From: an uncultured Gemmatimonadales bacterium
GTDB taxonomy: Bacteria; Gemmatimonadota; Gemmatimonadetes; Gemmatimonadales; GWC2-71-9
Assembly: GCA_963742755.1 (NCBI GenBank)
Contig: CAVUMU010000002.1
Location: 108,987 to 172,986, forward strand
Direction of reading: 5' to 3'
DNA: 64,000 nucleotides
Of this stretch, positions 1 through 64,000 are shown in pieces. The notes below the pieces were generated by a model that was not told the origin of the DNA, made no database searches, and worked only from the letters and a program-made list of their open reading frames with translations. The first letter of the stretch is position 1. Each line of letters begins with the position of its first letter. The position numbers were made by a program, and so were the translations under genes.

Positions 1-78
1 GGTCCTGCCGGGCCAGACCATCACCTGGACCCTGGAGAACGTCCTCCATCACTCCAGCCTAACGGTGTACTAAACCGC

Positions 79-1443
79 CTAGGGATTGCGGTCGAGACAC
101 CCCACTGAGTTCGGATTGTTCTGCTCCTCGATAGGTAGCGGGAGATTCACGTCCGATCCGTAGCTTCCCCCCTTGTGGTACGCACCATTGGGAAAAACCG
201 TATCTTCGATCCGGCCGTACCCCCCAGCGGCAACTGGCCGGAGGAGGCGGCGCATGTCGCCCAGGCGGTGGCCGGTGGCGTAGAGCCAGAACGCGCGCTC
301 CGCGAAGAGCAGGTCTGCTCCCGCCGCGGCGGTACCCGGTGCTGCCAGGGGATCCAGCGGCGGATCCAGGTCCGGGAATGCCGCGCGCAGGTCATTGAGC
401 GTGGTGGTCATGCCGCTGAGATCGCTGGCCTGGAGCTGTGCCTCGGCCTCGATGAGCCGGGCCTCGACCCCATCGGCGACCGTCACGTCCGCCGCGGCGT
501 CGGGGTACTTGAACAGGTTGACCTGAGTGGTGATGAGGTCGAGGCCGGTGTCGGCAACCCCATCGCCGTCGTCGTCCAGGGTATCCGCGGGAACGCGAGG
601 GTCCTGGGCGGAAAAGAAGGGCAGGCCCACGCCACCCTCAACATCGGCCACCGACCACAATCCCTGGTTGGTGTAAGCCCAGATGGCGTTCTGCAGCCGG
701 AGAGGAGATTCTGCGTGCTCGGTGGCGTACACGAACTCAGTCGGCACGGTCGCTACCGCGGCGGCTGCCTCGGCAAACCGTCCCAAATTGACCAAAGCGC
801 GAGCCCGCCCCACGGTGACCAGGTTGGTGATGGTCCCATCGTCATTCGCCAGCCCCGGCTCGGCCAGCGCCGCGTCGAAGGTGGCGACGGCACGGTCGAA
901 CATCTGGGCGGTGGTTTCGGGCCCGCCGAAGATCAGGCTGTCGCCGCTCACCCGGCTGAATGGCACGCCGGAGCAGAAGGTCTCGCCGAAGTACACGTAG
1001 GTGAATCCGGCCAGTGCCAGCGTCTCGGCGATATCCGGGGTGTCGTCCGGTGCCACGAGGAACTCCCGGAGGGCGGCGGCGGCCACTTCGAGACCCCTGC
1101 GCGCCTGGTGCAGGTTGCGGTAGACGTCCGAAAGCGTGGGGTTGATTACGGCGGTGGTCCGCTGGTCGACTTCCTGTTGTGACGGCGGCGTGGTGGAGTG
1201 AACGAATTCATCGGCCAACAGCCCGCTCGCGAGGATCAGTCCATCGTCGAACTGAGTCCCATCGCCATCCTTCGCGAAGGCGAAGTCGGCAATGGCGCCT
1301 TCGCGCAGCGCAATGGCGCCCTCGGGCGAGTTGATCTCGCCCGGGTCGATGATGTTCGGCTGGTCGGTGTCGAGCAGCCCGCAGCCTCCCAGGGGAAGCA
1401 GGAGGAGCAGGGCGGCTCGGAGGGAGCGTCGTGAGATGGTCAT
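79..1443 (-). CDS. SusD/RagB-family nutrient-binding outer-membrane lipoprotein
   Basis: 454-aa ORF with an N-terminal lipoprotein signal (LLLLLPLGGC). It lies 13 nt downstream of, and co-oriented with, a SusC-like receptor, which is the canonical SusC/SusD pairing. The family call rests on sequence character and context, not on a search. Confidence 0.75.
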   Translation of the reverse strand: MTISRRSLRAALLLLLPLGGCGLLDTDQPNIIDPGEINSPEGAIALREGAIADFAFAKDGDGTQFDDGLILASGLLADEFVHSTTPPSQQEVDQRTTAVINPTLSDVYRNLHQARRGLEVAAAALREFLVAPDDTPDIAETLALAGFTYVYFGETFCSGVPFSRVSGDSLIFGGPETTAQMFDRAVATFDAALAEPGLANDDGTITNLVTVGRARALVNLGRFAEAAAAVATVPTEFVYATEHAESPLRLQNAIWAYTNQGLWSVADVEGGVGLPFFSAQDPRVPADTLDDDGDGVADTGLDLITTQVNLFKYPDAAADVTVADGVEARLIEAEAQLQASDLSGMTTTLNDLRAAFPDLDPPLDPLAAPGTAAAGADLLFAERAFWLYATGHRLGDMRRLLRPVAAGGYGRIEDTVFPNGAYHKGGSYGSDVNLPLPIEEQNNPNSVGCLDRNP

Positions 1444-1455
1444 GATGGCACTCCC

Positions 1456-4400
1456 TCAGAAGCCGACGTTAAGACGCGCGGTCCAGTAGCGCACCTGGGC
1501 CTGCGACTCGAAGTCCGACGATGCGAAGTTGTCCTGGGCAAAGGCGTTTACCTCGGGGTCCACCCCGGTATAGTCGTCGATGGTCCAGAGGTTTCGGCCC
1601 GACAGCGTGAGGCTGAGACGATTGGCCCGAAACGCTCGAGCGATACGATCAGGGGCGAAAAACGTCAACGATAGCTCTCGCAGCTTGATGAACCAGCCCG
1701 GCTCGAGGAACGCCACCGAGTTTCCGCCGCCGGGCAGGAACAGGGCCTGGGCCCTCGCTTGCTCATCAATCGGGGCGGAGCGGTCATAGTTGCCGCGGCA
1801 ATTCTGCACCGAGAAGCAGCGGAACTGCTCCAACGAGTTGTCCACCTTGTGCCCGCCCCGATAATCGAACTGGGTGCCGAGCACCACCTGTCCGCCGAAG
1901 ATGGCGAGCTGACTGTTGAGCGAGGCCTCGCGGGTCGGGATGGCGGTGCCCTGGAAGACCGAGCTGTCACTCAGCGTCACCTCGGTCAGGTCTATGATCC
2001 CGTCGCTATTGGCGTCGGCAAATGTGTGGTTGGGAGCCCAGAACCCTCCCGCGGGGTAACCGCCCACGTGCCGCTGGTAAAAGCCCACGAAGATGTCGCT
2101 GACTCCCTCGCCCAGCTCCAGGACCTTGTTGTGCGCCGTGGAGCCGCTCAGCGTCAGATCCCAGGCCACGCTGCGGCTGTCGATGATCCTGGTGTTGATG
2201 GCCAACTCGACACCCCGGTTCCGAATGCGGGACAGGTTGACGAACTGGGACTGCGAGGCCCCCAGCGACGGAGCGATGTCGCGGGAAATCAGGGCATCCC
2301 GAGTGAGTTTGCTATAAAAGGTGAACTCCAGCGAGACGCGGTCATTGAACAGCCCGGCATCGAACCCGGCCTCGAACTCGCGGGACCGCTCGGGCTTGAG
2401 ATCGAAGTTGCCCAGACTCGCGAACGACACTCCAGTGGTCCCGATTCCAGCCCGCTTTCCGGGGACCGAGTTGTAAATCCGGAGCGCGTCGGCGGTGCCG
2501 GGCTGCTGTCCGGAGACGCCAAATGCGGCGCGGACGCGGAAGGTGTTCACCGAGCCGCTCGGCTTATCGGACACCAGCCAGGACACGCTCGCTTTGGGGT
2601 ACACGGTGGCGTCGAAATTCTGGCCGAAGGCGCTGTTGTCATCGAACCGCAGTGCGCCGGTGACGAAGAGCCGTTCGTTAAAGTTTACCTCCTGCTCGAC
2701 GTAGGTGCCGATGGATCGGGCCTCGACGGTGGTGTCGGCTGCCTCGATGGCGCTGGCGCCATTGATCGTGCCGGAGCCCGGCGGCAGGCCGCGCCCGCTG
2801 GCAAAGGTGCCGGTGGCGAGATCGCGGAAAAACTGCCCGCCGACTGAAGTGCGGGAGCCGACGGTAGATGAGAGGCGAAAGCGGGCGGAGGCTCCGAGAT
2901 CGATTGACGTCTGGGTGATGTCGAAGGCATTCTGGATCTTCACGCCGTCCCGATTCGCGAGGTAGGCAGCCACCTGGCCGGTCGGGAAGAACTGGAGATC
3001 GGTGCGGTCGACGAGGTCGTGCCCTACCACCGCCCGCGCTGTGAGCCACTCTCGGGGCCGCCAGGTCCCGCTGATGCCGGCAGTAAAGCGATTGGCCTTC
3101 TGATTGGCCAGCTCGGCAAACAGTTCGGCCGGAATGAAGAACCAGCCGCGATTGACTTCCGGCAGGCTCCCGCTGGCGGTACCGCTGCCGTTGACGGTCA
3201 GGAAGCTGTTGTCGTTCTCGACGAAACGGGTGTTGCTGGTGGAAAAGCCGAGCGAGCTGTTCAGCTCCAGCGTCTTCGACACGTTCGCGCCGATATTGGC
3301 CCGTAGCCCGAACTTCTCCAGCGCGTTGGGCCGCGCCTGGTTGTCCGGTACGATGCCGCCCCGCACCGAGGCCACCGAGTCGTATTCCGCGTCCGGAAGG
3401 CGGAAGGGGCCGATCTCATTTTCGTAGCTCCCGGACACATAGTAGGTCACGTCCGCACTGCCACCCGATACGCTGGCACCATACTGCTGCCGGAGTCCCG
3501 CCTTGTACGGGCGGCTGACCGGCTCGTTGAGCGGCTGAAACGTCTGCAGCGAGGTCTGGGTGCAGAGGCCATCGATCTCGCTCTGGATGCTGCAGAAGCC
3601 GTCGTACCCGTCGATGATGCCGGTTGCGGTGGTATCCCGCCCAAAGTAGTTGAGGGGATAGGTGTGTGGGTCCGATACCGTGCCCAGCTCGGAGAAGAGG
3701 CTCCATTGGGGCGGGCCGGCAACGCCGCGCTTGGTGGTCACCCGGATTACGCCGTTGGAAGCCTGGATCCCGTACAAGGTGGCGGCAGCCGGGCCCTTCA
3801 CAATCTCGATGTCCTGAACGTCATCGGGGTTGAGGTCATTGATGCGTGAGGGTCCGGCCCCGATTCCGGAGCCGAAGCCACCGATGTCGAGCGTGCTGGA
3901 TGTGGGATTGCTTTCCAGCCGGATACCGTCGAGGTAGTAGAGGGGCTCGTTGGACAGCGAGATGCTGTTGGAGCCGCGGATCCGGATGCGGGTCCCGGTG
4001 CCGGTGGTGCCGCTGCTCTTCAGGACCTGGACACCCGGGGCACGCCCCGAGATCAGGTTGGTAAACTCGGTGATCGGCGCCTGCTCGGCGATCTTTGCGG
4101 CATTGATGGTCGTGACCGCGTTCCCGATCTCCAGCTTTCGCTGCTCGCCGGTTGCGGTGGTCACCAGCTCGTCGAGCTGCACAACCGCCGGGACCAGACT
4201 GAAACTCAGCGCCGCGGTCTCGCCATCGGCCACCGTAAGGTTCTGGGTGGCGGGTTTATATCCCACCCGAAGAACCCGCACCTGATGGGTTCCCGGCGCG
4301 ACCTGCCGGAAGAGAAAGCGTCCATCGCGGTTGGTGGTTTCGATCTGCCCGGTTCCGGTGAGCACGACTCGGGCAGCCTCTAGCGGTGTTCCAGCCGCTT

Positions 4401-4521
4401 CATCGACCACCTGTCCACCGATGGCGGCTTGCTGGGCCTGCGCCGGACGGACAATCCCGGCAGTCAGGCACCACAGCACCAGGGTGGCACCGATCATACC
4501 CGGACGAATGCCAGCGCTCAT
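1456..4521 (-). CDS. SusC/RagA-type TonB-dependent outer-membrane receptor with N-terminal carboxypeptidase-regulatory-like domain
   Basis: 1021-aa ORF. Signal peptide ends PAQAQQ. CarboxypepD_reg-like segment (RDGRFLFRQVAPGTHQVRVLRVGYKP). Plug-type motif IEIVKGPAAATLYG. Barrel ends RLNVGF. SD GAAGGAGAAGG lies just upstream of ATG 4521. Confidence 0.9.
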   Translation of the reverse strand: MSAGIRPGMIGATLVLWCLTAGIVRPAQAQQAAIGGQVVDEAAGTPLEAARVVLTGTGQIETTNRDGRFLFRQVAPGTHQVRVLRVGYKPATQNLTVADGETAALSFSLVPAVVQLDELVTTATGEQRKLEIGNAVTTINAAKIAEQAPITEFTNLISGRAPGVQVLKSSGTTGTGTRIRIRGSNSISLSNEPLYYLDGIRLESNPTSSTLDIGGFGSGIGAGPSRINDLNPDDVQDIEIVKGPAAATLYGIQASNGVIRVTTKRGVAGPPQWSLFSELGTVSDPHTYPLNYFGRDTTATGIIDGYDGFCSIQSEIDGLCTQTSLQTFQPLNEPVSRPYKAGLRQQYGASVSGGSADVTYYVSGSYENEIGPFRLPDAEYDSVASVRGGIVPDNQARPNALEKFGLRANIGANVSKTLELNSSLGFSTSNTRFVENDNSFLTVNGSGTASGSLPEVNRGWFFIPAELFAELANQKANRFTAGISGTWRPREWLTARAVVGHDLVDRTDLQFFPTGQVAAYLANRDGVKIQNAFDITQTSIDLGASARFRLSSTVGSRTSVGGQFFRDLATGTFASGRGLPPGSGTINGASAIEAADTTVEARSIGTYVEQEVNFNERLFVTGALRFDDNSAFGQNFDATVYPKASVSWLVSDKPSGSVNTFRVRAAFGVSGQQPGTADALRIYNSVPGKRAGIGTTGVSFASLGNFDLKPERSREFEAGFDAGLFNDRVSLEFTFYSKLTRDALISRDIAPSLGASQSQFVNLSRIRNRGVELAINTRIIDSRSVAWDLTLSGSTAHNKVLELGEGVSDIFVGFYQRHVGGYPAGGFWAPNHTFADANSDGIIDLTEVTLSDSSVFQGTAIPTREASLNSQLAIFGGQVVLGTQFDYRGGHKVDNSLEQFRCFSVQNCRGNYDRSAPIDEQARAQALFLPGGGNSVAFLEPGWFIKLRELSLTFFAPDRIARAFRANRLSLTLSGRNLWTIDDYTGVDPEVNAFAQDNFASSDFESQAQVRYWTARLNVGF

Positions 4522-4641
4522 ATAGCCTTCTCCTTCGAGCGAGGACTGCGCGATGGAACGCGGTCTTGATTTTTCGATGAGGCGGTGGACGCACCGCCAA
4601 TGTGCAGAGGCCGCGGCCGGTTGTCAAAGCGAGTGGGCGGC

Positions 4642-4670
4642 TTGACGCTCTCAATTCGGGGCCGTATTTA
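4642..4670 (+). promoter_or_regulatory. Candidate sigma-70-type promoter for the downstream TonB receptor (TTGACG-17 nt-TATTTA)
   Basis: TTGACG at 4642-4647, a 17-nt spacer, then TATTTA at 4665-4670. It sits in the 250-nt divergent gap between the two receptor genes. Sequence match only. Confidence 0.35.
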
Positions 4671-4773
4671 AGTAACTGCCCCTGGCACCACCTTGCGTTT
4701 CCGCTCTTCATCAAAGCACTGTCCGTACCGGCAGTTGCCTGCCGGCCAGCAAACCGCGTCGCGTGGAGGACCT

Positions 4774-7557
4774 GTGATACGACACATTGTCAGCACGATA
4801 GCCTGCGCACTCTTGATCGGTGGCACCGCAGCACCCCTGTTCGCGCAGTCCGGAACGCTGCGGGGCACGGTGGCTGACAGCAGCGGTTCGCCGCTTCCCA
4901 ATGCCTCCATCAACATCGATGGCACCGGGCTCCGGACCACTTCGGGCAATCAGGGCGAGTACACCATCCGCGGTGTGCCGGCTGGAAACCGGGTGGTGCG
5001 GGTTCGCCTCATCGGCTTCCAGGCAGCCACTGCTCCGGTCATGGTAGCCGCCGCGGACGAGACCCGTCAGGACTTCACCATGGTCCGGAGCACCGTCCAG
5101 CTGGCGCCGATCGATGTCGTGATCGGATCCCGTGGCCGTCACACGGCCTCCGAAGAGCTTGCGGTCCCCGTGGATGTCTACACCGCCGAGGACATCCAGG
5201 AGCAGGGCAGCACCGAGACCAGCCGGATCCTCGCGACACTCGCGCCCTCGGTGAACTTTCCGGTGCAGACGGTGACCGACGGCACCGATATCGTCCGTCC
5301 GTTCACGCTGCGCGGCCTCTCGCCTGACCACACCCTGGTGCTGGTCAACGGCTGGCGACGCCACCAGACGGCATTGCTCAACACCTTTCCGCTGGGTTCC
5401 CCGGCGGGGTCGAGTGGGGTGGATCTGAACGCGATTCCGGGCGTCGCAATCGAACGGATCGAGGTACTGCGCGATGGCGCCTCCTCCCAGTATGGCTCCG
5501 ACGCGATCGCGGGGGTGGTCAACATCGTGATGAAGGAGGGGGAGTTCTCACCGTTCATTAACACGAGTGCCGGCCGGTACTTCACCGGCGGCTACCCGGA
5601 TGACGGCACCACCGCGGACGTGGGCGGTGGGGTCGGGTTCAAGCTGGGCCGGGGCTCCCTCGGACTCTTCGGGCAGTTCCTCAACCGCGAGCCCACCAAT
5701 CGCGCGTTTCCGGACGGCACTCTGGAGGACCTCAATGGGGTGACCGACGTCGTGGACACCGTCACCGGCGAAATCATTCAGAAGCGCAATGGCGTGCCTC
5801 AGCCGGTCAATCACCTCGGGGACGGTCTCGAGCGGGATCTGCTGTCATTCGCCAACCTGCGCATGCCCCTGAACGAAAGCGGCTCCAGCGAGTTCTACGC
5901 CTTCGGCGGCTTCAGCAACCGGATCGGCACCGGTAACGGCTATTATCGCAAGCCGCTCAACAACCGGAACTGGCCGGCGATCTATCCGAATGGGTTCCTG
6001 CCGGAGTTTCGTCCCAACGTAAACGACTACTCGGGGGGGGCTGGAATCCGCACCAGCGTGGCCGGCTGGGGCGTCGACGCGGGTGGCTCCTACGGCCGCA
6101 GCACCTTCGATTACCGGCTGCGCAACACCCTCAACCCGTCGCTGGGCCCCTGCCTGGTGACACCCTGCGCACCTGGCGCTGACGGTACCCTCGGCACCGC
6201 CGATGACCCAGGTATTACCAATCAGACCAGCTTCGACGCCGGCAGCGTGAAGCGGGGTGAGTTCAGCCTGGGGCTCAACTTTTCCAAGCCGCTCGAGCTC
6301 GGGCTGCGCAATCCGGTCACCCTGGCTTTCGGTGGGGCATACCGCCGAGAGGATTATCAGATCGTCGCGGGTGAGACGGCTTCGTGGATCAACGGCGGGC
6401 ACCTGTCTCAGGATAGCGTGGCCACTCCGGGAGATCTGGCGCCGGCCGGCTCATCGGTCTTCTCCGGTTTCTCCCCGACCGACGCCAGCAGCAACTCGCG
6501 GAACAACATCGGTGCCTACGTCGAGCTGGAATCGGATCTGACCCAGCAGGTTCTGCTCAACATCGCAGGCCGCTACGAGCACTACAGCGACTTCGGCTCT
6601 CGGGTGACAGGCAAGGCCGCACTGCGGGTCCAGCCCAGCAAGCAGCTGGTGTTCCGCGCTGCGGCCAGCACCGGCTTCCGCGCCCCAGGCCTGGCGCAGA
6701 GCTGGTTCAGTCACGTCACTACCAACTTCATTGCTGGCAGCCTGGTCGAGGTCGGCAACTTCCCGGTGAGCAACCGGGCGTCGCAGATTTTCGGGGCCCA
6801 ACCCCTGAAGGAAGAGACCTCCGTTAACCTGAGCGGAGGCGTGGTGTTTTCCGCAACGGACAACTTCACGATCGCCGTGGACGTATTCCGCATCACCATG
6901 GACGATCGCATTCTGCTCGGCGCGACGTATGACGCCGGCGACAGCGTGGTGGCGCGGATTCTGGCCGATTCCGGATTCACCACCATCGGCGGTGTGCAGT
7001 TCCCCACCAACGCGCTGGACACCAGGACTGACGGGATCGACATAACCGGTGATCTCCGCCTGCCGGCGGGTAACGGCAACCTGGACCTCACTGCCTCGGC
7101 CAACTACACCAAAAACAAGATCCGCCGCGTGGGAGGCCTGCCACCGATCCTCCAGGGCACCGGGACATCCTTCACCGGCGCCCTCGACCTGCTGACGACC
7201 CTGGCCATCACCGAGGAGCGTCCGGACTGGCGTGGCACACTCACGGCGAACTGGTCTTCCGGCCGGTTCCATACCCTGGGCCGTGCGTCGTACTATGGCT
7301 CCGGGCGTTCCGCCGAGTTCGGCGGGGTGGTGGGAGAGACGTTCGAGGCCAAGACCCTGTTCGATGCCGAGGTGGGGTATCGCTTCAACCAGGTGAACAT
7401 CTCGATTGGAGCGAAGAACATTTTCGACACCTATCCCTCCAGGCTCCTTGACCTCGACAATAACAACAGTTGGACCTTCCCCTGGGCGGTCACCTCGCCG
7501 TTCGGCTATAACGGGCGGTACATGTATGTCAGATCGGAGATGCAGCTCGGCTACTAG
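4774..7557 (+). CDS. TonB-dependent receptor with CarboxypepD_reg-like N-terminal domain
   Basis: The ORF track gives 4693..7557. I prefer GTG 4774, preceded by GGAGGA, which yields signal peptide VIRHIVSTIACALLIGGTAAPLFAQ. Regulatory-like domain (GEYTIRGVPAGNRVVRVRLIGFQ). Plug motif IERIEVLRDGASSQYGSDAIAGVVNIVMK. Barrel ends MQLGY. Confidence 0.85.
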   Translation: MIRHIVSTIACALLIGGTAAPLFAQSGTLRGTVADSSGSPLPNASINIDGTGLRTTSGNQGEYTIRGVPAGNRVVRVRLIGFQAATAPVMVAAADETRQDFTMVRSTVQLAPIDVVIGSRGRHTASEELAVPVDVYTAEDIQEQGSTETSRILATLAPSVNFPVQTVTDGTDIVRPFTLRGLSPDHTLVLVNGWRRHQTALLNTFPLGSPAGSSGVDLNAIPGVAIERIEVLRDGASSQYGSDAIAGVVNIVMKEGEFSPFINTSAGRYFTGGYPDDGTTADVGGGVGFKLGRGSLGLFGQFLNREPTNRAFPDGTLEDLNGVTDVVDTVTGEIIQKRNGVPQPVNHLGDGLERDLLSFANLRMPLNESGSSEFYAFGGFSNRIGTGNGYYRKPLNNRNWPAIYPNGFLPEFRPNVNDYSGGAGIRTSVAGWGVDAGGSYGRSTFDYRLRNTLNPSLGPCLVTPCAPGADGTLGTADDPGITNQTSFDAGSVKRGEFSLGLNFSKPLELGLRNPVTLAFGGAYRREDYQIVAGETASWINGGHLSQDSVATPGDLAPAGSSVFSGFSPTDASSNSRNNIGAYVELESDLTQQVLLNIAGRYEHYSDFGSRVTGKAALRVQPSKQLVFRAAASTGFRAPGLAQSWFSHVTTNFIAGSLVEVGNFPVSNRASQIFGAQPLKEETSVNLSGGVVFSATDNFTIAVDVFRITMDDRILLGATYDAGDSVVARILADSGFTTIGGVQFPTNALDTRTDGIDITGDLRLPAGNGNLDLTASANYTKNKIRRVGGLPPILQGTGTSFTGALDLLTTLAITEERPDWRGTLTANWSSGRFHTLGRASYYGSGRSAEFGGVVGETFEAKTLFDAEVGYRFNQVNISIGAKNIFDTYPSRLLDLDNNNSWTFPWAVTSPFGYNGRYMYVRSEMQLGY

Positions 7558-7570
7558 CCGGCTTCCTGCC

Positions 7571-7596
7571 TAGCGCCGTCCTCCGGGGCGGCGCTA
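7571..7596 (+). terminator. GC-rich hairpin after the TonB receptor gene
   Basis: TAGCGCCG (7571-7578) pairs with CGGCGCTA (7589-7596), 14 nt after the stop. There is no clear T-tract. Confidence 0.35.
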
Positions 7597-7623
7597 AGAT
7601 ACGCCTTCTTCTCCAAGGCGATC

Positions 7624-9228
7624 ATGTCAGCGTCCTACGACCTTATCATTGTGGGCGGCGGTCACAACGCACTCGTGACCGCCGCTTACGCGGCCCGCGC
7701 CGGCGTCAAGGTACTGGTCCTGGAGCGTCGCGAGCTCCTGGGCGGTGCCTGCGTCACCGAGGAGCTGTGGCCCGGCTACAAGGTCTCCACCGCGGCCTAC
7801 GTCAACAGCCTCCTCCGGCCTGAGATCATTCGGGACCTGGACCTCAAGCGGCACGGCTTCAAGATGCTGCCACGCAACCCGTCCTCGTTTACACCCTTCC
7901 CGGACGGTCGCTCCCTCATGCTGGGCCCCAACAAGGCCATGACCCACCGGGAGATCTCGAAATTCTCGGCCCGGGATGCGGAGGCGCTGCCGAAGTACGA
8001 GGCCATGCTGGAACGGGTGGCCGCGTTCATTGAGCCCACCCTCATGCAGACTCCACCCAACCCCTGGTCCTTCAAGCCCGGGAACCTGCTCCAGCTGGCG
8101 AAACTCGGGCTGGGATTCGCCAAGCTCGGCACCGACGGCCAGAAGGCCATCGAGATTCTGACTGGTGCCGCTACGCCAATCCTCGACCGCTGGTTCGAGT
8201 CGGAGCAGCTCAAGGTCACCCTGGCGACCGACGCCATTATCGGGGCCATGGCGTCGCCTTCCATGCCGGGGACGGCCTACGTGCTCTTTCATCACGTCAT
8301 GGGTGAGTGCGACGGCATCCGTGGTGTGTGGGGCTACGTCCGCGGTGGGATGGGGGGGATCAGCAATGCGATCGCCTCGGCTGCGCTCGAGGCGGGAGCG
8401 GAGATTCGCACCAGCTCGGAGGTCAGCCGGATCCTGGTGAAGAACGGTGAGGCGGCCGGGGTGGTGCTCAAGGACGGCACCGAGATCCGCGCGCGCCGAG
8501 TGGCCAGCGGAGCGGATGCCCAGGTGACCTTCCTGAAGCTGCTCGGGGGCCAGGATCTGCCCGACCACTTCGTCGAAGCGGTGCGCAACATCGACTACAG
8601 CAGCGCCAGCCTGAAAATCAACATCTCGCTCAGTGAGCTGCCCGATTTCAAGGCGGTGCCCGGCACCACGGCGGGGCTGCAGCACCGGGGCACGATTCAT
8701 ATTTCGCCCACCATGGACTACATCGAGCGGGCCTACGACAACGCCAAGTACGGCTGCCCCTCCGAGTACCCAATTATCGAAGCCACCATTCCCTCGGTGC
8801 TGGACGACACCCTGGCACCGCCGGGACACCACGTGATGTCGATGTTCACCCAGTACTTCCCTTATAAGCTGGCGCCGGGCCTCTCGCTCCAGGAAGAAAA
8901 AGAGAAATACGCGGAGCGCTGTTTCGATCTCATGAACGAGTATGCTCCCAACTTCAGGCGCTCCGTGATCGGCCGGCAGGTGCTGGCGCCTACCGATCTG
9001 GAGAAGCGCTTCGGGCTGACCGGCGGCAACATCATGCAGGGCTCCATGTCGCTGAGCAGCCTCTCGTTCATGCGGCCGGTGCCGGGCTATGCCGACTACC
9101 GCACGCCGATCCGCGGCCTGTACCTGTGCGGCGCCGCCACCCACCCGGGTGGCGGGGTCATGGGAGCGTGCGGCTACAACGCTGCCCGCGAGATCCTGCG
9201 CGACATGCGCCGCCGGGCAAAGTCCTGA
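7624..9228 (+). CDS. NAD(P)/FAD-dependent oxidoreductase, phytoene-desaturase (CrtI-like) family
   Basis: 534-aa ORF with an N-terminal dinucleotide fold, DLIIVGGGHNALVTAAYAARAGVKVLVLERRELLGG. Length and C-terminal GAATHPGGGVMG are typical of the CrtI-like amine/phytoene oxidoreductase family. Confidence 0.8.
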   Translation: MSASYDLIIVGGGHNALVTAAYAARAGVKVLVLERRELLGGACVTEELWPGYKVSTAAYVNSLLRPEIIRDLDLKRHGFKMLPRNPSSFTPFPDGRSLMLGPNKAMTHREISKFSARDAEALPKYEAMLERVAAFIEPTLMQTPPNPWSFKPGNLLQLAKLGLGFAKLGTDGQKAIEILTGAATPILDRWFESEQLKVTLATDAIIGAMASPSMPGTAYVLFHHVMGECDGIRGVWGYVRGGMGGISNAIASAALEAGAEIRTSSEVSRILVKNGEAAGVVLKDGTEIRARRVASGADAQVTFLKLLGGQDLPDHFVEAVRNIDYSSASLKINISLSELPDFKAVPGTTAGLQHRGTIHISPTMDYIERAYDNAKYGCPSEYPIIEATIPSVLDDTLAPPGHHVMSMFTQYFPYKLAPGLSLQEEKEKYAERCFDLMNEYAPNFRRSVIGRQVLAPTDLEKRFGLTGGNIMQGSMSLSSLSFMRPVPGYADYRTPIRGLYLCGAATHPGGGVMGACGYNAAREILRDMRRRAKS

Positions 9229-9238
9229 GGGGCCGTCC

Positions 9239-9568
9239 GTGCTCAAACACCACCTCACTGTCGGCCAGGGCCTGGCCCGGCTTCCCACCCCTGAAGGTGA
9301 GCGGTTCATCGAGCTTTTCAGGCACGGTACGCTGGCGGTGGAGCTCTATGCCCCGCGGGGCAACGATCCCCAGACACCCCACACCCGGGATGAGGTCTAC
9401 GTCGTGGCGCAGGGATCCGGCTATTTCCGGAACGGCAGCGACCGGCACCGCTTTGCTCCGGGTGACGTTCTCTTCGTGCCCGCGCAGGTGACGCACCGCT
9501 TCGAGGAGTTCTCCGACGACCTGGCGGTCTGGGTGTTTTTCTACGGCCCGGAGGGTGGAGAGAGCTGA
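9239..9568 (+). CDS. Cupin-domain protein
   Basis: In-frame GTG 9239, 11 nt after the upstream stop; the ORF track's longer 9089 start overlaps the preceding gene. Cupin-like core HTRDEVYVVAQGSGYF...GDVLFVPAQVTHRF. The stop overlaps the next ATG (TGATG). Confidence 0.7.
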   Translation: MLKHHLTVGQGLARLPTPEGERFIELFRHGTLAVELYAPRGNDPQTPHTRDEVYVVAQGSGYFRNGSDRHRFAPGDVLFVPAQVTHRFEEFSDDLAVWVFFYGPEGGES

Positions 9569-10665
9569 TGGAGCGCACGCTCGGCCGAGAGTTCTACTTC
9601 TCGGAGGAAATCTTTGGCCTCGAGAAGGAACGTATCTTCTGCCGCGAGTGGTTCTGCGCCGGCCGCGAAGAGGATCTGCCTCCGGCGGGCGACTACCTGG
9701 CCCTCGACGTCGCGGGGGAGAGCGTCCTCGTGGTGCGGACCCGGGACGGTACGCTCGCGGCCCACTACAACGTCTGCCGGCACCGCGGATCGCGCCTGGT
9801 GCCGGCGGGTTCCCGGGGCTCTCTGGGCGGCACCATTCGCTGCCCCTATCACTCCTGGACGTACACCCTGGACGGCGCCCTCCGCACTGCTCCTCACCTC
9901 GATGAAGAGGACGGCTTCACCAAGGCGCGCTTGGGACTCAACCCGGTGGGCATCGAGATCTGGGGCGGGTTCTTCTTCCTCAACCTCACTCCGGCCGAAG
10001 CATCCAGCCGCAATTACGGTCTGCTCTCCCAGCTGGGCGAGATACCGGGACGGCTTCGGAGATATCCGCTGGCCGAGCTGCGCTCCGGGCGGCGGATCGA
10101 GTACGAGGTGGAGGCGAACTGGAAGGTCTTACTGGAGAACTACAACGAGTGCTATCACTGCGGGCCGGTTCATCCCGAATTGTGCCGGCTGGTGCCCGCT
10201 TTCAAGCAACGGGGCGGGTCCGACCTGGATTGGGAACGGGGTATCCCGCACCGTGAGGGCGCCTGGACGTTCACCGAGACCGGAACGACTAACCGAAGGC
10301 CGTTCGAGGGGCTCGATGACGATGAGCGGATCCGCCACAAGGGCGAGCTGATCTACCCCAACTTCATGCTCAGTCTCTCGGCGGACCACGTCACTGCCTA
10401 CACGGTCTGGCCCCGAGACGCGGACCACACAACAGTGGTGTGCGATTTTCTCTTTCACCCCTCCGAGATCGCATCGAACGAGTTCGATCCTTCGGACGCG
10501 GTCGACTTCTGGGACCGGGTGAACCGGCAGGATTGGGCCATCTGCGAGAACGTGCAGCGCGGGATGCAGTCGAGGGTGTTCGAGTACGGGTATTACGCGC
10601 CGATGGAGAGCGCGAGTCTCGACATCCGCCGGTACATAAAAGAAAAGCTGGGAGGTGAGAAGTGA
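9568..10665 (+). CDS. Rieske [2Fe-2S] non-heme-iron oxygenase, alpha-subunit type
   Basis: 365 aa. Rieske motif CRHRGSRLV...CPYHSWTY. Mononuclear-iron motif NYNECYHCGPVHPEL. No beta subunit or reductase gene is adjacent. The last codons and the TGA are supplied by the heptamer repeat. Confidence 0.85.
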   Translation: MERTLGREFYFSEEIFGLEKERIFCREWFCAGREEDLPPAGDYLALDVAGESVLVVRTRDGTLAAHYNVCRHRGSRLVPAGSRGSLGGTIRCPYHSWTYTLDGALRTAPHLDEEDGFTKARLGLNPVGIEIWGGFFFLNLTPAEASSRNYGLLSQLGEIPGRLRRYPLAELRSGRRIEYEVEANWKVLLENYNECYHCGPVHPELCRLVPAFKQRGGSDLDWERGIPHREGAWTFTETGTTNRRPFEGLDDDERIRHKGELIYPNFMLSLSADHVTAYTVWPRDADHTTVVCDFLFHPSEIASNEFDPSDAVDFWDRVNRQDWAICENVQRGMQSRVFEYGYYAPMESASLDIRRYIKEKLGGEK

Positions 10666-10811
10666 GAGGTGAGAAGGAACAGGTGCATCGTGTCCCGGGT
10701 GACGAAATGGATCTCCGATCACTCGTGGTAGGTCCTTCGCTTCGCTCAGGATGAGGAGCCTTCTGCCTATTCTCAGCTCGTCCTTCTCCCTTCTCACTTC
10801 TTACTTTTCAC
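10655..10811. repeat. Heptamer-array inverted repeat, GTGAGAA family (arms 10655-10675 and 10784-10811, 108-nt insert)
   Basis: Left arm GTGAGAA GTGAGAG GTGAGAA. Right arm TTCTCCC TTCTCAC TTCTTAC TTTTCAC, the reverse complement of the same unit type. Read directly from the sequence. Confidence 0.9.
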
Positions 10812-10818
10812 GGCGTTC

Positions 10819-11985
10819 GTGAAGAGAGACTTCGAGTACATCGTTCTCGGCCTGGGAGGGTTCGGCAGCGCCGCGGCCTACTGGCTCTCCAAACGGGCCG
10901 GGGCCGAGGTGCTGGGGCTGGAGCAGTTCGAGCTGGGTCACGTACGCGGTGAGTCGCAGGACCACTCCCGCATTATCCGGCTGTCCTATCACACCCCCGC
11001 CTATGTCGAGCTCGCCAAACACGCCTTTCGCGCCTGGGCCCAACTGGAGAAAGATTCGGGCGAGCAGATCGTGCTCAAGACCGGCGGGCTCGACTTTGCA
11101 CCCCGGATCAGCGCCATTCCGCTGACCACCTACTCCGGAAGCATGGATGCGGCGGGCGTCAGCTACGAGGCGCTGGACGCGGCAGAGATCATGCGCCGCT
11201 GGCCTCCCTTTCGACTTAGCGAAGATATCCACGGGCTCTTCCAGCCGGAGAGCGGCATCGCGATGGCGGCCCGGGGGAATGCCGCCCACCAGCGGGTCGC
11301 GCGGGAGCTCGGTGCCACCCTGCGGGACCGGGCGCCGGTAGAAGCCATCCGGCCGCTGGAGGGGTACATCGAAGTCGACGCGGGTGGAGAGCGATACCGC
11401 TGCCGGCGGCTGGTGATCGCGGCCGGCTCGTGGTCCAACCGGGCGCTGGCCCCATTCGGGATTCAACTGCCACTCACCGTCACCCAGGAGCAGGTGACCT
11501 ATTTCGCCACGGCCCGGCCCGCGGACTTCCAGCCCGGCCGCTTCCCCATCTGGATCTGGATGGACGATCCCTGCTTTTACGGCTTCCCCATCTTCGGCGA
11601 GAAGGGGCCCAAGGTGGGGCAGGACGCAGGCGGAAAGGAGGTCACCGCCGATACCCGGACCTTCGAACCAGACCAGGATGCGCTCCGCCGGGTGCAGGAC
11701 TTTCTCGGGAAGTACATCCCCAGCGCACTCGGCCCCATCATTTACACCAAGTCCTGCCTCTACACGCTCACGCCGGACCGCGACTTCGTGCTCGATGCTG
11801 TTCCGGGACATCCGAATGTGGTTGTGGCCATCGGCGGCGGTCACGGATTCAAGTTCGCCTCATTGATCGGGCGGACCTTATCCGAACTGTCCATCGACGG
11901 CGGCACCGAGCGCAACCTCGGACCGTTCCGAATCGACCGTGCCGTGCTGCAGCTGGTCAATCCTCCCCGGAACTACATGGTGTGA
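10819..11985 (+). CDS. Monomeric sarcosine oxidase / N-methyl-L-amino-acid oxidase-like flavoprotein
   Basis: 388 aa. GxGxxG fold YIVLGLGGFGSAAAYWLSKR. The signature ESQDHSRIIRLSYH and C-terminal GGGHGFKF are typical of the MSOX/MTOX (SolA-like) family. Confidence 0.8.
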   Translation: MKRDFEYIVLGLGGFGSAAAYWLSKRAGAEVLGLEQFELGHVRGESQDHSRIIRLSYHTPAYVELAKHAFRAWAQLEKDSGEQIVLKTGGLDFAPRISAIPLTTYSGSMDAAGVSYEALDAAEIMRRWPPFRLSEDIHGLFQPESGIAMAARGNAAHQRVARELGATLRDRAPVEAIRPLEGYIEVDAGGERYRCRRLVIAAGSWSNRALAPFGIQLPLTVTQEQVTYFATARPADFQPGRFPIWIWMDDPCFYGFPIFGEKGPKVGQDAGGKEVTADTRTFEPDQDALRRVQDFLGKYIPSALGPIIYTKSCLYTLTPDRDFVLDAVPGHPNVVVAIGGGHGFKFASLIGRTLSELSIDGGTERNLGPFRIDRAVLQLVNPPRNYMV

Positions 11986-13415
11986 CGGTTTCCGCCACTC
12001 CCGCGGTCCCATTCCAGGAAGCGCCGGCACAGCTCCAGCGCGCGATGGGGTTTCGCGATCTGCTGCTGTTCTACCTGGTTACCGGTTTCACCGTGCGCTG
12101 GATCGGCACCGCGGCCGCGGCGGGGCCGAGCGCAATTGTCATCTGGCTGACGGCATGCCTGGCATTCTATGTCCCGCTGATGTTTACGGTTCTGGAGCTG
12201 TCGTCCCGCTATCCCAATGAGGGTGGCTGCTACGTATGGAGTAAACGCGCCTTTGGGGACTTCGCCGGGTTCATTACGGGTTGGACGTACTGGACCTGTA
12301 ACCTGCCGTACTTTCCCGGCCTGTTCTACTTCACCGCGGCGGCAGCGCTGTTCATCGGCGGGCCCAGGTGGCAGGCTCTGGCGGAGCGACCGCTGTACTT
12401 CATCGCCTTCTCTCTGCTGGCGCTGACCCTCGCGGCCGGGCTCAATGTGCGCGGGCTTGCCGTGGGGAAATGGCTTCACAATCTGGGAGCCCTCGGGCTT
12501 TGGGTGCCCGGAATTGTGCTTTTGGGGCTTGGCCTCGCCGCCTGGCTCCGATTCGGGTCGGCCACGGCCTTCACCTCAGGGACCATGGTCCCAAGCACCC
12601 ACCTCAAGGACATCGTATTCTGGTCTACCATCGCCTTCTCCCTCAGCGGCCTCGAGAGCGCATCCATGATGGGAGACGAGATCCAGAACCCGCGACGGAA
12701 CATTCCGCGAGCCCTGCTGCTGGCGGGATCCCTGATCACCGCGCTCTATGTTCTCTGTACCATCGCCATGCTCGTTGCCTTGCCGGCCACCGACATCCTC
12801 CACCTGCAGGGCTTCATGAAGGCCATTGCAACGGTCAGCGATCGCCTGGGGGTGGGGCAGCTGGTCCCGCTGATCGCGCTGCTGATCGTGATCGGAGGGC
12901 TGGGGCAGGCCGGAGCATGGTTCGCGGCCGGGGGCCGGCTTCCGTTTGTGGCCGGTCTCGACCGGTTCCTTCCGGCCGCATTCGGGAAGATTCATCCTCG
13001 CTACGGCTCGCCCCATGTCAGCCTCATCACCCAGGCTGTTATCGCGGCGCTGTTCATTCTTCTGGGTCAGGCCGGCACGACCGTGAAAGGCGCCTATGAC
13101 GTGCTGGTCAGCATGGCCATCATCTCCTACTTCATTCCCTACCTCTTCATGTTTGCCTCGATGATCCGGCTCCAGCGAGAGCCGGCCGGCCCGGGCGTCA
13201 TTCGGGTGCCCGGCGGCGGACCGGTGGCCATAGCGCTTGCCGCCCTGGGTTTCGTGGTCACCACCTTCTCGATCGGGCTGGCGCTCATCCCGGCGGAGGA
13301 CGAGCCGAACAAGGCGCTGGCCGTCACCAAGGTCGCCGGCCTCACGATCCTGCTGGTGGCCGGTGGTGCATTGGTCTACTTCCTCGGCACCCGGAGGGCG
13401 CATGCCCGCGGTTGA
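11982..13415 (+). CDS. APC-family amino acid/polyamine permease
   Basis: In-frame GTG 11982 overlaps the upstream stop (GTGA). The ORF-track start at 11430 would overlap the oxidase by 550 nt. Product is 477 aa and polytopic (multiple hydrophobic helices, e.g. YVWSKRAFGDFAGFITGWTYW). Confidence 0.8.
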   Translation: MTVSATPAVPFQEAPAQLQRAMGFRDLLLFYLVTGFTVRWIGTAAAAGPSAIVIWLTACLAFYVPLMFTVLELSSRYPNEGGCYVWSKRAFGDFAGFITGWTYWTCNLPYFPGLFYFTAAAALFIGGPRWQALAERPLYFIAFSLLALTLAAGLNVRGLAVGKWLHNLGALGLWVPGIVLLGLGLAAWLRFGSATAFTSGTMVPSTHLKDIVFWSTIAFSLSGLESASMMGDEIQNPRRNIPRALLLAGSLITALYVLCTIAMLVALPATDILHLQGFMKAIATVSDRLGVGQLVPLIALLIVIGGLGQAGAWFAAGGRLPFVAGLDRFLPAAFGKIHPRYGSPHVSLITQAVIAALFILLGQAGTTVKGAYDVLVSMAIISYFIPYLFMFASMIRLQREPAGPGVIRVPGGGPVAIALAALGFVVTTFSIGLALIPAEDEPNKALAVTKVAGLTILLVAGGALVYFLGTRRAHARG

Positions 13416-13680
13416 CTCCCGATTACGCGACCTCGACCGAGCCCGCTGGCGGATGGCCCTGACCCTCACGGGTGCGACGGTCTTGATCTACTTCGGGTTC
13501 ATCGCCCTGGTGGCGTTTGGGCGGTCGCTTCTGGCCATCCAGCTGCTACCAGGACTCAGCCTGGGAATCCTGCTGGGCGCGTTGGTGATCGTGGCCTCGT
13601 GGATCCTCACCTGGATCTATGTCCGGTGGGCCAACGCGGTTTACGACCCCCAGGTCCGGGCGCTGGAGTCGGACCGATGA
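13402..13680 (+). CDS. DUF485-type small inner-membrane protein (YjcH-like)
   Basis: 92 aa from ATG 13402, with two predicted helices. It sits immediately upstream of, and overlaps (ATGA), an ActP-like symporter, as in the yjcH-actP arrangement. Confidence 0.65.
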   Translation: MPAVDSRLRDLDRARWRMALTLTGATVLIYFGFIALVAFGRSLLAIQLLPGLSLGILLGALVIVASWILTWIYVRWANAVYDPQVRALESDR

Positions 13681-15230
13681 CCCAGGGCGCGGCCGATACC
13701 GCCATCGGGCAGCCCAACGCGGTGGCCATGGCATTTTTCTTCGTCTTCATCAGCATCACGCTCGGGATCACCTTCTGGGCGGCTAAGCGGACCCGGACCA
13801 CGGAGCAGTTCTACGCCGCGGGCCGGACCATCAGCGCCGGGCAAAACGGCTTTGCCCTGGCGGGCGACTACATGAGCGCGGCGTCATTCCTTGGGATCGC
13901 CGGTCTGGTCTCCACGACCGGGTTCGACGGGCTCATCTATTCGACCGGTTGGCTGGTCGGCTGGCCGGTGGTGCTCTTTCTGATCGCCGAGCCGCTGCGC
14001 AACCTGGGCCGCTACACCTTTGCCGATGTCGTGGCCATGCGGCTGCGACAGACCCCGGTGCGGATCGCCGCAGCGCTGGGCACCCTGGCCACGGTAACCC
14101 TTTACCTCATCGCCCAAATGGTTGGCGCCGGCGGACTGATCCGGCTGATGTTCGGCTTCAGCTATGAGCATGCCATCATCCTGGTCGGCATCGTCATGAT
14201 CGGGTACGTGCTCTTCGGCGGTATGATCGCGACGACCTGGGTTCAGATTGTGAAGGCTGTGCTGCTCATGAGCGGAGCGCTACTGCTCGCCCTGCTGGTC
14301 CTGCTCCGCTTTCACCTGAGCCCGGCCGCGCTCTTCGCCGCCGCCGCGGAGCGCTACGGTGCCGGGGTACTCGCGCCGGGGAAGCTGGTGTCGAACCCGC
14401 TCGATGCCGTCTCCCTGGGGATGGCCCTGATGTTCGGCACCGCCGGGCTGCCGCACATCCTGATGCGGTTCTACACTGTGCCGGACGCCCGGGCGGCCCG
14501 CACCTCGGTGTTCATTGCCACCGGCCTCATCGGGCTCTTCTATCTGCTGACGTTCATCCTGGGCTTTGGGGCGATGGTGCTGATCGGTCCAGCTGCCATC
14601 ACCGCGGTGGACAAGGGCGGCAACATGGCCGCGCCGCTCCTCGCCGAGCTGTTGGGCGGAACCCCATTTCTCGGCTTCATCGCTGCAGTGGCCTTCGCCA
14701 CCATTCTTGCCGTGGTTGCCGGTCTCACGCTCTCGGGTGCCGCGGCGCTGTCCCACGATCTCTGGGTCAGCGTGGTGCGTAAGGGGCACGCCGACGCTGG
14801 GGAGCAACTCCGGGTTGCCCGCATTGCCACCCTGGCGCTCGGTATCGTGGCGGTTGGGCTAGGCATCACTTTCAAGGGTCAGAACGTGGCCTTCATGGTG
14901 TCGCTGGCGTTCGCAATTGCGGCCAGTGCAAACTTTCCTGCCCTTGTCCTCGCCATCTTCTGGCGACGCTATACCACCGCCGGGGCGGTGACCAGCATGG
15001 CCACCGGCACCATCGCCACCCTGGGCTTGATCTACTTCTCGCCGACGATTCAGCTGGACATTCTGGGGCAGGGGAGCGCATGGTTCCCGCTCAAGAATCC
15101 GGCTCTGGTCACCATACCACTGTCCTTCCTCGCCGGCATCGTGGTGTCACTCCTGGCGCCTGAGCCCGAGGCCGCTCTGGGGTTCACGCGACTTGAGCGT
15201 CAGACCCATCTTGGAGCCGCCGCCGAGTGA
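13677..15230 (+). CDS. actP: Sodium:solute symporter family, cation/acetate symporter ActP-like
   Basis: 517 aa from ATG 13677. N-terminus AMAFFFVFISITLGITFWAAKRTRTTEQFYAAGR and GLPHILMRFYTVPDA are characteristic of ActP-type SSS transporters. Confidence 0.8.
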   Translation: MTQGAADTAIGQPNAVAMAFFFVFISITLGITFWAAKRTRTTEQFYAAGRTISAGQNGFALAGDYMSAASFLGIAGLVSTTGFDGLIYSTGWLVGWPVVLFLIAEPLRNLGRYTFADVVAMRLRQTPVRIAAALGTLATVTLYLIAQMVGAGGLIRLMFGFSYEHAIILVGIVMIGYVLFGGMIATTWVQIVKAVLLMSGALLLALLVLLRFHLSPAALFAAAAERYGAGVLAPGKLVSNPLDAVSLGMALMFGTAGLPHILMRFYTVPDARAARTSVFIATGLIGLFYLLTFILGFGAMVLIGPAAITAVDKGGNMAAPLLAELLGGTPFLGFIAAVAFATILAVVAGLTLSGAAALSHDLWVSVVRKGHADAGEQLRVARIATLALGIVAVGLGITFKGQNVAFMVSLAFAIAASANFPALVLAIFWRRYTTAGAVTSMATGTIATLGLIYFSPTIQLDILGQGSAWFPLKNPALVTIPLSFLAGIVVSLLAPEPEAALGFTRLERQTHLGAAAE

Positions 15231-16057
15231 GCCCCAGGATCGTGGCCCCTCCGCGTGTGGCGTTGCTCGGCGTCTGCTACGACGGCAGCTCCTCATATCT
15301 GCGGGGCACTGCCGGGGCTCCGCCCATGATCCGTGAGGCGCTCTGGTCCGAGGCGGGGAATCCATGGGCCGAGCTCGGCATCGACCTCAGTACCGCCGCG
15401 CTGGATGACGAGGGCGACCTGGCGCCGGCCCCGGACGAGGACCCGGCGCAGGTTCGCCTCTTGATCGAGCAGGCGGTCAGAAGAATCGCCGAATCCGGAC
15501 GACGACCACTGGTGCTGGGCGGGGATCACTCGATAACCTATCCGGTCCTGCGTGGCTTTCGGCCCTTCCATCCACGGCTGAGCATCCTCCACTTCGATGC
15601 TCACGGAGATCTCTGGGATGAGTTTGAGGGCGACCGGTACTCCCACGCCTGCCCGTTTGCCCGGATCATGGAGGAAGGCTTGACCGACCGACTGGTCCAG
15701 GTGGGTATCCGCACCATGAATGGGCATCAGCGGGAGCAGGCCAAACGCTTCGGGGTGGAAGTGATCGAGATGAAGGATTGGCGCGACGGGATCAAACTGG
15801 AGTTCGACACGCCGGTCTATGTGTCGTTTGATCTCGATGTCATCGAGCCCGGGCTGGCGCCGGGCATCTCCCATCGCGAAGCGGGTGGCTTCTCGGTGCG
15901 CCAGGCGCTAGCGGTGGTACAGTCGCTCACGGCACCGGTGGTCGGTGCCGACTTCGTCGAGTTCAATCCGGCCGCCGATCAAACCGGTGTAACCGCCGCC
16001 GTTAGCGGCAAGCTGGTCAAGGAGCTGGCCGCCCGCATGCTCATGGAGACGCTATGA
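15227..16057 (+). CDS. Agmatinase/arginase-family ureohydrolase (guanidino-compound hydrolase)
   Basis: 276 aa. Mn-binding motifs GGDHSITYP, HFDAHGDL and SFDLDVIEPGLAPG. GTGA overlap with actP. Confidence 0.85.
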   Translation: MSPRIVAPPRVALLGVCYDGSSSYLRGTAGAPPMIREALWSEAGNPWAELGIDLSTAALDDEGDLAPAPDEDPAQVRLLIEQAVRRIAESGRRPLVLGGDHSITYPVLRGFRPFHPRLSILHFDAHGDLWDEFEGDRYSHACPFARIMEEGLTDRLVQVGIRTMNGHQREQAKRFGVEVIEMKDWRDGIKLEFDTPVYVSFDLDVIEPGLAPGISHREAGGFSVRQALAVVQSLTAPVVGADFVEFNPAADQTGVTAAVSGKLVKELAARMLMETL

Positions 16058-17483
16058 CCTGCCTTGTCCGCCGGCTGGCTCGACTGGCCGCACTCCTGTG
16101 CGCTCTCGCGATGCCCGCCGCAGCGCAGGCGCCGGCGCTCGATTACGACCGCCTTCGCGACGAGACCGCCCAGCGGCTGTCCGAGTATATCCGGATCAAC
16201 AGCAGCAATCCGCCGGGCAACGAGCTGGCCACCGCCCGCTGGCTCAAGGAGGTGCTGGCCAGGGAGGGGATCGAGGGACAGATCCTCGACACCGCCGAGC
16301 TGGGAGCGGGACGGGCCAACTTCTACGCTCGGCTGAGGGGGAACGGCTCCGGGAAAGCGATCGCCCTGGTGCACCATATGGATGTGGTGCCGGTATCCCG
16401 GGAGTTCTGGACCGAGGATCCATTCGCGGGGCTGATCAAGGACGGCTATGTCTGGGGCCGCGGCGCCCTGGATATGAAGGGCCACGGCATCGTCCAACTG
16501 ATGACTCTGATCGCCATCAAGCGCGCGGGCATCCAGCTCAACCGCGACCTGGTGTACATCGGCAATGCTGATGAGGAGTCGGGTGGACTGGGAGCCAAGA
16601 CCTTCATCGTACGGCACCCTGATCTCATCAAGGACGTCGAGTATCTGCTGACCGAGAGCGGTGGAAGTCGGGTTGAGAAGGGAAAGTCCGATGGTTCGGC
16701 CTGAACGTGGGGGAGAAGCGGGCGTATTGGCAGAAGCTGGTGGTGAAGGGCAAGGCGTCCCATGGCTCCAGGCCAACTCCCTACAACCCGGTGCCTCGCC
16801 TCGCGCGAATACTGACGCGCGTTGCCGCATGGGAGACGCCGTTACGACTCACGCCCGCAGTGGATCGCTACCTCAGGGCGGCGGCGCTCGCCGAAACCGG
16901 TGAGCACCGCCGCTGGCTGGCCGACCCGGCACGGGCCCTCGAGTCTGCCCGGGGGCGAGCCTGGCTTCTCAGCGAGCCAGAGCGCAACGCGCTGTTGCGG
17001 AACACGATTTCTCCGACTGTCCTCGTCGGGTCCAACAAGACCAACACCATACCGCCCGAGGCCTCCGCGGAGCTCGATATCCGCCTGCTTCCCGACCAGG
17101 ACACGGTGGCTTTCCGGCGAGAGCTCCTTCGGGTGATCGGTGACACCGGCTTCACGCTAACATCGATCGGAGACATGGCACCTCCCTTCTCCGCGCCGCT
17201 GGATACCGAAATGTCCCGCGCCATCGAGCGTACCGCTGCGCGCCTCCTCCCGGGGGTTCCATTTGCGACCACGACCAGTACCGGTGCGACTGATCGGCCC
17301 TATTACGCGGGCGCGGGGATCATCTGTTATGGGATCGATCCGGCTCTCGTGGATATTGAAGAGGTCCGGCGAGGCGTCCACGGCAATGATGAGAGGGTCT
17401 CGATCGAGAACCTCGGTTTCGGGCTCAAGCTGTATGCGGGAGTGATTCAGGAGATGCAGGCGGTAAAAAAGCGTGAACGGTGA
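16054..17483 (+). pseudogene. M20-family metallopeptidase interrupted by one frameshift (ORFs 16054..16704 and 16707..17483)
   Basis: The N-terminal half carries VHHMDVVPV, GRGALDMKG and NADEESGG. The frame breaks in GAGAAGGGAAAG (about 16675-16690). The other frame continues as KVRWFGLNVGEKRAYWQKLVVKGKASHGSRP, the expected continuation of an M20 dimerisation-domain boundary. Confidence 0.75.
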
Positions 17484-17536
17484 AAAGTTAACGGTAAACG
17501 GGGGCGGTGGAGGCCGGTTCACTGTTCACTGTTCAC
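17473..17536. repeat. Heptamer-array inverted repeat, GTGAACR family (arms 17473-17500 and 17516-17536)
   Basis: Left arm GTGAACG GTGAAAA GTTAACG GTAAACG, loop GGGGCGGTGGAGGCC, right arm GGTTCAC TGTTCAC TGTTCAC. The stop codons of both convergent genes lie inside the arms. Confidence 0.9.
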
Positions 17537-18666
17537 ACCTTTGCACTTCCATGTCCTAATGCCTTCAGCACCTCTCGATCGAACTGAACCGACAGACTCT
17601 CCCGCTTGGAGTACGGCCCCGGCTGGTACGCCCGGGACTGCACCCCGAGCTGGCTCTGCTCGCAGATGTGCCAGTCCTGCCGGTTGGTCATGTCCCAGAA
17701 CGCGATCCCGTCTTCCGGGTCGTGAGCGGGATTGTTCAGACTGTCGGGATGAAAGAGCCAGGAACAGAGGATCCTGGTGCGATCCGGCGCCTCGGGCCAC
17801 AGGGTGTGGAACATCACATAGTCGGGGTGCAGGCTGAGCAGCATGTTGGGAAAGACGGCGTAATAGTAGACCCGGTTCAGGTCTTCCTCAGGCAGGTCGC
17901 CCACCATGACCCCGCATGACCGGCCACTCATGGTCAGGCTCTGGTGGCCCTCGTTGATCACCATGAAGCCCCCGGTGACCGGGCCGTTCACCAGGTCGTT
18001 CTCCCCGCTCGTGGGCGGAGTGAGCTTTGCGAGGGGCGGGTGTACCGGACCACAGTGATAGCACTCGGAGTAGTTCTGGAAGAGCAGCTTCCAGTTGGCC
18101 TTTACCTCGTATTCCATGGTGCGGGCCACCGTCAGATTCGACATGTTGAACCGGTCGAACCGGCCGATGAGCGATTGGCAGGCCTGAGCGAAGGGCTCGG
18201 CATCCTCCGCCAGATTGATGAAGAGAAATCCTTCCCAGCTCTGAATGCCGACGGAATGCAGCGGATAGTCCGCCTTGGCAAAGCCCTCGATCTCGGACGC
18301 CGAAGGCGCCCCGATCAGTCGGCCATCCAGGGCGTAGGTCCAGGCATGATAGGGGCACTGAATGGTCTCGGAAAACCGGCCGGTGTGCTGCTCACAGAGC
18401 CGGGTCCCGCGATGCCGACAGACGTTGTAGTAAGCTCGCAGGGTGCCGCCCTGATCCCGCAGCACGATGATGCTCTCGGTCCCGACCTGCTGGACCAGGT
18501 AGTCCCCGGGCCCCGCGATGCGGTCCTCTCGCCCCACGCACAGCCATCGACGGGTGAAGATTCGCTCGGTCTCCTCGGCGAAGATCTCCGGGGCAACGTA
18601 GTAGCGGCGGGGCAGGGTCTTGGCCCCGTCAATGGCAATTTGGGTGGTCTTGACGAACGATGTCAC
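17533..18666 (-). CDS. Rieske [2Fe-2S] non-heme-iron oxygenase, alpha-subunit type (paralogue of 9568..10665)
   Basis: 377 aa. CRHRGTRLC...CPYHAWTY and NYSECYHCGPVHPPL. Colinear similarity to the first Rieske protein (e.g. EVKANWKLLFQNYSECYHCGPVHP versus EVEANWKVLLENYNECYHCGPVHP). Confidence 0.85.
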   Translation of the reverse strand: MTSFVKTTQIAIDGAKTLPRRYYVAPEIFAEETERIFTRRWLCVGREDRIAGPGDYLVQQVGTESIIVLRDQGGTLRAYYNVCRHRGTRLCEQHTGRFSETIQCPYHAWTYALDGRLIGAPSASEIEGFAKADYPLHSVGIQSWEGFLFINLAEDAEPFAQACQSLIGRFDRFNMSNLTVARTMEYEVKANWKLLFQNYSECYHCGPVHPPLAKLTPPTSGENDLVNGPVTGGFMVINEGHQSLTMSGRSCGVMVGDLPEEDLNRVYYYAVFPNMLLSLHPDYVMFHTLWPEAPDRTRILCSWLFHPDSLNNPAHDPEDGIAFWDMTNRQDWHICEQSQLGVQSRAYQPGPYSKRESLSVQFDREVLKALGHGSAKV

Positions 18667-18847
18667 GCGTCGGGCTCGGCTGAAGTGGAATGCATGAATA
18701 ATGGCGCCCGGCTGAGCCGGATGGAAGATCGGAATTGACCGGGATTACACTACCTCGGTGATCCAGGAGGTGGACGGTGGACGCGGGAAGGCCCTAAAAT
18801 GGCCGGGATCGTCCTGGAGCTCTTTTCACCCAGACGGAGGTAATCGT

Positions 18848-19252
18848 ATGGCGCACAGATCAATGGCACGCGTCCGATGGGCCTTGGCGCTGGCTCTGGT
18901 CCTGCCGACGGCAGGGTGCGTGGCTGCGGCCGCCGCCGCAGGCGCAGGGGCGGGAATCTATCTCACCACCCGGGGGGCCGAGTCCCTGGTCGACAACTCG
19001 ATCGATAAGGTGGCCGAGCGGGTTCAGACCGTCATGAACGAGGAAGGAATCGTCCCCGACGCGTCCAGCACCGAGAGCGGCGGCGACAAGCGTGAGTTCA
19101 AGGGGAAAAAGGGCGACCTTGACGTGACCATTGAAATGGAACGAAAGAGCCCGACGAGCACTCGGGTCGAAGTCACCGCCCGCAAGAACGTGGCGGAGTG
19201 GGACAAGGAGTACGCCCAGCAGTTGTTGTCCAGGATCGTTGAGAAGAGCTGA
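18848..19252 (+). CDS. Small lipoprotein, DUF3568-like
   Basis: ATG 18848 preceded by GGAGGT. Lipobox LVLPTAGC. 134 aa, charged mature part. The family name is a tentative recollection. Confidence 0.55.
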   Translation: MAHRSMARVRWALALALVLPTAGCVAAAAAAGAGAGIYLTTRGAESLVDNSIDKVAERVQTVMNEEGIVPDASSTESGGDKREFKGKKGDLDVTIEMERKSPTSTRVEVTARKNVAEWDKEYAQQLLSRIVEKS

Positions 19253-19260
19253 GGGAGCGT

Positions 19261-19329
19261 CGGGAGTCAGGAGACAGGAGTCAGGAGCACTCTCGAACTC
19301 CCGACTCCGCCTCCCGACTCGACTACTCG
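19261..19329. repeat. Heptamer-array inverted repeat, GGAGTCA family (arms 19261-19287 and 19298-19329)
   Basis: CGGGAGTCAGGAGACAGGAGTCAGGAG, loop CACTCTCGAA, then CTCCCGACTCCGCCTCCCGACTCGACTACTCG. Lies between convergent genes. Confidence 0.85.
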
Positions 19330-19382
19330 CTGCGCATCAGCTGGTGGCAGTCGAATCGTTCCGGGGACGGGAACTAACCTCT

Positions 19383-20696
19383 TTACGCGGCGACGATCAC
19401 CCCCCGGCATTCGCCTAGCCCTATGCGGGCGGTGCCGGGCCGCTCGCAGTACCCCCGCATGATCACCTCGTCTCCATCCTCCAGAAACTTGCGAATTTCG
19501 CCCGTTGGCATCGTAATCGGCTCACTCCCCCGCATGGTCAGCTCCAGCAGGCAGCCTCGGGAGTCCTTGGTGGGTCCAGAGATGGTGCCGCTGGCAAAGA
19601 GGTCGCCCGGCTGAAGGTTGCAACCGTTGCTGGTATGGTGGGCGAACATCTGGGCGATGGTCCAGTACAGATCCGCCATCCGGCTGCGGCTCAGCTGATG
19701 AGGAGGCAGGCCTCTGTCCCGCATGCGCGCGGTGCGCAGTGAGACCTCGAGCGTGACGTCCACACCCCCGTGGCGGCGATCCTCGGGTGAGGTCAGGTAC
19801 GGAAGCGGGGGCGGGTCGCCGGCGGGCCGCTCGAATGCGGGGACCCGGAAAGGCTCCAGCGCCTCGAGCGTGACCACCCAGGGGGAAACCGTCGTGGCAA
19901 AGTTCTTGGACAGGAACGGACCGAGCGGCTGATACTCCCAGGTCTGAATGTCTCGGGCCGACCAATCGTTCACCAGACACAAGCCGAAGAGATGCTTCTC
20001 GGCTTCCGCGATCGGTACTGGCTCTCCCAGCGCGTTCCCCGGTCCAACAAAGCAGCCAACCTCCATCTCATAATCCAGGGCCCGGCTCGGGGCAAACAGC
20101 GGAGCCTCTGCATTGGGGTCCTTCAGCTGCCCCTCGGGCCGACGGACCTGGCTCCCGCTGGGGACGATCGAGGAGGCCCGCCCGTGATACCCGATGGGCA
20201 CCCACTTGTAATTGGGGAGGAGCGGATTGTCGGGCCGGAACATGCTGCCGACGTTGGTGGCGTGATGCACCGAGGCGTAGAAGTCGGTGTAATCGCCGAT
20301 CCGAGCCGGCAGGAGCAGCTCGACGTCAGACATCGGGACGAGGATGCGCTCTTCCAGTCGCCGATTGGCGCGGAATGCCGGTGAGTCGGAGCGGAGCAGG
20401 CTGCTGAGCTGAAGCCTGACCGCGGCCCAGTGATCCGGACCGAGCGCCATAAGCGGGTTCAATGATGGGGCGGTCCCCGCCCGGGCCGCCTGGGCCGCCA
20501 GCCCCGTGAAACCGGCAACCTCGCTGGAAGCGGCCAGGTCGAGGATCTGATCCCCTATCGCCACTCCGACCGTCGCCGAGCCCTTCGCTCCGTGTCTCCG
20601 GAAGACGCCGTAGGGAAGGTTCTGAATCGGGAAATCGGGGTGATTCTGGGCGGAGTCCACCCAGGAGGTCAGCCCCGGATCGTGGGTCTCGTTCAC
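19383..20696 (-). CDS. fahA: Fumarylacetoacetase
   Basis: I prefer GTG 20696 (437 aa), which overlaps the upstream stop as GTGA. The N-terminus SWVDSAQNHPDFPIQNLPYGVF and the FAH-fold C-terminal half are characteristic. Confidence 0.85.
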   Translation of the reverse strand: MNETHDPGLTSWVDSAQNHPDFPIQNLPYGVFRRHGAKGSATVGVAIGDQILDLAASSEVAGFTGLAAQAARAGTAPSLNPLMALGPDHWAAVRLQLSSLLRSDSPAFRANRRLEERILVPMSDVELLLPARIGDYTDFYASVHHATNVGSMFRPDNPLLPNYKWVPIGYHGRASSIVPSGSQVRRPEGQLKDPNAEAPLFAPSRALDYEMEVGCFVGPGNALGEPVPIAEAEKHLFGLCLVNDWSARDIQTWEYQPLGPFLSKNFATTVSPWVVTLEALEPFRVPAFERPAGDPPPLPYLTSPEDRRHGGVDVTLEVSLRTARMRDRGLPPHQLSRSRMADLYWTIAQMFAHHTSNGCNLQPGDLFASGTISGPTKDSRGCLLELTMRGSEPITMPTGEIRKFLEDGDEVIMRGYCERPGTARIGLGECRGVIVAA

Positions 20697-21598
20697 GGTC
20701 GTGGAACTCCGGGGGCGAGCAGCTGCAGGGACTCGAGGTCTGCGATCGGCTCGGTAAACGAGCAGGAGCCGAAGGAGATCATGCCTTGCCGTCGGGCGTC
20801 GCTCAGAGATCTCAGATCCAGGCGCCGGTTGCGCCAACTGAACCCTGACGCGTCAGCTTGGAAAGCATCGGGATCTCCTTCCTCCAACAGCTGGACAACC
20901 TCGACCTCTTCCATTCCGGATCGGAGAAACGCAGTAGCGAGCAGGAGATTGAGAAATCCGAACATGGTACCGCGGGGGCCGCCGTCCGCATAGGTCAGCG
21001 GGTATGTGGCCCGGAGCGGATGATGGAGCCCTGCGGTTGCCTTGAAAGGCACGGCGTACCGGACCGTTTCGCGAAGAAAGCGGACTAGATCCCGCGTCTC
21101 CGGGAAGGCATCCGGGGTCACACCACCGGTTCGCACCTTGGCCCGGCGCCCACCCCGCCCGATTGCCGCAACGAGGTGACCAGGGTCCCGGTCGATAGGA
21201 ACTTCGATGTAGGTCTGAAGGCCGGCCGGGACGAGGCTGAGGATCTCCCCGACGGCGTTTTCGGAGGTAGCTTTCACCTCGACGGTGTCGATGGGAGCTC
21301 TCGTGCTTCGGCGCCGATTAAAGCCGTCAATCAACTCCAGGTCGGCCGCGAGATCGGTTCCCAGGAGGGCCGCAAAGCACCAAGGACCTTCAGCCGGAAG
21401 CTGCGGAAGGCGCCCTAGCTGATCCTCGAGCTCGGACAGCCTGCTCACGGGAACAATGAAACGCCCCAAGGCCCAGGACGAGGACTCGCCAATGTAACGG
21501 ATATAGTTTTCCAGCGCGGCCTCCATGTCCAGCTCGGCCGGTGGAAAGAGACCCGCATAGTCGATACTTCGATGGAGCAACGTTCGGATCGCGCTCAT
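20693..21598 (-). CDS. Conserved-looking protein of unknown function, translationally coupled to fahA
   Basis: 301-aa ORF with ordinary, non-shadow composition and a 4-nt overlap with the fahA start. Notable motifs RAKVRTGG and FKATAGLHHPLR. I cannot place it in a named family. Confidence 0.6.
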   Translation of the reverse strand: MSAIRTLLHRSIDYAGLFPPAELDMEAALENYIRYIGESSSWALGRFIVPVSRLSELEDQLGRLPQLPAEGPWCFAALLGTDLAADLELIDGFNRRRSTRAPIDTVEVKATSENAVGEILSLVPAGLQTYIEVPIDRDPGHLVAAIGRGGRRAKVRTGGVTPDAFPETRDLVRFLRETVRYAVPFKATAGLHHPLRATYPLTYADGGPRGTMFGFLNLLLATAFLRSGMEEVEVVQLLEEGDPDAFQADASGFSWRNRRLDLRSLSDARRQGMISFGSCSFTEPIADLESLQLLAPGVPRP

Positions 21599-21762
21599 GG
21601 TGCAGGGAAAATAGGCTCGATCCGCCAGTCCCGCTGCCCGGCAGGCGGGTTCCTGTTTCCCTGCTGGGCTGCGAGGGCTCCTGGATCCACCGTCAGGTTT
21701 GGCGATCGTCCTGGCCGACCACGTGAAGTGAGCAACGCAGCGTAACGAAAGGCTTCCGCGTA

Positions 21763-23184
21763 ATGACCACCGCCGCCATCCATCCCAGCATCGCCAGCGT
21801 CAATCCAGCCACCGGCCAGGTTGTCCGCGCTTTCACTCCGCTATCGGAAGCCGAGCTCGACGCCCGCATCCAGCGGTCGGTCGACACTTACCGGCGATAC
21901 CGCTGCTCCCCGGTGGCGGAGCGCGCCCGACTGCTTCTCAAGGCCGCCGAGATCCTGGAGGCAGAGAAGGAGAGGTTCGGCAAGCTCATGGTCCTCGAGA
22001 TGGGCAAGACCATGAAGGCGGCCGTCGAGGAAGCGGTAAAGTGCGCCTGGGGCTGCCGCTACTATTCCGAGAACGCTGAGCGATTCCTGGCGGAGGATGT
22101 GATCCAGACCAGCGCCACCCGCAGCTACGTCGCCTATCAGCCCATCGGGCCGATTCTGGCGGTCATGCCCTGGAATTTCCCCTTTTGGCAAGTCTTTCGC
22201 TTCGCGGCCCCCGCTCTCGCGGCCGGCAACGTCGCCCTGCTCAAGCATGCCTCCAACGTACCGCAATGCGCCCTGGCCATTGAGGAAATTTTTCTGCGCG
22301 CCGGCTTTGCCGAAGGTTGTTTCCAGACCCTGCTGATCGAGACTGAGACTGTCCGCCGGGTGATCGAGGACCCACGGGTGATGGCGGTGACGCTGACCGG
22401 GAGCACAGGTGCCGGAAGCGCTGTCGCGAGCACCGCCGGAAAGCAGATCAAGAAGTCGGTACTGGAGCTGGGCGGAAGCGACCCGTTCATTGTGATGCCC
22501 AGTGCAGACCTCGAGGCGGCCTCCCGCACCGCGGTCAAAGCCCGGACGATCAACAATGGGCAGTCCTGCATCGCGGCCAAACGTTTTATCGTGGTGGGTG
22601 CCATCGCGGACGAGTTCGAGCGCCGGCTCGTGGCGGGAATGCGCGCGCTCGTCGTGGGCGACCCGATGGATCCCGCCACCGACGTCGGGCCGCTGGCAAA
22701 CGAGGCCCAGGTGAAGACGCTGACCGATCAAGTGGAGCGGTCGGTGCGAGGTGGGGCCCGGTTGCTGACCGGAGGGCACCCGCTGGACCAGCCAGGGTAT
22801 TACTTCGCGCCGGGGGTGCTGACCAACATCAGTCCCGATTCTCCTGCGTACCGCGAGGAGGTTTTTGGGCCGATCGCCCTGCTTTTCCGAGCCCGGGACA
22901 TCGACGAAGCCATCCAGATCGCCAACGATTCGCCCTTCGGGCTTGGTTCGAGCGCCTGGACCAACGACGAACGGGAGCGCGACCACTTCATCGGGGAGCT
23001 CGAGGCCGGTATGGTGTTCATCAACGGAATGGTGGCGTCCGATCCAAGACTCCCCTTCGGCGGGGTAAAGCAGTCAGGTCATGGCCGCGAGCTCGGGGTC
23101 TACGGAATGCGGGAGTTCGTGAACATCAAGACGGTATGGATCAACGGAGGAACCCCCGTCAAGGAGCTATCGAATGCGGAGTAG
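21763..23184 (+). CDS. gabD: NAD(P)-dependent succinate-semialdehyde dehydrogenase (aldehyde dehydrogenase superfamily)
   Basis: 473 aa. ALDH catalytic motifs LELGGSDP and NNGQSCIAAKR. N-terminus SVNPATGQ is typical of the SSADH subgroup. Confidence 0.8.
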   Translation: MTTAAIHPSIASVNPATGQVVRAFTPLSEAELDARIQRSVDTYRRYRCSPVAERARLLLKAAEILEAEKERFGKLMVLEMGKTMKAAVEEAVKCAWGCRYYSENAERFLAEDVIQTSATRSYVAYQPIGPILAVMPWNFPFWQVFRFAAPALAAGNVALLKHASNVPQCALAIEEIFLRAGFAEGCFQTLLIETETVRRVIEDPRVMAVTLTGSTGAGSAVASTAGKQIKKSVLELGGSDPFIVMPSADLEAASRTAVKARTINNGQSCIAAKRFIVVGAIADEFERRLVAGMRALVVGDPMDPATDVGPLANEAQVKTLTDQVERSVRGGARLLTGGHPLDQPGYYFAPGVLTNISPDSPAYREEVFGPIALLFRARDIDEAIQIANDSPFGLGSSAWTNDERERDHFIGELEAGMVFINGMVASDPRLPFGGVKQSGHGRELGVYGMREFVNIKTVWINGGTPVKELSNAE

Positions 23185-23331
23185 CACAAGCTACTACTAA
23201 TTGTATGTGGTTTTATGGTCGACTCGTGCCGTAGATCACCTGGCTTCGCGCGGTATCCCCGCTTTCCCACGCACCCCTTTTATACTAGACTGTTACCGGA
23301 CAGGTACCGTGTGGCCTCAGCAGGGGACCCT

Positions 23332-23487
23332 ATGTACATCGACCCGACAACGGGCAGCTTGGTTCTGCAGTTCGTCGCCGCTGGCGTGCTTTCAGTACTC
23401 GCTATGGCGTCCCGGGCGCGAGAGGCGCTCAAGACCTTCTTCAAGCTTCTGGTCCCGCGCCGAGGCCGGTGGGCTGGCAAGCCGTAG
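23332..23487 (+). CDS. Possible 51-aa single-helix membrane protein
   Basis: ATG 23332. Sequence MYIDPTTGSLVLQFVAAGVLSVLAMA followed by a basic tail. It sits directly before, and overlaps by 19 nt, the methyltransferase gene. Short, so uncertain. Confidence 0.35.
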   Translation: MYIDPTTGSLVLQFVAAGVLSVLAMASRAREALKTFFKLLVPRRGRWAGKP

Positions 23488-24860
23488 AGGGATCGTTCCG
23501 CGACCCTAGCGGCTTTGTTTATACCCGGGACGGCATCCTCTACCGGCAGGTCAATACCAGCTTTCGTGAGCCCTTCGAAGCGTTTCTCGCTTCGGGGCTC
23601 TACGATGAGCTTGCCCAGGAGGGTTTGCTTGTCGCCCACCGGCAGGTCGGCCTGGATCTCTCCGCCAGTCCCGACGCCTATGCTGTGCTCCAGCCCGAGC
23701 GGGTTGGCTTCATCTCCTACCCCTACGAGTGGTCATTCAGTCAGCTGCAGGATGCGGCTACTCTGACGCTGGACCTCCAGCGGCGCGCCCTGGCGCGAGG
23801 TTTCACGCTGCGGGACAGCAGCGCCTACAACGTCCAGTTCCAAGGGGGTCGCCCGCTCTTCATTGACAGCCTCTCCTTCGAGCCTCTGGAAGACGGGAAG
23901 CCCTGGACGGCCTACAAGCAGTTCTGCCAGCATTTCCTTCTGCCGCTGATGCTCATGAGCACGCGAGACGTCCGTTTCGGCCAGCTGCTGCGTTCGTACA
24001 TCGACGGTATCCCCCTCGACCTCGGTAGCGCGCTCCTGCCTCGCCGTACCTGGGCCAGACTGAGCACCCTGTTGCACATCCATATGCATGCCTGGGCTCT
24101 GGGACGCTATTCCGATACCGCCGTAGGCTCCGCCACGAAGGGTCGGAGGATGAGCCGTCAAGCGTTGCTGACTCTGGTGAAGAACCTGAGTGACGCGACC
24201 CGGCGGTTATCCTGGCGGGCGTCAGGCACTGAGTGGGCGGAATACGTCGACGACAACAATTACACGGCGGCCGCCAGCCAGAACAAGCGCACCATGGTGA
24301 TAGGTCACCTGCGGAGGGTTAATCCATGCACCGTCTGGGACCTCGGCGCCAACACCGGGGAATACAGTCGAGCGGCTCGGGAGGTAGCAGCGCAGGTGAT
24401 CTCCTTCGACGTCGATCCCGCCGCGGTGGAGCGGAACTACCGGCGAGTGCGTGCCGAGGGGGAGGCCGGCCTCCTTCCCCTCTTGCTTGATCTTACCAAC
24501 CCCTCCCCGGCGCAAGGCTGGGGCGGCCGCGAACGACTGTCACTGGAGGAGCGGGGACCGGCGGACGCTGTCCTGGCTCTTGCCCTGGTCCATCATCTGG
24601 CGATCGGACACAACCTGCCGCTGGAACAGATCGCCCACTATTTCGCCCGGATCGGCAGGCATCTCGTTATCGAGTTCGTCCCCAAGAGCGACTCCCAGGT
24701 CAAGCGCCTCCTGCTCAGTCGGCCCGACATCTTTCCGCACTACACCAAGGACGGGTTCGAACAGGCGTTTGCCCGTCACTTCACGATCGAGTCCTCATCG
24801 CCGATCCAGGATTCTGATCGTTGGCTTTACGCCATGTCTTCCCGTGGAGCGGGTGGGTGA
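23469..24860 (+). CDS. Class I SAM-dependent methyltransferase with a roughly 270-aa N-terminal extension
   Basis: 463 aa. SAM motif I VWDLGANTGEYS, followed by ISFDVDPAAVE. Confidence 0.75.
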   Translation: MGWQAVEGSFRDPSGFVYTRDGILYRQVNTSFREPFEAFLASGLYDELAQEGLLVAHRQVGLDLSASPDAYAVLQPERVGFISYPYEWSFSQLQDAATLTLDLQRRALARGFTLRDSSAYNVQFQGGRPLFIDSLSFEPLEDGKPWTAYKQFCQHFLLPLMLMSTRDVRFGQLLRSYIDGIPLDLGSALLPRRTWARLSTLLHIHMHAWALGRYSDTAVGSATKGRRMSRQALLTLVKNLSDATRRLSWRASGTEWAEYVDDNNYTAAASQNKRTMVIGHLRRVNPCTVWDLGANTGEYSRAAREVAAQVISFDVDPAAVERNYRRVRAEGEAGLLPLLLDLTNPSPAQGWGGRERLSLEERGPADAVLALALVHHLAIGHNLPLEQIAHYFARIGRHLVIEFVPKSDSQVKRLLLSRPDIFPHYTKDGFEQAFARHFTIESSSPIQDSDRWLYAMSSRGAGG

Positions 24861-26422
24861 TCGGCCGGTTGCGCCTGCTGTACCCCTTCGTCTTCGCGGT
24901 GTTGCCGCTGCTGAATGTTCTGTCCCGCAGTCCCGGCGGATCGGACCTGTGGGACATGGGACTGATGATTGCCGCCATGCTGGCGATGTGCGGACTGCTG
25001 TACGGACTGGTGCTCCTGCTGGTCAAAGGCCGCCTGGCGAAGCCCGTGGTATCGCTGATCGTGTTCCTGATCATCTTCTGGTTCTACGGCTACAGCCCGC
25101 TGACGCAGGCGGTCCAGGCCGGATCCCCCGGTATGGCGGCCCTGGCGGTCGTGGCGGCGGCCGTGGCGCTGACCATCGGTATGGCCTGGTGGCTGGCGCG
25201 GCGGCCGGCGTTTCTCGATCGGGCCACGACTTTCCTGGCACTCACCTGCACACTTGTGGCTGGATGGATGCTGGCCCAGGCAGCATTACACGGATTCCGG
25301 GCGAGGGGGGCCACTGAGGAGAGTGCGCTCGTCCGAAGGCTGGGGCAGCCCCTGGCCGGCTCACCTGCCAGCACGCCGCGGGCCGGGTCGAGGCAGCGGG
25401 ACATCTATCTGATCATCCTGGATGAGTATGCCAATGGCGCGGTTCTGCGCGAGCGCTTCGGGTTCAACAATCGGGTGTTCGAGGACAGCCTCGCCCGCCT
25501 AGGATTTACCGTGCCCCGGCTGGTCCGGAGCAACTATGTGCACACGCTCCTCTCGCTGCCTTCGCTGCTGAACTTTACCCATCTGACTGTGCTCGCCAGT
25601 GAAGTTGGCCCGCTCGAGACCGACCCCACTCTCCCGAACTACCTGGTCGAGAACAACCGCGTAGCCGCGTTTCTGAAGGCGCAAGGTTACAAGTTTCTGT
25701 TCTTCCCTTCCCAGTGGTGGATCTCTACCCGGCGGAGCCGGAATGCCGACTCCGAGTTCAGGGCGTGGCGCGGATTCCATCCGTTGCGCGACGCCACCCG
25801 CTCCGACCTGCGCCGCTGGCTGGTCCGGGTGACCGCATTACCGTCGAACTACAGCTATGACGCGGACCATGTGAAGCGGACGCTCGAGGGAGTGCGGCAG
25901 GTCGCATCGACGGCTGAGCCGACCTTTGTCTTCGCCCACGTGTTGAATCCCCACCGGCCTATCGTCTTTAACGCCGGCAACTGCCCCGGGCTCCGGCGCC
26001 GGTCGGCGGAAATCGGGGCACCGGGCAAGCAGGACGCGTACATACGGCAGGTCGAGTGTCTCAACGACCTCCTGATCTCTCTGGTCACCGACCTGCTGCG
26101 GAACTCGTCGCCTGCCCCAATCATCCTGCTGGTTGGCGACCATGGAACCAATACGCTGCGCTACTCCAGCGCGAAGGGCGCCGAAACCGTCTCCCCAGCC
26201 CAGGCGCGGGAGCGATTCGGCGCATTCGGCGCGTTCTACTTACCTGAAGCGGGCGGCCGCATCCTGGCAGACTCGGTCACGCTGGTGAACGTGATTCCCA
26301 GGGTGCTCAACCACTATTTCGCCGCACAGATTCCGCTCGCTCCAGATAGTCTCTACATGTCGCTGGAGCAGACCCCGTATCTCTTTGCACCGGTGGACCC
26401 GGCCGCGCTGGATGGAGACTAG
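24857..26422 (+). CDS. Membrane-anchored sulfatase-like / alkaline-phosphatase-superfamily protein (LTA-synthase-like transferase)
   Basis: GTG 24857 overlaps the upstream stop (GTGA). About 5 N-terminal TM helices, then a soluble domain with IYLIILDEYANG and LLVGDHGTN. Confidence 0.7.
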   Translation: MIGRLRLLYPFVFAVLPLLNVLSRSPGGSDLWDMGLMIAAMLAMCGLLYGLVLLLVKGRLAKPVVSLIVFLIIFWFYGYSPLTQAVQAGSPGMAALAVVAAAVALTIGMAWWLARRPAFLDRATTFLALTCTLVAGWMLAQAALHGFRARGATEESALVRRLGQPLAGSPASTPRAGSRQRDIYLIILDEYANGAVLRERFGFNNRVFEDSLARLGFTVPRLVRSNYVHTLLSLPSLLNFTHLTVLASEVGPLETDPTLPNYLVENNRVAAFLKAQGYKFLFFPSQWWISTRRSRNADSEFRAWRGFHPLRDATRSDLRRWLVRVTALPSNYSYDADHVKRTLEGVRQVASTAEPTFVFAHVLNPHRPIVFNAGNCPGLRRRSAEIGAPGKQDAYIRQVECLNDLLISLVTDLLRNSSPAPIILLVGDHGTNTLRYSSAKGAETVSPAQARERFGAFGAFYLPEAGGRILADSVTLVNVIPRVLNHYFAAQIPLAPDSLYMSLEQTPYLFAPVDPAALDGD

Positions 26423-26670
26423 CTGACCTTTGAGGCGCGGGGGCGACTCTTCCGCTTGACCGCCCGTTTGATCTTCGGCGTCCGCTTCCGGATGGCCTTG
26501 GAGATCTTCTTGCCGGCCGTCTTGGCCTTTTTTTTCAGGGCTTTGCCTACGGCCTTTGCCTTGCGGCGCACTCGAGGGTCCTCTGCGGCTTTCCGAATCA
26601 CCTTCTCCAGCAACGCGGTCGTTGCGATTGCAGCGGCGGTCTTCGCCAGATTCCTCTGCTTGCGCGCCAT
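26419..26670 (-). CDS. Small lysine/arginine/alanine-rich basic protein (histone-H1-like composition)
   Basis: ATG 26670, 83 aa: MARKQRNLAKTAAAIATT...KAKAVGKALKKKAKTAGKKISKAIRKRTPKIKRAVKRK. Overlaps the convergent sulfatase-like gene by 4 nt. Confidence 0.5.
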   Translation of the reverse strand: MARKQRNLAKTAAAIATTALLEKVIRKAAEDPRVRRKAKAVGKALKKKAKTAGKKISKAIRKRTPKIKRAVKRKSRPRASKVS

Positions 26671-26777
26671 GCGATCTCCAGGAAGTGGGTGTATCCGAAT
26701 CTCGCATTCGCCGGGCCAGCCGGACGTGAGGACTGTCACAGGGAGGACTATGGGCTACGGGCTCCGACCGGGACCAG

Positions 26778-27716
26778 GTGATTCGAGATGAATTGCACTC
26801 AGCTCTGGCCATGACGCTGCGCGGATTGTGGGCGGTGCTCGGACGTGCGGTCGCCGGGTGGTGGAACGACAACGTCCCCCACCTGGGCGCCGCACTGTCC
26901 TATTACACCCTCTTCTCGCTGGCCCCGATTCTCGTGGTGGCTATTGCGATCGGGGGTCTGGTCTTCGGAGCCGAGGCAGTACGGGGCGAGATCGTCGGCC
27001 AGATCGACGAGCTGGTTGGGCATGATGGGGCCGTAGCGGTACAGGCCATGCTCGAGGGCGCCGCGAAGCCCTCGTCCAGCGTGCCCGCAACCATCATCGG
27101 GATAGTCACCTTCTTCCTGGGAGCGACCGGCGCGTTTCTGGAGCTGCAGACCGCGCTCAACGCCATCTGGCGGGTGAAGCCCAAGGCGAGCAGCAGCTTT
27201 CTTCGATCAGTGTTGATCGACCGCATGATCTCGTTTGGGCTGGTGGTCGGAGTCGGCTTTCTGATGCTCACCTCACTGCTGGTGAGCGCGGGCCTGGCGG
27301 CCCTGCACACCTACATGGGGGAGACCTTCCCCGGCGGAGTGGTTCTGTGGGAAGCGGTGAACGTGATCGTCTCCCTTGGCGTCATCAGCATTCTGTTCGG
27401 TACGGTCTTCAAGGTGTTGCCGGACGTGGAGCTGGCGTGGAGCGATGTGTGGGTCGGCGGGTTGGTGACGGCTGGACTCTTTACGGTGGGAAAGCTGCTG
27501 ATCGGGCTCTATCTGGGCACCAGCGCCCTGGCCTCCTCCTACGGCGCGGCAGGCTCCGTCATCGTTCTCCTGGTGTGGGTCTACTACTCGGCCCAGATCA
27601 TTCTGCTCGGCGCCGAGTTCACCCGGGAATACGTCAAGCAGTTCGGCCGCCGTCCGACTCCCTCCGAGTTTGCCACCAAGGATCCGAGGCCGCCTACCGA
27701 TTCGTTCGGCCCATAA
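26778..27716 (+). CDS. YihY/BrkB-family membrane protein
   Basis: 312 aa. N-terminal hallmark GAALSYYTLFSLAPILVV and C-terminal VWVYYSAQIILLGAEFT. Confidence 0.85.
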   Translation: MIRDELHSALAMTLRGLWAVLGRAVAGWWNDNVPHLGAALSYYTLFSLAPILVVAIAIGGLVFGAEAVRGEIVGQIDELVGHDGAVAVQAMLEGAAKPSSSVPATIIGIVTFFLGATGAFLELQTALNAIWRVKPKASSSFLRSVLIDRMISFGLVVGVGFLMLTSLLVSAGLAALHTYMGETFPGGVVLWEAVNVIVSLGVISILFGTVFKVLPDVELAWSDVWVGGLVTAGLFTVGKLLIGLYLGTSALASSYGAAGSVIVLLVWVYYSAQIILLGAEFTREYVKQFGRRPTPSEFATKDPRPPTDSFGP

Positions 27717-28275
27717 ACTTCTCACCTTCCGAGGGGGTAAAGGCACGCATCCGCTGGAGCAGGGCGCCGGGGCTCGACTCCACGATGATGGCGTTCCGAT
27801 GCGCCTCGGTCAGGAATCCCTCCCGTACGGCGTGGTCCAGAAACCCGGTCAGCCCGTTGAAGTAACCCTCAACGTTGAGAATTCCCGAGGGCTTGGCGTG
27901 AATCCCAAGCTGCCCCCAGGTGAGAATCTCGAAGAAGCCTTCCAGGGTCCCGATTCCGCCGGGCAGGGCGATAAATCCATCAGACAGGTCGGCCATCTGG
28001 GATTTTCGCTGATGCATCGAAGCCACGACGATGAGGTTGCGGATGCCGGTATGCGCCGCCTCCTTCTCCACGAGCTGCTGGGGGATGATCCCGGTGACGT
28101 GGCCGCCGTGCTCCTGGACTGAGTCGGCCAGTTGGCCCATGATCCCCACACTCGCTCCGCCGTACACCAGCTCGATTCCCTCTTGTGCAAGGACCTGCCC
28201 CAGCTGGCGGGCAGCGGCCCCATAGGCCGGCCGCGATCCAGGGTTGGTGCCGCAGAACACACAGATCCGGTTCAT
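27694..28275 (-). CDS. LOG-family cytokinin riboside 5'-monophosphate phosphoribohydrolase-like protein
   Basis: 193 aa. ICVFCGTNPG...LVYGGASVGIMG...PGGIGTLEGFFE motifs. Confidence 0.9.
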   Translation of the reverse strand: MNRICVFCGTNPGSRPAYGAAARQLGQVLAQEGIELVYGGASVGIMGQLADSVQEHGGHVTGIIPQQLVEKEAAHTGIRNLIVVASMHQRKSQMADLSDGFIALPGGIGTLEGFFEILTWGQLGIHAKPSGILNVEGYFNGLTGFLDHAVREGFLTEAHRNAIIVESSPGALLQRMRAFTPSEGEKFMGRTNR

Positions 28276-28308
28276 CTCTCAGTACCCATCCGGTGGCCTC
28301 GTTCGGGA

Positions 28309-28418
28309 GAGTCTAGGGTCGAGGGTCTGGAGTCTACGCTCAAACCTGCGGATTGCATACATTGCGACTCTTGAATCCTGGCTCTACACCTCGACTCTAG
28401 ACGCTAGACTCTGGACCA
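28309..28418. repeat. Heptamer-array inverted repeat, GAGTCTA/GGGTCTR family (arms 28309-28336 and 28384-28418, 47-nt spacer)
   Basis: Left arm GAGTCTA GGGTCGA GGGTCTG GAGTCTA. Right arm CTACACC TCGACTC TAGACGC TAGACTC TGGACCA. Lies in the divergent LOG/AKR gap. Confidence 0.9.
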
Positions 28419-28437
28419 GAATATACGGAGATCGCAG

Positions 28438-29424
28438 ATGCAAAGGCGTACGCTGGGCCGTGAAGGGTTGACGGTCACGCCCCTGGGTCTCGGTTGCATG
28501 GGAATGTCGGAATTCTATACCGGCCGGGACGACGAGGAGTCGATCGCGACCATCCAGCGGGCGCTCGACCTCGACGTCGACTTCCTCGATACCGCGGACA
28601 TGTACGGCCCCTTCAGCAACGAGCGCCTGGTAGGCCGGGCCATTCGGGGGCGCCGGGACCGGGTGGTGCTCGCCACAAAGTTCGGGAACCAGCGGGGCGA
28701 GGACGGCAGCTTCCTCGGGGTGAACGGGCGGCCGGACTACGTGCGCAAGTCCTGCGACGGGTCGCTGCAGCGCCTTGGGGTGGACCACATCGATCTATAC
28801 TATCAGCACCGGGTGGACCGCACCGTCCCGATAGAGGAGACGGTCGGCGCCATGGCCGATCTCGTGCGGGCCGGGAAAGTTCGCTACCTCGGGCTTTCCG
28901 AGGCCGCTCCCGGCACCATTCGCCGGGCCAACCAGGAGTACCCTATCAGCGCGCTTCAGACCGAGTACTCCCTGTGGACCCGCGATCCCGAGGACGATGT
29001 CCTGCCGCTCTGCCGAGAGCTCGGTATCGGGTTCGTGGCCTACAGCCCGCTGGGGCGCGGCTTTCTCACTGGACGGTTCCGCACCTTCGAGGACCTTCCG
29101 GAAGGGGACTACCGGCGCAACTCGCCCCGCTTTCAGGGCGAGAACTTTCAGAAGAACCTCGATCTGGTAGACCGGGTGGAGGAGATCGCCAGGCGGAAGC
29201 ACTGCACTCCGGCACAACTCGCCCTGGCGTGGCTGCTGGCTCAGGGGGACGACATCGTCCCCATCCCGGGCACCAAGCAGCGGCGGTATCTGGAGGAAAA
29301 CCTTCGGTCCCTCGAGGTCGGGCTGTCGCCGGCCGACCTGGAGGAGATCGAGGAAGTGGCACCGAAGGGGGCGGCTGCCGGCGACCGCTACCACGAAGCT
29401 GGAATGAAGACCATCAACGGATGA
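28438..29424 (+). CDS. Aldo/keto reductase
   Basis: 328 aa. [32 protein letters not shown] and [13 protein letters not shown] motifs. Confidence 0.9.
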
Positions 29425-29436
29425 CCGGCTCGGTGT

Positions 29437-29883
29437 CTAACCTGGGAGGTCACTCCTCGGCTCGGAGATGGCCTCCACGATGCGGCCAACTTCCCGGTCG
29501 CTCGCGGCACCGTCCTCCCGGGCAATGTCCGCCTGCGCGACGATCCCCACGAGCAGGCCATCGACATCGACGACCGGAACCCGGCGCACCTGTTGCTCGA
29601 TCATAACCTGCCGCACATCCTCGATTTCGTCTTCCGGCATGGAAGTGATGGGATCGTTGGTCATGAGGGCACGGACCGGCGCGTCGGGCCCCAGTCCGGC
29701 TGCCAGGCCTCGGATGGCCAGATCGCGGTCGGTCACCGTTCCCACCAGACGATTGGTGGCGGTGTTCTCGACCACCGGGATGGAGCCGCAGTCGTTGTCG
29801 CGCATGAGGATTGCCACCTCTCGGGCGGTTCGCTCCGGTGTACAGCTGACCGGGTTCGGGGTCATGATCTGCTTTACTCTCAC
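29437..29883 (-). CDS. CBS-domain pair protein
   Basis: GTG 29883, preceded by GGAGGA at 5-nt spacing. 148 aa, with two CBS repeats (VKQIMTPNPVSC..., ALMTNDPITS...). Confidence 0.8.
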   Translation of the reverse strand: MRVKQIMTPNPVSCTPERTAREVAILMRDNDCGSIPVVENTATNRLVGTVTDRDLAIRGLAAGLGPDAPVRALMTNDPITSMPEDEIEDVRQVMIEQQVRRVPVVDVDGLLVGIVAQADIAREDGAASDREVGRIVEAISEPRSDLPG

Positions 29884-30023
29884 TGTGTCCTCCCGATTGT
29901 AAGATCCCCCCAATTTGGTGTGCTGCTGCACCCGCGCGGTGACCTGCGTAACTTTGGGGCGCCATCAGTTACCTGGTGAGCCGAGGCGCCGGCTTCCCGT
30001 GGGTCTTGGAGGAGTGAGTCTGG

Positions 30024-30506
30024 ATGAGCCTTCCCGGCGAGGTCCTTCAGGGCATTCTGGCGCGCGGGGCGTTGGTGCTCTTGCGGGTGTACCTGGGGGT
30101 GATCTTCCTCGTCGCCACACTGCCGAAGCTACAGCACGATTTCACGCCTCATCTCATAGGATTCGTCCAGCAGGTCGGACTGGAAAGAGGCCATCCCTTC
30201 TACCAGCAGTTCCTCGAGCGGGTGGTACTGCCCAACGCCGCGTTTTTCGCGGCTCTGGTCACCGGTTCCGAGCTGTTCGTCGGGGTGACCCTCATCCTGG
30301 GCCTGATGACCCGAGTCTCTGCGTCGGTGGCGCTGACCCTCGCCCTGAATTACATGTTCGCCAAAGGGGCATGGTTCTGGACCCCATCCAGCAACGACGC
30401 GGCCTTGGTCGCCATTGCCCTGGCCCTGCTCATAGGGGCGGCGGGGCGAACGCTGGGACTGGACTCCTTCCTGGCCCGCCGGTGGCCGCGGTCGCCGCTC
30501 TGGTAA
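30024..30506 (+). CDS. DoxX-family membrane protein
   Basis: 160 aa with four hydrophobic helices. LRVYLGVIFLVATLPKL is a typical DoxX N-terminus. Confidence 0.7.
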   Translation: MSLPGEVLQGILARGALVLLRVYLGVIFLVATLPKLQHDFTPHLIGFVQQVGLERGHPFYQQFLERVVLPNAAFFAALVTGSELFVGVTLILGLMTRVSASVALTLALNYMFAKGAWFWTPSSNDAALVAIALALLIGAAGRTLGLDSFLARRWPRSPLW

Positions 30507-30603
30507 GTGAGAAGTAAGAAGTAAGAAGTGAGAAGTGAGAAGTGAGAAGGGTGGCTGGGGGGCCCTCTCACTGCTCACCTCTCACTTCTCACTTCTCACT
30601 TCC
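30507..30603. terminator. Heptamer-array hairpin (GTGAGAA family) filling the whole convergent gap; probable bidirectional terminator
   Basis: Six units GTGAGAA/GTAAGAA (30507-30548), loop GGGTGGCTGGGGGGCCC, and five units TTCTCAC-type (30566-30599). By hand pairing, about 33 Watson-Crick pairs over about 38 positions. Confidence 0.7.
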
Positions 30604-30604
30604 G

Positions 30605-32773
30605 CTACGCAACCCCGAGCACATCCAGCATAAACGCATACTTGAACGCGATCTCACGCAGAAAATCGAAACGCCCGGACGCTCCGCCGTGCCCCGCTCC
30701 CATGTTAGTTCGCAGGAGGAGCCGGGCGCCGTTAGTCTTGGTGGCGCGCAACTTCGCGGTCCACTTGGCGGGCTCCCAGTAGGCCACGCGCGGGTCGTTG
30801 AGCCCGGCCGTCACCAGCATGTGGGGGTAGTCCTTGGGCTCGATGTTGTCGTACGGGGAGTAGGAGCGGATGTACTCGTAGGCCGTCCGCTCGTTCGGGT
30901 TCCCCCACTCGTCGTACTCGATCACCGTCAGGGGCAGCGTGGCATCGAGCATGGTGTTCACCACGTCGACGAAGGGGACCTCCGCCAGCACGACCCGGAA
31001 CAGGTCGGGCCTCAGATTGGTCACCGCGCCCATCAGCAAGCCACCGGCGCTGCCTCCGTTGATGGCCAGCCGATCGGCGGAGGTGTAACCTGCTCCGACC
31101 AGGTGCTCGGCGCTGGCGATGAAATCGGTGAAGGTGCTGCGCTTGTTCAGCAGCTTGCCCCCTTCATACCACGGCCGTCCCATCTCTTCCCCGCCGCGGA
31201 CGTGGGCAATGGCCACCACGAAGCCGCGATCGAGAAGGCTCAGCGTGTTCGACGAAAACGCGGGGTCATAGCTCAGGCCATACGCTCCGTATCCGTTGAG
31301 CAGGAGTGGCCGCGCCCCATCCAGCTGGAGTGGAGCCCGGTAGACCAGGGAGATCGGCACGCGCTTTCCATCGGCCGCGCTGGCCAACACCCTCTCGCTC
31401 TGGTACAGCGACGGATCGTAGCCGCCCAGCACTTCGGTCTGCTTGCGCACCATCCAGGTTCGCTCCCCCATGTCGTACTCGACGACCGAGCTGGGAGTCA
31501 CCAGGGAGGTATAGGTGAAACGCAGGAGCGTGGTCTCGAACTCCGGATTTTCGTGGGCACGAAAGGTGTACACCGGCTCCGGGAAGCGGACGAGATGCTC
31601 CTCGTTCGACGCCAGTTCGACCACCCGGATCTGGCGCAGTCCTGCTTGACGCTCGTACACCACCAGATGGGACCGAAAGGCGTCCGTTTCGTCCAGCTTG
31701 ACGTCCGGCCGGTAGGGCAGGACCGGCGACCAGTTGGCTTTCGAGGGGCTCGACACTGGAGCCTGGACCAGTCGAAAGTTTGGCGCGGAGTCATTCGTGG
31801 TGATGAAGAAGCGCTCATCGTGGTGCTCTACGCTGTACTCGACACCAGGCTCTCGTGGCTGGACGACCCGAAACTCGCCCTCGGGCTCATCGGCATTCAG
31901 AAAACGGACCTCGGACGTCGAGTGGCTGGTGATGTCGAGAAGCAGATACCGGCGGCTCCGGGTGCGATTGATGTCCAGGAAGAACGACTCATCCGGTTCG
32001 AAGTACGCCAGCGCATCTGTAGTTGGACTGGCCCAGACCGTGTGGCGGTAGAGCCGGGCGGGGCGATGAGCATGATCCAGTAGGGTGTAGAAGAGCGTGC
32101 GGCTGTCGTTAGCCCAGGTGACTCCTGACGTCCTTCCAATGCTCTCCGCCAGCAAGCGTCCGGTGGTCAAGTCCTTGATGTAGAGCGTGAACTCCTCGGA
32201 CCCCGAGGTATCGACCGAGTAGGCGAGGAGCCGATGGTCCGGGCTTACCTCGCTGACCCCGATCTTGAAGTAGGCGTGGTCGGCCGCGAGCGGATTCTGG
32301 TCGAGCAGGACTTCCTCCAGAGCCTCCAGACTCCCATGCCTCCGGCAAAAGATGGGGTATTGCCCGCCGGTCTCCGTTCGGGTGTAGTAGAAGTAATCGT
32401 CCACCCGCTCGGGCACCGACAGATCCGTCTCTTTGATCCGCCCCCGCATTTCCTGGTAGAGCTGTTCCTGGAGTCCCTCGGTATGCTTCATGACCTCGCC
32501 GGTGTAGCGATTCTCTGCCTCGAGATAAGCCATGACCGCGGGATCGTTCCGGTCGCGGAGCCAGAAGTAATCATCGATTCTGGTCTCACCATGCAGCGCG
32601 TGGATCCGCGGCTCCACTCGGGCGACCGGCGGAACGAGCTCCTCGGCCACCAGGCGCGGCGGTCGGTCGGTCTCGTATTCGATGGGTGGGGCCGAGGGAC
32701 GATAGGGCGATGCCAGTTTATGGCTGGGATTCGACGACATTGCGGTTTTCTGTCCTTGGCGGCCTGGGTCCAC
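30605..32773 (-). CDS. ptrB: S9A prolyl-oligopeptidase-family serine peptidase, oligopeptidase B-like
   Basis: 722 aa. N-terminal beta-propeller region (DDYFWLRDRNDP) and catalytic serine motif INGGSAGGLLMG. The true start may be the internal Met (MSSNPSHK). Confidence 0.85.
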   Translation of the reverse strand: MDPGRQGQKTAMSSNPSHKLASPYRPSAPPIEYETDRPPRLVAEELVPPVARVEPRIHALHGETRIDDYFWLRDRNDPAVMAYLEAENRYTGEVMKHTEGLQEQLYQEMRGRIKETDLSVPERVDDYFYYTRTETGGQYPIFCRRHGSLEALEEVLLDQNPLAADHAYFKIGVSEVSPDHRLLAYSVDTSGSEEFTLYIKDLTTGRLLAESIGRTSGVTWANDSRTLFYTLLDHAHRPARLYRHTVWASPTTDALAYFEPDESFFLDINRTRSRRYLLLDITSHSTSEVRFLNADEPEGEFRVVQPREPGVEYSVEHHDERFFITTNDSAPNFRLVQAPVSSPSKANWSPVLPYRPDVKLDETDAFRSHLVVYERQAGLRQIRVVELASNEEHLVRFPEPVYTFRAHENPEFETTLLRFTYTSLVTPSSVVEYDMGERTWMVRKQTEVLGGYDPSLYQSERVLASAADGKRVPISLVYRAPLQLDGARPLLLNGYGAYGLSYDPAFSSNTLSLLDRGFVVAIAHVRGGEEMGRPWYEGGKLLNKRSTFTDFIASAEHLVGAGYTSADRLAINGGSAGGLLMGAVTNLRPDLFRVVLAEVPFVDVVNTMLDATLPLTVIEYDEWGNPNERTAYEYIRSYSPYDNIEPKDYPHMLVTAGLNDPRVAYWEPAKWTAKLRATKTNGARLLLRTNMGAGHGGASGRFDFLREIAFKYAFMLDVLGVA

Positions 32774-33011
32774 CGGGCAGGTGTTAAACGAGTGGACCCC
32801 AAAGTAGGCCCTGGGGGTGAATTACGATCCCCCGGGCCCCCAAGTCAAGTATGAGTTAAGTGTAAGAGCTACAATCTGTTAGGAAGGCAATTGTAACCGA
32901 GGATAGGCCTCAGATTTCGGGCCAGGCCGACCGAAGCCCGGATCTTGGGTCCCAGTTTGAAGATACAGACCCTGCGTGGTCCGCAACCCTTGCCCGGGAC
33001 GATTTAGGGCT

Positions 33012-33623
33012 CTAGCGGCAACCCCGCATCTCCTTGCGCTCCAAGAAGCTGGGGCTTTTTGCGTCGGCAGCGGGCACCACGACCACGTCCACCGGCTGGG
33101 TCAAAGAGGCAGTAGTCATACAGTTTGGCCCCGGGGTGCGTTCCACAACCTCCACTGTCAGCTGGCCGTCATTCTGAGTTACCCGGTCGATCACGATCTC
33201 GTAGCCTCCGGTCGGGCGTTGGCCTGCAGCCACCGCGATGACCACATCCCGGTTGAAGTCTACCGACGGCCGATCTCCCACTCCCAACTCCGACCAGAAC
33301 TGGGCCCAACCGTTGGCGTCCCGGATAACAAGCCGCCGAGATTCACCGATGCCGGTCCGGGTCCATTGCCCAATTCGGCGGATGTCCAGGGTTCGGTTGT
33401 TCCCGTAGGAGGCATAGCCCTGCTCCGAGGGGGCGGCGGCTACCGATGCGGTATCGGATCCCGGGGCCACGGCAGGGGACGGCTCCTGCGACGGGGTGGG
33501 GGCCAACGCCACCGGGTCCCTGGCGGTGCCATCGCCGCCCTCGGACACGCGGATGGTGCGCCCGGCGCCACAGCCGCTCAGCGCCGCAATCGAGATAACC
33601 AATGCGAAGGTTCGGGGGATCAT
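33012..33623 (-). CDS. Lipoprotein with PrcB-C-terminal-like domain
   Basis: 203 aa. Lipobox IAALSGC. C-terminal segment AGQRPTGGYEIVIDRV...LTVEVVERTPGPNCM resembles the PrcB_C fold family. The family call is tentative. Confidence 0.5.
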   Translation of the reverse strand: MIPRTFALVISIAALSGCGAGRTIRVSEGGDGTARDPVALAPTPSQEPSPAVAPGSDTASVAAAPSEQGYASYGNNRTLDIRRIGQWTRTGIGESRRLVIRDANGWAQFWSELGVGDRPSVDFNRDVVIAVAAGQRPTGGYEIVIDRVTQNDGQLTVEVVERTPGPNCMTTASLTQPVDVVVVPAADAKSPSFLERKEMRGCR

Positions 33624-33718
33624 GGGGGCTCCGTCTTCCGTCGGATGGATGGGATTGTGACTCCGATAAAGCTAAGCGAATCGGCTGCTCGCCGCGGACG
33701 TCGGCATCCCGTTGTCAC

Positions 33719-33734
33719 TGTGATCCAGATCACA
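33719..33734. promoter_or_regulatory. CRP/FNR-type operator: TGTGATCCAGATCACA
   Basis: Perfect 7-bp arms TGTGATC/GATCACA. This is the TGTGA-N6-TCACA geometry and differs at one central base from the classical symmetric CRP consensus TGTGATCTAGATCACA. Located in a 228-nt divergent gap. Confidence 0.5.
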
Positions 33735-33851
33735 CACGGTGATTAGGGTCACAGCCTCCCGACAGGGCGATTGATAGGGTGTAGCCGCTCTACCAACACG
33801 AAGCACGGGCCCAGGTGCAGTTGGGCGTGTTCACTCATACCGAGGGTGCTT

Positions 33852-34604
33852 ATGACGAAGCTCAGAGGACTTTACGCCGGCCTGTTAGCCGGCGGCGCGG
33901 TACTTCTCGCGGGTGCTTGCAAGGACAACCGTGACACTGGTGCAGTGAACACCAAGACGGCGGAGGGCACTTCCAGCGCCCCCGCGGGCGATATGGCGGA
34001 GAACCGGGATATTGCGCTCGTCCGGGTCATCAATGCGATTCCAGCGGGCGGGCCGGTGGCCATCCTGGCGGGCGACAGCGCGGCCTTTTCCGGCGTGGAC
34101 TACAAGACGGCTACCCCGTTTCGGGAAATCCGGGACGATCGGCTCAACTTCAAGCTCGGCTCGGCCGAAAATCCCCTGGCTGAAAACCGGGAGAATCTGA
34201 ATGGCGGCGGCCACTATACGATTGTCGCCATGCCGGACGCGGGCGGAGCCGACAAGCGGAACCTGCGCGTCCTCGATGACGACCTGAAGCCCGTGACGCC
34301 GGAAAAGGCCCGGGTCCGGGTGATCAATGCGGTCCCGGGAGACCTGGAAATCAGCGTCTTTGTCAGAGGCCGGGAAGACGCGCTGTTCGACGGCGTGAAC
34401 TTCAAGAGCGAGGCTGGCTGGGATGAGATCGATCCGGTCGCCGGTACCTTGGAGATCCGTCCAGAAGGCAAGAAGAATGTTCTGGCCAGCCTGCCAAATG
34501 TGAAGTTTGAGGGTGGGAAGAGCTACACCTTCGTGGTGGCCGGCACGCCGGCCAAGCCGGAAATCATTAAGGTCGAGGATGATGTAGCCCAGAGCACGAT
34601 GTAA
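33852..34604 (+). CDS. DUF4397-domain secreted/lipoprotein
   Basis: ATG 33852, 250 aa. Lipoprotein-type signal (LLAGAC). Two repeats of the DUF4397-type pattern (VRVINAIPAGGPVAI..., VRVINAVPGDLEISV...). Confidence 0.7.
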   Translation: MTKLRGLYAGLLAGGAVLLAGACKDNRDTGAVNTKTAEGTSSAPAGDMAENRDIALVRVINAIPAGGPVAILAGDSAAFSGVDYKTATPFREIRDDRLNFKLGSAENPLAENRENLNGGGHYTIVAMPDAGGADKRNLRVLDDDLKPVTPEKARVRVINAVPGDLEISVFVRGREDALFDGVNFKSEAGWDEIDPVAGTLEIRPEGKKNVLASLPNVKFEGGKSYTFVVAGTPAKPEIIKVEDDVAQSTM

Positions 34605-34608
34605 CAAA

Positions 34609-34635
34609 GACGGAGAAGACGGAGAAGGCGGAGGG
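34609..34635 (+). repeat. Purine-rich 9-mer tandem array (GACGGAGAA GACGGAGAA GGCGGAGGG), 5 nt after the stop codon
   Basis: Read directly. Same unit family as 54926-54990 and 57844-57879. Confidence 0.85.
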
Positions 34636-34661
34636 GTCCGGCGCGGCCCCCCCGCTTTTTT
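34633..34661 (+). terminator. Intrinsic terminator (GC stem + T6)
   Basis: GGGGTCCG gcg CGGCCCC stem (one bulge), followed by CCCGCTTTTTT. It overlaps the end of the 9-mer array. Confidence 0.65.
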
Positions 34662-34779
34662 CTGTTCTGGCCCCCGTCCCCACCATCCCTTCTCCCCTCT
34701 TCCCGTCCGCGCTTTCCGGCCGCATCATATGTCGCGTCTTATGGAACCTCCCAGCGCAGTTGTCCTCAAGGAGATCGCG

Positions 34780-35367
34780 ATGAACCTCGTCGAACGCGTC
34801 AAGCGGATCCTGCTGTCACCTCAGAGCGAGTGGGAGGTTATTGCTGCAGAGCCCACTACTACGGCCGACCTGTATACGAAGTACATCGCTCCACTCGCGG
34901 CGATCGGACCGGTCGCGCAATTGATCGGCTTCTCGGTTTTCGGCGTTTCCCTCCCCGGACCCAATTACCGCGTTCCAATCGGAGCCGGTCTCACCTCAGC
35001 GATCGTGAGTTTCGCGTTGGCCCTGGCGGGTACCTACGTGCTGGCCCTGATCATTGATGCCTTGGCCCCCACGTTTAACGGCCAGCGGAGCCAGGCTCAG
35101 GCCTTGAAAGTCGCCGCGTACTCCAGCACCCCCTACTGGCTGGCCGGGATCTTTGCGCTCTTGCCGGGGTTGTGGATTCTTTCGCTACTGGGACTCTACA
35201 GCGTCTACCTGCTGTATCTCGGCCTTCCGGTGCTGATGAAGGCCCCGCGCGACCGGGCGTTGGCCTACACCGGAGTCGTCATCATTGCGGGAATCGTGCT
35301 GGGCATCGTCATCAGCACCATAGCTGGCTTCTTCCTGAGGGTGCCGGGGTACGGCATGACGATGTGA
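34780..35367 (+). CDS. Yip1-domain (DUF1282-like) membrane protein
   Basis: ATG 34780, preceded by AAGGAGA. 195 aa. N-terminus MNLVERVKRILLSPQSEWEVI plus five hydrophobic helices. Confidence 0.7.
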   Translation: MNLVERVKRILLSPQSEWEVIAAEPTTTADLYTKYIAPLAAIGPVAQLIGFSVFGVSLPGPNYRVPIGAGLTSAIVSFALALAGTYVLALIIDALAPTFNGQRSQAQALKVAAYSSTPYWLAGIFALLPGLWILSLLGLYSVYLLYLGLPVLMKAPRDRALAYTGVVIIAGIVLGIVISTIAGFFLRVPGYGMTM

Positions 35368-35470
35368 TCGCGAGTGTCGGGCGGGGACGGGGATCACAGC
35401 CCCGGCGCCCGTCCTGCATAAGATTCCTCCATTGCCCCGTCATGTGGACCCGTGAACCGAGGATCATCCG

Positions 35471-36976
35471 ATGACTCGTCGTTCAGCCCCTAAGCTGTTA
35501 CGCCTGCCCGCTTTTGCGCTCTTTCCTTCGCTCCTGATCGCAGGCCTCGGGGCCGGCCTGGTGGCCGGCCCTCTGGGCTGCGCACGCAACCCGGTCACCG
35601 GCAAGAGTGAGCTGTCTCTGGTCTCCGAGTCCCAGGAGATTCAGATGGGGCAGGAGGGGGCCAAGGAGGTGGCCCGGTCTATCGGCTTTTACGATGACGC
35701 GAAGGTGCAGTCGTACGTTGCGGATATCGGCAAGCGGATGGCGGCCCAATCCGAGCGGCCCAATCTGCCGTGGGAGTTCCACGTGGTGGATGACGCCTCG
35801 GTCAACGCCTTTGCCATCCCAGGCGGCTTCATCTACGTCACCCGTGGGCTGATGGGCTCCATTAACACCGAGGCGGAGCTTGCTACGGTGGTGGGACACG
35901 AGATCGCTCACGTCACCAATCGCCATTCCGTCCAACAGATCAGCAAGGCGCAGCTGGCTCAGCTTGGTCTGGGTATTGGCAGCATTCTCTCCTCCGACAT
36001 CGCCAAGTTCGGGCAGTTGGCGGGCGCAGGGCTCGGCCTGCTGTTCCTCAAGTACGGCCGGGATGCGGAGAACCAGGCCGACGCGGGCGGCTTCCGCTAT
36101 GCGCTGGGTCAGAATTACGACGTGAGAGAAATGCCGAAGGTGTTTCAGACCCTGGATCGGATCAGCGGGACAAGCGGCGGAGGGAGGCTGCCGGAGTGGC
36201 TCGCTACTCACCCGAATCCGGGTAACCGGATCAAGCACATCGAGCAGATGCTCGATACGACGGCGCTGGCTCAAAAGAAACTGATCGTTGACCGGGAGGA
36301 TTACCTCCAGCACGTGCAGGGCATGTCGTTCGGGGAGGATCCGCGCCAGGGCTACTTCGAGGGGAATACCTTCTACCATCCGAAGATGCGGTTTCAGCTG
36401 AAGTTCCCGGATCAGTGGAAGAAGCAGAACATGCCCCAGGCGGTTGTGGCGGTCAGCCCGAGCGAGGATGCCATCATCCAGCTCGCGCTGGCGGGCCAGG
36501 CATCGCCCGAACAGGCCGCGACGCAGTTCCTCTCCCAGGAGGGAGTGCAGGCCGGGAATGCCTCACGGAGCAGCATCAATGGCTTGCCCGCGGCGTCGAG
36601 CTACTTCCAGGCCCAGACCGAGCAGGGCCGGATCGAGGGGCTGGTTTCGTTCATCTCGTACGGTGGGCAGACCTTTGGTCTGATGGGCTACACGCCGGCG
36701 GGGAAGTTGAGCAGCTATGACCAGGTCTTCCAGGGCACTATCCGCAGCTTCACCGAGCTTCGGGACCAGTCGAAGATCAATGTTCAGCCGGCCCGGATCG
36801 AGCTGGTGAAGGTGCCGCGTCAGGTGACTCTAGCTCAGTTCTATTCTCAATACCCCTCATCGATTCCGATCGAGGAGGTGGCGATCATCAACGAGCTGGA
36901 AGGGCCGGACTCCGTGATTCCCGCGGGACGGACGGTAAAGCGGGTGGTGGGGGGACGTCCGGCAGGATCGTCCTGA
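35471..36976 (+). CDS. M48-family zinc metalloprotease (periplasmic/lipoprotein type)
   Basis: 501 aa. Signal/lipobox (GPLGC) and HExxH motif VVGHEIAHVTNRH. Confidence 0.85.
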   Translation: MTRRSAPKLLRLPAFALFPSLLIAGLGAGLVAGPLGCARNPVTGKSELSLVSESQEIQMGQEGAKEVARSIGFYDDAKVQSYVADIGKRMAAQSERPNLPWEFHVVDDASVNAFAIPGGFIYVTRGLMGSINTEAELATVVGHEIAHVTNRHSVQQISKAQLAQLGLGIGSILSSDIAKFGQLAGAGLGLLFLKYGRDAENQADAGGFRYALGQNYDVREMPKVFQTLDRISGTSGGGRLPEWLATHPNPGNRIKHIEQMLDTTALAQKKLIVDREDYLQHVQGMSFGEDPRQGYFEGNTFYHPKMRFQLKFPDQWKKQNMPQAVVAVSPSEDAIIQLALAGQASPEQAATQFLSQEGVQAGNASRSSINGLPAASSYFQAQTEQGRIEGLVSFISYGGQTFGLMGYTPAGKLSSYDQVFQGTIRSFTELRDQSKINVQPARIELVKVPRQVTLAQFYSQYPSSIPIEEVAIINELEGPDSVIPAGRTVKRVVGGRPAGSS

Positions 36977-37634
36977 TTCGTTCGAAGACCCCGTGCCACA
37001 TGGCTCGGGTGAGCCGCCCGGTATTGGTGTTCTGCCGACTGGGATGAAACGAGGAGATCAGGATGGTGCCGTCTTCCAGCCTGGTCTCCTCGCCGTGCGC
37101 GAAACGTGGCCGATGGCGCGGACCGAGCCGGTCCCACCAACCCGCGGCGCGCAGCCACTGCTCCCACCCGATCCTCCCCAGCGCCAGCACCACCCGCACC
37201 GATCGTAGCTGCGCCAGCTCGGCCTCGAGAAAGGGCCGGCAACGGGCCAGCTCTTCAGGAGTGGGCCGATTATCCGGCGGGGCACAGCGCCCCGCTGACG
37301 TGATGTAGCAATCGGTAAGTATCAAGCCGTCATCGCGAGAGCGTGAAACAGGAAGATTGGACCAGCCATACTGATGGAGCACCCCGTACAGCCATTCGCC
37401 ACTGGCATCGCCGGTAAATGCCCGGCCAGTGCGGTTGCTGCCGTGGGCTCCAGGTGCCAGGCCCACGAGAAGGAGCCGGGCCTCCGGATCACCGAACCCC
37501 GGCACCGGCCGCCCCCAGTACTCCTCAGTCGAAAAGGCTCGCTTTCGAGCGAGTGATATCTCCCGGCAGTGGTCTCGCAGCCGGGGGCAGAGCGCGCAGC
37601 TGGTGATGCGGTCGGCCAGGAGGGAGAGCGACAT
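36888..37634 (-). CDS. Uracil-DNA glycosylase superfamily protein (family 4/5, UdgB-like)
   Basis: 248 aa. CALCPRL, GLAPGAHGSNRTGRAFTGD and SFHPSRQNTNTG motifs. Confidence 0.8.
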   Translation of the reverse strand: MSLSLLADRITSCALCPRLRDHCREISLARKRAFSTEEYWGRPVPGFGDPEARLLLVGLAPGAHGSNRTGRAFTGDASGEWLYGVLHQYGWSNLPVSRSRDDGLILTDCYITSAGRCAPPDNRPTPEELARCRPFLEAELAQLRSVRVVLALGRIGWEQWLRAAGWWDRLGPRHRPRFAHGEETRLEDGTILISSFHPSRQNTNTGRLTRAMWHGVFERIRTILPDVPPPPALPSVPRESRSPALPAR

Positions 37635-37649
37635 CTAGGTCTCGCCCCC

Positions 37650-38111
37650 CTAGTCTGGCAGGCGAAGCAGTAGGCGATCCCGGCTGCCTGCCGCTATTGG
37701 TTCGATCTGGGCAAAGATGGTCAGCGGTTCTCCCCGATCCGGTGCGCAGGCGAATGGGACCAGGCCCCGCACCTCGATCGTGGCACCGTCCTGCTCCATG
37801 ATCCAGGATCCAGCCCGCCGCCCCTCTCCTCGCGCCGCACACCGTCCGGCCACGCGCACCCGACGGCCCAGCAGGCTGTCTGTCGTCAGCGCCTCGCGCA
37901 GCTGCACCAGTGGAGCCTGCTCGGCCCGGACCGGCACCCGCCGCACCGGAGTCTCGGATGTTCTCCGGCGTGACCCTCCCCCCTCGGCTACCACCCCGGG
38001 TTCGGACCGCGGGTCGGGCACCGGCCTGGTGCTTCCCGTCCCGGGAGTTGAGCCGGTTCGGGGGCTGCAGCTGCCAAGGGAGAGGAGGATGAAAGGGACA
38101 AGATTTCGCAT
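37650..38111 (-). CDS. Hypothetical lipoprotein
   Basis: 153 aa. Signal plus lipobox (ILLSLGSC), a low-complexity linker, then a compact C-terminal domain. No family recognised. Confidence 0.45.
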   Translation of the reverse strand: MRNLVPFILLSLGSCSPRTGSTPGTGSTRPVPDPRSEPGVVAEGGGSRRRTSETPVRRVPVRAEQAPLVQLREALTTDSLLGRRVRVAGRCAARGEGRRAGSWIMEQDGATIEVRGLVPFACAPDRGEPLTIFAQIEPIAAGSRDRLLLRLPD

Positions 38112-38131
38112 GGCGGCTCCAGGCAGCGCGG

Positions 38132-39421
38132 CTAGGACACGCGCCGGGTCTTTCGCTTCATGAAGTCCATGAGAATGAACTGTCCGAGCGTCATAGTGTT
38201 GGTGAAGTACGCCTTGCCCCGGCAGATGGACGCCACCTGCTTGACGAATTCGACCAGGCTTCGATCCCGGGCCAGCATGAAGGTATTGATCATGATGCCG
38301 CTGCGACGGCAGTTCGACACCTCGCGATACGTAGCCTGCAGAATCTGGGGATCCAGGCCCATCGAGTTCACATAAATCCGGCCGTCGGGCATGGTGAGTG
38401 CCGACGGCTTGCCGTCTGTGATCATGATGATCTGCCGCATGTCCTTCTTCTGCCCCAGCAGCAGGCGACGGGCCAGCTTGAGCCCTTCGGCGGTATTGGT
38501 GTGATAGGGACCCACCTGGGCCGTGGCCAGGGCGCTCAGCGGAATTTCCTCGGCGGAATCATGGAAGAGTACGACCCGCAGACTGTCGCCGGGGAACTGG
38601 GTGCGAATCAGATGGGTGAGCGCCAGCGCGACCTTCTTTGCTGGAGTGAACCGGTCCTCGCCGTAGAGAATCATCGAGTGGGAGCAGTCCAGCATCAGCA
38701 CCGTTGCCGCGGAGGAGCGATACTCGGACTGGTTCACCATCAGGTCGCTGTACTCGATGTTGAGCGGGACACCCAGGCCCTCCCGCGCGATCGCGTTGGT
38801 CAGCGTGGCCGGTACATCGAGGTTGAGGACGTCACCGAACTCGTAATGCTTGCTGACGCCCTCGGCCTCGACTCCGGTGGCGAGGTAGGGCGTATCATGG
38901 GCCCCGAAGCTCGACTTGCCCACGCTGCCGAGCAGGTTCTTGAGCGTCTTATAGCCGAGGAAGTCGATGCCTTTTTCGGTCAGATTGAACTGCACCTGCT
39001 GGGCAGCCGAATGCGCTTGACCGCCAGGCCCGAACATCGACTGGTAGCCCTGGGGCACCTGGGGAGCCTGGCTGATGTTCAGGTAGCCCTCCGCCATCAG
39101 GCGCTGAACGATCTTGTCGAGCAGATCGCTCAGCTCGCCCTCGATCTCCTTATCCCGGGCCTCGTCACCGGTAGACTCTCCTCTGAGGACCTTCAGCATG
39201 TCGGGCGTCAGCTGGCCCGAATCCATGAGGGCCTGGAGAATGGCCTGACGCAGGGCCTCCAGCGAACGCTCGCTCTCCCCCATATCGTCGTGCCAGAAGG
39301 ACGGCGAATTCCCCGCGAACCCAGATTGCAGCAGAAAATCGCTCAGCTGGTCGAGGAGCCCCTGCAGATTGACCTGATCCGCGAGCTCGGGGTGGTATTT
39401 GGAGTAGGTGGTGAAGCGCAT
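38132..39421 (-). CDS. VWA-domain protein of the type normally paired with ChlI-like AAA+ ATPases
   Basis: 429 aa. C-terminal VWA with MIDAS-type LMLDCSHSM...ITDGKP. N-terminus MRFTTYSKYHPE. Confidence 0.8.
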   Translation of the reverse strand: MRFTTYSKYHPELADQVNLQGLLDQLSDFLLQSGFAGNSPSFWHDDMGESERSLEALRQAILQALMDSGQLTPDMLKVLRGESTGDEARDKEIEGELSDLLDKIVQRLMAEGYLNISQAPQVPQGYQSMFGPGGQAHSAAQQVQFNLTEKGIDFLGYKTLKNLLGSVGKSSFGAHDTPYLATGVEAEGVSKHYEFGDVLNLDVPATLTNAIAREGLGVPLNIEYSDLMVNQSEYRSSAATVLMLDCSHSMILYGEDRFTPAKKVALALTHLIRTQFPGDSLRVVLFHDSAEEIPLSALATAQVGPYHTNTAEGLKLARRLLLGQKKDMRQIIMITDGKPSALTMPDGRIYVNSMGLDPQILQATYREVSNCRRSGIMINTFMLARDRSLVEFVKQVASICRGKAYFTNTMTLGQFILMDFMKRKTRRVS

Positions 39422-39424
39422 TTA

Positions 39425-39609
39425 GAAAGGTCTAGGGTCTAGTGTCAGGGATCGAAGCATAACCTTCATTTGTATTGATAACGTCTAGGAGACGGGTTCA
39501 CCATGGTGCGCCGGTTAAGTCCAGATCCTAGACTCCTGGACCCTGGACCCTGGACCCTGGACCCTGGACCCTAGGCCCTAGACTCCAGACTTTAGACTCT
39601 AGACCTTTC
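39425..39609. repeat. Heptamer-array inverted repeat, GGTCTAG/CCTGGAC family (left arm 3 units 39429-39449, right arm 12 units 39521-39604)
   Basis: The right arm includes five perfect CCTGGAC copies (39535-39569). Terminal 18-bp inverted repeat 39425-39442 / 39592-39609 (11 perfect bp GAAAGGTCTAG/CTAGACCTTTC, then 5 Watson-Crick and 2 G-T). AT-richer 70-nt centre. Confidence 0.9.
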
Positions 39610-39613
39610 CGCC

Positions 39614-40882
39614 GTGCTGCCTTCCTCTGCCCGCGCCGTCTTCGCCGCTCTCAAGCACCGGAACTTCCGGCTCTTCCTAACCGGCCAGTTCATTTCTCTC
39701 TGCGGCACCTGGATGCAGACCATCGCCCAGGGGTGGCTGGTGCTGCGTCTCACCGACTCGGCCTTTGCGGTCGGCCTGGTCACCGCCCTGGGATCGCTCC
39801 CGATCCTGCTGTTTACGTTGTATGGCGGGGTGATCGCGGATCGGGTGAACAAGCGGCGATTCATCATGGTGCTCCAGAGCCTGATGCTGCTCGAGGCCCT
39901 GACGCTGGGGGTGTTGACTGCCCTGGATTTGATCACGGTCGAGTGGGTAATGGGGCTTGCGGTGTTCTTTGGCCTCCTCACCGCCTTCGAGGTGCCGGTG
40001 CGGCAGGCGTTTGTGGCTGAGATCGTGGATCGGGATGACCTGATGAACGCCATTGCCCTGGGGTCGAGCGCATTCAACCTGGCCCGGGTCATTGGTCCCG
40101 CGCTGGCCGGAGTTCTCATTGCCACGCTGGGGCTGCCGGCATGTTTCTTTGCCAACGCGGCCAGTTACCTGGCGGTCATCGCGAGTTTGGTGCGAATGCA
40201 GGTCCCGCAGACAGTGGCGCACCGCGCTGCTTCTCTGTGGACCGCCTTGGGGGAAGGGGTGAGCTATATCCTCGGCAGGCGTTGGCCACGCGCCCTGGTC
40301 ATCATCGTTACGACATTCAGCATCTTCGGCTTTTCCTTCATGCCACTGATGCCGGTGTTCGCCCGTGATGCGCTGGGGCTCAACGCAAGCGGTTACGGTG
40401 TGATGGTGGCCTCGATTGGGGCTGGCGCCCTGGCGGCCGCCTTTTTCATGGCGGCGTTTGGCGGCCGGGTGCGGCAATCCCGTCTGGTTCTGGGATCCTC
40501 CATCGTCTTCGGCACGGTGCTCGTTGCCGCCGCGCTGGCCCCGAATTTCTGGTCGGCTGCAATCCTGTTCACGCTCTGTGGCGGTGTGATGGCCCTCAAT
40601 GGAATCGCGGCCAACACCATGCTTCAGACTGAGGCACCCGATGAGATGCGCGGCCGGGTAATGGGATTCTACTCCTTCATGGTGCTGGGCCTGGCTCCCG
40701 TTGGGTCGCTGCAGGCGGGCTGGGTCGCCGAGCATTTCGGCGTGCGGATAGCCTTTGCGGTGGGCGGGCTGGTCTGCCTAACCGTGGCGGCTGGGGTGGC
40801 CTGGTGGATGGGGCGCGCGGTTCGGGACCGGCGTGACGAACGCGAGCGGGTAGCGGCGCTGGAACGAAGGGAGAGACCATGA
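39614..40882 (+). CDS. MFS transporter (EntS/MFS_3-like)
   Basis: 422 aa, about 12 TM helices. N-terminus ALKHRNFRLFLTGQFISLCGTWMQ is typical of this MFS subgroup. Confidence 0.85.
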   Translation: MLPSSARAVFAALKHRNFRLFLTGQFISLCGTWMQTIAQGWLVLRLTDSAFAVGLVTALGSLPILLFTLYGGVIADRVNKRRFIMVLQSLMLLEALTLGVLTALDLITVEWVMGLAVFFGLLTAFEVPVRQAFVAEIVDRDDLMNAIALGSSAFNLARVIGPALAGVLIATLGLPACFFANAASYLAVIASLVRMQVPQTVAHRAASLWTALGEGVSYILGRRWPRALVIIVTTFSIFGFSFMPLMPVFARDALGLNASGYGVMVASIGAGALAAAFFMAAFGGRVRQSRLVLGSSIVFGTVLVAAALAPNFWSAAILFTLCGGVMALNGIAANTMLQTEAPDEMRGRVMGFYSFMVLGLAPVGSLQAGWVAEHFGVRIAFAVGGLVCLTVAAGVAWWMGRAVRDRRDERERVAALERRERP

Positions 40883-41544
40883 TCATCACGATATCCCGGC
40901 AATATGGCGCCGGCGGGTCTGAGGTTGCCCGCCGGGTGGCCGCCGCGCTCAACTGGCGGGTAGTCGATAACGAGCTGGTCGAGGAAGTTGCCGCACGAGC
41001 CGGGCTACCGGCTTCGGATGTCGCGGAGCGCGAGGAGCGGGTACCCAGCTTTGCCGAACGGCTGGCGCGCACGCTGGCGGCCTCCACGCCTGAACTTTTC
41101 GCTGCGCCGGTCCCCGGCGGTACCGTGCCCAGATTGCAGGAGACTGATCTGGTGCGGATCACCGAAACGGTGGTGGCCGAGGTGGCCGCGAAGGGCCGGG
41201 CTGTGCTGGTGGGCCGAGCTGCGCCGGCGGTACTGGCCCGGGAAAGCAACGGTCTTCACGTTCAACTCGTTGCTCCCCGGGCTTGGCGAATCCAGGCGGC
41301 CGCCGAACGACTCGGCGTGGATCAGGCGAAGGCCGCGGAAATTCTGGATGAGACCGACCGCACCCGGGCGAACTATCTTCGCCAGTACTATCGGCGCGAT
41401 TGGTACGACCCGGTGAACTATCACCTGGTGCTGAACACTGGAGTCCTGGGATTGGACGGAGCAACCGAGGTGATCGTGGGAGAGGCGAGGCGACGGGGGT
41501 GGATTGAGGGCGGCCCCGCTGCCCCGCTGGTCACCCGAAGCTGA
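40879..41544 (+). CDS. Cytidylate-kinase-like family protein
   Basis: 221 aa. MIITISRQYGAGGSEVARRVA P-loop-like N-terminus. ATGA overlap with the MFS gene. Confidence 0.75.
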   Translation: MIITISRQYGAGGSEVARRVAAALNWRVVDNELVEEVAARAGLPASDVAEREERVPSFAERLARTLAASTPELFAAPVPGGTVPRLQETDLVRITETVVAEVAAKGRAVLVGRAAPAVLARESNGLHVQLVAPRAWRIQAAAERLGVDQAKAAEILDETDRTRANYLRQYYRRDWYDPVNYHLVLNTGVLGLDGATEVIVGEARRRGWIEGGPAAPLVTRS

Positions 41545-42997
41545 TCCCGCCCCCCTTCCCGTACCCCGGCTCTCTCCGCTCCGGCTTCGCCCGGGTATAG
41601 CCGAGCTCCTCGCTCCGGCTAATCCGCTTTTGGGCCGCGAGACCTTCGAGCACCAGCTCGCACGCGGCCACCTGCCGGGGAGCGTCCTTGTTCGTGGCCA
41701 GGCCGAATTCGGTGACCAGCTCCAGCAGGCCGGGCACGACGCCAAAGCCCTTGAGACAGAGATCGGAGCGTTCGTCGCCGGAGACCTTGAGCGCACCGCC
41801 CTGATCGAACCAGGCCACGATCTTTCCCATGTCGGCGCCTCCCATGCGCTCCTCCATCACCCGTCCGGCTGCCCGGCGAATCAAGTCCCGGGCGATGGTG
41901 TCTCCTCCCTGGAGCTCGCCTTCGTACTCCAGCTCCAGCTTGCCGGTAATGGACGGCACGGCCGCGTAGACATCGCTTACCCGGGGCACCACGCGCTCTT
42001 CGCCCAGCGCCACAGTGCGCCGTTCCGCGTTGGAAACGGCATTCTCGAGTGCGCTGATCGGCAGGCGCTGGCTTACCCCTGATCGCTTGTCTACCCGCTT
42101 GTCCTCACGCGCCTCAAACGCCACTCGCTCGATCACCTCGAGCACGAAATCGGGGACATCGACTGGCGGCCCGCCGCGCTCGGTCCAGGCCTCCTGGGTG
42201 GTGATCTCCATGCCGAGCTGCACGGTGCGGGGATAGTGGGTGATGACCTCGGATCCAATCCGGTCCTTCAGCGGGGTGATGATCTTGCCCCGGGCGGTGT
42301 AGTCCTCGGGATTGGCGGTGAAGGCGAGGAGCACGTCCAGCGGAAGGCGCACGGGGTAGCCTTTGATCTGGACGTCGCCCTCCTGCATGATGTTGAAGAG
42401 GCCGACTTGCACCTTGCCACTCAGGTCCGGTAGCTCGTTGATGGCAAAGATGCCCCGGTTGGCTCGAGGCAGCAGCCCGAAATGCATGGTGAGCTCATCG
42501 GACAGCAGGTGCCCGCCGCGGGCAGCCTTGATCGGGTCCACGTCCCCGATAAGGTCTGCGATGGTAACGTCGGGAGTGGCGAGCTTCTCGACGAAGCGCT
42601 GGTCCCGCCGCAGCCAGGCCAGTGGAGTGGCGTCGCCGCACTCCGTCAGCAGCTCGCGGGCGTACTTGGAGATCGGCGCGAAAGGATCGTCGTTCACCTC
42701 GCTTCCCGCGACGATCGGGATGCGCTCGTCCAGCAGACCAGTGAGCTCTCGCAGGATTCGGCTCTTGGCCTGACCCCGAAGCCCCAAGAGGATGAAATGG
42801 TGCCGGGCGAGGAGCGCGTTGACTATCTGAGGGAGAATGGTGTCCTCGTAGCCGAGGATGCCGGGGAAGAGCGGCTCGCCCGACCCGAGTCTGGCCAGGA
42901 GGTTGCGTCGAATCTCTTCCCGGACGGTGCGGCCCCTGAGGGGGGTCTCGGCCCACCGGCTGTTCTTGAGTTCACCCAACGTGCGTGGTTCGATCAT
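41531..42997 (-). CDS. AAA+ ATPase, Mg-chelatase ChlI-like (often mis-labelled sigma-54-interacting)
   Basis: 488 aa. Walker A-like LLGLRGQAKS and Walker B/sensor region GIFAINELPDL...FNIMQEGDVQIKG. Confidence 0.8.
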   Translation of the reverse strand: MIEPRTLGELKNSRWAETPLRGRTVREEIRRNLLARLGSGEPLFPGILGYEDTILPQIVNALLARHHFILLGLRGQAKSRILRELTGLLDERIPIVAGSEVNDDPFAPISKYARELLTECGDATPLAWLRRDQRFVEKLATPDVTIADLIGDVDPIKAARGGHLLSDELTMHFGLLPRANRGIFAINELPDLSGKVQVGLFNIMQEGDVQIKGYPVRLPLDVLLAFTANPEDYTARGKIITPLKDRIGSEVITHYPRTVQLGMEITTQEAWTERGGPPVDVPDFVLEVIERVAFEAREDKRVDKRSGVSQRLPISALENAVSNAERRTVALGEERVVPRVSDVYAAVPSITGKLELEYEGELQGGDTIARDLIRRAAGRVMEERMGGADMGKIVAWFDQGGALKVSGDERSDLCLKGFGVVPGLLELVTEFGLATNKDAPRQVAACELVLEGLAAQKRISRSEELGYTRAKPERREPGYGKGGGISFG

Positions 42998-43236
42998 GGC
43001 TTGATTCGCTTCGAATGCGGGATCCAGGGTGCGGAACTTAAGGTCTTTGGCAGCAATATGTTAGCGTCTAATGGGCGGTCACCAGCCGACTCAGTCGCGG
43101 ACGGTCGCGGCGAAGGTCTGCAAGTTCCCTCACCTTGCACAAACCAAAACAGCGACGTACCTTCGCCCCCACGTCTGCCCGGCGCGAACGGCTCAGACCC
43201 GAATTCCACCACCAACTGTCCCCTGATGGAGAGACG

Positions 43237-43401
43237 ATGAAGACGATCCTGTTGATGACCGCGGTGCTGGTGCTTGCTGCCTGTGGTGAGAAGAAGGGAA
43301 CCACGTCGGGCGCCGATACGTCCGGCATGGCTCCGACCATGGCTGACACCTCAAGCATGATGCACTCCGACTCCACGATGACGCGGGACACGGCCAAGTA
43401 A
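43237..43401 (+). CDS. Possible 54-aa Met-rich mini-lipoprotein
   Basis: ATG 43237, preceded by GGAGAG. Lipobox LVLAAC. The mature 38 aa contain 6 Met plus 1 His (GMAPTMADTSSMMHSDSTM). Followed by a good terminator. Confidence 0.45.
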   Translation: MKTILLMTAVLVLAACGEKKGTTSGADTSGMAPTMADTSSMMHSDSTMTRDTAK

Positions 43402-43429
43402 CAGGGCCATGCGTCTCGCAGTCCGACGG

Positions 43430-43461
43430 GCCCCGAGCATCGCTCGGGGCTCGTTCGTTTC
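43430..43461 (+). terminator. Intrinsic terminator
   Basis: GCCCCGAG catcg CTCGGGGC (8-bp perfect stem), followed by TCGTTCGTTTCC. Confidence 0.55.
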
Positions 43462-43466
43462 CGGCA

Positions 43467-44453
43467 TCACCCGTCCAGGTCCTCAGGACCAAACGGCAGG
43501 GCGACTACTGTAGCCGGCCGCCCGCCAGCCACAAGCTCCTCGCCCACGCTGACCTCCCGACGGATCAACCCCAATCCAATGGCGCGATCGTCGAGGCTAA
43601 GCGTGGACCGGACGCTCCCGACCTCGCGCTCCCCCTTATTAATGGTCCGGCCATCGAGCGGCTCGGCTCGTCGCCACCTGAGTCCGCGCAGCTCGCGGTT
43701 GGTGTGGCCCCTGAAGTGCAACCGGGCCACCGTCTCCTGTCCGGTGTAGCAACCTTTGGTGTACGACACGCCCCCGATCTGATCGTACCGTACCTCCTGC
43801 GGTAGCGTCCGGTCGTCGATCTCGGCGCCCAAGGCCGGCCAGCCGCAGAGGATTCGAGCCGCGTGAAGGTCGTCCTCCCGGCCCGGAAGCGCACCGGCCG
43901 ACAGCAACCGGGAGCTCAGCGCCGCCACCGCCGGCTCGGCCCCCACGGCCAGCGCCACGAAGGGCGCGGCCTCGGGTGCGAGGGCCAGGGCCACGGGACT
44001 CACCTCTCCACCGACCGAGGCGACTCGGCCTGAGGACTCCGGCATGGCGACTCCCGATTTGGCCAGTGTCTGGAATCCGTGGGCACCAATCAGCCAGGCT
44101 ACCCTGGCCTCCCCCGTCAGGTCGGTCACCCGGGCCAGGCGCGGAGGGAGCTGTCGGCGGAAGAGATCCAGCGAGGCTTCATGTCCCGAACGAGGAGCAA
44201 TGAGCGTGATGGCATCCGCCTGCCGGATGACCCAGTAGTCCACCACCAGGGCGCCCTTGGGAGTGAGCAGGGCGCCGTAGACCAGGCTGTTATCGCCAGG
44301 CTTCACCAGGTCATTGGTGAGCAGCCCCTGTAAGCATGCCAGGGCGCCCGGACCCTGCACCCGGAAGACCGCTGGCTCGCTGGTCACCAGTACCGCGCCG
44401 TGACGAACCTCCGAGAGTCGATCTCGATCGAGGGTCAGATCGAATTCAGACAT
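43467..44453 (-). CDS. YgfZ/GcvT-like folate-binding protein
   Basis: ATG 44453, 328 aa. The signature KGCYTGQETVARLHFRGH is typical of YgfZ. Confidence 0.8.
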   Translation of the reverse strand: MSEFDLTLDRDRLSEVRHGAVLVTSEPAVFRVQGPGALACLQGLLTNDLVKPGDNSLVYGALLTPKGALVVDYWVIRQADAITLIAPRSGHEASLDLFRRQLPPRLARVTDLTGEARVAWLIGAHGFQTLAKSGVAMPESSGRVASVGGEVSPVALALAPEAAPFVALAVGAEPAVAALSSRLLSAGALPGREDDLHAARILCGWPALGAEIDDRTLPQEVRYDQIGGVSYTKGCYTGQETVARLHFRGHTNRELRGLRWRRAEPLDGRTINKGEREVGSVRSTLSLDDRAIGLGLIRREVSVGEELVAGGRPATVVALPFGPEDLDG

Positions 44454-45108
44454 GAGCCCAAGGGAGCTCGGCGGCATCATGACCCACGAAATCCTGCCAG
44501 ACCAGATCGGCGTTGCTCAGCATGTCTTCAGGGTGGGAAGTGGCCAGTACGGCGCAGCGAAGACCGGCAGCGCGGGCGGCGTTCAGCCCGGGTATCGAGT
44601 CCTCCACGACGACGCAGCGCCGGGGTGCGAGCTCCAGCTTCTCCCGCGCCCGATTGTAGCCCTGAGGATCGGGTTTGCACGCGCCCACGTCTTCCGCGGC
44701 GACAATCTCGGCAAAATGGGGTCGCAGCCCGGCCAGCTGCAGCACCAGATCGATCTCGCTTCTGAGCGCGCCGGAGACGATAGCGAGCTGAAAGCCATCC
44801 AGCGCCGCGTTCTCAATGAAATCGGCCACCCCTGGAACCAGGCGCATGGAGCCACGGATGGATCGCTCGTACTCGGCATGCTTGCGGGCGATTGCCTCCC
44901 GGAGCGCGGCCTCGTCCTGGGGTCGGCCCATGCGCTCGAAGGTGAACCGGAAGCACTCCCGGTCGTCGAAGCCGAGATACTCGCGATAATAGGTGTCCCG
45001 GTCCAGCGCGTACCCGTATCCCGCCAGGGTGGCGATCAGCGCATCGCAGTGTTGTGACTCATCGTCCACGATGACGCCATTGAAGTCGAACAGGATGCCG
45101 GAGGTCAT
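44446..45108 (-). CDS. HAD-superfamily hydrolase (beta-phosphoglucomutase-like subfamily IA)
   Basis: ATG 45108, 220 aa. Motif I ILFDFNGVIVDDE. VVEDSIPGLNAA. The ORF-track extension to 45204 merely translates the heptamer repeat. Confidence 0.8.
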   Translation of the reverse strand: MTSGILFDFNGVIVDDESQHCDALIATLAGYGYALDRDTYYREYLGFDDRECFRFTFERMGRPQDEAALREAIARKHAEYERSIRGSMRLVPGVADFIENAALDGFQLAIVSGALRSEIDLVLQLAGLRPHFAEIVAAEDVGACKPDPQGYNRAREKLELAPRRCVVVEDSIPGLNAARAAGLRCAVLATSHPEDMLSNADLVWQDFVGHDAAELPWAHV

Positions 45109-45125
45109 GGAGAAGGTATAACTGG

Positions 45126-45213
45126 GTAAGAGGTGAGAAGTAAGAAGTAAGAGAGAAAACGGAGAAGGCGGTTGCCAATTGTCCTTCTCACCTCTCACTT
45201 TCATTTCTTATCC
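45126..45213. repeat. Heptamer-array inverted repeat, GTGAGAA/GTAAGAA family (arms about 45126-45168 and 45183-45213)
   Basis: Left arm GTAAGAG GTGAGAA GTAAGAA GTAAGAG ...GGAGAAGG, loop CGGTTGCCAATTGT, then CCTTCTCAC CTCTCAC TTTCATTTCTTATCC. The glcF stop (TAA 45210..45208) lies in the right arm. Confidence 0.85.
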
Positions 45214-46485
45214 GTAAAACCCCGCCTCATCATACGAGAGATCCAGCAGCTCCACCGGATGAGCGACGCCGATGGGAAGGCGGGCAGCTCGAAGGCCGGC
45301 TCCGATCTGCATCAGGCAGCCGGGGTTGCCGCTGACGATCAGATCGGGCCGGGGTCGGGCTTCCGCCACACTCGCGATCTTGCTCTCGAGCACCGCGCGG
45401 GCCATAGCGGGACGCAGGACGGAATAGATCCCCGCGCTGCCGCAGCAGCGGTCCGAGCCCGGCAGGATCCGAAGTCGTAAACCGGGAACCGCCTCCAGCA
45501 TGGCGAGCGGGGCCCGGTGGACGCGCTGGGCGTGCTGAAGGTGACAAGGGGCGTCGTACGCTACATCCAGGCCGATCGGTGCGCCGGGCCGGGGGCCTCT
45601 CTCGGCCAGTAGCTCGGAGATGTCACGGACCCGGGCCGCCAGTCTTGCCGGCGCACCTGGGCCCAACAGACGTCCGTAGTCCTTGAGCAGCGCCCCGCAC
45701 CCGGCGCTATTCACCACGATGAAGTCTGCCTTCCCCTCGAGAGCCGCGACATTCGCCGCTGCCAGAGACCGAGCGCCACCCACATCTCCCGCATGCTCGT
45801 GCAACGCCCCACAACAGGCCTGGCCCCCGGCCTCGATGACCCGATACCCGTTCACTCGCAGGGTTCGCTTGGTGGCTTCGTGCACGTGGCTGAAAAGCGT
45901 GTTCATCACGCAGCCGCGGAAGAGGACGACAGTCGGAGAGGACGGAGATGGCGGTGAGGATCGGTAGGGATCAGAAGTCGGAGACGGCGCGGCCTTTCTC
46001 TGCTCCGCCTGCTCGGTCATCTCGGACGAGGACGCGAGCATGCCCATCCCGAACCCAAGCCGCCCTTTGCCGGCCAGGACGCTGGGCAGACCAGTGGAGC
46101 GGAGCCCCCGCGCCACGGTAAACAGGGGGCGCCAGAGCTTTCCGTAGCGAAAGACACCAAGGACCAGCCGCGCCAACGAGGAGAGGCCTCGGGCGTGGTA
46201 GATCTGTTCCCGTGCGGCCTCCAGGCCGCGACCATAGCCCACGCCGGAGGGGCAGACCGGCTCGCACCCGCGGCAGCCGAGACATCCCTCGAGGTGATCC
46301 AGCAACCCCGGATCGTGAGGACTCATCTCCCCACGTTCCAGGGCCCGCATCAGCACAATACGACCGCGGGGGCTGTCCCCCTCGTCGCCAGTGACCAGGT
46401 ATGTCGGGCAGGCCGGCAGACAGAACCCGCAATGCACACAGGGATCCAGGGCGGAGTAGCCGTTCCCTGGTTCCACCTTAAGCAT
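45208..46485 (-). CDS. glcF: Glycolate oxidase iron-sulfur subunit
   Basis: 425 aa. Two ferredoxin-type clusters, CVHCGFCLPACPTY and CLGCRGCEPVCPSGV, plus two CCG domains. Confidence 0.85.
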   Translation of the reverse strand: MLKVEPGNGYSALDPCVHCGFCLPACPTYLVTGDEGDSPRGRIVLMRALERGEMSPHDPGLLDHLEGCLGCRGCEPVCPSGVGYGRGLEAAREQIYHARGLSSLARLVLGVFRYGKLWRPLFTVARGLRSTGLPSVLAGKGRLGFGMGMLASSSEMTEQAEQRKAAPSPTSDPYRSSPPSPSSPTVVLFRGCVMNTLFSHVHEATKRTLRVNGYRVIEAGGQACCGALHEHAGDVGGARSLAAANVAALEGKADFIVVNSAGCGALLKDYGRLLGPGAPARLAARVRDISELLAERGPRPGAPIGLDVAYDAPCHLQHAQRVHRAPLAMLEAVPGLRLRILPGSDRCCGSAGIYSVLRPAMARAVLESKIASVAEARPRPDLIVSGNPGCLMQIGAGLRAARLPIGVAHPVELLDLSYDEAGFYG

Positions 46486-47695
46486 CGTTCACCCCTTCCA
46501 GCGCCACACTCAGGCATTGCCCGGGGTCGAAGGTGTCACGCAACCGGCCGACGATCTGGCCAACGCCTTCCCGGTAGGCCCCAAAGTGCCCGATCGCCCG
46601 CCGGACCGCCCAGGGCGCCCTCTCGAGCGTCATGGGGATTTCACGCGCCGCCGCGGCGCGGCGCAGCGCCCGGAGCTGCTCGAGCGGCGCATTGCCTGTC
46701 CAACGGATCATCCCCAGTCCCGCGCCGGCCGAGACCAGGCCCTCGTCGAGGTCATGGGCCAGGAGATCGATCGCTTCGTCGATCCCATCGCCGAGGACGC
46801 CGAGCCGTAGGGTAATGGGGCCGCCAAGACTTCCACGCGCGGCCACGCTCCAGAACGCCGCGGTGCGATCGGCCGGCAACGGCTGCCAGAGCTGCTCGCC
46901 CACCGAGCCCAGCCGACGCACATCGGCCTGGACCGCGGCGTCGGTGCCGACGAATCGGGCGGCAAGCACCCAGTCCGCCTCGGCGGCGAGGGCGGGTGAG
47001 ATCAGCTCCAGGGCGCTGGGCAACAGGTGCGCCGACATCAGCTCGCGCGCGGCGGCCGTCAGTGCGTCGCGAGCGCCCCGCGCCACCAGGGTCACATCGG
47101 CCCGGGGCAGGGCACGGAGCCGGAGATGAACGTCCGCGATGATCCCGAACCCGCCGAAGCCTCCCACCTGGAGCTTGGTGAGATCGTAGCCCGCGACGTT
47201 CTTCACCACCCGGCCGCCGGCGTTGACCAGCCGCCCGTCTCCGGTGGCGACGGTGCAGCCGAGCACGTGGTCTCGCACCGGGCCGTAGCCGTGACGGAGA
47301 GGTCCAGCCGTCGCAGTGGCAATCACCGAGCCGATGCTCCGATCAGGGCGCCCCGGCGGGTCAATAGCGAGCCACATCCCATAATCGGCCAGCCGGCGCC
47401 GCAGCGCCTCGAGCGATGCGCCGCCCTGGACGGTGGCGACCAGGTCGGCCGGGCTGACCGACACGATCTGCTCCAGGGCGCGGGTGCTGACCACCAGGTC
47501 GGCGGGCGCATCCGGGGCCAGCCAGGTCCCTCGGCCTTCCACCCGGATCTTCCAGCTCTCCTCATGCGCCAGACGGCACACGAGCGACAGGGCGTCGCTG
47601 GTGTCCGGGCTGGCGCGGGCCACGCCGTTGGCGTCGCGGTCGACGCCGGCAGTGCCGAGCAGGGCACGAAGACGGGCGTAGATGGCATCGTTCAT
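46478..47695 (-). CDS. glcE: Glycolate oxidase FAD-binding subunit
   Basis: ATG 47695 overlaps the glcD stop (ATGA). FAD_binding_4-type domain. Positioned between glcD and glcF. Confidence 0.8.
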   Translation of the reverse strand: MNDAIYARLRALLGTAGVDRDANGVARASPDTSDALSLVCRLAHEESWKIRVEGRGTWLAPDAPADLVVSTRALEQIVSVSPADLVATVQGGASLEALRRRLADYGMWLAIDPPGRPDRSIGSVIATATAGPLRHGYGPVRDHVLGCTVATGDGRLVNAGGRVVKNVAGYDLTKLQVGGFGGFGIIADVHLRLRALPRADVTLVARGARDALTAAARELMSAHLLPSALELISPALAAEADWVLAARFVGTDAAVQADVRRLGSVGEQLWQPLPADRTAAFWSVAARGSLGGPITLRLGVLGDGIDEAIDLLAHDLDEGLVSAGAGLGMIRWTGNAPLEQLRALRRAAAAREIPMTLERAPWAVRRAIGHFGAYREGVGQIVGRLRDTFDPGQCLSVALEGVNDA

Positions 47696-49113
47696 TGGCG
47701 GGCGCTCCTCACCGCGTGCCATTCACGGCAGGCGTGCACCGGATAAACCTTACCGGGATTCGCTCGTTCTTCCGGGTCGAACACCCGGCGGACAGCGCGC
47801 ATGGCGCCCAGGGTCTGCCCGTCGAAAATCCAGGGCATGTAGTCGAGCTTATCCGACCCGACTCCGTGCTCGCCGGTGATGCTGCCTCCCGCGGCTACGC
47901 AGGCGGCCATGATCTCGCGGCAGGCCAGCTGGACCCGTGCAGTGACCACCGGATCGCGCCGGTCGAAGCTGATGTTCGGGTGAAGATTGCCGTCTCCGGC
48001 ATGGAAGACGTTGCTGATCGTGAGATCGTGATGCTGCCGGATTGCTTCTATCTGGTCCATGATCGCTGGGAGGGCGGAGCGTGGGACCACGGCGTCCTGC
48101 ACCGCGAGGTCCGGAGCGATCCGGCCCATCGCCCCAAATGCCTTCTTCCGCCCCTGCCAGAGTCGTCCCCTGTCAACAGCGGTGGATGCGCTCCTCACCT
48201 CGCGGGCGCCGCACTCGAGGAGGATGTCCTTGACGGTGTGCGCCTCGGCCCCGACGGCATCGGTCTGGCCGTCGAGCTCGACCAGCAGGACCGCCGCCGC
48301 ATCCGTCGGGTAGCCGGCGGCGTAGATGGAAGCTTCTACTGCCGCGACACAGGCCTTATCCATCATCTCGAGTGCTGCGGGTACGATTCCGGCCGCGATG
48401 ATGGCTGATACGGCCTCACTGGCGGCCCGAACGGTGGTAAAGTCGGCTAGCATCGTCCGCACGCTTTCGGGGATCTGCTCCAGCCGGACCGTAATCTCGG
48501 TGGCAATCCCGAACATCCCTTCGCTTCCCACGAACAACCCCACGAGGTCGGGCCCCCAGGCCTCGCCCTGGTCGGATCCGAGCCGCAGCACCGAGCCGTC
48601 GGGGAGAACCACCTCCAGTGCCACGATGTGATTAGTGGTCACTCCGTATTTGAGGCAGTGCGGTCCACCGGCGTTCTCGGCCACGTTGCCTCCGACCGTG
48701 CACGCCGCCTGGCTCGACGGATCCGGTACGTACTGGAGCCCGAGCGGGGCCACGGCTTCGGACAGCCGGGCATTCACGACCCCAGGTTGGACCACTGCCC
48801 TCCGTTGGATCGGATCCACCCGGAGGATGCGATTGAGGCGGGTGAGGGTGATGAGCACCGCGTCCGACTCGGCAAGCGCTCCCCCCGATAACCCGGTGCC
48901 GGCGCCCCGGGCGACGAACGGCACCTGAATGAGGTGCAGCAGGCGGACGATCTCCCGCACCTCGGCGGGGCTCCCCGGCATGATCACGAGGCCGGGCATC
49001 GATTCGTGAGTGGGGAGGCCGTCCATGGCGTAGGTGGCCAGATCGGCACGCCGGTGGCGCACCCACTGGGGTCCAACGATCCGGACCAGCGCATCGATCA
49101 AGGAGGAGTTCAT
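47692..49113 (-). CDS. glcD: Glycolate oxidase subunit GlcD (FAD-linked oxidase)
   Basis: ATG 49113, preceded by AAGGAGGAG. 473 aa. PCMH FAD-binding domain (VPFVARGAGTGLSGGA) and C-terminal GSITGEHGVG. Confidence 0.9.
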   Translation of the reverse strand: MNSSLIDALVRIVGPQWVRHRRADLATYAMDGLPTHESMPGLVIMPGSPAEVREIVRLLHLIQVPFVARGAGTGLSGGALAESDAVLITLTRLNRILRVDPIQRRAVVQPGVVNARLSEAVAPLGLQYVPDPSSQAACTVGGNVAENAGGPHCLKYGVTTNHIVALEVVLPDGSVLRLGSDQGEAWGPDLVGLFVGSEGMFGIATEITVRLEQIPESVRTMLADFTTVRAASEAVSAIIAAGIVPAALEMMDKACVAAVEASIYAAGYPTDAAAVLLVELDGQTDAVGAEAHTVKDILLECGAREVRSASTAVDRGRLWQGRKKAFGAMGRIAPDLAVQDAVVPRSALPAIMDQIEAIRQHHDLTISNVFHAGDGNLHPNISFDRRDPVVTARVQLACREIMAACVAAGGSITGEHGVGSDKLDYMPWIFDGQTLGAMRAVRRVFDPEERANPGKVYPVHACREWHAVRSARQ

Positions 49114-49778
49114 TGGTCCGCGACGATATCGGGGGCGGCGCCGCCTTTGCCGTTGGTGTGTGCCCGTTGGTGAATCTTGAGCGCCCCCTCGACTGCACTG
49201 GTGAGCACCGGCAGCAGCAACAGCAGCGCCTGGAATCGCCGGGTGGTCGATCGTTCCGCGAGCAGCCGGTGCTTCACGCCGGGGTCGCACTCGATTGCTC
49301 CAGCCACCTGAAAGGAGAGACTCAAGGGATCATCGGGCAGCGCCGGCTCTTCCGGTTCCACGTCATTCAGCTGACGCAATCCAGCGAAGTACCGGCTAAA
49401 GAGCGCTCGCAAAATACTCGTCTCTTCTGCTGCAGGCTCGGTGTCCGGATCATCGTCGAAGGTCTGAACCTGGGCAACGAGATACGGGAGAGACTCATTG
49501 AGGAGGCGGCGGAGCACGAATCGCGAGCCGCCCACGACGACGATGTTCGAGCGGCCATCCGGCAGCTCCTGGTTGACGCGCACCTCCGCGACGCAGCCTA
49601 CCGTTCCCGGCTCCGGGACCTCGCGCGCCGGCCCCACCGGGGTGATGCCAAAGCGCCGGTCCGCGGCGAGACAGTCCACCAGCATTCGCTTGTACCGCGG
49701 CTCGAAGATGTGCAGCGGAAGCGGCGTACCAGGGAACAGCACCGCTGTGAGTGGAAAGATGGGAAGCCGGGAAGACAT
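49110..49778 (-). CDS. LON substrate-binding (LonN) domain-only protein
   Basis: 222 aa. LPIFPLTAVLFPGTPLPLHIFEPRYKRM. No AAA or protease domain. 4-nt overlap with the glcD start. Confidence 0.8.
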   Translation of the reverse strand: MSSRLPIFPLTAVLFPGTPLPLHIFEPRYKRMLVDCLAADRRFGITPVGPAREVPEPGTVGCVAEVRVNQELPDGRSNIVVVGGSRFVLRRLLNESLPYLVAQVQTFDDDPDTEPAAEETSILRALFSRYFAGLRQLNDVEPEEPALPDDPLSLSFQVAGAIECDPGVKHRLLAERSTTRRFQALLLLLPVLTSAVEGALKIHQRAHTNGKGGAAPDIVADQ

Positions 49779-49789
49779 GCCGGAATGTA

Positions 49790-49896
49790 GCGGGGCAGCG
49801 GGGCGGCGGGGCAGAAAGGCGATCGGTATCGGAAATCGAAAGGCCGGCTGGATTCCGCCGGCCCTCTTGTCACTGCCCCGCGGCCCCGCCGCTCGC
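49790..49896. repeat. Octamer-array inverted repeat, GCGGGGCA family (arms 49790-49814 and 49873-49896) enclosing a terminator-like hairpin
   Basis: GCGGGGCA GCGGGGCG GCGGGGCA G ... CTGCCCCG CGGCCCCG CCGCTCGC. An inner hairpin GGCCGGC/GCCGGCC (49842-49863) is followed on the minus strand by TTTCGATTTCC, which makes it the likely terminator of the sigma gene. Confidence 0.85.
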
Positions 49897-49901
49897 TTCC
49901 C

Positions 49902-50800
49902 TCAGGCCGCGCCCCAGAACCCCCGGAGCGAGCGCACATCCGGGGAATCTCGCAGCTTCTCGAACGCGCGCTCCCGGATCTGCCGGATGCGCTCGCGAGT
50001 GACCCCAGCAGCGCGCCGATCTTTTCCAGCGTCAGGGCTTCGGATCCCTCCTCGAGACCGTAGTACAGATGAAGAATTTTTCTCTCGCGAGGCGTGAGGT
50101 GCCGTTGAACAGCCGTGTCGATAAATTCGCGCATGAAGTGGAACATCGGTTATCTCCTCGATCTCGATACCGCCGGTTACGCCGGCGAAACGCTCGCCAA
50201 GTGTGCTGGCCTCCCGATCGGACCGCTCCACCGGTGCGTCGAGCGAGATTCGGTTGCGATGTCATGCATGAGCGGAGCGGAACGCCTCGAGCGTATCGTT
50301 GAGCGCGATGGCAATCTCGGCGTCGGTGGGCTCCCGCCTGAGCTCCTGGGCCAGAGAAGCTCTTGGCCCGGGACAGCTGGACCAGCGCGGAATTCTGATT
50401 CAACGGGATCCGGACTGCTGCGAGTCTGCTCCGCAAGGGCCTTCAGCACCGCCTGGCGGACCCACCAGACCGCATAGGAGATGAATTTTACCCCGTGGTC
50501 GGGATCGAATTTCTTGACCGCCTTGAGCAGGCCTTCGTTGCCGATGGCGACCAGTTCGGACAGGTCGAGCCCGTGTCCCTGGTACTTCTTCACGTAGGAG
50601 ATCACGAACCGCAGGTTGGCCGTGACCAGCCGCTCGGCCGCGACCTCGTCACCCGCCAGCGCGCATCTGGCCAGCCGCTTCTCCTCGTCGGGATCGGAGA
50701 TCATCGGGAGCTTCTGGATATCGAGCAGGTATTGATCGAACGCGCCGGAAGGAGTAGAGCGGGCAAACGGCCGGGCTTTCCCGGTACGGACGACGGTCAT
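49902..50800 (-). pseudogene. Sigma-70-family RNA polymerase sigma factor, disrupted by at least 4 frameshifts and an in-frame TGA
   Basis: Conserved sigma regions are readable only by hopping frames. Region 2 (LRFVISYVKKY, FISYAVWWVRQAV) runs 50800 to about 50417. VRIPLNQNSALVQLSRAKSF runs to about 50356. LAQELRREPTDAEIAIALNDTLEAFRSAHA is followed by TGA at 50262-50264. ISLDAPVERSDREASTLGERF...IEEITD runs to about 50145. LTPRERKILHLYYGLEEGSEALTLEKIGALLG runs to about 50005. VTRERIRQIRERAFEKL reaches the stop at 49902. Confidence 0.8.
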
Positions 50801-50873
50801 AGACAACCCCGGCAGAGTTGAAATGCGCTGCGATTATGGCTGCGGTGACCAGACTATTCGGAGAGGATGAGGC

Positions 50874-50902
50874 AATATAGGAATAGCGTTGCGCGCGGTC
50901 AA
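50874..50902 (-). promoter_or_regulatory. Near-consensus sigma-70 promoter (TTGACC-17 nt-TATATT) with an upstream A/T tract
   Basis: On the minus strand: TTGACC (50902..50897), a 17-nt spacer, TATATT (50879..50874), preceded by AAAGATTTTTTTGC. It lies about 75 nt upstream of the sigma gene ATG 50800. Confidence 0.55.
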
Positions 50903-51047
50903 GCAAAAAAATCTTTCCACATCACAAAATGTTACCGGATACAGGCTTCGTGGTTTTATCCACTTTGTGCAGAAACGCCCGGAGTCGCCGGTGGGGCCCC
51001 AATGAGCTGCAAGAGGCTGCAGCCCAACCACATAGCTTCCGTCGGAT

Positions 51048-52145
51048 TCACTCCACCGCTGCGATTGCCGAGCTGATAGCCTCCACCTCAACCGCGGTGG
51101 TCCAGCCGGCCGCCTGATGCATTTCTCCCACCTGAACGGGCAGAGCGAAGTGAACCTGTCCGTTACGATTCTTCTTGTCGATGGCCATGTTCCCGAGCAG
51201 TACGCCCCGGTCCAGGCGGGGAAGCCGCGCAGGCAGACGGAACCGACCGAGCAGAGCGGCAACTCGGTTCCGAAGGCCGGGTGGCGCGATGCCAAGCTGC
51301 TCCGCCAGTTGACACTCGACCACCAGCCCCAGGGCGACGGCCTCGCCGTGGGAGAGCTCGTATCCCGACGCCCGTTCGAGCGCGTGCGCCACGGTATGAC
51401 CGGCGTTGAGAATGGCGCGCTGCCCCGACTCGCGCTCGTCCCCGCTCACGACCCCGGCCTTGATCTCCACACTTCGCCTGATGAGGCGGGTCAGCGGGTC
51501 CATGCCGCGTGAGGAGATCTCGAGCGCGTTGGCCTCCATCCACTCGAAGTATTCCCGATCCGCGATGAGGCCATGCTTCACGGCCTCCGCTAATCCGGCG
51601 CGGAAGTCCCTGTCCGGGAGTGTGGCCAGCGTTTGAGGATCGGCAACCACGGCGGCAGGCGGGTGAAAGGCTCCAACCAGATTCTTGCCTTGGGGCGTAT
51701 CCACTCCCGTCTTGCCGCCGACCGACGCGTCGACCATGGCCAGCAGGGTGGTGGGTACCTGGAGGTACGGCACTCCCCGCATGTACGTGGCAGCCACGAA
51801 GCCTGCAAGATCGCCGGTAACTCCTCCTCCCAACGCGACCAGGCCACTGTCGCGCCCAAAGCCGCGCTCCACGAGCGAATCGGTGAGGAGAGCCCATGAT
51901 TCCCGGGTCTTGGATTTCTCTCCGGCCCCGAAGGTGATCGTCTCTCCGTTCCAGGGGGCTGCTCCCAGCCGACCGTTCCGGTAGAGTTGATGGACCATGT
52001 CGTCCGCGATCATCGCCACGCGCCGCCCTGGCAGGTGCTGGTCCACCAGCTGGTCCAGCCGTGCGAGTGCACCCGGTTCGACGTATACGGGGTAGCGTCC
52101 CAGGGCATGGCTCACCACGACCGGTTGGATCATGTGCTTCCTCAC
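51048..52145 (-). CDS. aroB: 3-dehydroquinate synthase
   Basis: 365 aa. GGGVTGDLAGFVAATYMRG, and NAGHTVAHALE metal site. GTGA overlap with the upstream gene; an internal ATG at 52133 is an alternative start. Confidence 0.9.
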   Translation of the reverse strand: MRKHMIQPVVVSHALGRYPVYVEPGALARLDQLVDQHLPGRRVAMIADDMVHQLYRNGRLGAAPWNGETITFGAGEKSKTRESWALLTDSLVERGFGRDSGLVALGGGVTGDLAGFVAATYMRGVPYLQVPTTLLAMVDASVGGKTGVDTPQGKNLVGAFHPPAAVVADPQTLATLPDRDFRAGLAEAVKHGLIADREYFEWMEANALEISSRGMDPLTRLIRRSVEIKAGVVSGDERESGQRAILNAGHTVAHALERASGYELSHGEAVALGLVVECQLAEQLGIAPPGLRNRVAALLGRFRLPARLPRLDRGVLLGNMAIDKKNRNGQVHFALPVQVGEMHQAAGWTTAVEVEAISSAIAAVE

Positions 52146-52687
52146 CAGGCCGCATCGCTCACGCCGGCGCGGGAGTTCGCCAGCCGAGCGAGGGTGAAGA
52201 GCAAGTCGGAAAGCCGGTTGAGGTAGACCACGAAGAGCTCAGGCACATCGCTCTCGTGCGCCAGGTGCACGACGCTTCGCTCGGCGCGGCGGCAGACCGT
52301 CCGTCCCAGATGTAGCGCCGACGCTTTGGGGGTTCCGGCGGGAAGCACAAAGGCCCTGAGCGGCTGGAGCTCCTGGTCTGCCTCATCGATTGCTCGCTCG
52401 AACTCGCTCACTCGTTCCGGTGAGAGCGTCGCCTTCTCCAGGGCCTTGCGCACCCGCTCAGGATCCGGCGTGGCCAGGTGCCCGCCGATGGAGAAGAGGT
52501 CGCGCTGGATCGACTCGAGCAGCGGATCAAAGAGGGTGACAGGCTCGGTGGCGCGGATAACTCCGATGACAGAATTCAGCTCATCTACATCCCCGTAAGC
52601 CGCGACTCGAGCATGATCCTTGGGCACTCGTCCGCCACCGAACAGCCCAGTCTCGCCGGTGTCACCCGTCCTGGTATAGATCCTCAC
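52142..52687 (-). CDS. PduO-type ATP:cob(I)alamin adenosyltransferase
   Basis: GTG 52687 (GTGA overlap), 181 aa. N-terminus RIYTRTGDTGETGLFGG is diagnostic of the family. Confidence 0.85.
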   Translation of the reverse strand: MRIYTRTGDTGETGLFGGGRVPKDHARVAAYGDVDELNSVIGVIRATEPVTLFDPLLESIQRDLFSIGGHLATPDPERVRKALEKATLSPERVSEFERAIDEADQELQPLRAFVLPAGTPKASALHLGRTVCRRAERSVVHLAHESDVPELFVVYLNRLSDLLFTLARLANSRAGVSDAAW

Positions 52688-53829
52688 TGGCAGGGCGCCT
52701 CCACCTCGGCCGCCGCGACGACCACATTCCCCGCCGGCTGAATGATGCCCCAGATCACACTGCCCTCGGCCACATCGACCTGCTCCATCCACAGGTTATC
52801 ACGGTCAAATCCAAAGTCGCTGATCGGTTGGAGCCGGCGCCAGAAGATGCTGCGTCGGAGGGCGCCATAGGGGGCGAGGCGGCCGCGGCGGAACGAGAGC
52901 ACGGCCGGACGAAAGATGGTCTGTTGCCAGGCGCCTGCGCTGTCCCATGCCATGACGGTGGACGCCAGCAGCGTGTCGTCCCCCGCCGTTATACGTCGCT
53001 CCCGCAGTGAGACAGCAAAGCGGACTCTGCCGGGCGCCGGGCGGAAGGCCATCACGTCTGCGGCATCCACGTCCGATAAAGTGTTGGTCTCGATCCTCGA
53101 ATCAGCCGGACCCCTCAGCACCAGCGACGGAAAGCGGCCGGCGAGCACCGAGTCCATGACCCTGCCGGTTCGGGCGATCAGCTCGTCTGCCAGGCCGGGA
53201 CCGGGGGGCGCGAGCGGCTCCCGCCGGCGAGAGACGACCTTCTTGTCAGGAGCCGAGGAATCGCCGCGCGTCAGAGACCCCAGCACCGGGCCTTGCAGCG
53301 GGGGACCTCGAGCGCTGCGGTCGTGATCCACGATGATCTCCACTTGGGCACCACGCCAGCCACAGGAGCCTCCGCGCAGCAGGATAGCTCGGGGGACGAC
53401 TCCCGTCTGCCCCAGCGGGGAGCCGACCGTCGCCCGCCCGACCTTGGGCGAGCCTGTGGTCCGACGACCCCCGGCGGATCCCAGCGTCACGACACCCTCG
53501 CGCGCCAGCGGTCCCCAGGGCTGGTCAGCCTGGAGGAGGTCTCGTCGGTAGCGCCGCACCAGTCCGGCCACGAGTCCCGTGTCGCTCGAGAGGAGGTGAA
53601 CCGCCCGGCTGGTACCCTCCCCCACGAAGCTTCCCACCAGGTACCCCAGCGAGTCGATCCGCACGTCGCTGGCAACGCTCATCGAGTCCAGCGGCGAGGG
53701 CGGGCGCTCGCGAAACAGCTCGCCCAGAAAACGTCCCGCACTACGGCAGCTGCTCAGGCCTACGGCGGTGCCGAGGACCAGCGGCGCAACGACCAGCAAC
53801 CGGATGTGTCGCGGGGGCATGGCCGTCAA
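52684..53829 (-). CDS. Hypothetical lipoprotein
   Basis: 381 aa. Signal plus lipobox (GTAVGLSSC). First gene of a three-gene overlapped operon. No family recognised. Confidence 0.5.
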   Translation of the reverse strand: MTAMPPRHIRLLVVAPLVLGTAVGLSSCRSAGRFLGELFRERPPSPLDSMSVASDVRIDSLGYLVGSFVGEGTSRAVHLLSSDTGLVAGLVRRYRRDLLQADQPWGPLAREGVVTLGSAGGRRTTGSPKVGRATVGSPLGQTGVVPRAILLRGGSCGWRGAQVEIIVDHDRSARGPPLQGPVLGSLTRGDSSAPDKKVVSRRREPLAPPGPGLADELIARTGRVMDSVLAGRFPSLVLRGPADSRIETNTLSDVDAADVMAFRPAPGRVRFAVSLRERRITAGDDTLLASTVMAWDSAGAWQQTIFRPAVLSFRRGRLAPYGALRRSIFWRRLQPISDFGFDRDNLWMEQVDVAEGSVIWGIIQPAGNVVVAAAEVEAPCQ

Positions 53830-53897
53830 TGTGCCGAGTCCCGGTGCGAAGCGAAAGGGCTTAGATTTTGGCCAGCCAACAGCCCAGAGGAGACGCA

Positions 53898-54926
53898 GTG
53901 GCCGAGCAGGAGCTGAAAGACATATCCATCATCGGCGGAGGCCCAACCGGCCTGTTTGCCGCATTCTACGCGGGCATGCGTGGGGCGTCGGCGCGCATCA
54001 TCGACGCACTCCCGGCGCTGGGCGGCCAGCTGATGGCCCTCTACCCAGAGAAGTACATCTTCGATGTAGCGGGCTTTCCCAAGGTACTGGCCAAGGATCT
54101 GGTCAGGGACATGGCGACGCAGGCGCTGCAGTTCGGAGCCACTACCCACCTGGGCGAGATCGTGACCGGACTCCGGCGGGTGGAGGAGAACGGAGCCAGT
54201 CACTTCGTGCTCGAGACTTCGGAGTCCGAGTATCCCACGCGGACGATCGTAATTGCCGCGGGTATCGGCGCGTTCGAGGCTCGGAAGCTGGGCATCGAGG
54301 GCGAGGATGGTTTCGAGGAGAAAGGGCTCTACTTCAAGGTGCTGGACCCGAAACAGTTCCAGGGTCAGCGGGTGCTTCTGGTGGGCGGCGGCGATTCCGC
54401 GTTCGACTGGGCGGTGAACCTGCAGGGCATTGCGAAGTCCATCACCCTCATCCACCGGCGCGACGGGTTCCGGGCCCACCAGGCAACAATCAGCCAGGTG
54501 CAGGAATTTCAGCGCGCCGGGAAATGCGATCTGCGCACCTTCTGGGAGGTCAGAGCCCTACACGGCAACGGCAAGGTCGAGCGGGTCACCATCTTCAACA
54601 GCAAGACCAAGCAAGAGGAGACGCTCGATATGGACGCGGTCATCCCACTGCTCGGGTTCCACTCCGACCTCGGGGCTATCAAGGAATGGGGGCTCGATAC
54701 CGAGAAGGCCGACATCAAAGTGGATCAGGTCATGGCCACCAACGTGCCCGGGATCTACGCCGCGGGGGACATCACCAACTATCCCGGTAAGCTCAAGTTG
54801 ATCGCCACCGGCGCGGGCGAGGCCTGCATCGCGGTGAACAATGCGGTGCACTGGATCAATCCCAAGGCCAAGGTGAATCCGGGACATTCATCCAATATGG
54901 CGCTCTTCGGGCAGAAGGACGATTAG
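53898..54926 (+). CDS. Thioredoxin-reductase-like ferredoxin-NADP(+) reductase
   Basis: GTG 53898, preceded by AGAGGAGA. 342 aa. ISIIGGGPTGLFAAFYAGMRG, ALGGQL, GGGDSAFDWA and AAGDI motifs. Confidence 0.85.
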   Translation: MAEQELKDISIIGGGPTGLFAAFYAGMRGASARIIDALPALGGQLMALYPEKYIFDVAGFPKVLAKDLVRDMATQALQFGATTHLGEIVTGLRRVEENGASHFVLETSESEYPTRTIVIAAGIGAFEARKLGIEGEDGFEEKGLYFKVLDPKQFQGQRVLLVGGGDSAFDWAVNLQGIAKSITLIHRRDGFRAHQATISQVQEFQRAGKCDLRTFWEVRALHGNGKVERVTIFNSKTKQEETLDMDAVIPLLGFHSDLGAIKEWGLDTEKADIKVDQVMATNVPGIYAAGDITNYPGKLKLIATGAGEACIAVNNAVHWINPKAKVNPGHSSNMALFGQKDD

Positions 54927-54990
54927 CGGGAGAGCGGAAAGGCGGGAAAGGCGGGAAAGGCGGGAAAGGCGGGAAGGACGGGAAGGAGGG
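54926..54990 (+). repeat. Purine-rich 9-mer tandem array, about 7 units (GGCGGGAAA core x3 perfect), starting at the stop codon
   Basis: GCGGGAGA GCGGAAA GGCGGGAAA GGCGGGAAA GGCGGGAAA GGCGGGAAG GACGGGAAG GAGGG. Read directly. I could find no convincing inverted partner. Confidence 0.9.
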
Positions 54991-55020
54991 CCGCGAGTCA
55001 TCCCGAGCCCTTCGCCCTGC

Positions 55021-56298
55021 TCAGGGTAAACTCTGCGAGGGATCGCTCATCGTGACGTCTGCTCGAGATCGTAGGGATACCTGCCCCCATGCCAGGCTCA
55101 ACCCAAACAGAAGCAGCATCACCCACGCAAAGACACTGTAACCGGCCAGGTAGTGATGGAGACGACTGCCGATCAGATCGCGCCCCAGTCCCAGGACCAG
55201 GATGCCTCCCCACGCCAGTCCCAGCGCTATCCGCCCCGCTCGTCCGAACCGAGTAAAATCCAGCGCGAAGAAGGCATAGAAAACGAACAGGAGCGTGACC
55301 AGGTGCGCCTTCCAGGTGATTCCTGACAACAGGTGGCCTGCCAGGAAAACGCTGGAGATCTCGAGCGCTCCGATTTGCCGCTTTGCGAGCCTCAACCGCA
55401 CCAGATGGGTCAGGAAGGCTGCCAGTAATCCCAATGCCAGCACCCGATAGATCCTGGGGGCGGCTGGGGCGAGGGATGGCACGTAGGCGTATTCGTAGGG
55501 CGGCACATCTTCGGCTGCTGCCGGAACGGCGGCCCGGTAGACCAGAGCGGCAAGATTCTGGTTCCGATAATTCGTAAGCACCCCTCCCGAAGCGAACTGC
55601 TGAAGAAAACTTCCATAGTAGTCCTTCAGGTCCGCCGACCCCTGCGCCACTCCTCGCTGAGCGACCGGCAGCACCAGGCACAGCACCCCAGCTACGGCGA
55701 TGGCTGCGACAGTGCGCCGGCTTCCGCGAATCACGGCCCAAACGAGAAAGAAGACGGGTGTGAGCTTGATGGCGGTTGCCGCCGCGAGCCAGCCTCCGGC
55801 CGCCGCCTTCTGCCTCGACACGAACGCCTGTACTCCCAGGAGGCAGAGAACGAAGATCACCAGATTCACCTGAACGTGTGCCAGGTTGTCCAGCATGAAT
55901 CCGGCAGAGCAGAGCACAGCCAGGGCCAGCGGGAGCGCGCCCGGCCGTGGTGGCGGCTGCAACCGCTGGACGATGTCGCGGGATAGCCCAACCGCGAGGA
56001 GGATGAGTCCGACACTCGCCACGTAGAAAAACAGCGCCGCCGTTTTCAGCGGAAAGAGGCCGAGGATCTGGAAGACCTGAGCTGCGAAAGGCGGATAGTT
56101 GAAGTGGCGGGCGCCGGGAAGCGACTGGTAGAGCGGCAGTCCGTGGGCAAAATCGTAGCCTGCCTGCCAGAACACATGGAAATCGGTGCCAACGTCCTGC
56201 TTGGCGGCTCGACGGGCCGCCGCAGCGATGATCACCACTCCAAGGAGGAGGGCTCCGAGGGCTCGGCTCCAGTACCACGGCCCCCTCTTATCGCTCAC
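55021..56298 (-). CDS. GT87/DUF2029-family polytopic membrane glycosyltransferase-like protein
   Basis: 425 aa, about 10 TM helices. N-terminal TDFHVFWQAGYDFAHGLPLYQ...FNYPPFAA is typical of DUF2029 mannosyltransferase-like proteins. Confidence 0.7.
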   Translation of the reverse strand: MSDKRGPWYWSRALGALLLGVVIIAAAARRAAKQDVGTDFHVFWQAGYDFAHGLPLYQSLPGARHFNYPPFAAQVFQILGLFPLKTAALFFYVASVGLILLAVGLSRDIVQRLQPPPRPGALPLALAVLCSAGFMLDNLAHVQVNLVIFVLCLLGVQAFVSRQKAAAGGWLAAATAIKLTPVFFLVWAVIRGSRRTVAAIAVAGVLCLVLPVAQRGVAQGSADLKDYYGSFLQQFASGGVLTNYRNQNLAALVYRAAVPAAAEDVPPYEYAYVPSLAPAAPRIYRVLALGLLAAFLTHLVRLRLAKRQIGALEISSVFLAGHLLSGITWKAHLVTLLFVFYAFFALDFTRFGRAGRIALGLAWGGILVLGLGRDLIGSRLHHYLAGYSVFAWVMLLLFGLSLAWGQVSLRSRADVTMSDPSQSLP

Positions 56299-56334
56299 CG
56301 CCTACGCTTTTCCCGGCCGGGCGTCTCTCGACTC

Positions 56335-57843
56335 TCACCGCACGCCTTTCGCCATTTCCACAACCACACTGTCGATCACACCCAGAATCGACCGGGAGGA
56401 CTGGGCGTGGTGGTTCGCCTGCACGGAGAAGGTCAGGAATCTTCCCCGATCGAGCTCGACGTAGCCGGAGAGGGTGTTGACCCGGGAGATGCTTCCGGTT
56501 TTCCCTCGTACCCGGCCGGCGAGCGAGGTCCCCACGAATCGGGTTCGGAGCGAGCCGGTGGCGCCTGCCTGCGGGAGCCCGGCCGCAAACGTGGGATAGT
56601 GCCGGTGCCGCCGGATGAAGCGGAGAATCTGGGTGAATGCCAGGGGGCTTACCAGGTTGGTGCTGGAGAGACCGGAGCCGTCGCTCAGCGATATTTGGGT
56701 CGAGTCCACCCGCACCGAATCGATCAGAAAGCGCCGCTCCACCTCCAGGCCTTCGGGCCAGGAGCCGCCCCGGCCGAACTGCTTGCCGAGCTGCTTCAAC
56801 AACATCTCCGCGAACCAGTTCTGACTGGTGTTCAGAATGGGAAAGATCCAGTCGCGCAGCGGGCGGGAGAATACCTCCGCCAGTGGGGGGGTCGCCCGTA
56901 AACCGGCGTAAAGAGTGGAGTCGGTGGTGGAACGGGTGGTGCCTGCAACCGAGATACCTGCGTCTGCCAGTGCCTGACGCAGGGCTCGCGCGGCGTACAG
57001 GTTGGGATCCGGCAGCGCGAACGACTCGATGCGCCGCGGATTGTCCATGGCCACGGTGCCTTCGGCCCAGATTCGGAGGGTCCCAGGATGCCGGAAGAAG
57101 CGGTCCCCGATGTCCGACTCCCCCCCGGGCGGGACCGTGACCGTGCGGTTCTCGAAGGCGATGTCTCCGAGATCCGGACTCATCGAGATCACGGCGGGTG
57201 CACCGGGCCCGGGCCCCGGCTGCCAGGTGAAGTCGACGCTATTGTCGTGGAAGCCGAGCCCCGAGACCGGCGCGGCATACCACCAGTTGAGATCAAACTG
57301 CTCCCAATTCGGGTGGATCAAGGTGGGCTCGAAGTAGCTGCCGTCCCCTACCACGTCTCCGGCAATCAGCTGCACCCCCAGGCTTCGGAGCGAGTCGGCC
57401 AGCTGCCGCAGCCGGCCGAGCGGATCGGTGTCGCACACGCCGACGAGGGTGGAGTCGGTGGCGTAACAGCGGCGATCCATGGTCGGATCGCCCCGGCCGT
57501 AGAGCAGCAAATCCCCCAGGAGGACGCCGCCCACCACCGGCCCGCCGTAGACACTGGTCTTCACCCGCCAGTCGGGTGGGAGAAGCGCGGAGGCAACAGC
57601 GCTGACAACCAGCTTGGTGTTGCTGGCGGGAATGAAGAGACGATCCGCATTCCGGCCGTAGACCAGCCGCCCACTCTGGTCCGCCAGTGCCACGCCCCAG
57701 AGCTGCCGGTTGAACGGTGGACGGTCCAGGCGAGCATCGAGGCGCTTGGCCAGGGATTGGGCGGCTGCGCCGGCCGAGAGGACGGAGAGGACGCAGAGGG
57801 CACAGAAGGCTCGCAGCAACCCCCGTCTCCATCCTGTCACCAC
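56335..57843 (-). CDS. dacB: D-alanyl-D-alanine carboxypeptidase/endopeptidase, PBP4 (S13) family
   Basis: GTG 57843 (or 57840). Signal peptide LCVLSVLSAGAAAQ. SxxK motif FIPASNTKL. The ORF-track extension to 57915 only translates the 9-mer array (EDGEGGEGGEDGK). Confidence 0.85.
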   Translation of the reverse strand: MVTGWRRGLLRAFCALCVLSVLSAGAAAQSLAKRLDARLDRPPFNRQLWGVALADQSGRLVYGRNADRLFIPASNTKLVVSAVASALLPPDWRVKTSVYGGPVVGGVLLGDLLLYGRGDPTMDRRCYATDSTLVGVCDTDPLGRLRQLADSLRSLGVQLIAGDVVGDGSYFEPTLIHPNWEQFDLNWWYAAPVSGLGFHDNSVDFTWQPGPGPGAPAVISMSPDLGDIAFENRTVTVPPGGESDIGDRFFRHPGTLRIWAEGTVAMDNPRRIESFALPDPNLYAARALRQALADAGISVAGTTRSTTDSTLYAGLRATPPLAEVFSRPLRDWIFPILNTSQNWFAEMLLKQLGKQFGRGGSWPEGLEVERRFLIDSVRVDSTQISLSDGSGLSSTNLVSPLAFTQILRFIRRHRHYPTFAAGLPQAGATGSLRTRFVGTSLAGRVRGKTGSISRVNTLSGYVELDRGRFLTFSVQANHHAQSSRSILGVIDSVVVEMAKGVR

Positions 57844-57879
57844 CTTTCCGTCTTCACCGCCCTCCCCGCCTTCTCCGTC
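57844..57879 (-). repeat. Purine-rich 9-mer tandem array x4 (minus-strand sense GACGGAGAA GGCGGGGAG GGCGGTGAA GACGGAAAG)
   Basis: Occupies essentially the whole 37-nt spacer between the ABC permease stop (57881-57883) and the dacB GTG (57843). Confidence 0.9.
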
Positions 57880-57880
57880 C

Positions 57881-58801
57881 TCAATCATACGCCACTCTTG
57901 GATCCACCCGCGCATACAGCAGGTCGGTCAGCAGGTTCACCATCACGAAGACCAGGCTGAGAAAGAGAATGCTCCCCTGTACCGCAGGGAGGTCACGCTT
58001 GTCGATGGCGGTGAGGACATAGCGGCCAACTCCAGGCCAGGAGAAAATGGTCTCAGTCAGAATGGAGCCGGTCAGATAACTGCCGAAGTCGAGCCCCAGT
58101 ACGGTGACAACGGGCAGAAGGGCATTTCGAAATCCGTGCGACAGTACCACCCGGCCTTCGTGCAATCCTTTGGCACGTGCTGTGCGAATAAAGTCGCTCT
58201 GGAGCACCTCCTGCATGGCCGCGCGCGTCATCCGCGACAAGAAGGCAACCGATCTCATACCCAGGGTGATGGCGGGAAGGATCAGGTAGATGAGCCCGGC
58301 CGATCCCGACGGTGGCAGCCAGCGCAAATGCACCGCGAAGATCAGGATCAGGATCAGGCCCACCCAATAGACCGGGAACGAGACCCCCAGGTAGGCGCCG
58401 AAAGTCGCGAACCGGTCGGCCCAGCTGCCCGGCCGCCAGGCTCCAAAGATGCCGACCGCGATGCCGACAACCGCGGCGAAGAGCATCGCGGCGCCGGCCA
58501 GCCGGAGCGTCGCGGGAAATCGCTCGAGCAGGTCCCGCAGGATCGGACGCCGGGTGATGTAACTGGTGCCGAGATCGCCCTGGAGAACGCCGCCGATGTA
58601 GTGCCCGAACTGCTGGTAGAGCGGGTCGTCCAGCCGCAGCTCGGCCCGGAGGCGGGCGAGCGTCTCGGCGTCGGCTCGCTCTCCGACCATCGCTTGCACC
58701 GGGTCTCCCGGGGCGACATAGAGCAGCAGGAAGGTGACCAGCAGCACGCCAAACAGGGTGGGGACGAGCAGCGCGAGCCGGTACAGGATGAACCGGCTCA
58801 C
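57881..58801 (-). CDS. ABC transporter permease, peptide/nickel (DppB/OppB-like)
   Basis: 306 aa. N-terminus FILYRLALLVPTLFGVLLVTFLLLYVAPGDP and an EAA-type loop region. Confidence 0.9.
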   Translation of the reverse strand: MSRFILYRLALLVPTLFGVLLVTFLLLYVAPGDPVQAMVGERADAETLARLRAELRLDDPLYQQFGHYIGGVLQGDLGTSYITRRPILRDLLERFPATLRLAGAAMLFAAVVGIAVGIFGAWRPGSWADRFATFGAYLGVSFPVYWVGLILILIFAVHLRWLPPSGSAGLIYLILPAITLGMRSVAFLSRMTRAAMQEVLQSDFIRTARAKGLHEGRVVLSHGFRNALLPVVTVLGLDFGSYLTGSILTETIFSWPGVGRYVLTAIDKRDLPAVQGSILFLSLVFVMVNLLTDLLYARVDPRVAYD

Positions 58802-60330
58802 CGGGTACGCGCTGCCTCCATCCAGCGCTGCCCGGTGAAGACCAGCGGAATCCGCCAGCCCTTGACGTCGGGCTGACTGGCCCAGATGTCCACCGGAAAC
58901 CAGAGAAAGATCCAGGGCGCCAGCTCGAAGACCCGGGCGTCGATCTGGCGCGATAGCCGGGTTTTCTCGGCTTCATCCGTCGTGGCACGGGCGCGGAGAA
59001 TCATGGAGTCAATTCCGGCGTCGGAGAGGAACGCGTAATTGCCGCCCGGACCTTTGTTGCGGGAGTGGAAGAGCGGGAAGTTGAAGTTCTCGGGGTCGGG
59101 GTAGTCCGCCCACCAGTCGGTGAGGAAGAGGTCGGCCTCGCCATTGCGCACCGCGGCGCGAGCGCTCGACGCATCCCGCTCCACAATCTCGGCCCGGATG
59201 CCGACCTCGGTCAGGTTCTGCTGAATGGACTGGGCCAGCCGGGCCAGCTCGGCGCGTTGCGTCCGCCAGAGCTTGATCGAGAAGCCGTTGGGGTAGCCTG
59301 CCTCGGCCAGAAGGTGCTTCGCCTTGGCAGGATCATACCCGTACGGCGCTCGGGTGGAGTCGTAACCCGCTATTCCCGGCGGCAGGGAGCCGGCCGCGAG
59401 CACCCCGCGATCGGACATGACGGTTCCGAGTAAGGTCCGGACATCCACCGCATGATTGAGGGCGCGGCGGACGCGCAGGTCCTTGAGAGGCCCCCGGGTG
59501 GTGTTGATCGCAACGTACAGGTCACGGAGCGCGGGCCGGCGCTGGAGCTCGTCGGCATGGGTCTGCTCCCAGCGCCGGGTCTCGCCTACCGGCACCTCGA
59601 CGACACTCAGCTGGCCGGCTTCGTACTCGGCCGCCTGAGTCAGAGGCTCCGGAATGATCCGGATTCTGAGGGTGTCGGATTTCGGCGCCCCGCCCCAGTA
59701 GCTCTCGTTCCTGGCCAGGATGATCGCATCGTCGTGTGACCAGGAGACGAACTTCCACGGTCCGCTTCCGGTGGGACCCTGATCGAAGTTGGGCGGGGTT
59801 GGTGTTGGAACGATGGCTGCTACCGGCATCGCCAGCAGCTTGGGAAAGACGTTGAGCGGTTCCTCCAGGGTCAGGACCAGGGACGAATCGTCGCGCACGA
59901 CGATTCCGGCTACATCCTTCGCCGACCCGGCGGCGTAGGCCCGGGCGCCGTGGATCGGGTACAAGGGCCAGCTCCGGCCGCCGGTGCTGCCCGGCGCCAG
60001 GGCCCGCAGCAAGGACGCGCGCACGTCCGCCGCCTTGATCGGGCGGCCGTCGTGAAATGTGGCGTTCTGGCGGAGACGAAAAGTGTAGACCCGGCCGGCG
60101 GCATCGGTCTCCCAGCTTCGGGCCAGCCCCGGCTTCAGCTGGGCGTCGGCATCAAACTGCGTCAGATTGTCGAACAGCTGGGAAACGACCTCGCCGGTGG
60201 GCACGTCGGTGGACAAAGCCGGGTCCAGTGATCGAGGGTCGTAGGTGAAATAGTAGTTGAGGGTTTCGTCGCTGCCCTGATCGCCGCAGGCAGAGATGAT
60301 TAAAGCAGTCGCGATAAGAAATTGGCGCAT
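58798..60330 (-). CDS. ABC transporter substrate-binding protein, family 5 (peptide/nickel), lipoprotein
   Basis: ATG 60330, 510 aa. Lipobox LIISAC. The mature part begins with the typical SBP_bac_5 pattern (YFTYDPRSLDPA...). Confidence 0.85.
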   Translation of the reverse strand: MRQFLIATALIISACGDQGSDETLNYYFTYDPRSLDPALSTDVPTGEVVSQLFDNLTQFDADAQLKPGLARSWETDAAGRVYTFRLRQNATFHDGRPIKAADVRASLLRALAPGSTGGRSWPLYPIHGARAYAAGSAKDVAGIVVRDDSSLVLTLEEPLNVFPKLLAMPVAAIVPTPTPPNFDQGPTGSGPWKFVSWSHDDAIILARNESYWGGAPKSDTLRIRIIPEPLTQAAEYEAGQLSVVEVPVGETRRWEQTHADELQRRPALRDLYVAINTTRGPLKDLRVRRALNHAVDVRTLLGTVMSDRGVLAAGSLPPGIAGYDSTRAPYGYDPAKAKHLLAEAGYPNGFSIKLWRTQRAELARLAQSIQQNLTEVGIRAEIVERDASSARAAVRNGEADLFLTDWWADYPDPENFNFPLFHSRNKGPGGNYAFLSDAGIDSMILRARATTDEAEKTRLSRQIDARVFELAPWIFLWFPVDIWASQPDVKGWRIPLVFTGQRWMEAARTR

Positions 60331-60344
60331 TGTTGTCAATCGGA

Positions 60345-60435
60345 CAGCGGGGCAGGGGGCAGGGGGCAGGGGGCAGTAAAAGTTCACTGAGCCGGCTGAA
60401 CCGGGCAACCGCCCCGCGGCCCCGCGGCCCCGCTG
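60345..60435. repeat. GC-rich 7/8-mer-array inverted repeat, GGGGGCA / GCGGCCCC family (arms 60345-60376 and 60409-60435)
   Basis: CAGCGGGGCA GGGGGCA GGGGGCA GGGGGCA G ... CCGCCCC GCGGCCCC GCGGCCCC GCTG. The outer 9 bp CAGCGGGGC/GCCCCGCTG are perfectly complementary. Confidence 0.85.
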
Positions 60436-60622
60436 ACGTTGACACCACGGCGTAAGGTGGTCAAACTACCGGGCTTACGGCGCGCCGTCAATCGGCTCTC
60501 GGTTTCCCCGGTGGGCGTAAGATCCTCCTTCTGGAGTGTGGCATTTTACCTCACCGACCGCGGCTCCGTCCGTCCCCTGCGACCATCGGGAGTTTGTTCC
60601 TGGCCGGCGCATCCTGCCGCCG

Positions 60623-62731
60623 ATGAACTCCGTGCTCCGGCTGGTCTGCCTGGTCGGGGTCCTGGTCTCGACCGTCCCGCTTTCCGCCCAGGAGCGGCAG
60701 CTGGTCGTTCGCCAGCTCGACTTCAGCGGCAACAGCGCAATCTCGGACGAGGTGCTCGCCAGCGCCATCTCCACCACCAATTCCAGCGTGTTCGCGCGGA
60801 GCTTCTTTTTCCGCTGGATGGGCTTGGGCGCCAAGCGGTATTTCGATGAGCAGGAGTTTCGCCGTGACGTGGTCCGGCTCGGGGTTTTGTACAAGCGGAG
60901 CGGGTACAACGACGCCGTCATCGATACGCTGGTCCAGCGTACGCCTGAGGACGTCTACATTACGTTCACTATCCAGGAAGGTGCGCCGATCATAGTTGCG
61001 ACGCTCACCATCACTGGACTGGACTCACTGCGGGACCGGGCGCGCCGGGCAGCGCTGGAGGACTTGCCGCTGCAGCGGGGTGATCCGTTCAACCGGTACG
61101 CCATGCAGGCGAGCGCGGACAGCATCTCACGGCGGCTTCGGGACCGGGGCTATCCCTCGGCAACCGTTTTTACCGGCTTCGAGGTCGAGAAGCCGGCGCG
61201 AAGAGCCACGGTGACGCTCGAGGTTGCACCGGGCCGCAGAGCGGTGATCGGGCGGGTCACGGTGGTAGGTGCCGCGCGGGTGGATTCCTCCCTGGTCCGC
61301 AAGCTGTTAGTGGCGAGGCCGGGCCGGCGGTACTCGCAGGAGGAGCTGTTTCAGAGCCAGCGAAACCTCTACGAGTCAGATCTCTTCCGATTCGCCTCGG
61401 TCAACATCGACTCGACCACGTTCCAGCCGGGGGCCGACTCGGTGCCCCTCCTGGTCCAGGTAAACGAGGGCAAGCGGCGCCGGATACGGGGGGGCCTCGG
61501 TTACGCCACCAACGATTGCTTCCGCGGCTCGCTGGGCTGGACGTCGCGCGACTTTCTGGGAGGCGGCAGGATCCTCGACCTCACCAGCCGTATCTCGAAA
61601 GTTGGGGTGGGTGCCCCGCTCGACTGGGGCCTGGCGGACAACATCTGCGGCGCCTCCCGAGACGACGCCGTCGGATCGGCCAAGGTGAACTTCTACCTCG
61701 GCGCTTCGGTGCGCCGGCCGGCGTTCCTCTCCCCCAACAATGCGGTCACGGTTTCGGTTTTCACCGAACGCCGCTCCGAGTACAAGGTGTACCTGAGGCA
61801 GGAGACCGGCGCCAGCATAGCATTTACCCGCACCACACCCAGGCGGCGCAACCCCTTGTCGCTGGCCTACACCCTGACGTACGGCCGGACCGAGGCGACG
61901 CCCCAGAGCTTTTGCGCGTTCTTCAACGCCTGTACCGCCGATGTCATCGATGCACTGAGGCAGCGCCGGGTCCTGGCGACGATCACGGCCCTGGGAAACT
62001 TCCCCCGGGTTAACAGCCAGATCGATCCGACCCGGGGATCGATCGCCTCCCTCGAGGTGACCCACAGCTCCAAGTACATCGGCTCCTCCTCACTGCAGCA
62101 GTTCACCCGGTTCGGGGGAGCGATGGCGTGGTACCGGCCACTTTCCCGAAATGTGGTCTTGAGCTGGCGGGTCAAGGGCGGGTTTATCGTCTCGCCCAAC
62201 GTGGACATCGCCTCGGAGAGCGGTGCCTTCATTCCGCCGGAGCAGCGGTTCTATGCCGGTGGTCCGAATGACGTGCGCGGTTTCGATCGAAACGAGCTCG
62301 GACCGGTGGTGTACGTGATACCCCAGACCGCAGTAAGCAATCCAGACAGCATCAATGCGGACTCGGTGCGGGTCGCCGCGACCGGTGGCAACAGCATCGC
62401 GGTGGCCAACGTCGAGGTCCGGGTGCCCTCGCCGGTCCTGAGCTCCCGGCTTCGCCTGGCGGCATTCGTGGACGCTGGAGGAGTCTGGACGCGGGGCGGC
62501 AACGAACGTACAGCGGTGATCCGGGTGACCCCGGGCCTCGGTCTGCGAATAGCGACTCCGTTGGGCCCTGCCCGGCTGGACGTGGCCTACAACCCCTACA
62601 AGCTGCAGCCGGGGACGCTGTTCGAGTTTGATGATCAGGGCAATCTCACTCCGGTTCAGGGACAGGGTTCCTACATCTTGCCACGTAAAGGCAAGTTCAC
62701 TTTTCACATCGCCGTGGGGCAGGCGTTCTGA
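60623..62731 (+). CDS. bamA: Omp85-family outer-membrane protein assembly factor (BamA/TamA-like, POTRA + barrel)
   Basis: ATG 60623, 702 aa. Signal peptide ending LSAQE. POTRA-like repeats (VRQLDFSGNSAISDEVL...). C-terminal barrel with GGPNDVRGF, ending VGQAF. Confidence 0.8.
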   Translation: MNSVLRLVCLVGVLVSTVPLSAQERQLVVRQLDFSGNSAISDEVLASAISTTNSSVFARSFFFRWMGLGAKRYFDEQEFRRDVVRLGVLYKRSGYNDAVIDTLVQRTPEDVYITFTIQEGAPIIVATLTITGLDSLRDRARRAALEDLPLQRGDPFNRYAMQASADSISRRLRDRGYPSATVFTGFEVEKPARRATVTLEVAPGRRAVIGRVTVVGAARVDSSLVRKLLVARPGRRYSQEELFQSQRNLYESDLFRFASVNIDSTTFQPGADSVPLLVQVNEGKRRRIRGGLGYATNDCFRGSLGWTSRDFLGGGRILDLTSRISKVGVGAPLDWGLADNICGASRDDAVGSAKVNFYLGASVRRPAFLSPNNAVTVSVFTERRSEYKVYLRQETGASIAFTRTTPRRRNPLSLAYTLTYGRTEATPQSFCAFFNACTADVIDALRQRRVLATITALGNFPRVNSQIDPTRGSIASLEVTHSSKYIGSSSLQQFTRFGGAMAWYRPLSRNVVLSWRVKGGFIVSPNVDIASESGAFIPPEQRFYAGGPNDVRGFDRNELGPVVYVIPQTAVSNPDSINADSVRVAATGGNSIAVANVEVRVPSPVLSSRLRLAAFVDAGGVWTRGGNERTAVIRVTPGLGLRIATPLGPARLDVAYNPYKLQPGTLFEFDDQGNLTPVQGQGSYILPRKGKFTFHIAVGQAF

Positions 62732-64000
62732 TGCGCCGCCAGCGTGCGATGCGCCGCCAACTGGCTCGGTTCCTGTTCGTCTTCGTGATCGGGAGCGCCG
62801 CGATGATCCTGGGGGTGATCACCTCCATGACCCTCACCCCGCCCGGCCGCGACCTGCTGGCCCGAACCGTCTCGAGGTTCCTCGACCGCATCGTCATCGG
62901 CCAGATCCGGGTGGGGTCAATCTCCGGCTCATTCCTGTACGACCTCACGCTCGAAAATCTGGTAGTGCGCGACACCAGCGGAGAGCTGCTGGCAAACCTG
63001 CCCCGGGTGCGGGTCGCCTACCGGCTGCCGAACTTCATCGCCGGCCAGGTGGTGCTGAGCGCGATACAGATGGATAGTCCCACCATCCAGCTGATCAAGC
63101 ATCGCAACGGCCGGATGAACTACGAAGAGGTGCTCGGGATCGGGAAGGGGTCCAAAGGCGGAAAGTCTCCGCTGGTCGAGTTCCACAACGTCAAGATGAC
63201 GGACGGGATGCTTCGGATTGCGCTGCCGTGGAATCCTCCCCGCACCGCCCGCACCGAGACCAGCGTCGACTCGGCACTCAGCGCCGAGCGGGCGAAGCCG
63301 GGCCGCATCGTGGAACAGACTCCCGAAGGTCTTCGGCGGGTGATCGTTCTGGCTGATCTCGCCACCCGGATGTCCCGAATGCGCATCGCCACTCCTGACC
63401 GGCTGCCATTCACCATCGATCTCGACTCCCTCGCCACCCGGGTCAACGACCCCGGAGTGACGCTCACGCACGCGGTCGGCCGAGTGCGAATCCGGGGGGA
63501 CAGTGCCGTGTTCAGCCTCTCCCGGGGCGCGTTGCCGGATACCCGATTCTCCGGTGGTGGGGCGGTCACCTGGCCCCGGGACACGATCCTCTTTGATTTC
63601 CAGGTCATCTCGCCTCACGTCAATCTGGAGGACCTGCGCTGGGTCTCGCCCAAATTCCCCTCGATGACGGGGCGCGGGGTCCTCACCGCCCGGTCCGAGA
63701 CCGGCGTGCGGACGGCCTACGACATCCGCGACCTCCACCTCACTGGTCCCGAGGGGCAGGTTGATGGCGACTTGGTGACGATCACCGATCGTCGGCGCGG
63801 ACTCGGGGTCCGTGACATGAACGTGAGACTGGGGGAGCTGGATCTCGATGCCGCGCGCCGCTTTCTGGACAGCCTCCCCTTCTACGGAACCGTCACCGGC
63901 AAGCTGGCGGGTTCGGGATTTCTGAATGCCCTCGACCTCAGCATCGAGTGGGCCTTCAGGGACGCGGCCGTGCCGGGAAATCCCCTGACGACCATTGCCG
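62731..64000 (+). CDS. tamB: TamB-like translocation-and-assembly-module protein, 5' part (runs off the window)
   Basis: Not in the ORF track because it has no stop. I translated it by hand from ATG 62731 (TGATG overlap with the upstream stop): MRRQRAMRRQLARFLFVFVIGSAAMILGVITSM...IRVGSISGSFLYDLTLENLVVRD. It has an N-terminal anchor helix and repetitive beta-rich sequence, and stays open to 64000. Confidence 0.7.
   Translation, partial: MRRQRAMRRQLARFLFVFVIGSAAMILGVITSMTLTPPGRDLLARTVSRFLDRIVIGQIRVGSISGSFLYDLTLENLVVRDTSGELLANLPRVRVAYRLPNFIAGQVVLSAIQMDSPTIQLIKHRNGRMNYEEVLGIGKGSKGGKSPLVEFHNVKMTDGMLRIALPWNPPRTARTETSVDSALSAERAKPGRIVEQTPEGLRRVIVLADLATRMSRMRIATPDRLPFTIDLDSLATRVNDPGVTLTHAVGRVRIRGDSAVFSLSRGALPDTRFSGGGAVTWPRDTILFDFQVISPHVNLEDLRWVSPKFPSMTGRGVLTARSETGVRTAYDIRDLHLTGPEGQVDGDLVTITDRRRGLGVRDMNVRLGELDLDAARRFLDSLPFYGTVTGKLAGSGFLNALDLSIEWAFRDAAVPGNPLTTIA

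Follow-up and report, generated by a model that had tools for sequence, protein, structure and literature searches.

What are the inverted pairs of short tandem arrays that lie between genes of a Gemmatimonadales chromosome, and might they serve a function there? The question arises from a 64,000-nucleotide stretch of such a chromosome (hereafter the window; coding fraction 91.6%), in which the original prediction described nine intergenic hairpin elements with a common architecture and unit sequences that differ between loci. Reading the sequence at each of the nine loci bore this description out. The number of loci proved too low, since the window holds at least 11 paired inverted tandem arrays, one lone array and one remnant arm: period-9 pairs were also found at 34607-34709 and 57776-57882, the lone array at 54936-54984 and the remnant at 41513-41529. 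Similarly, the proposed period of 7-8 nt holds for the loci first listed and not as the full range, as the combined census of 89 elements comprises 49 of period 7, 21 of period 8 and 19 of period 9. About 13 of the 29 gaps in the window bear an array, and every window element is intergenic, in gaps of all three orientations, as had been claimed.

The architecture is well beyond chance expectation. We counted 15 period-7/8 arrays and eight period-9 arrays in the window, 12 with an inverted partner of the same unit within 200 nt, where 30 dinucleotide-preserving shuffles of the window gave means of 1.0, 0.5 and 0, respectively; the absence of pairs from the shuffles shows that a family united by architecture, not by sequence, is real. 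Furthermore, 109 arrays possess a reverse-complement partner, compared to 17 for a reversed-sequence control, and most arms were picked up by TRF.

Convergent gaps hold three of the window pairs. The GTGAACG/GTGAACA pair at 17473-17536 carries both flanking stop codons (17481-17483 and 17533-17535) within its arms, and the pair at 19259-19329 is built of GGAGTCA, a unit without a stop codon. The AAGTGAG pair at 30505-30603 (6.4 versus 5.3 copies, 16-nt loop), between the DoxX and prolyl oligopeptidase genes, forms the best hairpin of all (-55 kcal/mol, z = -8). A convergent gap also houses the lone purine-rich period-9 array on the + strand at 54936-54984, (GGAAAGGCG) x5.4, which begins 9 nt past the stop of the upstream + gene and has no complementary arm; a partial copy of a second palindromic repeat lies 3' of it. 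The remnant 3'-type arm at 41513-41529, GCCCCGCT x2, sits where two convergent, overlapping genes meet, in a gap that carries a complete GCGGGGCA pair in the related loci L009 and L010.

Co-directional gaps hold five pairs. At 10655-10811, between + genes, GTGAGAA arms (10655-10677 and 10783-10811) enclose a 105-nt loop, and the stop of the upstream gene (10663-10665) lies inside the 5' arm; a half-copy of the second palindromic repeat is visible within this loop (about 10730-10765). The period-9 pair at 34607-34709, also between + genes and absent from the first list, has the unit AAGACGGAG, a degenerate 3' arm and, in its loop (34633-34662), a canonical terminator-like hairpin with a T-run in sense orientation. 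The GTAAGAA/GTGAGAA pair at 45126-45213 separates glcF-like and HAD phosphatase genes, both on the - strand and probably members of the same operon. A degenerate outer unit of the pair contains the upstream gene's stop (45208-45210), and two related loci (L045 and L046) keep only the C-rich leader arm of this element. Two further pairs lie between - strand genes: the period-8 GCGGGGCA pair at 49789-49896, whose loop contains, on the - strand, a GC hairpin and after it a U-rich tail (about 49822-49850), and the period-9 GAGAGGACG pair at 57776-57882, likewise absent from the first list, with the stop of the upstream gene (57881-57883) at its arm edge.

The remaining three pairs occupy divergent gaps. 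The first, with the unit GAGTCTA/GGGTCTR (28309-28418), lies between a LOG-family gene (-) and an aldo-keto reductase gene (+). The second, with the unit GGTCTAG (39425-39609), lies between a VWA gene (-) and an MFS gene (+); its arm ends are situated 7-9 nt from both start codons, and it exemplifies the unequal arm lengths noted originally, with approximately three units in the 5' arm and approximately 11 in the 3' arm, the latter as two blocks (CCTGGAC x6 and CTAGACY). The third (60345-60435) pairs GGGGCAG x4, of period 7, with GCCCCGCG x3, of period 8, and is flanked by a solute-binding protein gene (-) and a BamA-like gene (+).

One polarity prevails in these elements: read 5' to 3', the G/purine-rich strand nearly always leads away from the flanking gene and into the gap. 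In 87 of 89 elements (55/56 plus 32/33) the 5' arm is the G-richer one, and of 20 lone arrays no more than 40 nt from a gene, 16 conform to this polarity; gene calls in related loci were made with a crude purpose-made caller, which got the strand of the anchor gene right in 12 of 15 test loci. At most window elements the arm ends within about 20 nt of a start or stop codon, such that the arms adjoin both coding sequences and enclose the rest of the gap, which may contain a terminator, a probable promoter region, a further repeat or nothing at all. An SD-like core was found at none of eight element-adjacent starts, compared to 20 of 45 other starts. Finally, all five non-overlapping convergent gaps of the window bear an array, while eight of the remaining 24 gaps do (Fisher p = 0.011), and this full occupancy favours some role at 3' ends.

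The best matches to these sequences were Gemmatimonadales MAGs, and we found 78 further elements of the same architecture on related contigs from independent assemblies: Gemmatimonadales loci totalling 774 kb yielded 45, soil metagenome contigs totalling 450 kb yielded 33, and 445 kb from other phyla yielded none. Paired inverted microsatellite-like arrays are characteristic of Gemmatimonadales chromosomes, and their presence on dozens of contigs from independent MAG and metagenome projects excludes the assembly artefact that had been a concern. The repertoire of units is limited. Element pairs share a family in 5.4% of cases, compared to 1.05% for composition-matched scrambled units, and in 11.3% of cases when on the same contig (p = 0.025); hence, a restricted set of unit families, common to the order, recurs across gaps and species.

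As to what the elements do, we lean, with somewhat less than even confidence, towards slippage-driven boundary arrays that may act as hairpin insulators comparable to REP/BIME. The arrays could originate by replication slippage on units too long for mismatch repair, while recombination or template switching between the arms might uphold their complementarity. In keeping with this, elements are remodelled through unit gain and loss, expansion of variant blocks and arm-arm recombination: L009 and L010, at 92.7% DNA identity, differ in block content and, as anticipated for related strains, in unit number; the element centre is inverted between L001 and L002; and the two arms mirror each other's variant units more often than shuffled arms do, with p <= 0.05 for 10 of 48. 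Since a transcript running from gene to gap would contain the purine-rich arm before the pyrimidine-rich arm, it is proposed to fold into a hairpin of 20-60 bp, which could make RNA polymerase pause or stop, form a barrier to 3' exonucleases or serve as an RNase III substrate. The net effect would be a two-sided insulator, independent of a U-tract, and transcripts leaving the gap would carry only the G-poor, presumably unstructured pyrimidine arm in their leader. Folding does predict long hairpins for nine elements, with energies of -26 to -69 kcal/mol (z = -2.6 to -8.0 versus shuffles), and canonical terminators are not enriched in the window, which also favours this reading. Several observations speak against the insulator reading: the three divergent-gap elements lie where a terminator would serve no gene; a canonical hairpin and T-run in sense orientation are already present in two loops; no T-run follows the arms in the window element sequences read; and RNA folded in sense and in antisense shows no consistent difference, so that there is no signature of RNA-level selection. 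The same four observations leave unsupported the earlier claim that the elements are terminators by general design. A sense terminator in the loop would, moreover, end the transcript before the second arm, such that no hairpin could form in cis at those two elements.

It is possible, though on balance doubtful, that the elements are neutral or selfish structural DNA without host function, generated by slippage and template switching and tolerated between coding sequence and regulatory core. Their rapid turnover, on which the favoured reading draws too, agrees with this. Elements at a given gap are gained, lost or replaced between species, and density among relatives ranges from 0 to 5 per roughly 20 kb. 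Depending on the species, the peptidase/DoxX gap holds AAGTGAG, GGCTATT, GGGAAGGAC, GCTGGGA, GCGGGGCA, GGGGGACA, GGAGCTA or GCTGAAA arrays, or is empty, while the gap at 27694, empty in the window, carries three different families in other genomes. Neutrality is also consistent with the occupancy of all gap types, the lack of strand bias in RNA folding and the failure of published work to find a function for similar arrays in Xanthomonas (PMC4692102). However, it predicts neither the near-universal polarity, nor the limited order-wide repertoire, nor the full occupancy of convergent gaps, nor the persistence of one leader arm between sequences of about 72% DNA identity.

The occurrence of the same families at unrelated gaps, even in Geobacter, indicates that local slippage is insufficient and points to dispersal or a sequence-specific factor. 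Dispersal is the essence of a further reading, that of non-autonomous mobile elements akin to REPINs, MITEs or the foldback elements of eukaryotes, with families copied by a trans-acting enzyme encoded elsewhere. REP/BIME/REPIN sequences are likewise abundant intergenic palindromes, often at 3' ends and within operons, which also occur as inverted pairs, form RNA hairpins that stabilise or attenuate transcripts and are inherited vertically within a lineage. REPs, however, are single 20-40-nt palindromes of conserved sequence with a GTAG or CGTC head and a link to RAYT transposases, whereas the Gemmatimonadales arms consist of tandem units of many kinds, and a RAYT was not encountered. Eukaryotic foldback transposons resemble the present elements in their inverted arms of tandem sub-repeats, unequal arm lengths and variable or absent loops; unlike them, they are kilobase-scale, generate target-site duplications and are mobilised by a transposase. 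Mobility would accommodate the sharing of families between unrelated gaps and many species, its higher frequency within than between genomes, the one gap at which entire elements were exchanged, arms and loop together, the two copies in L041 with identical arms and identical loop, and the presence of the same units on viral contigs as well as in Geobacter; a strand-specific enzyme would also yield a fixed polarity. We nevertheless consider it unlikely. Two comparisons of filled and empty sites revealed no target-site duplication, copies of one family share no loop within the window, and no gene for a transposase, integrase or HUH nuclease lies there. Furthermore, at least 10 families per genome would require many cognate enzymes, and the polarity rule extends to lone arrays.

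While the feature is real and common in Gemmatimonadales, the statement that it matches no known description was wrong, as similar elements have been reported in Geobacter (Aklujkar et al. 2009, PMC2700814) and Xanthomonas (Rehm et al. 2015, PMC4692102). In Geobacter metallireducens, three classes of paired tandem-repeat sites were annotated as putative sites of the global regulators IHF/HU (PMC2700814). They too are intergenic, with several unit classes per genome, each site comprising 3-5 tandem 7-9-nt units on both strands, paired at variable distance, and the supplement reveals the same polarity, the pyrimidine-rich strand reading outward. The class 2 unit TCTCCGTSY corresponds to ACGGAGAGG here and the class 3 unit CTCCTGA to GGAGTCA (e.g. 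19259-19329), while the class 1 unit GTTGCTYN occurs in none of the loci examined. Geobacter belongs to another phylum, has three classes as opposed to more than 10 families, and was described without comparative or evolutionary analysis (PMC2700814). A protein-binding role, whether for nucleoid-associated IHF/HU or for a cold-shock-type single-strand binder with one 7-nt unit per monomer, would suit that annotation, the limited and conserved repertoire, the paired, symmetric layout and the binding of heptamer repeats by CspB, for which MacGregor (2015) offers a secondary citation. We regard such a role as improbable, given that one architecture employs many unrelated units, that a period of 7-9 bp puts the sites off a single face of the helix, and that copy number and spacing vary freely.

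The combination of three-frame stop, terminator and insulator in a purpose-built module, as originally proposed, appears very improbable. The five stops attributed to arm units are the true ends of ORFs 9568-10665, 16707-17483, 17533-18666 (-), 30024-30506 and 45208-46485 (-), and no fewer than six genes of the window terminate within an arm or at its edge. The GTGAGAA, GTGAACG and GGTCTAG families do stop all three frames, and on a Mu-like phage contig nearly all gaps of one operon carry a purine-rich array from which the upstream ORFs obtain their stop. As a general rule, however, the three-frame stop is contradicted by the 112 incoming arms, of which 26 (23%) stop every frame and 55 lack a stop codon altogether. 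Three-frame stops are rare in period-8 arms and absent from period-9 arms, to which the frame argument does not apply because 9 is a multiple of 3, and the occupancy of divergent gaps is equally at odds with the module. Stop-codon donation is best explained as a by-product, confined to units with TGA, TAA or TAG.

The GGGAATC heptamers of Xanthomonas likewise form arrays between genes, and each genome has 70-75 'convergent' inverted pairs of them. Their G-rich strand is the coding strand up to 50 bp past a stop codon, which it often overlaps, and the non-coding strand immediately 5' of a start codon (PMC4692102); in architecture and polarity these pairs match the Gemmatimonadales elements. The unit number of the arrays is polymorphic, so they serve as MLVA markers. 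They differ in having a single unit per genome, with a G-tract that forms quadruplexes in vitro (PMC4692102), and in being under-represented where genes diverge; the present elements occupy such gaps with about the same frequency as any other. Long simple-sequence repeats (Mrazek 2007) and cyanobacterial STRR heptamers (Mazel 1990), both as cited in PMC4679880 and PMC4692102, and the TAACTGA repeats of Beggiatoaceae (PMC4679880) are comparable systems, with tandem 5-11-nt units, mostly heptamers, intergenic near start codons, of lineage-specific abundance and with slippage as the proposed origin. These arrays are mostly lone and direct, with neither inverted pairing nor a polarity rule described for them as a class, and a Beggiatoa-like genome had one inverted set among 170 (PMC4679880). 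The G-quadruplexes proposed for Xanthomonas GGGAATC are a most improbable basis for the present elements, for although some units contain G-runs (GCGGGGCA, GGGGCAG, ACGGGAAGG, GCTGGGA), about half of the families lack a GGG run (GTGAGAA, GTGAACG, GGAGTCA, GGTCTAG, ACGGAGAGG) and share the architecture and polarity all the same.

Inspection of the sequence at the nine loci for which inverted pairs of tandem unit arrays had been predicted revealed, at each, a run of units, a spacer and a run of the reverse-complement unit. The predicted loci are thus real, but their total was too low: two period-9 pairs (34607-34709 and 57776-57882), a lone, purine-rich period-9 array (54936-54984) and a remnant arm of two units (41513-41529) have to be added. 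Most arms were detected unaided by TRF, while their partners were located by local alignment of the reverse complement of each array against its flanks. The window contains 15 arrays of period 7/8 and eight of period 9, and 12 arrays have an inverted partner of the same unit within 200 nt; 30 dinucleotide-preserving shuffles gave means of 1.0, 0.5 and 0, respectively. When the window was taken together with the first 80 related loci, a reverse-complement partner was found for 109 arrays, compared to 17 with a control query that was reversed and not complemented. Long hairpins are formed by nine elements, at -26 to -69 kcal/mol (z = -2.6 to -8.0). As had been claimed, every window element lies between genes, in a stretch that is 91.6% coding according to a codon-model gene call, and each of the five stop codons attributed to an arm is the true end of its flanking ORF. 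Arrays are present in about 13 of the roughly 29 window gaps of at least 30 nt, and the elements account for about a fifth of the intergenic DNA. The observation as a whole was confirmed and then extended, while its original interpretation holds in part.

The genes of the window are ordinary chromosomal ones, encoding TonB-dependent receptors, BamA, a glycolate oxidase-like operon, peptidases and transporters; the 50 predicted proteins scanned belong to housekeeping and metabolic families, with no transposase, integrase or HUH gene among them. The window also lacks tRNA and tmRNA genes, and over its whole length yielded no Rfam match at gathering thresholds. The top relatives of the prolyl oligopeptidase adjoining element 30505 (elements are named by their start) are found in Gemmatimonadales MAGs at 92-60% amino-acid identity, and the metagenome scan for strain-level relatives returned none closer than 91% amino-acid identity. 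Forty-five paired elements were recovered from 57 Gemmatimonadales genome loci (774 kb), 33 from soil metagenome contigs retrieved through another anchor protein (450 kb), and none from 445 kb of Poribacteria, Calditrichia, Chloroflexota, cyanobacteria and other loci with the same query. Together with the 11 pairs of the window, this gives a census of 89 elements; among the relatives, density ranges from 0 to 5 per roughly 20 kb. Since these contigs stem from separate, independently assembled MAG and metagenome projects, an assembly artefact is excluded.

The period of 7-8 nt in the original prediction holds for 49 (period 7) and 21 (period 8) elements, and has to be widened to include period 9 (19 elements). 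In the combined census, arms have a median length of 32 nt and a maximum of 138 nt, and are separated by 2 to 155 nt (median 44). In 55/56 and 32/33 elements it is the arm richer in G, and usually in purines, that lies 5' (binomial p about 1e-23), meaning that in 87 of the 89 the G-rich strand runs 5' to 3' from gene to gap. Because an inverted repeat is identical when read from either strand, this polarity is a property of the element and not a strand effect. Lone arrays within 40 nt of a gene boundary keep to the rule in 16 of 20 cases, and the only two clear exceptions among the pairs, in related loci L047 (16725-16888) and L096 (272-342), share the unit AGTCRCC, with the C-richer arm 5'. 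Stop codons, Shine-Dalgarno mimicry, a Chi-like function and the healing of breaks by repeat addition were weighed as causes of the polarity, and none of them covers the data fully; it was also considered that purine-rich start signals are avoided ahead of genes, that RNA:DNA hybrids are asymmetric in stability, or that a strand-specific enzyme is at work.

The arms adjoin coding sequences, typically at about 20 nt or less from the start or stop codon, and enclose the rest of the gap, which in the minimal case is no more than 2-16 nt. In the divergent gap at 39429, the enclosed ~75 nt are conserved among close relatives. At 34633-34662 (+) and about 49822-49850 (- strand), the arms enclose a canonical hairpin and T-run that is sense to the upstream gene, and transcription would probably stop there, ahead of the second arm. 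Some loops enclose a copy of an unrelated 75-nt palindromic repeat. This second family, a near-perfect palindrome of ~75 nt (GTCATCCTGAGCGAAGCGAAGGAG...CTCCTTCGCTTCGCTCAGGATGAC) seen in 18 of the first 80 loci, stands alone in some cases and inside the loop of an array pair in others. The window has only half or degenerate copies (10730-10765 and 54990-55020); further copies lie in related loci L014 (9077-9138, 20956-21017 and 21728-21789) and L041 (9674-9735 and 18088-18149), and also in L042, L064, L034 and others.

Dozens of species have kept the gene order around the window, which makes orthologous gaps comparable. The gap between the peptidase and DoxX genes contains AAGTGAG units in the window and, in related loci, GGTGAGA (L001), GGCTATT (L002 and L005), GGGAAGGAC (L003), GCTGGGA (L008), GCGGGGCA (L009), GGGGGACA (L011), GGAGCTA (L013) or GCTGAAA (L031); L012 and L043 lack an element, and their two genes almost touch. 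The LOG/BrkB junction is a two-gene overlap in the window and is elsewhere filled by ACGGGAAGG (L001 and L002), GGTAAGCG (L047) or GCGGGGCA (L028) units. The arms in the divergent gap at 39429 are GGTCTAG around a common core in the window clade, GTGAACG around a different core in L013, and GAAGGTC with a 6-nt loop in L015; L036 has no array.

About a dozen unit families recur in unrelated gaps and in both data sets, including GTGAGAA, GTGAACG, GGTCTAG, GGAGTCA, GCTGGGA, GGCTATT, GCGGGGCA, GGTAAGCG, ACGGTCAG, ACGGGAAGG and ACGGAGAGG. A family is common to 5.4% of element pairs versus 1.05% (maximum 1.6%) for scrambled units of the same composition, and to 11.3% of the pairs that lie on one contig (permutation p = 0.025). 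Seeding from an adjacent gene end is suggested in two cases, namely GCTGGGA in L008 from a conserved GTGCTGGG, and GGTAGGCG in L047 from the native junction. As a general origin of units it was rejected, as both units also occur at other gaps.

Gain and loss of units, which had been predicted, is apparent between L009 and L010 (92.7% DNA identity), which differ by one unit in the 5' arm and also have unlike blocks in the 3' arm. Composite arms, in which a variant unit has been expanded as a block, are frequent, for example CCTGGAC x6 within the CTAGACC arm at 39528-39604. Furthermore, comparison of the ACGGGAAGG element of L001 (14971-15109) with that of L002 (6953-7071) revealed that the loop and inner units are inverted while the outer flanks are collinear, a hallmark of arm-arm recombination. 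Variant units also follow a mirrored order in the two arms more often than unit-shuffled controls do, with 10/48 at p <= 0.05 and 26/48 at p <= 0.2. The elements are, then, a lineage-wide class of polar, boundary-hugging, paired microsatellite-like arrays, which are remodelled by slippage and arm-arm recombination and turn over at fixed sites. Slippage of units of at least 7 nt, which escape mismatch repair, has been put forward to explain long simple-sequence repeats generally (PMC4679880, PMC4692102). The same process may have given rise to the present arrays, with arm-arm recombination or template switching maintaining their complementarity. One further element, 45126-45213, sits within the glycolate-oxidase-like operon at 44446-49113 (-), where a HAD phosphatase gene comes after the genes for two FAD-linked oxidases and a CCG/Fe-S subunit; what L045 and L046 conserve at this site is just the pyrimidine-rich leader arm and GTTATACCTT directly before the ATG.

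The original statement that the elements match none of REP/BIME, ERIC, MITE and CRISPR was right, yet there are close precedents. Bacterial tandem heptamer arrays have been on record since 1990, starting with the cyanobacterial STRR and followed by Xanthomonas, Geobacter and Beggiatoa. The annotation of G. metallireducens lists 24, 21 and 8 site pairs of GTTGCTYN, TCTCCGTS[Y] and MTYCTGA, respectively, each with 3-5 tandem copies on opposite strands at variable distance, as putative IHF/HU sites, and its supplement shows the same outward-pyrimidine polarity (PMC2700814). The Gemmatimonadales elements likewise consist of three to five or more copies of a 7-9-nt unit paired on opposite strands at variable distance, with several unit classes per genome (at least six families in the window) and, in 87/89 elements, a pyrimidine-rich strand that runs 5' to 3' outward from the centre. 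The Geobacter units TCTCCGTSY and MTYCTGA are themselves present in Gemmatimonadales loci and in the window, where TCTCCGTCC and CTCCTGA correspond exactly to the unit of the ACGGAGAGG family (57776) and that of the GGAGTCA family (19259). Xanthomonas genomes have about 185 GGGAATC arrays each, 70-75 'convergent' inverted pairs among them, whose G-rich sequence lies on the coding strand up to 50 bp past a stop, frequently overlapping the stop itself, and on the non-coding strand directly before a start (PMC4692102); the same placement is seen here, convergent inverted pairs included.

These close precedents place the window elements in a known, poorly understood class, of which they are a striking, dense and well-replicated example in a repeat type that is decades old. 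Those published accounts do not describe how many families there are, how they turn over at orthologous sites and how general the polarity is, nor the arm recombination and the cross-phylum sharing of units. Many families and a gene order kept by dozens of species make this lineage a natural experiment of unusual density and diversity, from which comparative rules are gained: G-to-C polarity relative to the gap, two-arm bracketing, family turnover at fixed sites, arm recombination and identical units across phyla. The STRR heptamers of cyanobacteria and the TAACTGA repeats of Beggiatoa resemble the elements more loosely. CRISPR arrays have 24-48-nt direct repeats with unique spacers of similar length, and were rejected as a match to 7-9-nt units that lie head to tail and spacerless; unlike an integron cassette array, with its attC R''/R' cores (RYYYAAC ... 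GTTRRRY), the elements have housekeeping flanks in mixed orientation. Arrays were also encountered on low-GC contigs from giant-virus bins: L161 (IMG/VR GVMAG contig, GC 38%) carries a lone (AGAGGACGG) x11 at 1068-1169, a 9-mer also present in Gemmatimonadales elements, and L166 carries a lone 49-copy array at 10265-10583, for which TRF gives a 6-nt consensus, CTAACC, under period 7. Both are without an inverted partner.

As to function, all five non-overlapping convergent gaps of the window contain an array, compared to 8/24 other gaps (Fisher p = 0.011), while three elements lie in divergent gaps. In related loci, 19% of convergent, 10% of divergent and 6% of co-directional gaps of 30-600 nt are occupied, frequencies that are rough because the codon log-odds gene caller was correct in 12/15 loci and is imperfect in distant ones. 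A Shine-Dalgarno-like core occurs at 0/8 element-adjacent starts versus 20/45 other starts (p = 0.019), and the leaders of the former are 42% C and 17% G. When 30 nt upstream were scanned, a GGAG/GAGG/AGGA core at -20 to -4 was present in only 20 of the 53 called window genes, so that Shine-Dalgarno usage in the genome looks low. The elements do not match an intrinsic, Rho-independent terminator, in which a U-tract directly adjoins a GC-rich stem-loop: they have a stem, but in the sequences read the 3' arm is not trailed by a T-run. A consensus scan of 10000-49999 flagged no arm pair and only the nested hairpin at 34633-34650; terminator-like sites in this interval (19 vs 11.1 +/- 3.1 and 12 vs 9.4 +/- 3.4) showed no clear excess over chance, and promoter-like sites matched or fell short of it. 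Folds of sense versus antisense RNA, a test for RNA-level selection, differed in no consistent direction.

Our best guess, which we hold tentatively, is that the arrays provide a REP/BIME-like hairpin, independent of a U-tract, in transcripts that enter the gap. REP/BIME elements act by hairpins that pause polymerase, block 3' exonucleases and serve as substrates for RNase III. A transcript entering the gap from either side would acquire the purine arm first and the pyrimidine arm next, and could fold into a 20-60-bp hairpin with those same three effects; one leaving the gap would carry only a G-poor pyrimidine leader, incapable of self-folding. This hairpin reading agrees with the filled convergent gaps, the lack of a canonical-terminator excess and leaders that lack a Shine-Dalgarno core. 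The elements in divergent gaps and the terminator-containing loops sit poorly with it, and it leaves the recurrence of specific units unexplained. If the elements are U-tract-independent insulators or processing sites, they would matter for annotating genomes and predicting operons in Gemmatimonadota, and perhaps also in further high-GC phyla with scarce canonical terminators.

The arrays may instead be neutral or selfish DNA, a reading that we take seriously and consider rather unlikely. It is consistent with the slippage seen here and with the Xanthomonas arrays, for which no function has been found (PMC4692102), and would have to accommodate the near-uniform polarity and the filled convergent gaps. 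Unlikely, too, is one cross-phylum system in which sequence-specific machinery sets specific units at gene boundaries, or alternatively a direction-dependent transcription valve. The former would account for a small set of 7-9-nt units that is identical in Gemmatimonadales, Geobacter and some of their phages and has a fixed polarity; the machinery, in analogy to RAYT-REPIN, could be a nuclease/recombinase or an activity for templated synthesis, and dispersal by such an enzyme would constitute a new repeat-enzyme partnership. In the valve, gap-entering purine-rich RNA would favour stable RNA:DNA hybrids and hairpins, and gap-leaving pyrimidine-rich RNA would not.

That the arrays are mobile REPIN-like or foldback-like elements is doubtful. 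In its favour, two elements of L041 (12192-12304 and 13083-13182), 900 bp apart around one small gene, have the same CACGGAAGA arms and a nearly identical loop (GGGTGAACAGCACACCCACA.AGTCCTT), one being a local duplication or dispersed copy of the other. REP/BIME/REPIN sequences are many near-identical copies of one conserved 20-40-nt palindrome with a GTAG/CGTC head, whereas the arms here are tandem arrays of differing units with no common palindrome sequence, and no RAYT (Y1 HUH transposase) is encoded within the 64-kb window. Membership of the MITEs was likewise rejected: comparison of filled and empty sites at two orthologous gaps revealed no target-site duplication, and same-family loops differ in internal sequence, with the L041 pair as the single exception. 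Arrays that bind protein, in line with the putative IHF/HU sites of Geobacter, are an improbable explanation given here for a class with so many differing units.

Very improbable is the three-frame-stop module as a general design, which the original prediction had combined with a terminator and insulator. All-frame stops occur in 26/112 incoming arms, never in those of period 9 and rarely in those of period 8, and 55/112 arms have no stop at all; ending translation in every frame is hence not the common denominator of the class. The idea survives in part for the stop-containing families, which may have such a role, judging by L176 (1-14774; IMG/VR UViG_3300026516_000007), a Mu-like phage contig of 62% GC among the hits of a viral-contig scan for (GTGAGAA)3. 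This contig, which encodes a transposition protein, a ParB-like protein and a small terminase, has lone purine-rich heptamer arrays (GAAGTGA, TGAACAG, TGAAAAG) in nearly every gap of a co-directional operon, where the array supplies the stop of the upstream ORF and is followed by A-rich AACAACAAC...GGAGG...ATG. The observation extends to three other contigs, L178, L182 and L183, and the unit families are those of Gemmatimonadales chromosomes. G-quadruplex elements can be dismissed almost entirely, as the G-tracts of at least three found in the Xanthomonas unit are missing from GTGAGAA, GTGAACG, GGAGTCA, GGTCTAG and ACGGAGAGG.

Finally, an M20/M28-type peptidase in the window is split over adjacent ORFs in different frames, with the N-terminal catalytic part at 16054-16704 and the dimerisation and C-terminal part at 16707-17483. 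A frameshift, a pseudogene or a sequencing error could account for the split.

Follow-up and report, generated by a model that had tools for sequence, protein, structure and literature searches.

A facing pair of heptanucleotide SSR arrays, probably shaped by slippage, fills the gap between converging DoxX and S9 peptidase genes in a Gemmatimonadales bacterium

The gap between two converging genes of an uncultured Gemmatimonadales bacterium, one for a DoxX-type membrane protein and the other for an S9 peptidase, is occupied by a hairpin element (positions 30507-30604, 98 nt; all coordinates refer to the 64,000-nt stretch of DNA that we analysed as a whole and that we call the window). We consider it probable that this element is an inverted pair of heptanucleotide SSR arrays, (GTRAGAA)6 facing (TYCTCAC)5, which has been shaped by slippage and forms a 3' stem-loop. 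It belongs to the over-represented intergenic heptamer SSRs, which occur as facing pairs in some bacteria, and is itself newly described. Its role as a 3' stem-loop on the mRNAs of both genes would most likely be an incidental one. The element is not a canonical intrinsic terminator, it carries no marks of a discrete transposon, and it is neither unique nor conserved as a gene-specific signal. The locus is composed of the following features.

30024-30506, + strand: gene for a DoxX/DoxD-family membrane protein (ORF list; Pfam DoxD 3.5e-12, DoxX 4.2e-11)
30507-30548, + strand: 5' purine-rich arm of six heptamers, GTGAGAA, GTAAGAA (twice) and GTGAGAA (three times), read from the sequence
30549-30565, + strand: G-rich spacer or loop of 17 nt, GGGTGGCTGGGGGGCCC, read from the sequence
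30566-30600, + strand: 3' pyrimidine-rich arm of five units, TCTCACT, GCTCACC and TCTCACT (three times), read from the sequence
30605-32773, - strand: gene for an S9 family oligopeptidase, oligopeptidase B-like (Pfam Peptidase_S9_N 3.8e-103, Peptidase_S9 1.8e-65)

The DoxX gene ends with a TAA codon at 30504-30506, and the stop codon of the S9 peptidase gene is found at 30605-30607, 4 nt from the hairpin element; sequence and ORF list agree in this with a preliminary description of the locus, which had given the same two stops and a gap of 98 nt. Its count of six GTGAGAA/GTAAGAA units, a 17-nt G-rich loop and five TTCTCAC-type units likewise held in full, both in the sequence and in the TRF output, which delineates the 5' arm as 30505-30549 (period 7, 6.4 copies, 94% matches) and the 3' arm as 30566-30602 (period 7, 5.3 copies, 86% matches). 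The two arrays lie 16 nt apart, their arms are reverse complements of each other, and the unit of one array matches the reverse complement of that of the other with 0 mismatches. The GGG and CCC ends of the spacer GGGTGGCTGGGGGGCCC are able to lengthen the stem, which would leave a loop of about 9-12 nt. After the five units of the 3' arm, the gap ends with TCCG before the peptidase stop codon. The final codons of the DoxX gene, TGG TAA, are in phase with the first repeat unit (GGTAAGT GAGAAGT ...), and DoxX homologue genes terminate with TGG-TAA, TGG-TAG or TGG-TGA. The 5' arm itself contains TGA/TAA stop codons in all three frames.

The genes around the locus are ordinary housekeeping genes, and their order is conserved in relatives (PrcB_C, S9 peptidase, DoxX, CBS protein, aldo-keto reductase, LDcluster4/Lysine_decarbox protein, BrkB). 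Homologues of the S9 peptidase are named oligopeptidase B or S9 peptidase and come from Gemmatimonadales; one of them is 100% identical to the protein of the window, and the closest named relatives are Gemmatimonadales MAG proteins. Look-ups of the exact DoxX and S9 peptidase proteins of the window, and of one further protein, returned no record, the start-codon calls probably being different, and the relatives discussed below were reached through homologues of the proteins of the window and not through exact-protein matches.

An inverted-repeat finder paired 30511-30550 with 30563-30602 as 40-nt arms that are 88% complementary, and the heptamer-built stem that had been estimated at about 38 positions and said to fill the entire convergent gap is thereby borne out. 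The expectation that a 7-nt shift of register would still give a long stem proved right as well, since the finder reports six additional shifted registers, for instance one of 23 nt at 100% and another of 32 nt at 91%. As RNA, the + strand folds with -60.8 kcal/mol (z -7.5) and the - strand with -67.9 kcal/mol (z -11.4); 0 of 200 shuffles were as good in either case, and the element, which is symmetric as had been stated, surpasses shuffles by far on each strand. Of the two RNAs, that of the minus strand gives the better helix, since both GTAAGAA variants pair as G-U there and are mismatched as A-C on the + strand. As DNA, the element folds with -31.1 kcal/mol (z -6.4); the best structure represents only 0.7% of the ensemble, a low share that results from the many possible registers. 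The stem has a G+C content of about 43%. The folds of both strands put a stable stem-loop directly downstream of a gene, as in an intrinsic terminator. Inspection of the sequence found no T run 3' of the stem on either strand, in keeping with the earlier remark that a T-tract is missing, and the sequence past the stem, TCCGCTACGC on the + strand and TTACCAGAGC on the - strand, is not a U-tract.

The preliminary description had called the element an archetype, and it is indeed one case of an element type that recurs in this genome. The window (64.5% G+C) contains 14 period-7 arrays, where dinucleotide-preserving shuffles lead one to expect 2.0 +/- 1.6; these are head-to-tail copies beyond chance, and period 7 is over-represented relative to neighbouring periods. 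No enrichment over shuffles was found in the window for periods 8, 10 and 11, periods 9 and 12 are enriched there largely in coding sequence, and among the periods that are not multiples of three the excess in the window is confined to period 7. A period-7 signal is present in about a quarter of all intergenic regions of the window, and the element at 30507 is the strongest hairpin among them (z -8.8). GTRAGAA dimers number 16, against 0.02 expected, and fall at three loci (10653-10811, 30507-30602 and 45126-45212), which differ in spacer and arm length. Besides the element at 30507, we recorded the following arrays.

10653-10811, + strand: GTGAGAA (three times), an insert of 106 nt and CTTCTCA (four times); GTRAGAA family, between tandem + genes
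17470-17536, + strand: GTGAACG-type arm facing a GTTCACT arm (three units); heptamer hairpin in a convergent gap
19259-19322, + strand: GTCAGGA / TCCCGAC heptamer hairpin in a convergent gap
28382-28417: direct CTCTAGA-type array
39429-39604, + strand: GGTCTAG (three times), a spacer of about 80 nt with an AT-rich stretch, and CCTGGAC/CTAGACC (eleven times); between divergent genes
45126-45212, + strand: GTAAGAG/GTGAGAA/GTAAGAA arm, a spacer of about 32 nt and a TTCTCAC-type arm; between tandem - genes
60349-60433: GGGGCAG (four times) facing GCCCCGCG (three times), an inverted pair

The array at 10653-10811 provides the TGA stop codon of the ORF upstream of it.

For about 30 relatives we examined the stretch from one stop codon to the other at the DoxX/peptidase site, on contigs that were found through peptidase homologues and through a metagenome scan with DoxX. 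The element is absent from L001 (4-nt gap), from L127, L128 and L131 (6 nt) and from L139, L144 and L152 (no gap), and L134-L136, L138 and L147 have a short gap from which the array is absent. GTGAGA-type hairpins sit at the site in the window, in L002/L132 (GTGAGAG-type units in a shorter element), in L146 (tiny), in L161 (degenerate) and in L130, where the loop holds an insert of about 100 nt; L141 has two GTGAGA-type units only (2/0 between the arms, by eye). Other units are found in L129, with 17.0 TRF copies of GTAAGCG/GTGAGCG facing 7.4 copies of CGCTCAC/CGCTTAC, in L148 and L143 (GCTGGGA facing CTCCCAG), in L003/L004 and L140 (ATAGCCA/GGCTATG) and in L133, whose hairpin is made of the 9-mer GGGAAGGAC; L142 has the same 9-mer, its contig ending inside the array. 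In L005 and L006, a glycosyltransferase gene is inserted between the peptidase and DoxX genes. The site has therefore been taken repeatedly by short-period inverted arrays, whose arms are reverse complements whatever the unit is. As shown by those relatives that have a gap of 0-6 nt and no hairpin, the hairpin is dispensable for both genes.

The number of TRF copies per arm differs across these alleles (6.4/5.3 in the window, 5.4/3.1 in L002, 17.0/7.4 in L129), and it is this variation in unit number at one locus between related genomes that characterises a heptanucleotide SSR. In a neighbour-joining tree of the DoxX coding sequence, the window is placed beside L132 (88% nucleotide identity), followed by L001, which is empty, and then by L129; the same tree pairs L139, which has no gap, with the hairpin-bearing L148. 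Such pairings point to gains or losses on short time scales, in a tree that rests on 483 nt, so that loss versus gain at single nodes is uncertain. The site consequently constitutes a compact natural allele series (empty, 2 units, 3 facing 5, 6 facing 5, and 17 facing 7.4), which also includes a flipped element, hairpins of other units and loops with a nested insert.

The flipped allele is that of the sister lineage L002/L132. When the genes are brought into the same orientation, the spacer reads GGGCCCCCCAGCCACCC in the window and AGGGTGGCTGGGTGGCT in L002; the two have 14 matches if one of them is reverse-complemented and 5 if they are left unflipped, and an alignment of the whole elements scores 51 flipped and 15 unflipped. 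The coding sequences that flank the two elements are 85-87% identical, and the arm with the GTAAG variant switches sides between them. In 1.12 Mb of related and unrelated loci there are 6 copies of the spacer 11-mer GGGTGGCTGGG, about 0.5 being expected; among the hairpin spacers examined it is found in the window and in L002/L132 only, the matches in L063 (one) and L102 (two) not having been inspected. Because, among these spacers, the 11-mer is common only to them, the elements of the window and of L002 are most simply related by descent. The simplest route to the flip would be an inversion by exchange between the outermost repeat units or by replication template switching; alternatively, the element could have been inserted anew the other way round. 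The boundaries of the two elements differ, in that the L002 array takes the place of the final three codons of the peptidase gene and provides its stop, and no target-site duplication is visible in a comparison of the window with L002.

These alleles lend themselves to a model in which the arrays probably grow and shrink by replication slippage, a process indicated by the unit numbers that differ between orthologous alleles and by the identical variant units that come in blocks. Recombination or template switching between the arms, selection for pairing, or both, might keep the arms complementary and allow them to be flipped; complementarity and flip are plain from the alleles, and their mechanism is what we infer. 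The element as a whole can also disappear, leaving no more than a few bases. Each transcript that reaches the element is predicted to fold into a very stable multi-register hairpin of about 40 bp that starts 0-4 nt past the stop codon. As a 3' stem-loop, this hairpin would pause RNA polymerase and block 3'-to-5' exonucleases, thereby defining or stabilising the 3' ends of the mRNAs, and it might also slow the release of ribosomes at the adjoining stop codons. By analogy with REP elements and 3' stem-loops, a combined exonuclease barrier and pause site would most likely be its effect. The REP/BIME sequences of enterobacteria and pseudomonads are, like the element, extragenic imperfect palindromes at gene ends whose presence varies by strain, and they are transcribed into mRNA 3' ends and stabilise the upstream mRNA. 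REPs differ from the element in having units of 20-40 nt, a sequence that is fixed per genome, a conserved 5' tetranucleotide, a cognate RAYT transposase and no 7-nt periodicity.

Bacterial intergenic heptamer repeats have a long record, which reportedly goes back to their description in Calothrix by Mazel et al. in 1990 (reference 39 of PMC4692102); the tandem heptanucleotides of cyanobacteria are known as STRR. Three tandem heptanucleotides are mentioned for Calothrix PCC 7601 in PMC4692102. That paper and PMC4679880 also cite Mrazek et al. (2007) for heptanucleotide SSRs as the most over-represented long SSRs in many bacteria, with polymerase slippage as the proposed cause. The over-represented long SSRs of 5-11 nt (Mrazek, chiefly heptanucleotides; Calothrix; TAACTGA of Beggiatoaceae) are like the window arrays in that intergenic DNA is specifically enriched in period 7, each lineage is dominated by one or a few units, arrays abut the starts or ends of ORFs, and the phylogenetic distribution is scattered. 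They are mostly solitary direct repeats, with one inverted repeat among 170 sets of TAACTGA (PMC4679880), whereas the array of the window has a facing complement and with it a hairpin of about 40 bp.

Facing pairs are on record for the GGGAATC arrays of Xanthomonas campestris and X. axonopodis (Rehm et al., 2015; PMC4692102), which amount to about 185 per genome; 70-75 cases are pairs "in convergent orientation", always with one array on the plus strand and then, close by, one on the minus strand. These are intergenic 7-nt arrays of 2-26 units in which the purine/G-rich arm comes first and stem-loops are possible; they adjoin the upstream ORF, to which they lie nearer, and their length and sequence vary between related species at the same site with the type preserved (PMC4692102). 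The element of the window has this very arrangement, a plus-strand array followed by a minus-strand array of one unit, of which it is an unusually clean example. It differs in its GTGAGAA unit, which has no run of three or more G and hence no potential for the quadruplex of the Xanthomonas-type pairs, in its phylum (Gemmatimonadota), in the coexistence of several unit families in this genome, and in the complete loss, the flip and the replacement by other units that we observed at the DoxX/peptidase site. A literature search for GTGAGAA/TTCTCAC returned irrelevant papers, and its sole bacterial match (PMC8161180) concerns Bacillus repeats of 52 nt and 20-21 nt.

An exact scan for (GTGAGAA)3 across one genome per species yielded at least 120 stretches. 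The matches listed come from Gemmatimonadota, Acidobacteriota, Planctomycetota, Verrucomicrobiota, Bacteroidota, Latescibacterota, Gammaproteobacteria, Cyanobacteria and Firmicutes, and include isolates of Hymenobacter, Lamprocystis, Pseudoxanthomonas and Flavobacterium. GTGAGAA hairpins are carried by the culturable Hymenobacter piscis NST-14 (L022) and Lamprocystis purpurea DSM 4197 (L047), the latter with three of them in 8 kb. Many of the matches listed are solitary arrays whose unit drifts along the array (from GTGAGAA to GTGTGAA, GGCAGAA or GTGGGAA), and many others are hairpins that resemble the element at 30507. The 1.12 Mb of related and unrelated loci contain 428 period-7 arrays, at least 120 of which had been picked by the GTGAGAA scan itself, against 107 arrays of period 8 and 50 of period 6. 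Several of the heptamer hairpins carry a second repeated motif, TCATCCTGAGCGAAGCGAAGGA, nested in their loops.

Neighbouring period-7 arrays form inverted pairs (at most one mismatch) in 69 cases and direct pairs in 9. The purine-richer arm comes first in 61 of the 69 inverted pairs; the 8 pairs of opposite polarity mostly have near-balanced units, and the rest of them stem from the multi-array locus L049. At the 97 GTGAGAA loci that have 300 nt on each side, a partner TTCTCAC array is located downstream in 19 cases and upstream in 0 (p = 3.8e-6). According to a heuristic assignment of gene context, 13 of the 61 unique heptamer inverted pairs lie between convergent genes, 23 between tandem and 13 between divergent genes (49 classified). 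There is hence no concentration of inverted pairs at convergent gaps, and their intergenic placement is roughly random. Pyrimidine-rich arrays are positioned directly upstream of start codons at many loci. The polarity can be described as one of purine arrays after stop codons and pyrimidine arrays before start codons, whatever the arrangement of the genes, and it is at the same time that of a bidirectional terminator; both explanations fit. Solitary GTGAGAA arrays lie beside sense-strand stop codons in a ratio of 39 to 10, or of 23 to 10 if only stops outside the array are considered, a comparison to which we give no weight since it is confounded by the purine strand having stop codons in all frames and the pyrimidine strand having none.

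Two of these observations speak against pure neutral slippage, namely the purine-arm-first polarity (19:0; 61:8) and the recurrence of the unit families GTGAGAA, GTCTAG-like and GCTGGGA at many loci, with GTGAGAA present in many phyla. Some sequence- or orientation-specific force beyond slippage is thus left unaccounted for. If the two rules, co-variation of the arms and purine arm first, apply genome-wide, they will constrain models for the origin of such repeats. If the element is slippage debris only, it advises caution in annotation, as a striking hairpin in a convergent gap is then not necessarily a terminator.

A rival explanation, which we judge to be unlikely, is a selected bidirectional terminator that works without a U-tract. 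The long stem would then build up step by step during transcription of the U/C-rich 3' arm and offer a weak release point with each heptamer, on both strands. The preliminary description had proposed that the symmetric element could terminate both converging transcripts, and judged from its sequence this may be possible. The element fills a convergent gap, is symmetric and extremely stable, and its order of a purine/A-rich 5' arm and a U/C-rich 3' arm corresponds to that of A-tract and U-tract in bidirectional terminators already described. Tight heptamer hairpins number three in the window (17470, 19259 and 30507), and all of them are found in convergent gaps. In addition, a consensus scan of 22000-41900, which did not call the element at 30507, placed canonical hairpin-plus-T-run sites at chance level (13 against 11.8 expected), and as canonical terminators are not enriched, other 3'-end signals must exist. 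Bidirectional intrinsic terminators (Ju et al., 2019, cited in PMC13613805) share with the element the symmetric tail-to-tail hairpin that can form in both transcripts; the element, however, is without a flanking A-tract/U-tract, is not conserved among relatives, and has a stem that is longer by a factor of three to four, with only about 43% G+C. The close relatives with 0-6 nt between these genes and no hairpin indicate that termination at this site is dispensable, and of the 49 inverted pairs with an assigned context, 13 have divergent and 23 have tandem neighbours. Hairpins that lack a U-tract, as this one does, are known as poor terminators and terminate poorly with the E. coli and mycobacterial polymerases.

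We consider decidedly unlikely the broader proposal that purine-arm-first heptamer hairpins are a functional class across phyla, either as multi-register, U-tract-independent terminators or insulators, or as arrays for a protein with a 7-nt footprint. If true, it would explain why the same units recur across loci and phyla, why the arms stay complementary despite unit change, and why opposite polarity is lacking in strongly purine-skewed units except at the multi-array locus L049. In its protein-read variant, the units would pass from one locus to another through a process still to be identified.

A small, non-autonomous mobile element of the MITE/REP-like kind, inserting at gene ends or hairpins in either orientation, is in our view very unlikely. 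Such an element would be in accord with the three loci of the GTGAGAA family in 64 kb and its occurrence in many phyla, with presence and absence at one and the same site, and with the opposite orientation in the sister lineage; the motif TCATCCTGAGCGAAGCGAAGGA nested in several loops indicates that loops do receive insertions. Near-identical copies are not what we found, however, as no two loci have a loop or fixed ends in common, and the comparison of orthologous sites revealed neither a target-site duplication nor a clean empty/filled relation. Boundaries differ between orthologous alleles, unit numbers differ between arms, and the units change gradually along the arrays, as they do in SSR evolution. 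None of the genes called around the locus in relatives is a transposase, nor is any of the four nearest genes covered by the Pfam scan in the window.

Most improbable is a protein-binding array in which one monomer would occupy each 7-nt unit, either a binder of ssRNA or ssDNA (for example an OB-fold cold-shock or S1-like domain) or a nucleoid protein that attaches to duplex DNA, with the hairpin being secondary. The period is constant across loci and phyla and the sequence varies, pyrimidine-rich arrays lie just 5' of start codons at many loci, and CspB is stated in PMC4679880 to bind heptamers, one protein per unit; against this, the units are too diverse for one specific binder, some relatives have 9-mer arrays at this position, a candidate protein did not emerge, and the element is dispensable at this site.

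Readings as a CRISPR, a riboswitch, a small ORF or a tRNA-like structure do not fit an inverted array of perfect period, and an assembly artefact was rejected, as independent assemblies, isolate genomes among them (Hymenobacter piscis, Lamprocystis purpurea and Pseudoxanthomonas composti), show the same architecture. Rfam gave 0 matches over the window at the gathering threshold; at E <= 1 it returned generic eukaryotic miRNA-precursor hairpins with 17-38 bits, against thresholds of 47-200, and these were rejected. A G-quadruplex in the loop of the element was dismissed as well, as the loop has only three G-runs of at least three and is not a canonical quadruplex. The inverted pair at 60349, elsewhere in the window, does contain a run of three or more G, unlike the GTGAGAA unit.

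A further motif, TCATCC(T/C)GAGCGAAGCGA(A/G)GGA, lies within the loops of hairpins made of heptamer or 9-mer units, both among Gemmatimonadales and in Hymenobacter piscis, either as a single copy or as an inverted pair. This second repeated motif carries a GCGAAGC mini-hairpin core within it. Its locations are as follows:

Window 10733-10754, minus strand: motif within the region 10686-10780
L003 (contig of a relative) 20988-21009: motif
L022 (Hymenobacter piscis) 5987-6084: motif
L130, L133 and L143 (contigs of relatives): further carriers of the motif

Rfam returned no match for this motif, which has the look of a small element in its own right, one that either lands in heptamer or 9-mer arrays or is flanked by them.

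Facing arrays are also positioned between divergently oriented genes:

Window 39429-39604: heptamer inverted pair
Window 60349-60433: facing arrays (GGGGCAG)x4 and (GCCCCGCG)x3

In the first of these, three GGTCTAG units are separated from 11 CCTGGAC/CTAGACC units by a spacer of about 80 nt with an AT-rich stretch inside; this spacer looks like the place for both divergent promoters, and pyrimidine-rich arrays would consequently fall in both 5' leaders. In the second, 34 nt separate two arms of unequal period (7 and 8), and the (GGGGCAG)x4 arm is G-quadruplex-capable.

A 9-mer array occupies a convergent gap of the window:

Window 54936-54984: 9-mer array, GGAAAGGCG x5.4
Window 54985-55030: TCATCCCGAGC-like sequence directly after this array

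The same GGAAAGGCG family builds the hairpin at the DoxX/peptidase site of the relative L133, and an array of this same 9-mer is likewise found at that site in the relative L142, where the contig end falls inside the array.

In two relatives with a peptidase identity of 86-88%, a GT4 glycosyltransferase gene lies between peptidase and DoxX:

L005 12156-13382: GT4 glycosyltransferase gene
L006 9877-11103: GT4 glycosyltransferase gene

Genes are thus gained or lost at this junction as well.

Ordinary G+C-rich hairpins follow gene ends at two further positions:

Window 43402-43466: GGGCCCCGAGC-ATC-GCTCGGGGCTC, region z -3.2
Window 7558-7623: GCGCCGTCC-TCCG-GGGCGGCGC, region z -6.5

Neither has a clear T run; hairpins of this kind may represent the usual 3' stem-loop form in this genome.

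Among the matches listed for the (GTGAGAA)3 scan (L007-L126), which span many phyla, the purine arm comes first in 19 GTGAGAA hairpins versus 0 with the opposite order. In many of these listed loci the end of the pyrimidine-strand array is located 5-20 nt from a start codon, the normal position of a Shine-Dalgarno sequence.

Two heptamer arrays extend into the 3' end of a gene, so that the gene takes its TGA stop codon from the array:

Window 10655-10668: end of the ORF 9568-10665
L002 (contig of a relative) 12194-12205: end of the peptidase gene

In the L002 peptidase, array-encoded residues (EGER*) stand in place of the last three codons.

What the first reader, a model, noticed from the sequence alone, without database searches (positions are those of the whole stretch)
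39425..39609. Largest and most asymmetric element (3 versus 12 units, five perfect CCTGGAC copies) lies 3-4 nt from two divergent start codons
The 192-nt gap between the VWA gene (ATG 39421, minus strand) and the MFS gene (GTG 39614, plus strand) is bounded by an 18-bp terminal inverted repeat. That repeat (39425-39442 / 39592-39609) starts 3-4 nt from each start codon. As a result neither gene has a recognisable SD, and both 5' UTRs would be made of repeat units. The right arm is an 84-nt run of 12 heptamers, a VNTR-like tract likely to vary in copy number. The only AT-richer sequence that could hold divergent promoters is the 70-nt centre (39451-39520). If both arms are transcribed they could sequester translation initiation regions. 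The element also marks the junction of a probable gene-order rearrangement (see the AAA+/VWA finding).
Basis: partly seen in the sequence, partly recalled or inferred. Interest (0 to 1): 0.65.

Follow-up and report, generated by a model that had tools for sequence, protein, structure and literature searches.

The report
Inverted heptamer-repeat arms around divergent promoter
The repeat-built inverted structure between the two divergent genes is real, but it is one local copy of a family of heptamer-repeat hairpin elements that fill intergenic gaps throughout Gemmatimonadales genomes, a little-studied kind of bacterial repeat already described in Xanthomonas and Nostoc, and it probably does not mask the start codons as first proposed.

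Summary
The 192-nt gap between the VWA gene (ATG 39421, minus) and the MFS gene (GTG 39614, plus) has a 17/18 complementary terminal inverted repeat. There are 3 heptamers on the left and 12 on the right, five of them perfect CCTGGAC. Neither gene has an SD.

The element is not unique. The window holds at least 8 such elements with different units. In 850 kb of Gemmatimonadales DNA I found 54, of which 46 have a purine-rich 5' arm and a pyrimidine-rich 3' arm and 1 is reversed.

The VWA/MFS junction is ancestral, not a rearrangement. Most of the 80 related loci keep it.

In about 40 orthologous gaps the heptamer unit differs between lineages, yet the two arms stay matched. The centre keeps promoter-like boxes. 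MFS keeps a -10-like box 6 nt before its start, the leaderless-mRNA signature that is common in this lineage.

A transcript starting in the centre carries only one arm, and that arm alone is unstructured (z -1.2). Sequestration of the start codons is therefore unlikely.

Copy number differs between species but not between two pairs of near-identical strains.

The closest known kind is the GGGNATC inverted heptamer repeats of Xanthomonas and Nostoc, whose function is unknown. I class this as a new variant of that kind.

The parts
38132..39421 (-). VWA_2-domain gene; its ATG is at 39421-39419
   Evidence: Pfam VWA_2. The N-terminus MRFTTYSKY aligns from residue 1 in all orthologs.
39425..39450 (.). 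Left arm, purine/G-rich on the + strand. It holds about 3 heptamers (GGTCTAG GGTCTAG TGTCAGG, 39429-39449). Its outer 18 nt, 39425-39442, form the left terminal inverted repeat.
39427..39432 (-). GACCTT (read on the minus strand), a -10-like hexamer 5 nt before the VWA ATG. It mirrors the box on the MFS side. Weak candidate only.
   Evidence: Read. It is not consistently present in VWA orthologs. L039 has TAGACT, 6 nt, then ATG.
39451..39520 (.). Unique AT-richer centre (GC 0.457). It is single-copy and conserved among orthologs.
39471..39482 (+). Invariant box TGTATTGATAAC. It contains the -35-like TTGATA at 39475-39480.
   Evidence: Alignment A1. Promoter scan of orthologs.
39499..39504 (+). 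Invariant CACCAT, -10-like, 18 nt after TTGATA. It points toward MFS.
   Evidence: L138 keeps centre, right arm and MFS although a tRNA-Gly gene replaces VWA.
39521..39609 (.). Right arm, pyrimidine/C-rich on the + strand. It holds 12 heptamers (39521-39604). The outer 18 nt, 39592-39609, form the right terminal inverted repeat.
39535..39569 (+). Five perfect CCTGGAC units, a lineage-specific recent expansion. The closest relative found, L118, has CTCTAGA x3 at this place instead.
39541..39578 (-). G3N4 G-quadruplex motif (GGGTCCA)n on the minus strand, which is the template strand for MFS.
   Evidence: Regex scan. Sequence motif only.
39602..39607 (+). GACCTT, a -10-like hexamer 6 nt before the MFS GTG. 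Candidate leaderless promoter.
   Evidence: 66 of 83 MFS orthologs have [T/G]AnnnT 5-8 nt before the start. In 620 crudely called genes, TAnnnT at exactly 6 nt occurs 40 times against about 3 at other offsets, across several gene families.
39614..40882 (+). MFS_3 transporter gene, GTG start
   Evidence: Pfam MFS_3 1.3e-70, profile position 3 at residue 9. Orthologs.

Best explanation
What it is:
The feature is the local member of a family of non-mobile intergenic elements that evolve in place in Gemmatimonadales. Each element has a purine-rich tandem heptamer array, a unique centre, and the complementary pyrimidine-rich array.

Shown:
- At this locus the element brackets the shared promoter region of two anciently adjacent divergent genes.
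- The centre carries conserved promoter-like boxes, TTGATA-18-CACCAT, pointing at MFS.
- The outer tip of the right arm carries a -10-like box 6 nt before the GTG. This is the signature of leaderless mRNAs, which are common in this SD-poor lineage. The missing SD is therefore normal for the lineage.
- The unit sequence and unit number of the arms change between species, while the two arms stay matched.

Inferred:
- The arms are promoter-upstream DNA, or single-arm, pyrimidine-rich, start-codon-free and weakly structured leaders. Within either mRNA they cannot pair with each other.
- Unit number changes by replication slippage.
- The arms are kept alike by DNA-level copying between them (template switching or gene conversion in a quasi-palindrome), not by selection on an RNA helix.
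- Copy number is close to neutral.
- The constant arm orientation keeps SD-like and GTG-containing purine units out of the sense strand upstream of genes.
For: Family:
- At least 8 elements with different units in the window.
- 54 elements in 850 kb.
- Periods 7, 8 and 9 are specifically enriched: 65, 46 and 22 arrays, against 6 or fewer for periods 4-6 and 10-13.
- Polarity: 46 purine-to-pyrimidine, 7 ambiguous, 1 reversed.

Not mobile:
- The centre is single-copy in the window.
- Every high-GC metagenome hit to the centre pattern that I read lies next to MFS. I read about 13; part of that output was cut.
- No target-site duplication.

Ancient locus:
- VWA/MFS synteny is conserved in most of the 80 loci. 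Gaps of 28-57 nt without repeats occur in distant relatives and gaps of 125-240 nt with arrays in the nearer clades.

Matched arms:
- At least 12 unit types occur at this locus, including GGTCTAG, GGAGTCR, GGAGCTG, GTGAACG, GTGAAAG, GGTGAGA, GGTGAGC, GGTGACC, CAGGGAA and GGGAAAC. Each is mirrored in the opposite arm.
- 6-mer containment is 0.155 for a species' own arms against 0.059 across species, permutation p<=5e-5.

Promoter boxes.

Leaderless signature. SD use of about 22% in class Gemmatimonadetes (PMC10783764).

No RNA-level constraint:
- The single-arm leader folds at z -1.18.
- Arm mismatches are G:T 51, A:C 45, other 62.

Neutral, dispensable behaviour:
- The asymmetry flips. L092 has at least 17 left units against about 5 right.
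- Near-identical strains have identical arms.
- The same convergent gene junction has no gap in the window but a 140-nt element in L017.
Against: - No transcription data exist for this lineage, so promoter assignments rest on consensus resemblance. CACCAT and GACCTT are weak -10 boxes, and the tool's own stricter scan found no promoter here.
- The near-universal purine-to-pyrimidine polarity also holds between convergent genes, where a 'keep purine units away from starts' rule does not apply. A purely neutral model therefore leaves the polarity only half explained.
- The arm-matching statistic is not corrected for phylogeny.
- Template switching between arms 70-135 nt apart is inferred, not shown.
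- The VWA-side promoter is unresolved in the close clade.
Confidence: 0.5

Rival explanations
1. Polar transcription boundary. RNA polymerase entering the element from either side first makes the purine-rich arm and then the pyrimidine-rich arm. A long hairpin forms while the RNA:DNA hybrid is of the weak pyrimidine-RNA type. This terminates or stabilises transcripts without a U-tract. Outward transcription is unimpeded. At this divergent locus the element would block antisense or read-in transcription and insulate the two promoters.
For: - Uniform purine-to-pyrimidine polarity in convergent, tandem and divergent contexts.
- Arms abut stop codons at 17473, 19259, 30504, 10652 and 45129.
- Canonical hairpin-plus-T-tract terminators are not enriched: 39 found against about 32 expected.
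- The same polarity rule was reported for Xanthomonas and Nostoc heptamer repeats (PMC4692102).
Against: - At this locus no sense transcript enters the element.
- Elements are dispensable at orthologous junctions.
- Arm mismatches show no G:U bias, even in tandem contexts.
- The 9 unpaired extra units of the right arm are superfluous for a hairpin.
- The hybrid-stability argument is my inference.
Confidence: 0.17
2. G-quadruplex regulator. The right arm gives six G3 tracts (GGGTCCA)n on the template strand of MFS. A G4 there, or an i-motif on the other strand, modulates promoter opening or elongation, as proposed for GGGNATC repeats.
For: - G4 motif at 39541-39578 on the minus strand.
- GGGTCTA and GGGTCCA units have the G3N4 form that folds into G4 in vitro in Rehm et al. 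2015 (PMC4692102).
- L092 has at least 17 GGGTCTA/GGGACTA units.
Against: - Most unit types of the family, and of this very locus in other species, have no G3 tracts (GTGAGAA, GTGAACG, GGAGTCA, GGTGAGC).
- The left arm here has only two GGG tracts.
Confidence: 0.1
3. Contingency (phase-variable) switch. Slippage in the perfect CCTGGAC tract changes promoter geometry or leader length and switches MFS and VWA expression within populations.
For: - Five perfect units are slippage-prone.
- Heptamer loci are true strain-level VNTRs in Xanthomonas, for example GGGATTT/GGGAATC with 6-18 copies (PMC8002079).
- Copy number differs between species here.
Against: - Two pairs of near-identical strains show no unit-number change.
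- Because the array is periodic, adding units does not alter the sequence next to the -10 box.
- The genes are housekeeping-type, not surface antigens.
- Rehm et al. judged a phase-variation role unlikely for their repeats.
Confidence: 0.08
4. Both arms are transcribed and pair in the RNA, occluding both translation initiation regions.
For: The full element folds strongly, with the helix ending 3-4 nt from each start.
Against: - Divergent transcripts from the centre each carry one arm.
- The single-arm leader is unstructured.
- No wobble bias in the arm mismatches.
- The leaderless signature.
Confidence: 0.05
5. A MITE- or REP-like mobile element that inserted between the two genes.
For: Terminal inverted repeats. 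Many hairpin elements in intergenic regions.
Against: - No target-site duplication.
- The centre is single-copy and locus-specific in the window and in the metagenome hits read.
- The arms are tandem repeats that differ between loci.
- The element is orthologous across many species.
Confidence: 0.03

Closest known systems
GGGNATC-type heptamer repeats of Xanthomonas (GGGAATC) and Nostoc (GGGGAYT), including their 'convergent' inverted pairs (Rehm et al. 2015, PMC4692102)
   Same: - Tandem heptamers of 2-26 units, enriched in intergenic DNA.
- 70-75 inverted pairs per genome that could form stem-loops.
- The G-rich strand is the non-coding strand within 50 bp upstream of ORFs and the coding strand within 50 bp after stops. 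This is the same polarity.
- Positions are conserved between species while lengths differ.
- Not linked to mobile elements.
- Function unknown.
   Different: - There, one unit consensus per genome and G4 formation as the unifying idea. Here, many unrelated units per genome, most without G-tracts.
- Units turn over at one orthologous locus while the arms stay matched.
- There, the repeats are under-represented between divergent ORFs. This element is divergent and flush with two start codons.
TAACTGA direct heptamer repeats of Beggiatoaceae, cyanobacteria and Bacteroidetes (MacGregor 2015, PMC4679880)
   Same: Heptamer arrays within a few nucleotides of start codons, in intergenic regions that lack canonical ribosome-binding sites. 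A translational role was proposed but not tested.
   Different: Those are direct repeats of one fixed unit, with a single indirect repeat among 169 sets. Here the arrays are inverted and have variable units.
Cyanobacterial STRR heptamers (from memory; not checked here)
   Same: Dispersed tandem heptamers in non-coding DNA of unknown function.
   Different: A few fixed units. Paired inverted architecture and polarity are not known to me as defining features.
REP/BIME/REPIN elements and MITEs
   Same: Intergenic elements made of inverted repeats and able to form hairpins.
   Different: Those are multi-copy families with a conserved sequence, mobilised by a transposase. Here the centre is single-copy and the arms are locus-specific tandem repeats.
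Promoter or 5'-UTR simple-sequence-repeat switches (for example the H. influenzae intergenic SSR in PMC12721329; V. cholerae ctxAB TTTTGAT heptads)
   Same: Tandem heptamers in a promoter or leader region.
   Different: Those are single direct arrays with demonstrated expression effects. Here no strain-level variation was seen and the arms are inverted.

Membership tests
Intergenic heptamer SSR arrays with inverted pairs (Rehm-type) | Tandem repeats with a 7-nt period, several units | tested here: met
   TRF and repeat finder. 10 arrays in the window against 0.39 expected.
Intergenic heptamer SSR arrays with inverted pairs (Rehm-type) | Enrichment in non-coding DNA close to ORF ends | tested here: met
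   90 of 124 arrays are intergenic by crude gene calls. Arms abut starts and stops.
Intergenic heptamer SSR arrays with inverted pairs (Rehm-type) | Convergent G-rich orientation: G-rich strand antisense upstream of ORFs and sense after stops | tested here: met
   46 purine-to-pyrimidine, 7 ambiguous, 1 reversed. This element has G-rich units on the left and C-rich units on the right of the + strand.
Intergenic heptamer SSR arrays with inverted pairs (Rehm-type) | Unit consensus GGGNATC / GGGGAYT | tested here: not met
   Units here are GGGTCTA and GGGTCCA. Elsewhere they include GTGAGAA, GTGAACG and GGAGTCA.
Intergenic heptamer SSR arrays with inverted pairs (Rehm-type) | G-quadruplex formation | not testable with these tools
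   A motif is present on the minus strand at 39541-39578. There is no biophysical test.
MITE | Target-site duplication and multiple copies with the same internal sequence | tested here: not met
   Flanks are TTA and CGCC, with no duplication. The centre is single-copy and always next to MFS in the hits read.
REP/REPIN | High-copy conserved palindromic unit with a cognate RAYT transposase | tested here: not met
   Arm units differ between loci. The presence of a RAYT gene was not examined.
Intrinsic terminator | GC-rich hairpin followed by a U-tract at a gene's 3' end | tested here: not met
   The element lies between two start codons. The terminator scan found none in 39300-39750.
Contingency-locus SSR (phase variation) | Copy-number differences between closely related strains | tested here: inconclusive
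   Two pairs with at least 99% identical flanks have equal unit numbers. No same-species copy of the window was found.
Leaderless mRNA gene (MFS) | -10 box about 6-7 nt upstream of the start codon and no SD | tested here: met
   GACCTT, 6 nt, GTG. 66 of 83 orthologs. Lineage-wide peak of 40 against about 3.
Leaderless mRNA gene (MFS) | Transcription start at the start codon | not testable with these tools
   Needs 5'-end mapping.
Known structured RNA (Rfam) | Match to a curated covariance model | tested here: not met
   Only chance-level hits, E>3, far below the gathering scores.

The most novel reading that the evidence does not exclude
Gemmatimonadales may use purine-to-pyrimidine short-repeat hairpins (periods 7-9) as a general, fast-evolving, U-tract-independent and orientation-coded transcription boundary. 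Inward transcription from either side would be stopped and outward transcription allowed. The two arms would be kept matched by inter-arm copying. At divergent leaderless promoters such as VWA/MFS the element would insulate the two promoters. The same logic would then explain the unexplained polarity of the heptamer repeats in Xanthomonas and cyanobacteria.
Probability: 0.15. Interest if true: 0.7.

Novelty: new variant of a known kind. Interest (0 to 1): 0.5.

Why it matters
Intergenic heptamer repeats have been noted in several bacterial phyla for decades without an accepted function.

This locus adds a comparative series of about 40 orthologous copies. In it the repeat unit has been replaced many times, yet the architecture, the matching of the arms and the purine-to-pyrimidine polarity persist. 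Such data can separate selection from mutational drive.

The work also shows a strong leaderless-mRNA signature in Gemmatimonadales, a phylum with almost no transcript-level data. That signature matters for calling gene starts in these abundant soil bacteria.

If the polarity reflects a directional transcription boundary, it would be a new type of terminator or insulator. If it does not, the elements are a clean natural example of concerted evolution in quasi-palindromic microsatellites.

Tried and rejected
- Exact-product look-ups for both flanking proteins found nothing.
- A metagenome scan with the window-specific centre gave 0 hits, so copy number within the window's own species could not be tested.
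- Rfam gave only chance hits.
- The built-in sigma-70 and terminator scan found nothing in the gap. My looser scan, at least 8 of 12 matches, finds TTGATA-18-CACCAT.
- RNAduplex energy for a species' own arms against arms of other species was confounded by arm length, since the window's long arm pairs best with everything. I replaced it with k-mer containment.
- The idea that the pyrimidine units are arrays of -35 boxes (TAGACC or TGGACC against TTGACA) was considered and dropped. A 4-of-6 match in some rotation of a heptamer is not unusual, and several unit types do not fit.
- The idea that the units derive from the -10 box (TAGACT) fits only the GTC-type units.
- A small ORF from the ATG inside CACCATGG was rejected. 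Its length and sequence are not conserved (23 codons here, 7 in L043).
- Cruciform extrusion in duplex DNA is judged unlikely because the arms are 70-135 nt apart (inference).
- The wobble-bias test for RNA-level selection gave no signal in any gene context.
- The rearrangement-junction idea was rejected on synteny.

Full report
**1. The observation**

The gap between the VWA_2 gene (38132-39421, minus) and the MFS_3 gene (39614-40882, plus) is 192 nt.

- Its ends are GAAAGGTCTAGGGTCTAG (39425-39442) and CTAGACTCTAGACCTTTC (39592-39609). They are 17 of 18 complementary, and 25 nt at 84% when extended.
- The left arm has three heptamers.
- The right arm has twelve (39521-39604), including five perfect CCTGGAC units at 39535-39569.
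- The centre is AT-richer: GC 0.457, against 0.54 and 0.58 for the arms and 0.645 for the window.
- Neither start codon is preceded by a GGAG-type SD.
- Period-7 arrays are far above chance: 10 in the window against 0.39 in Markov-1 simulations.
- The whole element folds better than shuffles: RNA z -5.3, DNA z -3.8.
- Both start codons are backed by homology.

The description is correct in every particular.

**2. It is one of a family**

The window holds at least eight elements of the same build: a purine-rich heptamer array, a unique centre, and the complementary pyrimidine-rich array. Their units differ.

| Coordinates | Unit |
|---|---|
| 10652-10806 | GTGAGAA |
| 17473-17538 | GTGAACG |
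| 19259-19322 | GGAGTCA |
| 28312-28417 | GAGTCTA / GGGTCGA |
| 30504-30604 | AAGTGAG |
| 39425-39609 | GGTCTAG |
| 45129-45215 | GTAAGAA |
| 60349-60433 | GGGGCAG / GCCCCGCG |

The organism is a member of the Gemmatimonadales. The best MFS matches, at 91% identity, are Gemmatimonadales MAGs.

Across the window plus 80 related loci (850 kb):

- Periods 7, 8 and 9 are specifically enriched, with 65, 46 and 22 arrays against 6 or fewer for periods 4-6 and 10-13.
- I found 54 inverted heptamer-array elements.
- 46 have the purine-rich arm 5' and the pyrimidine-rich arm 3'. Seven are ambiguous, most of them still running from G-rich to C-rich. One is reversed, and it is a 12-nt mini-hairpin.
- By symmetry the same order is read on both strands.

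The elements occur between convergent, tandem and divergent genes, often flush with stop codons. Canonical hairpin-plus-T-tract terminators are not enriched in this genome: 39 found against about 32 expected.

**3. The locus in relatives**

The divergent VWA/MFS pair is adjacent in most of the 80 loci. It is therefore an old junction, not a rearrangement scar.

- Distant relatives have gaps of only 28-57 nt and no repeats. In L039 the gap is little more than two back-to-back -10-like boxes.
- Nearer clades have gaps of 125-240 nt that are built like the window.
- The heptamer unit differs between lineages. At least a dozen types occur, including GGTCTAG, GGTCCAG, GGAGTCR, GGAGCTG, CAGTCGC, GTGAACG, GTGAAAG, GGTGAGA, GGTGAGC, GGTGACC, CAGGGAA and GGGAAAC.
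- In each genome the right arm carries the complement of that genome's own left arm.
- 6-mer containment is 0.155 for a species' own arms against 0.059 across species, permutation p<=5e-5. This is not corrected for phylogeny.
- The asymmetry is not fixed. L092 has at least 17 units on the left and about 5 on the right.
- L118, the closest relative found (2 mismatches in the centre), has 3 left units and about 11 right units, like the window. Its right arm is built from different unit variants.
- Two pairs with at least 99% identical flanks (L008/L131 and L013/L137) have identical unit numbers. At about 96% flank identity (L010/L011) both unit mix and unit number differ.

The arrays therefore evolve faster than their flanks, but they are not hypervariable in the available sample. 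No same-species copy of the window could be found.

**4. Promoters and translation starts**

Fifteen close-clade gaps align only in the centre. There TGTATTGATAAC and (G/T)CACCAT(GG) are invariant and 14-15 nt apart. This reads as -35 TTGATA, a 17-18 nt spacer, and -10 CACCAT on the plus strand. 24 of 26 close-clade genomes keep it.

A more distant clade instead keeps TTGA(A/C)C, 16-18 nt, TAnnAT on the minus strand of its centre, pointing at VWA (and reading).

In L138 a tRNA-Gly gene replaces VWA, but the centre, the right arm and MFS stay together.

Independently, MFS orthologs keep a [T/G]AnnnT hexamer 5-8 nt before the start codon in 66 of 83 cases, with or without repeats. In the window this is GACCTT at 39602-39607, followed by 6 nt and then GTG.

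Over 620 crudely called genes, TAnnnT ending exactly 6 nt before the start occurs 40 times, against about 3 at other offsets. The hits come from several unrelated gene families. This is the classic leaderless-mRNA signature. It fits the report that only about 22% of genes in class Gemmatimonadetes use an SD (PMC10783764).

The absence of an SD is therefore a property of the lineage, not a consequence of the repeat.

**5. What the arms can and cannot do**

A transcript that starts in the centre, or at the tip of an arm, carries at most one arm. In both divergent directions that arm is the pyrimidine-rich strand.

- The putative MFS leader (39513-39640) is not significantly structured (z -1.18) and leaves the start region open.
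- Mismatches between the arms across 40 orthologs are G:T 51, A:C 45 and other 62. There is no wobble bias of the kind expected for a selected RNA helix on either strand. The other elements show none either.
- At one orthologous convergent junction the window has no intergenic DNA at all, while L017 has a 140-nt GTGAACG element. Individual elements are therefore dispensable.

Together this argues against the start-codon sequestration model. It favours DNA-level processes: slippage for unit number, and copying between the arms of a quasi-palindrome to keep them matched. Both of those processes are inferred.

The near-universal polarity is the part a neutral account does not fully explain. Keeping SD-like and GTG-containing purine units out of the sense strand upstream of genes would explain tandem and divergent contexts. 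It does not explain convergent ones.

A polar terminator or insulator would explain all contexts. In that model a weak pyrimidine-RNA:DNA hybrid coincides with completion of the hairpin. It lacks direct support and is hard to apply between two divergent starts.

**6. Comparison with known systems**

The closest description is Rehm et al. 2015 (PMC4692102). That paper reports the following for the GGGAATC repeats of Xanthomonas and the GGGGAYT repeats of Nostoc:

- They are heptamers of 2-26 units and are intergenic.
- There are 70-75 'convergent' inverted pairs per genome.
- The G-rich strand is antisense just upstream of ORFs and sense just after stops.
- Positions are conserved between species while lengths change.
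- They are under-represented between divergent ORFs.
- Their function is unknown, and G4 formation is proposed.

The Gemmatimonadales elements share the architecture, the location and the polarity. They differ in having many unit types per genome, most of them unable to form G4, and in the documented turnover of units at one orthologous locus.

Other comparisons:

- TAACTGA repeats next to start codons in Beggiatoaceae (PMC4679880) are a second analogue, but they are direct repeats of one unit.
- Heptamer loci are strain-level VNTRs in Xanthomonas (PMC8002079). The perfect CCTGGAC tract may therefore well vary, but this is by analogy only.
- MITE, REP, riboswitch and terminator memberships fail on defining features.
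- Literature searches that combined Gemmatimonas or Gemmatimonadetes with repeat-related terms found no description of these repeats.

**7. Verdict**

The feature is real and more than chance.

It is a new variant of a known but functionally unexplained kind of bacterial repeat.

Interest is moderate, 0.5. This single element is ordinary within its family. The family, with its strict polarity, its matched-arm turnover and the leaderless context, deserves a genome-wide and transcript-level follow-up.

Noticed in passing
window 10652-10806, 17473-17538, 19259-19322, 28312-28417, 30504-30604, 45129-45215, 60349-60433: Seven further inverted heptamer-array elements with different units. All have the purine-rich arm 5' and the pyrimidine-rich arm 3'. 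Several are flush with stop codons of convergent or tandem genes.
   Followed up: partly
window 34607-34720, 54936-54984, 49789-49821, 41513-41529: Arrays of period 8-9, such as (AAGACGGAG)3 with a CT-rich partner, (GGAAAGGCG)5 and (AGCGGGGC)3. They seem to belong to the same purine-to-pyrimidine hairpin class. Periods 8 and 9 are also enriched in the 850-kb set.
   Followed up: partly
window and loci L001-L080 (for example window 18758; L012 6075; L049 6215): TAnnnT ending exactly 6 nt before the start codon occurs in 40 of 620 crude genes, against about 3 at other offsets, in several gene families. This is a strong leaderless-mRNA signature in Gemmatimonadales. Many longest-ORF start calls in these genomes may be checkable with it.
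   Followed up: partly
window 1-60000: Canonical hairpin-plus-T-tract terminator matches are no more frequent than in shuffled sequence (39 against about 32).
   Followed up: yes
window 41531-41544 versus L017 8069-8209 (also L006 7931-7989 and L019 8173-8252): The convergent cytidylate-kinase-like gene and the 488-aa gene overlap by 14 nt in the window. In relatives they are separated by a 60-140-nt GTGAACG/GTGAAAA hairpin element, so the element is present or absent at the same junction in different species.
   Followed up: partly
L138 312-386 and L005 1-423: In two relatives the DNA left of the element is different. L138 has a tRNA-Gly gene instead of VWA. In L005 the centre and left arm are replaced while the right arm and MFS remain. 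Breakpoints sit at or inside the element.
   Followed up: partly
L092 (contig Ga0180121_10000028), left arm upstream of position 6015-6048 on the minus strand: The orthologous element has at least 17 GGGTCTA/GGGACTA units in its left arm and about 5 on the right. This is the mirror image of the window's asymmetry.
   Followed up: no
window 60349-60376 and 54944-54990 (+); 39541-39578 and 34671-34704 (-): Several of the repeat arms are canonical G-quadruplex motifs (G3+N1-7 repeated at least four times).
   Followed up: no
L034 4823-4906 and L035 2620-2664: Arrays of GGGATTA with CCCTAAC / CCCCTAA. These are telomere-like TTAGGG-containing heptamers arranged as an inverted pair.
   Followed up: no
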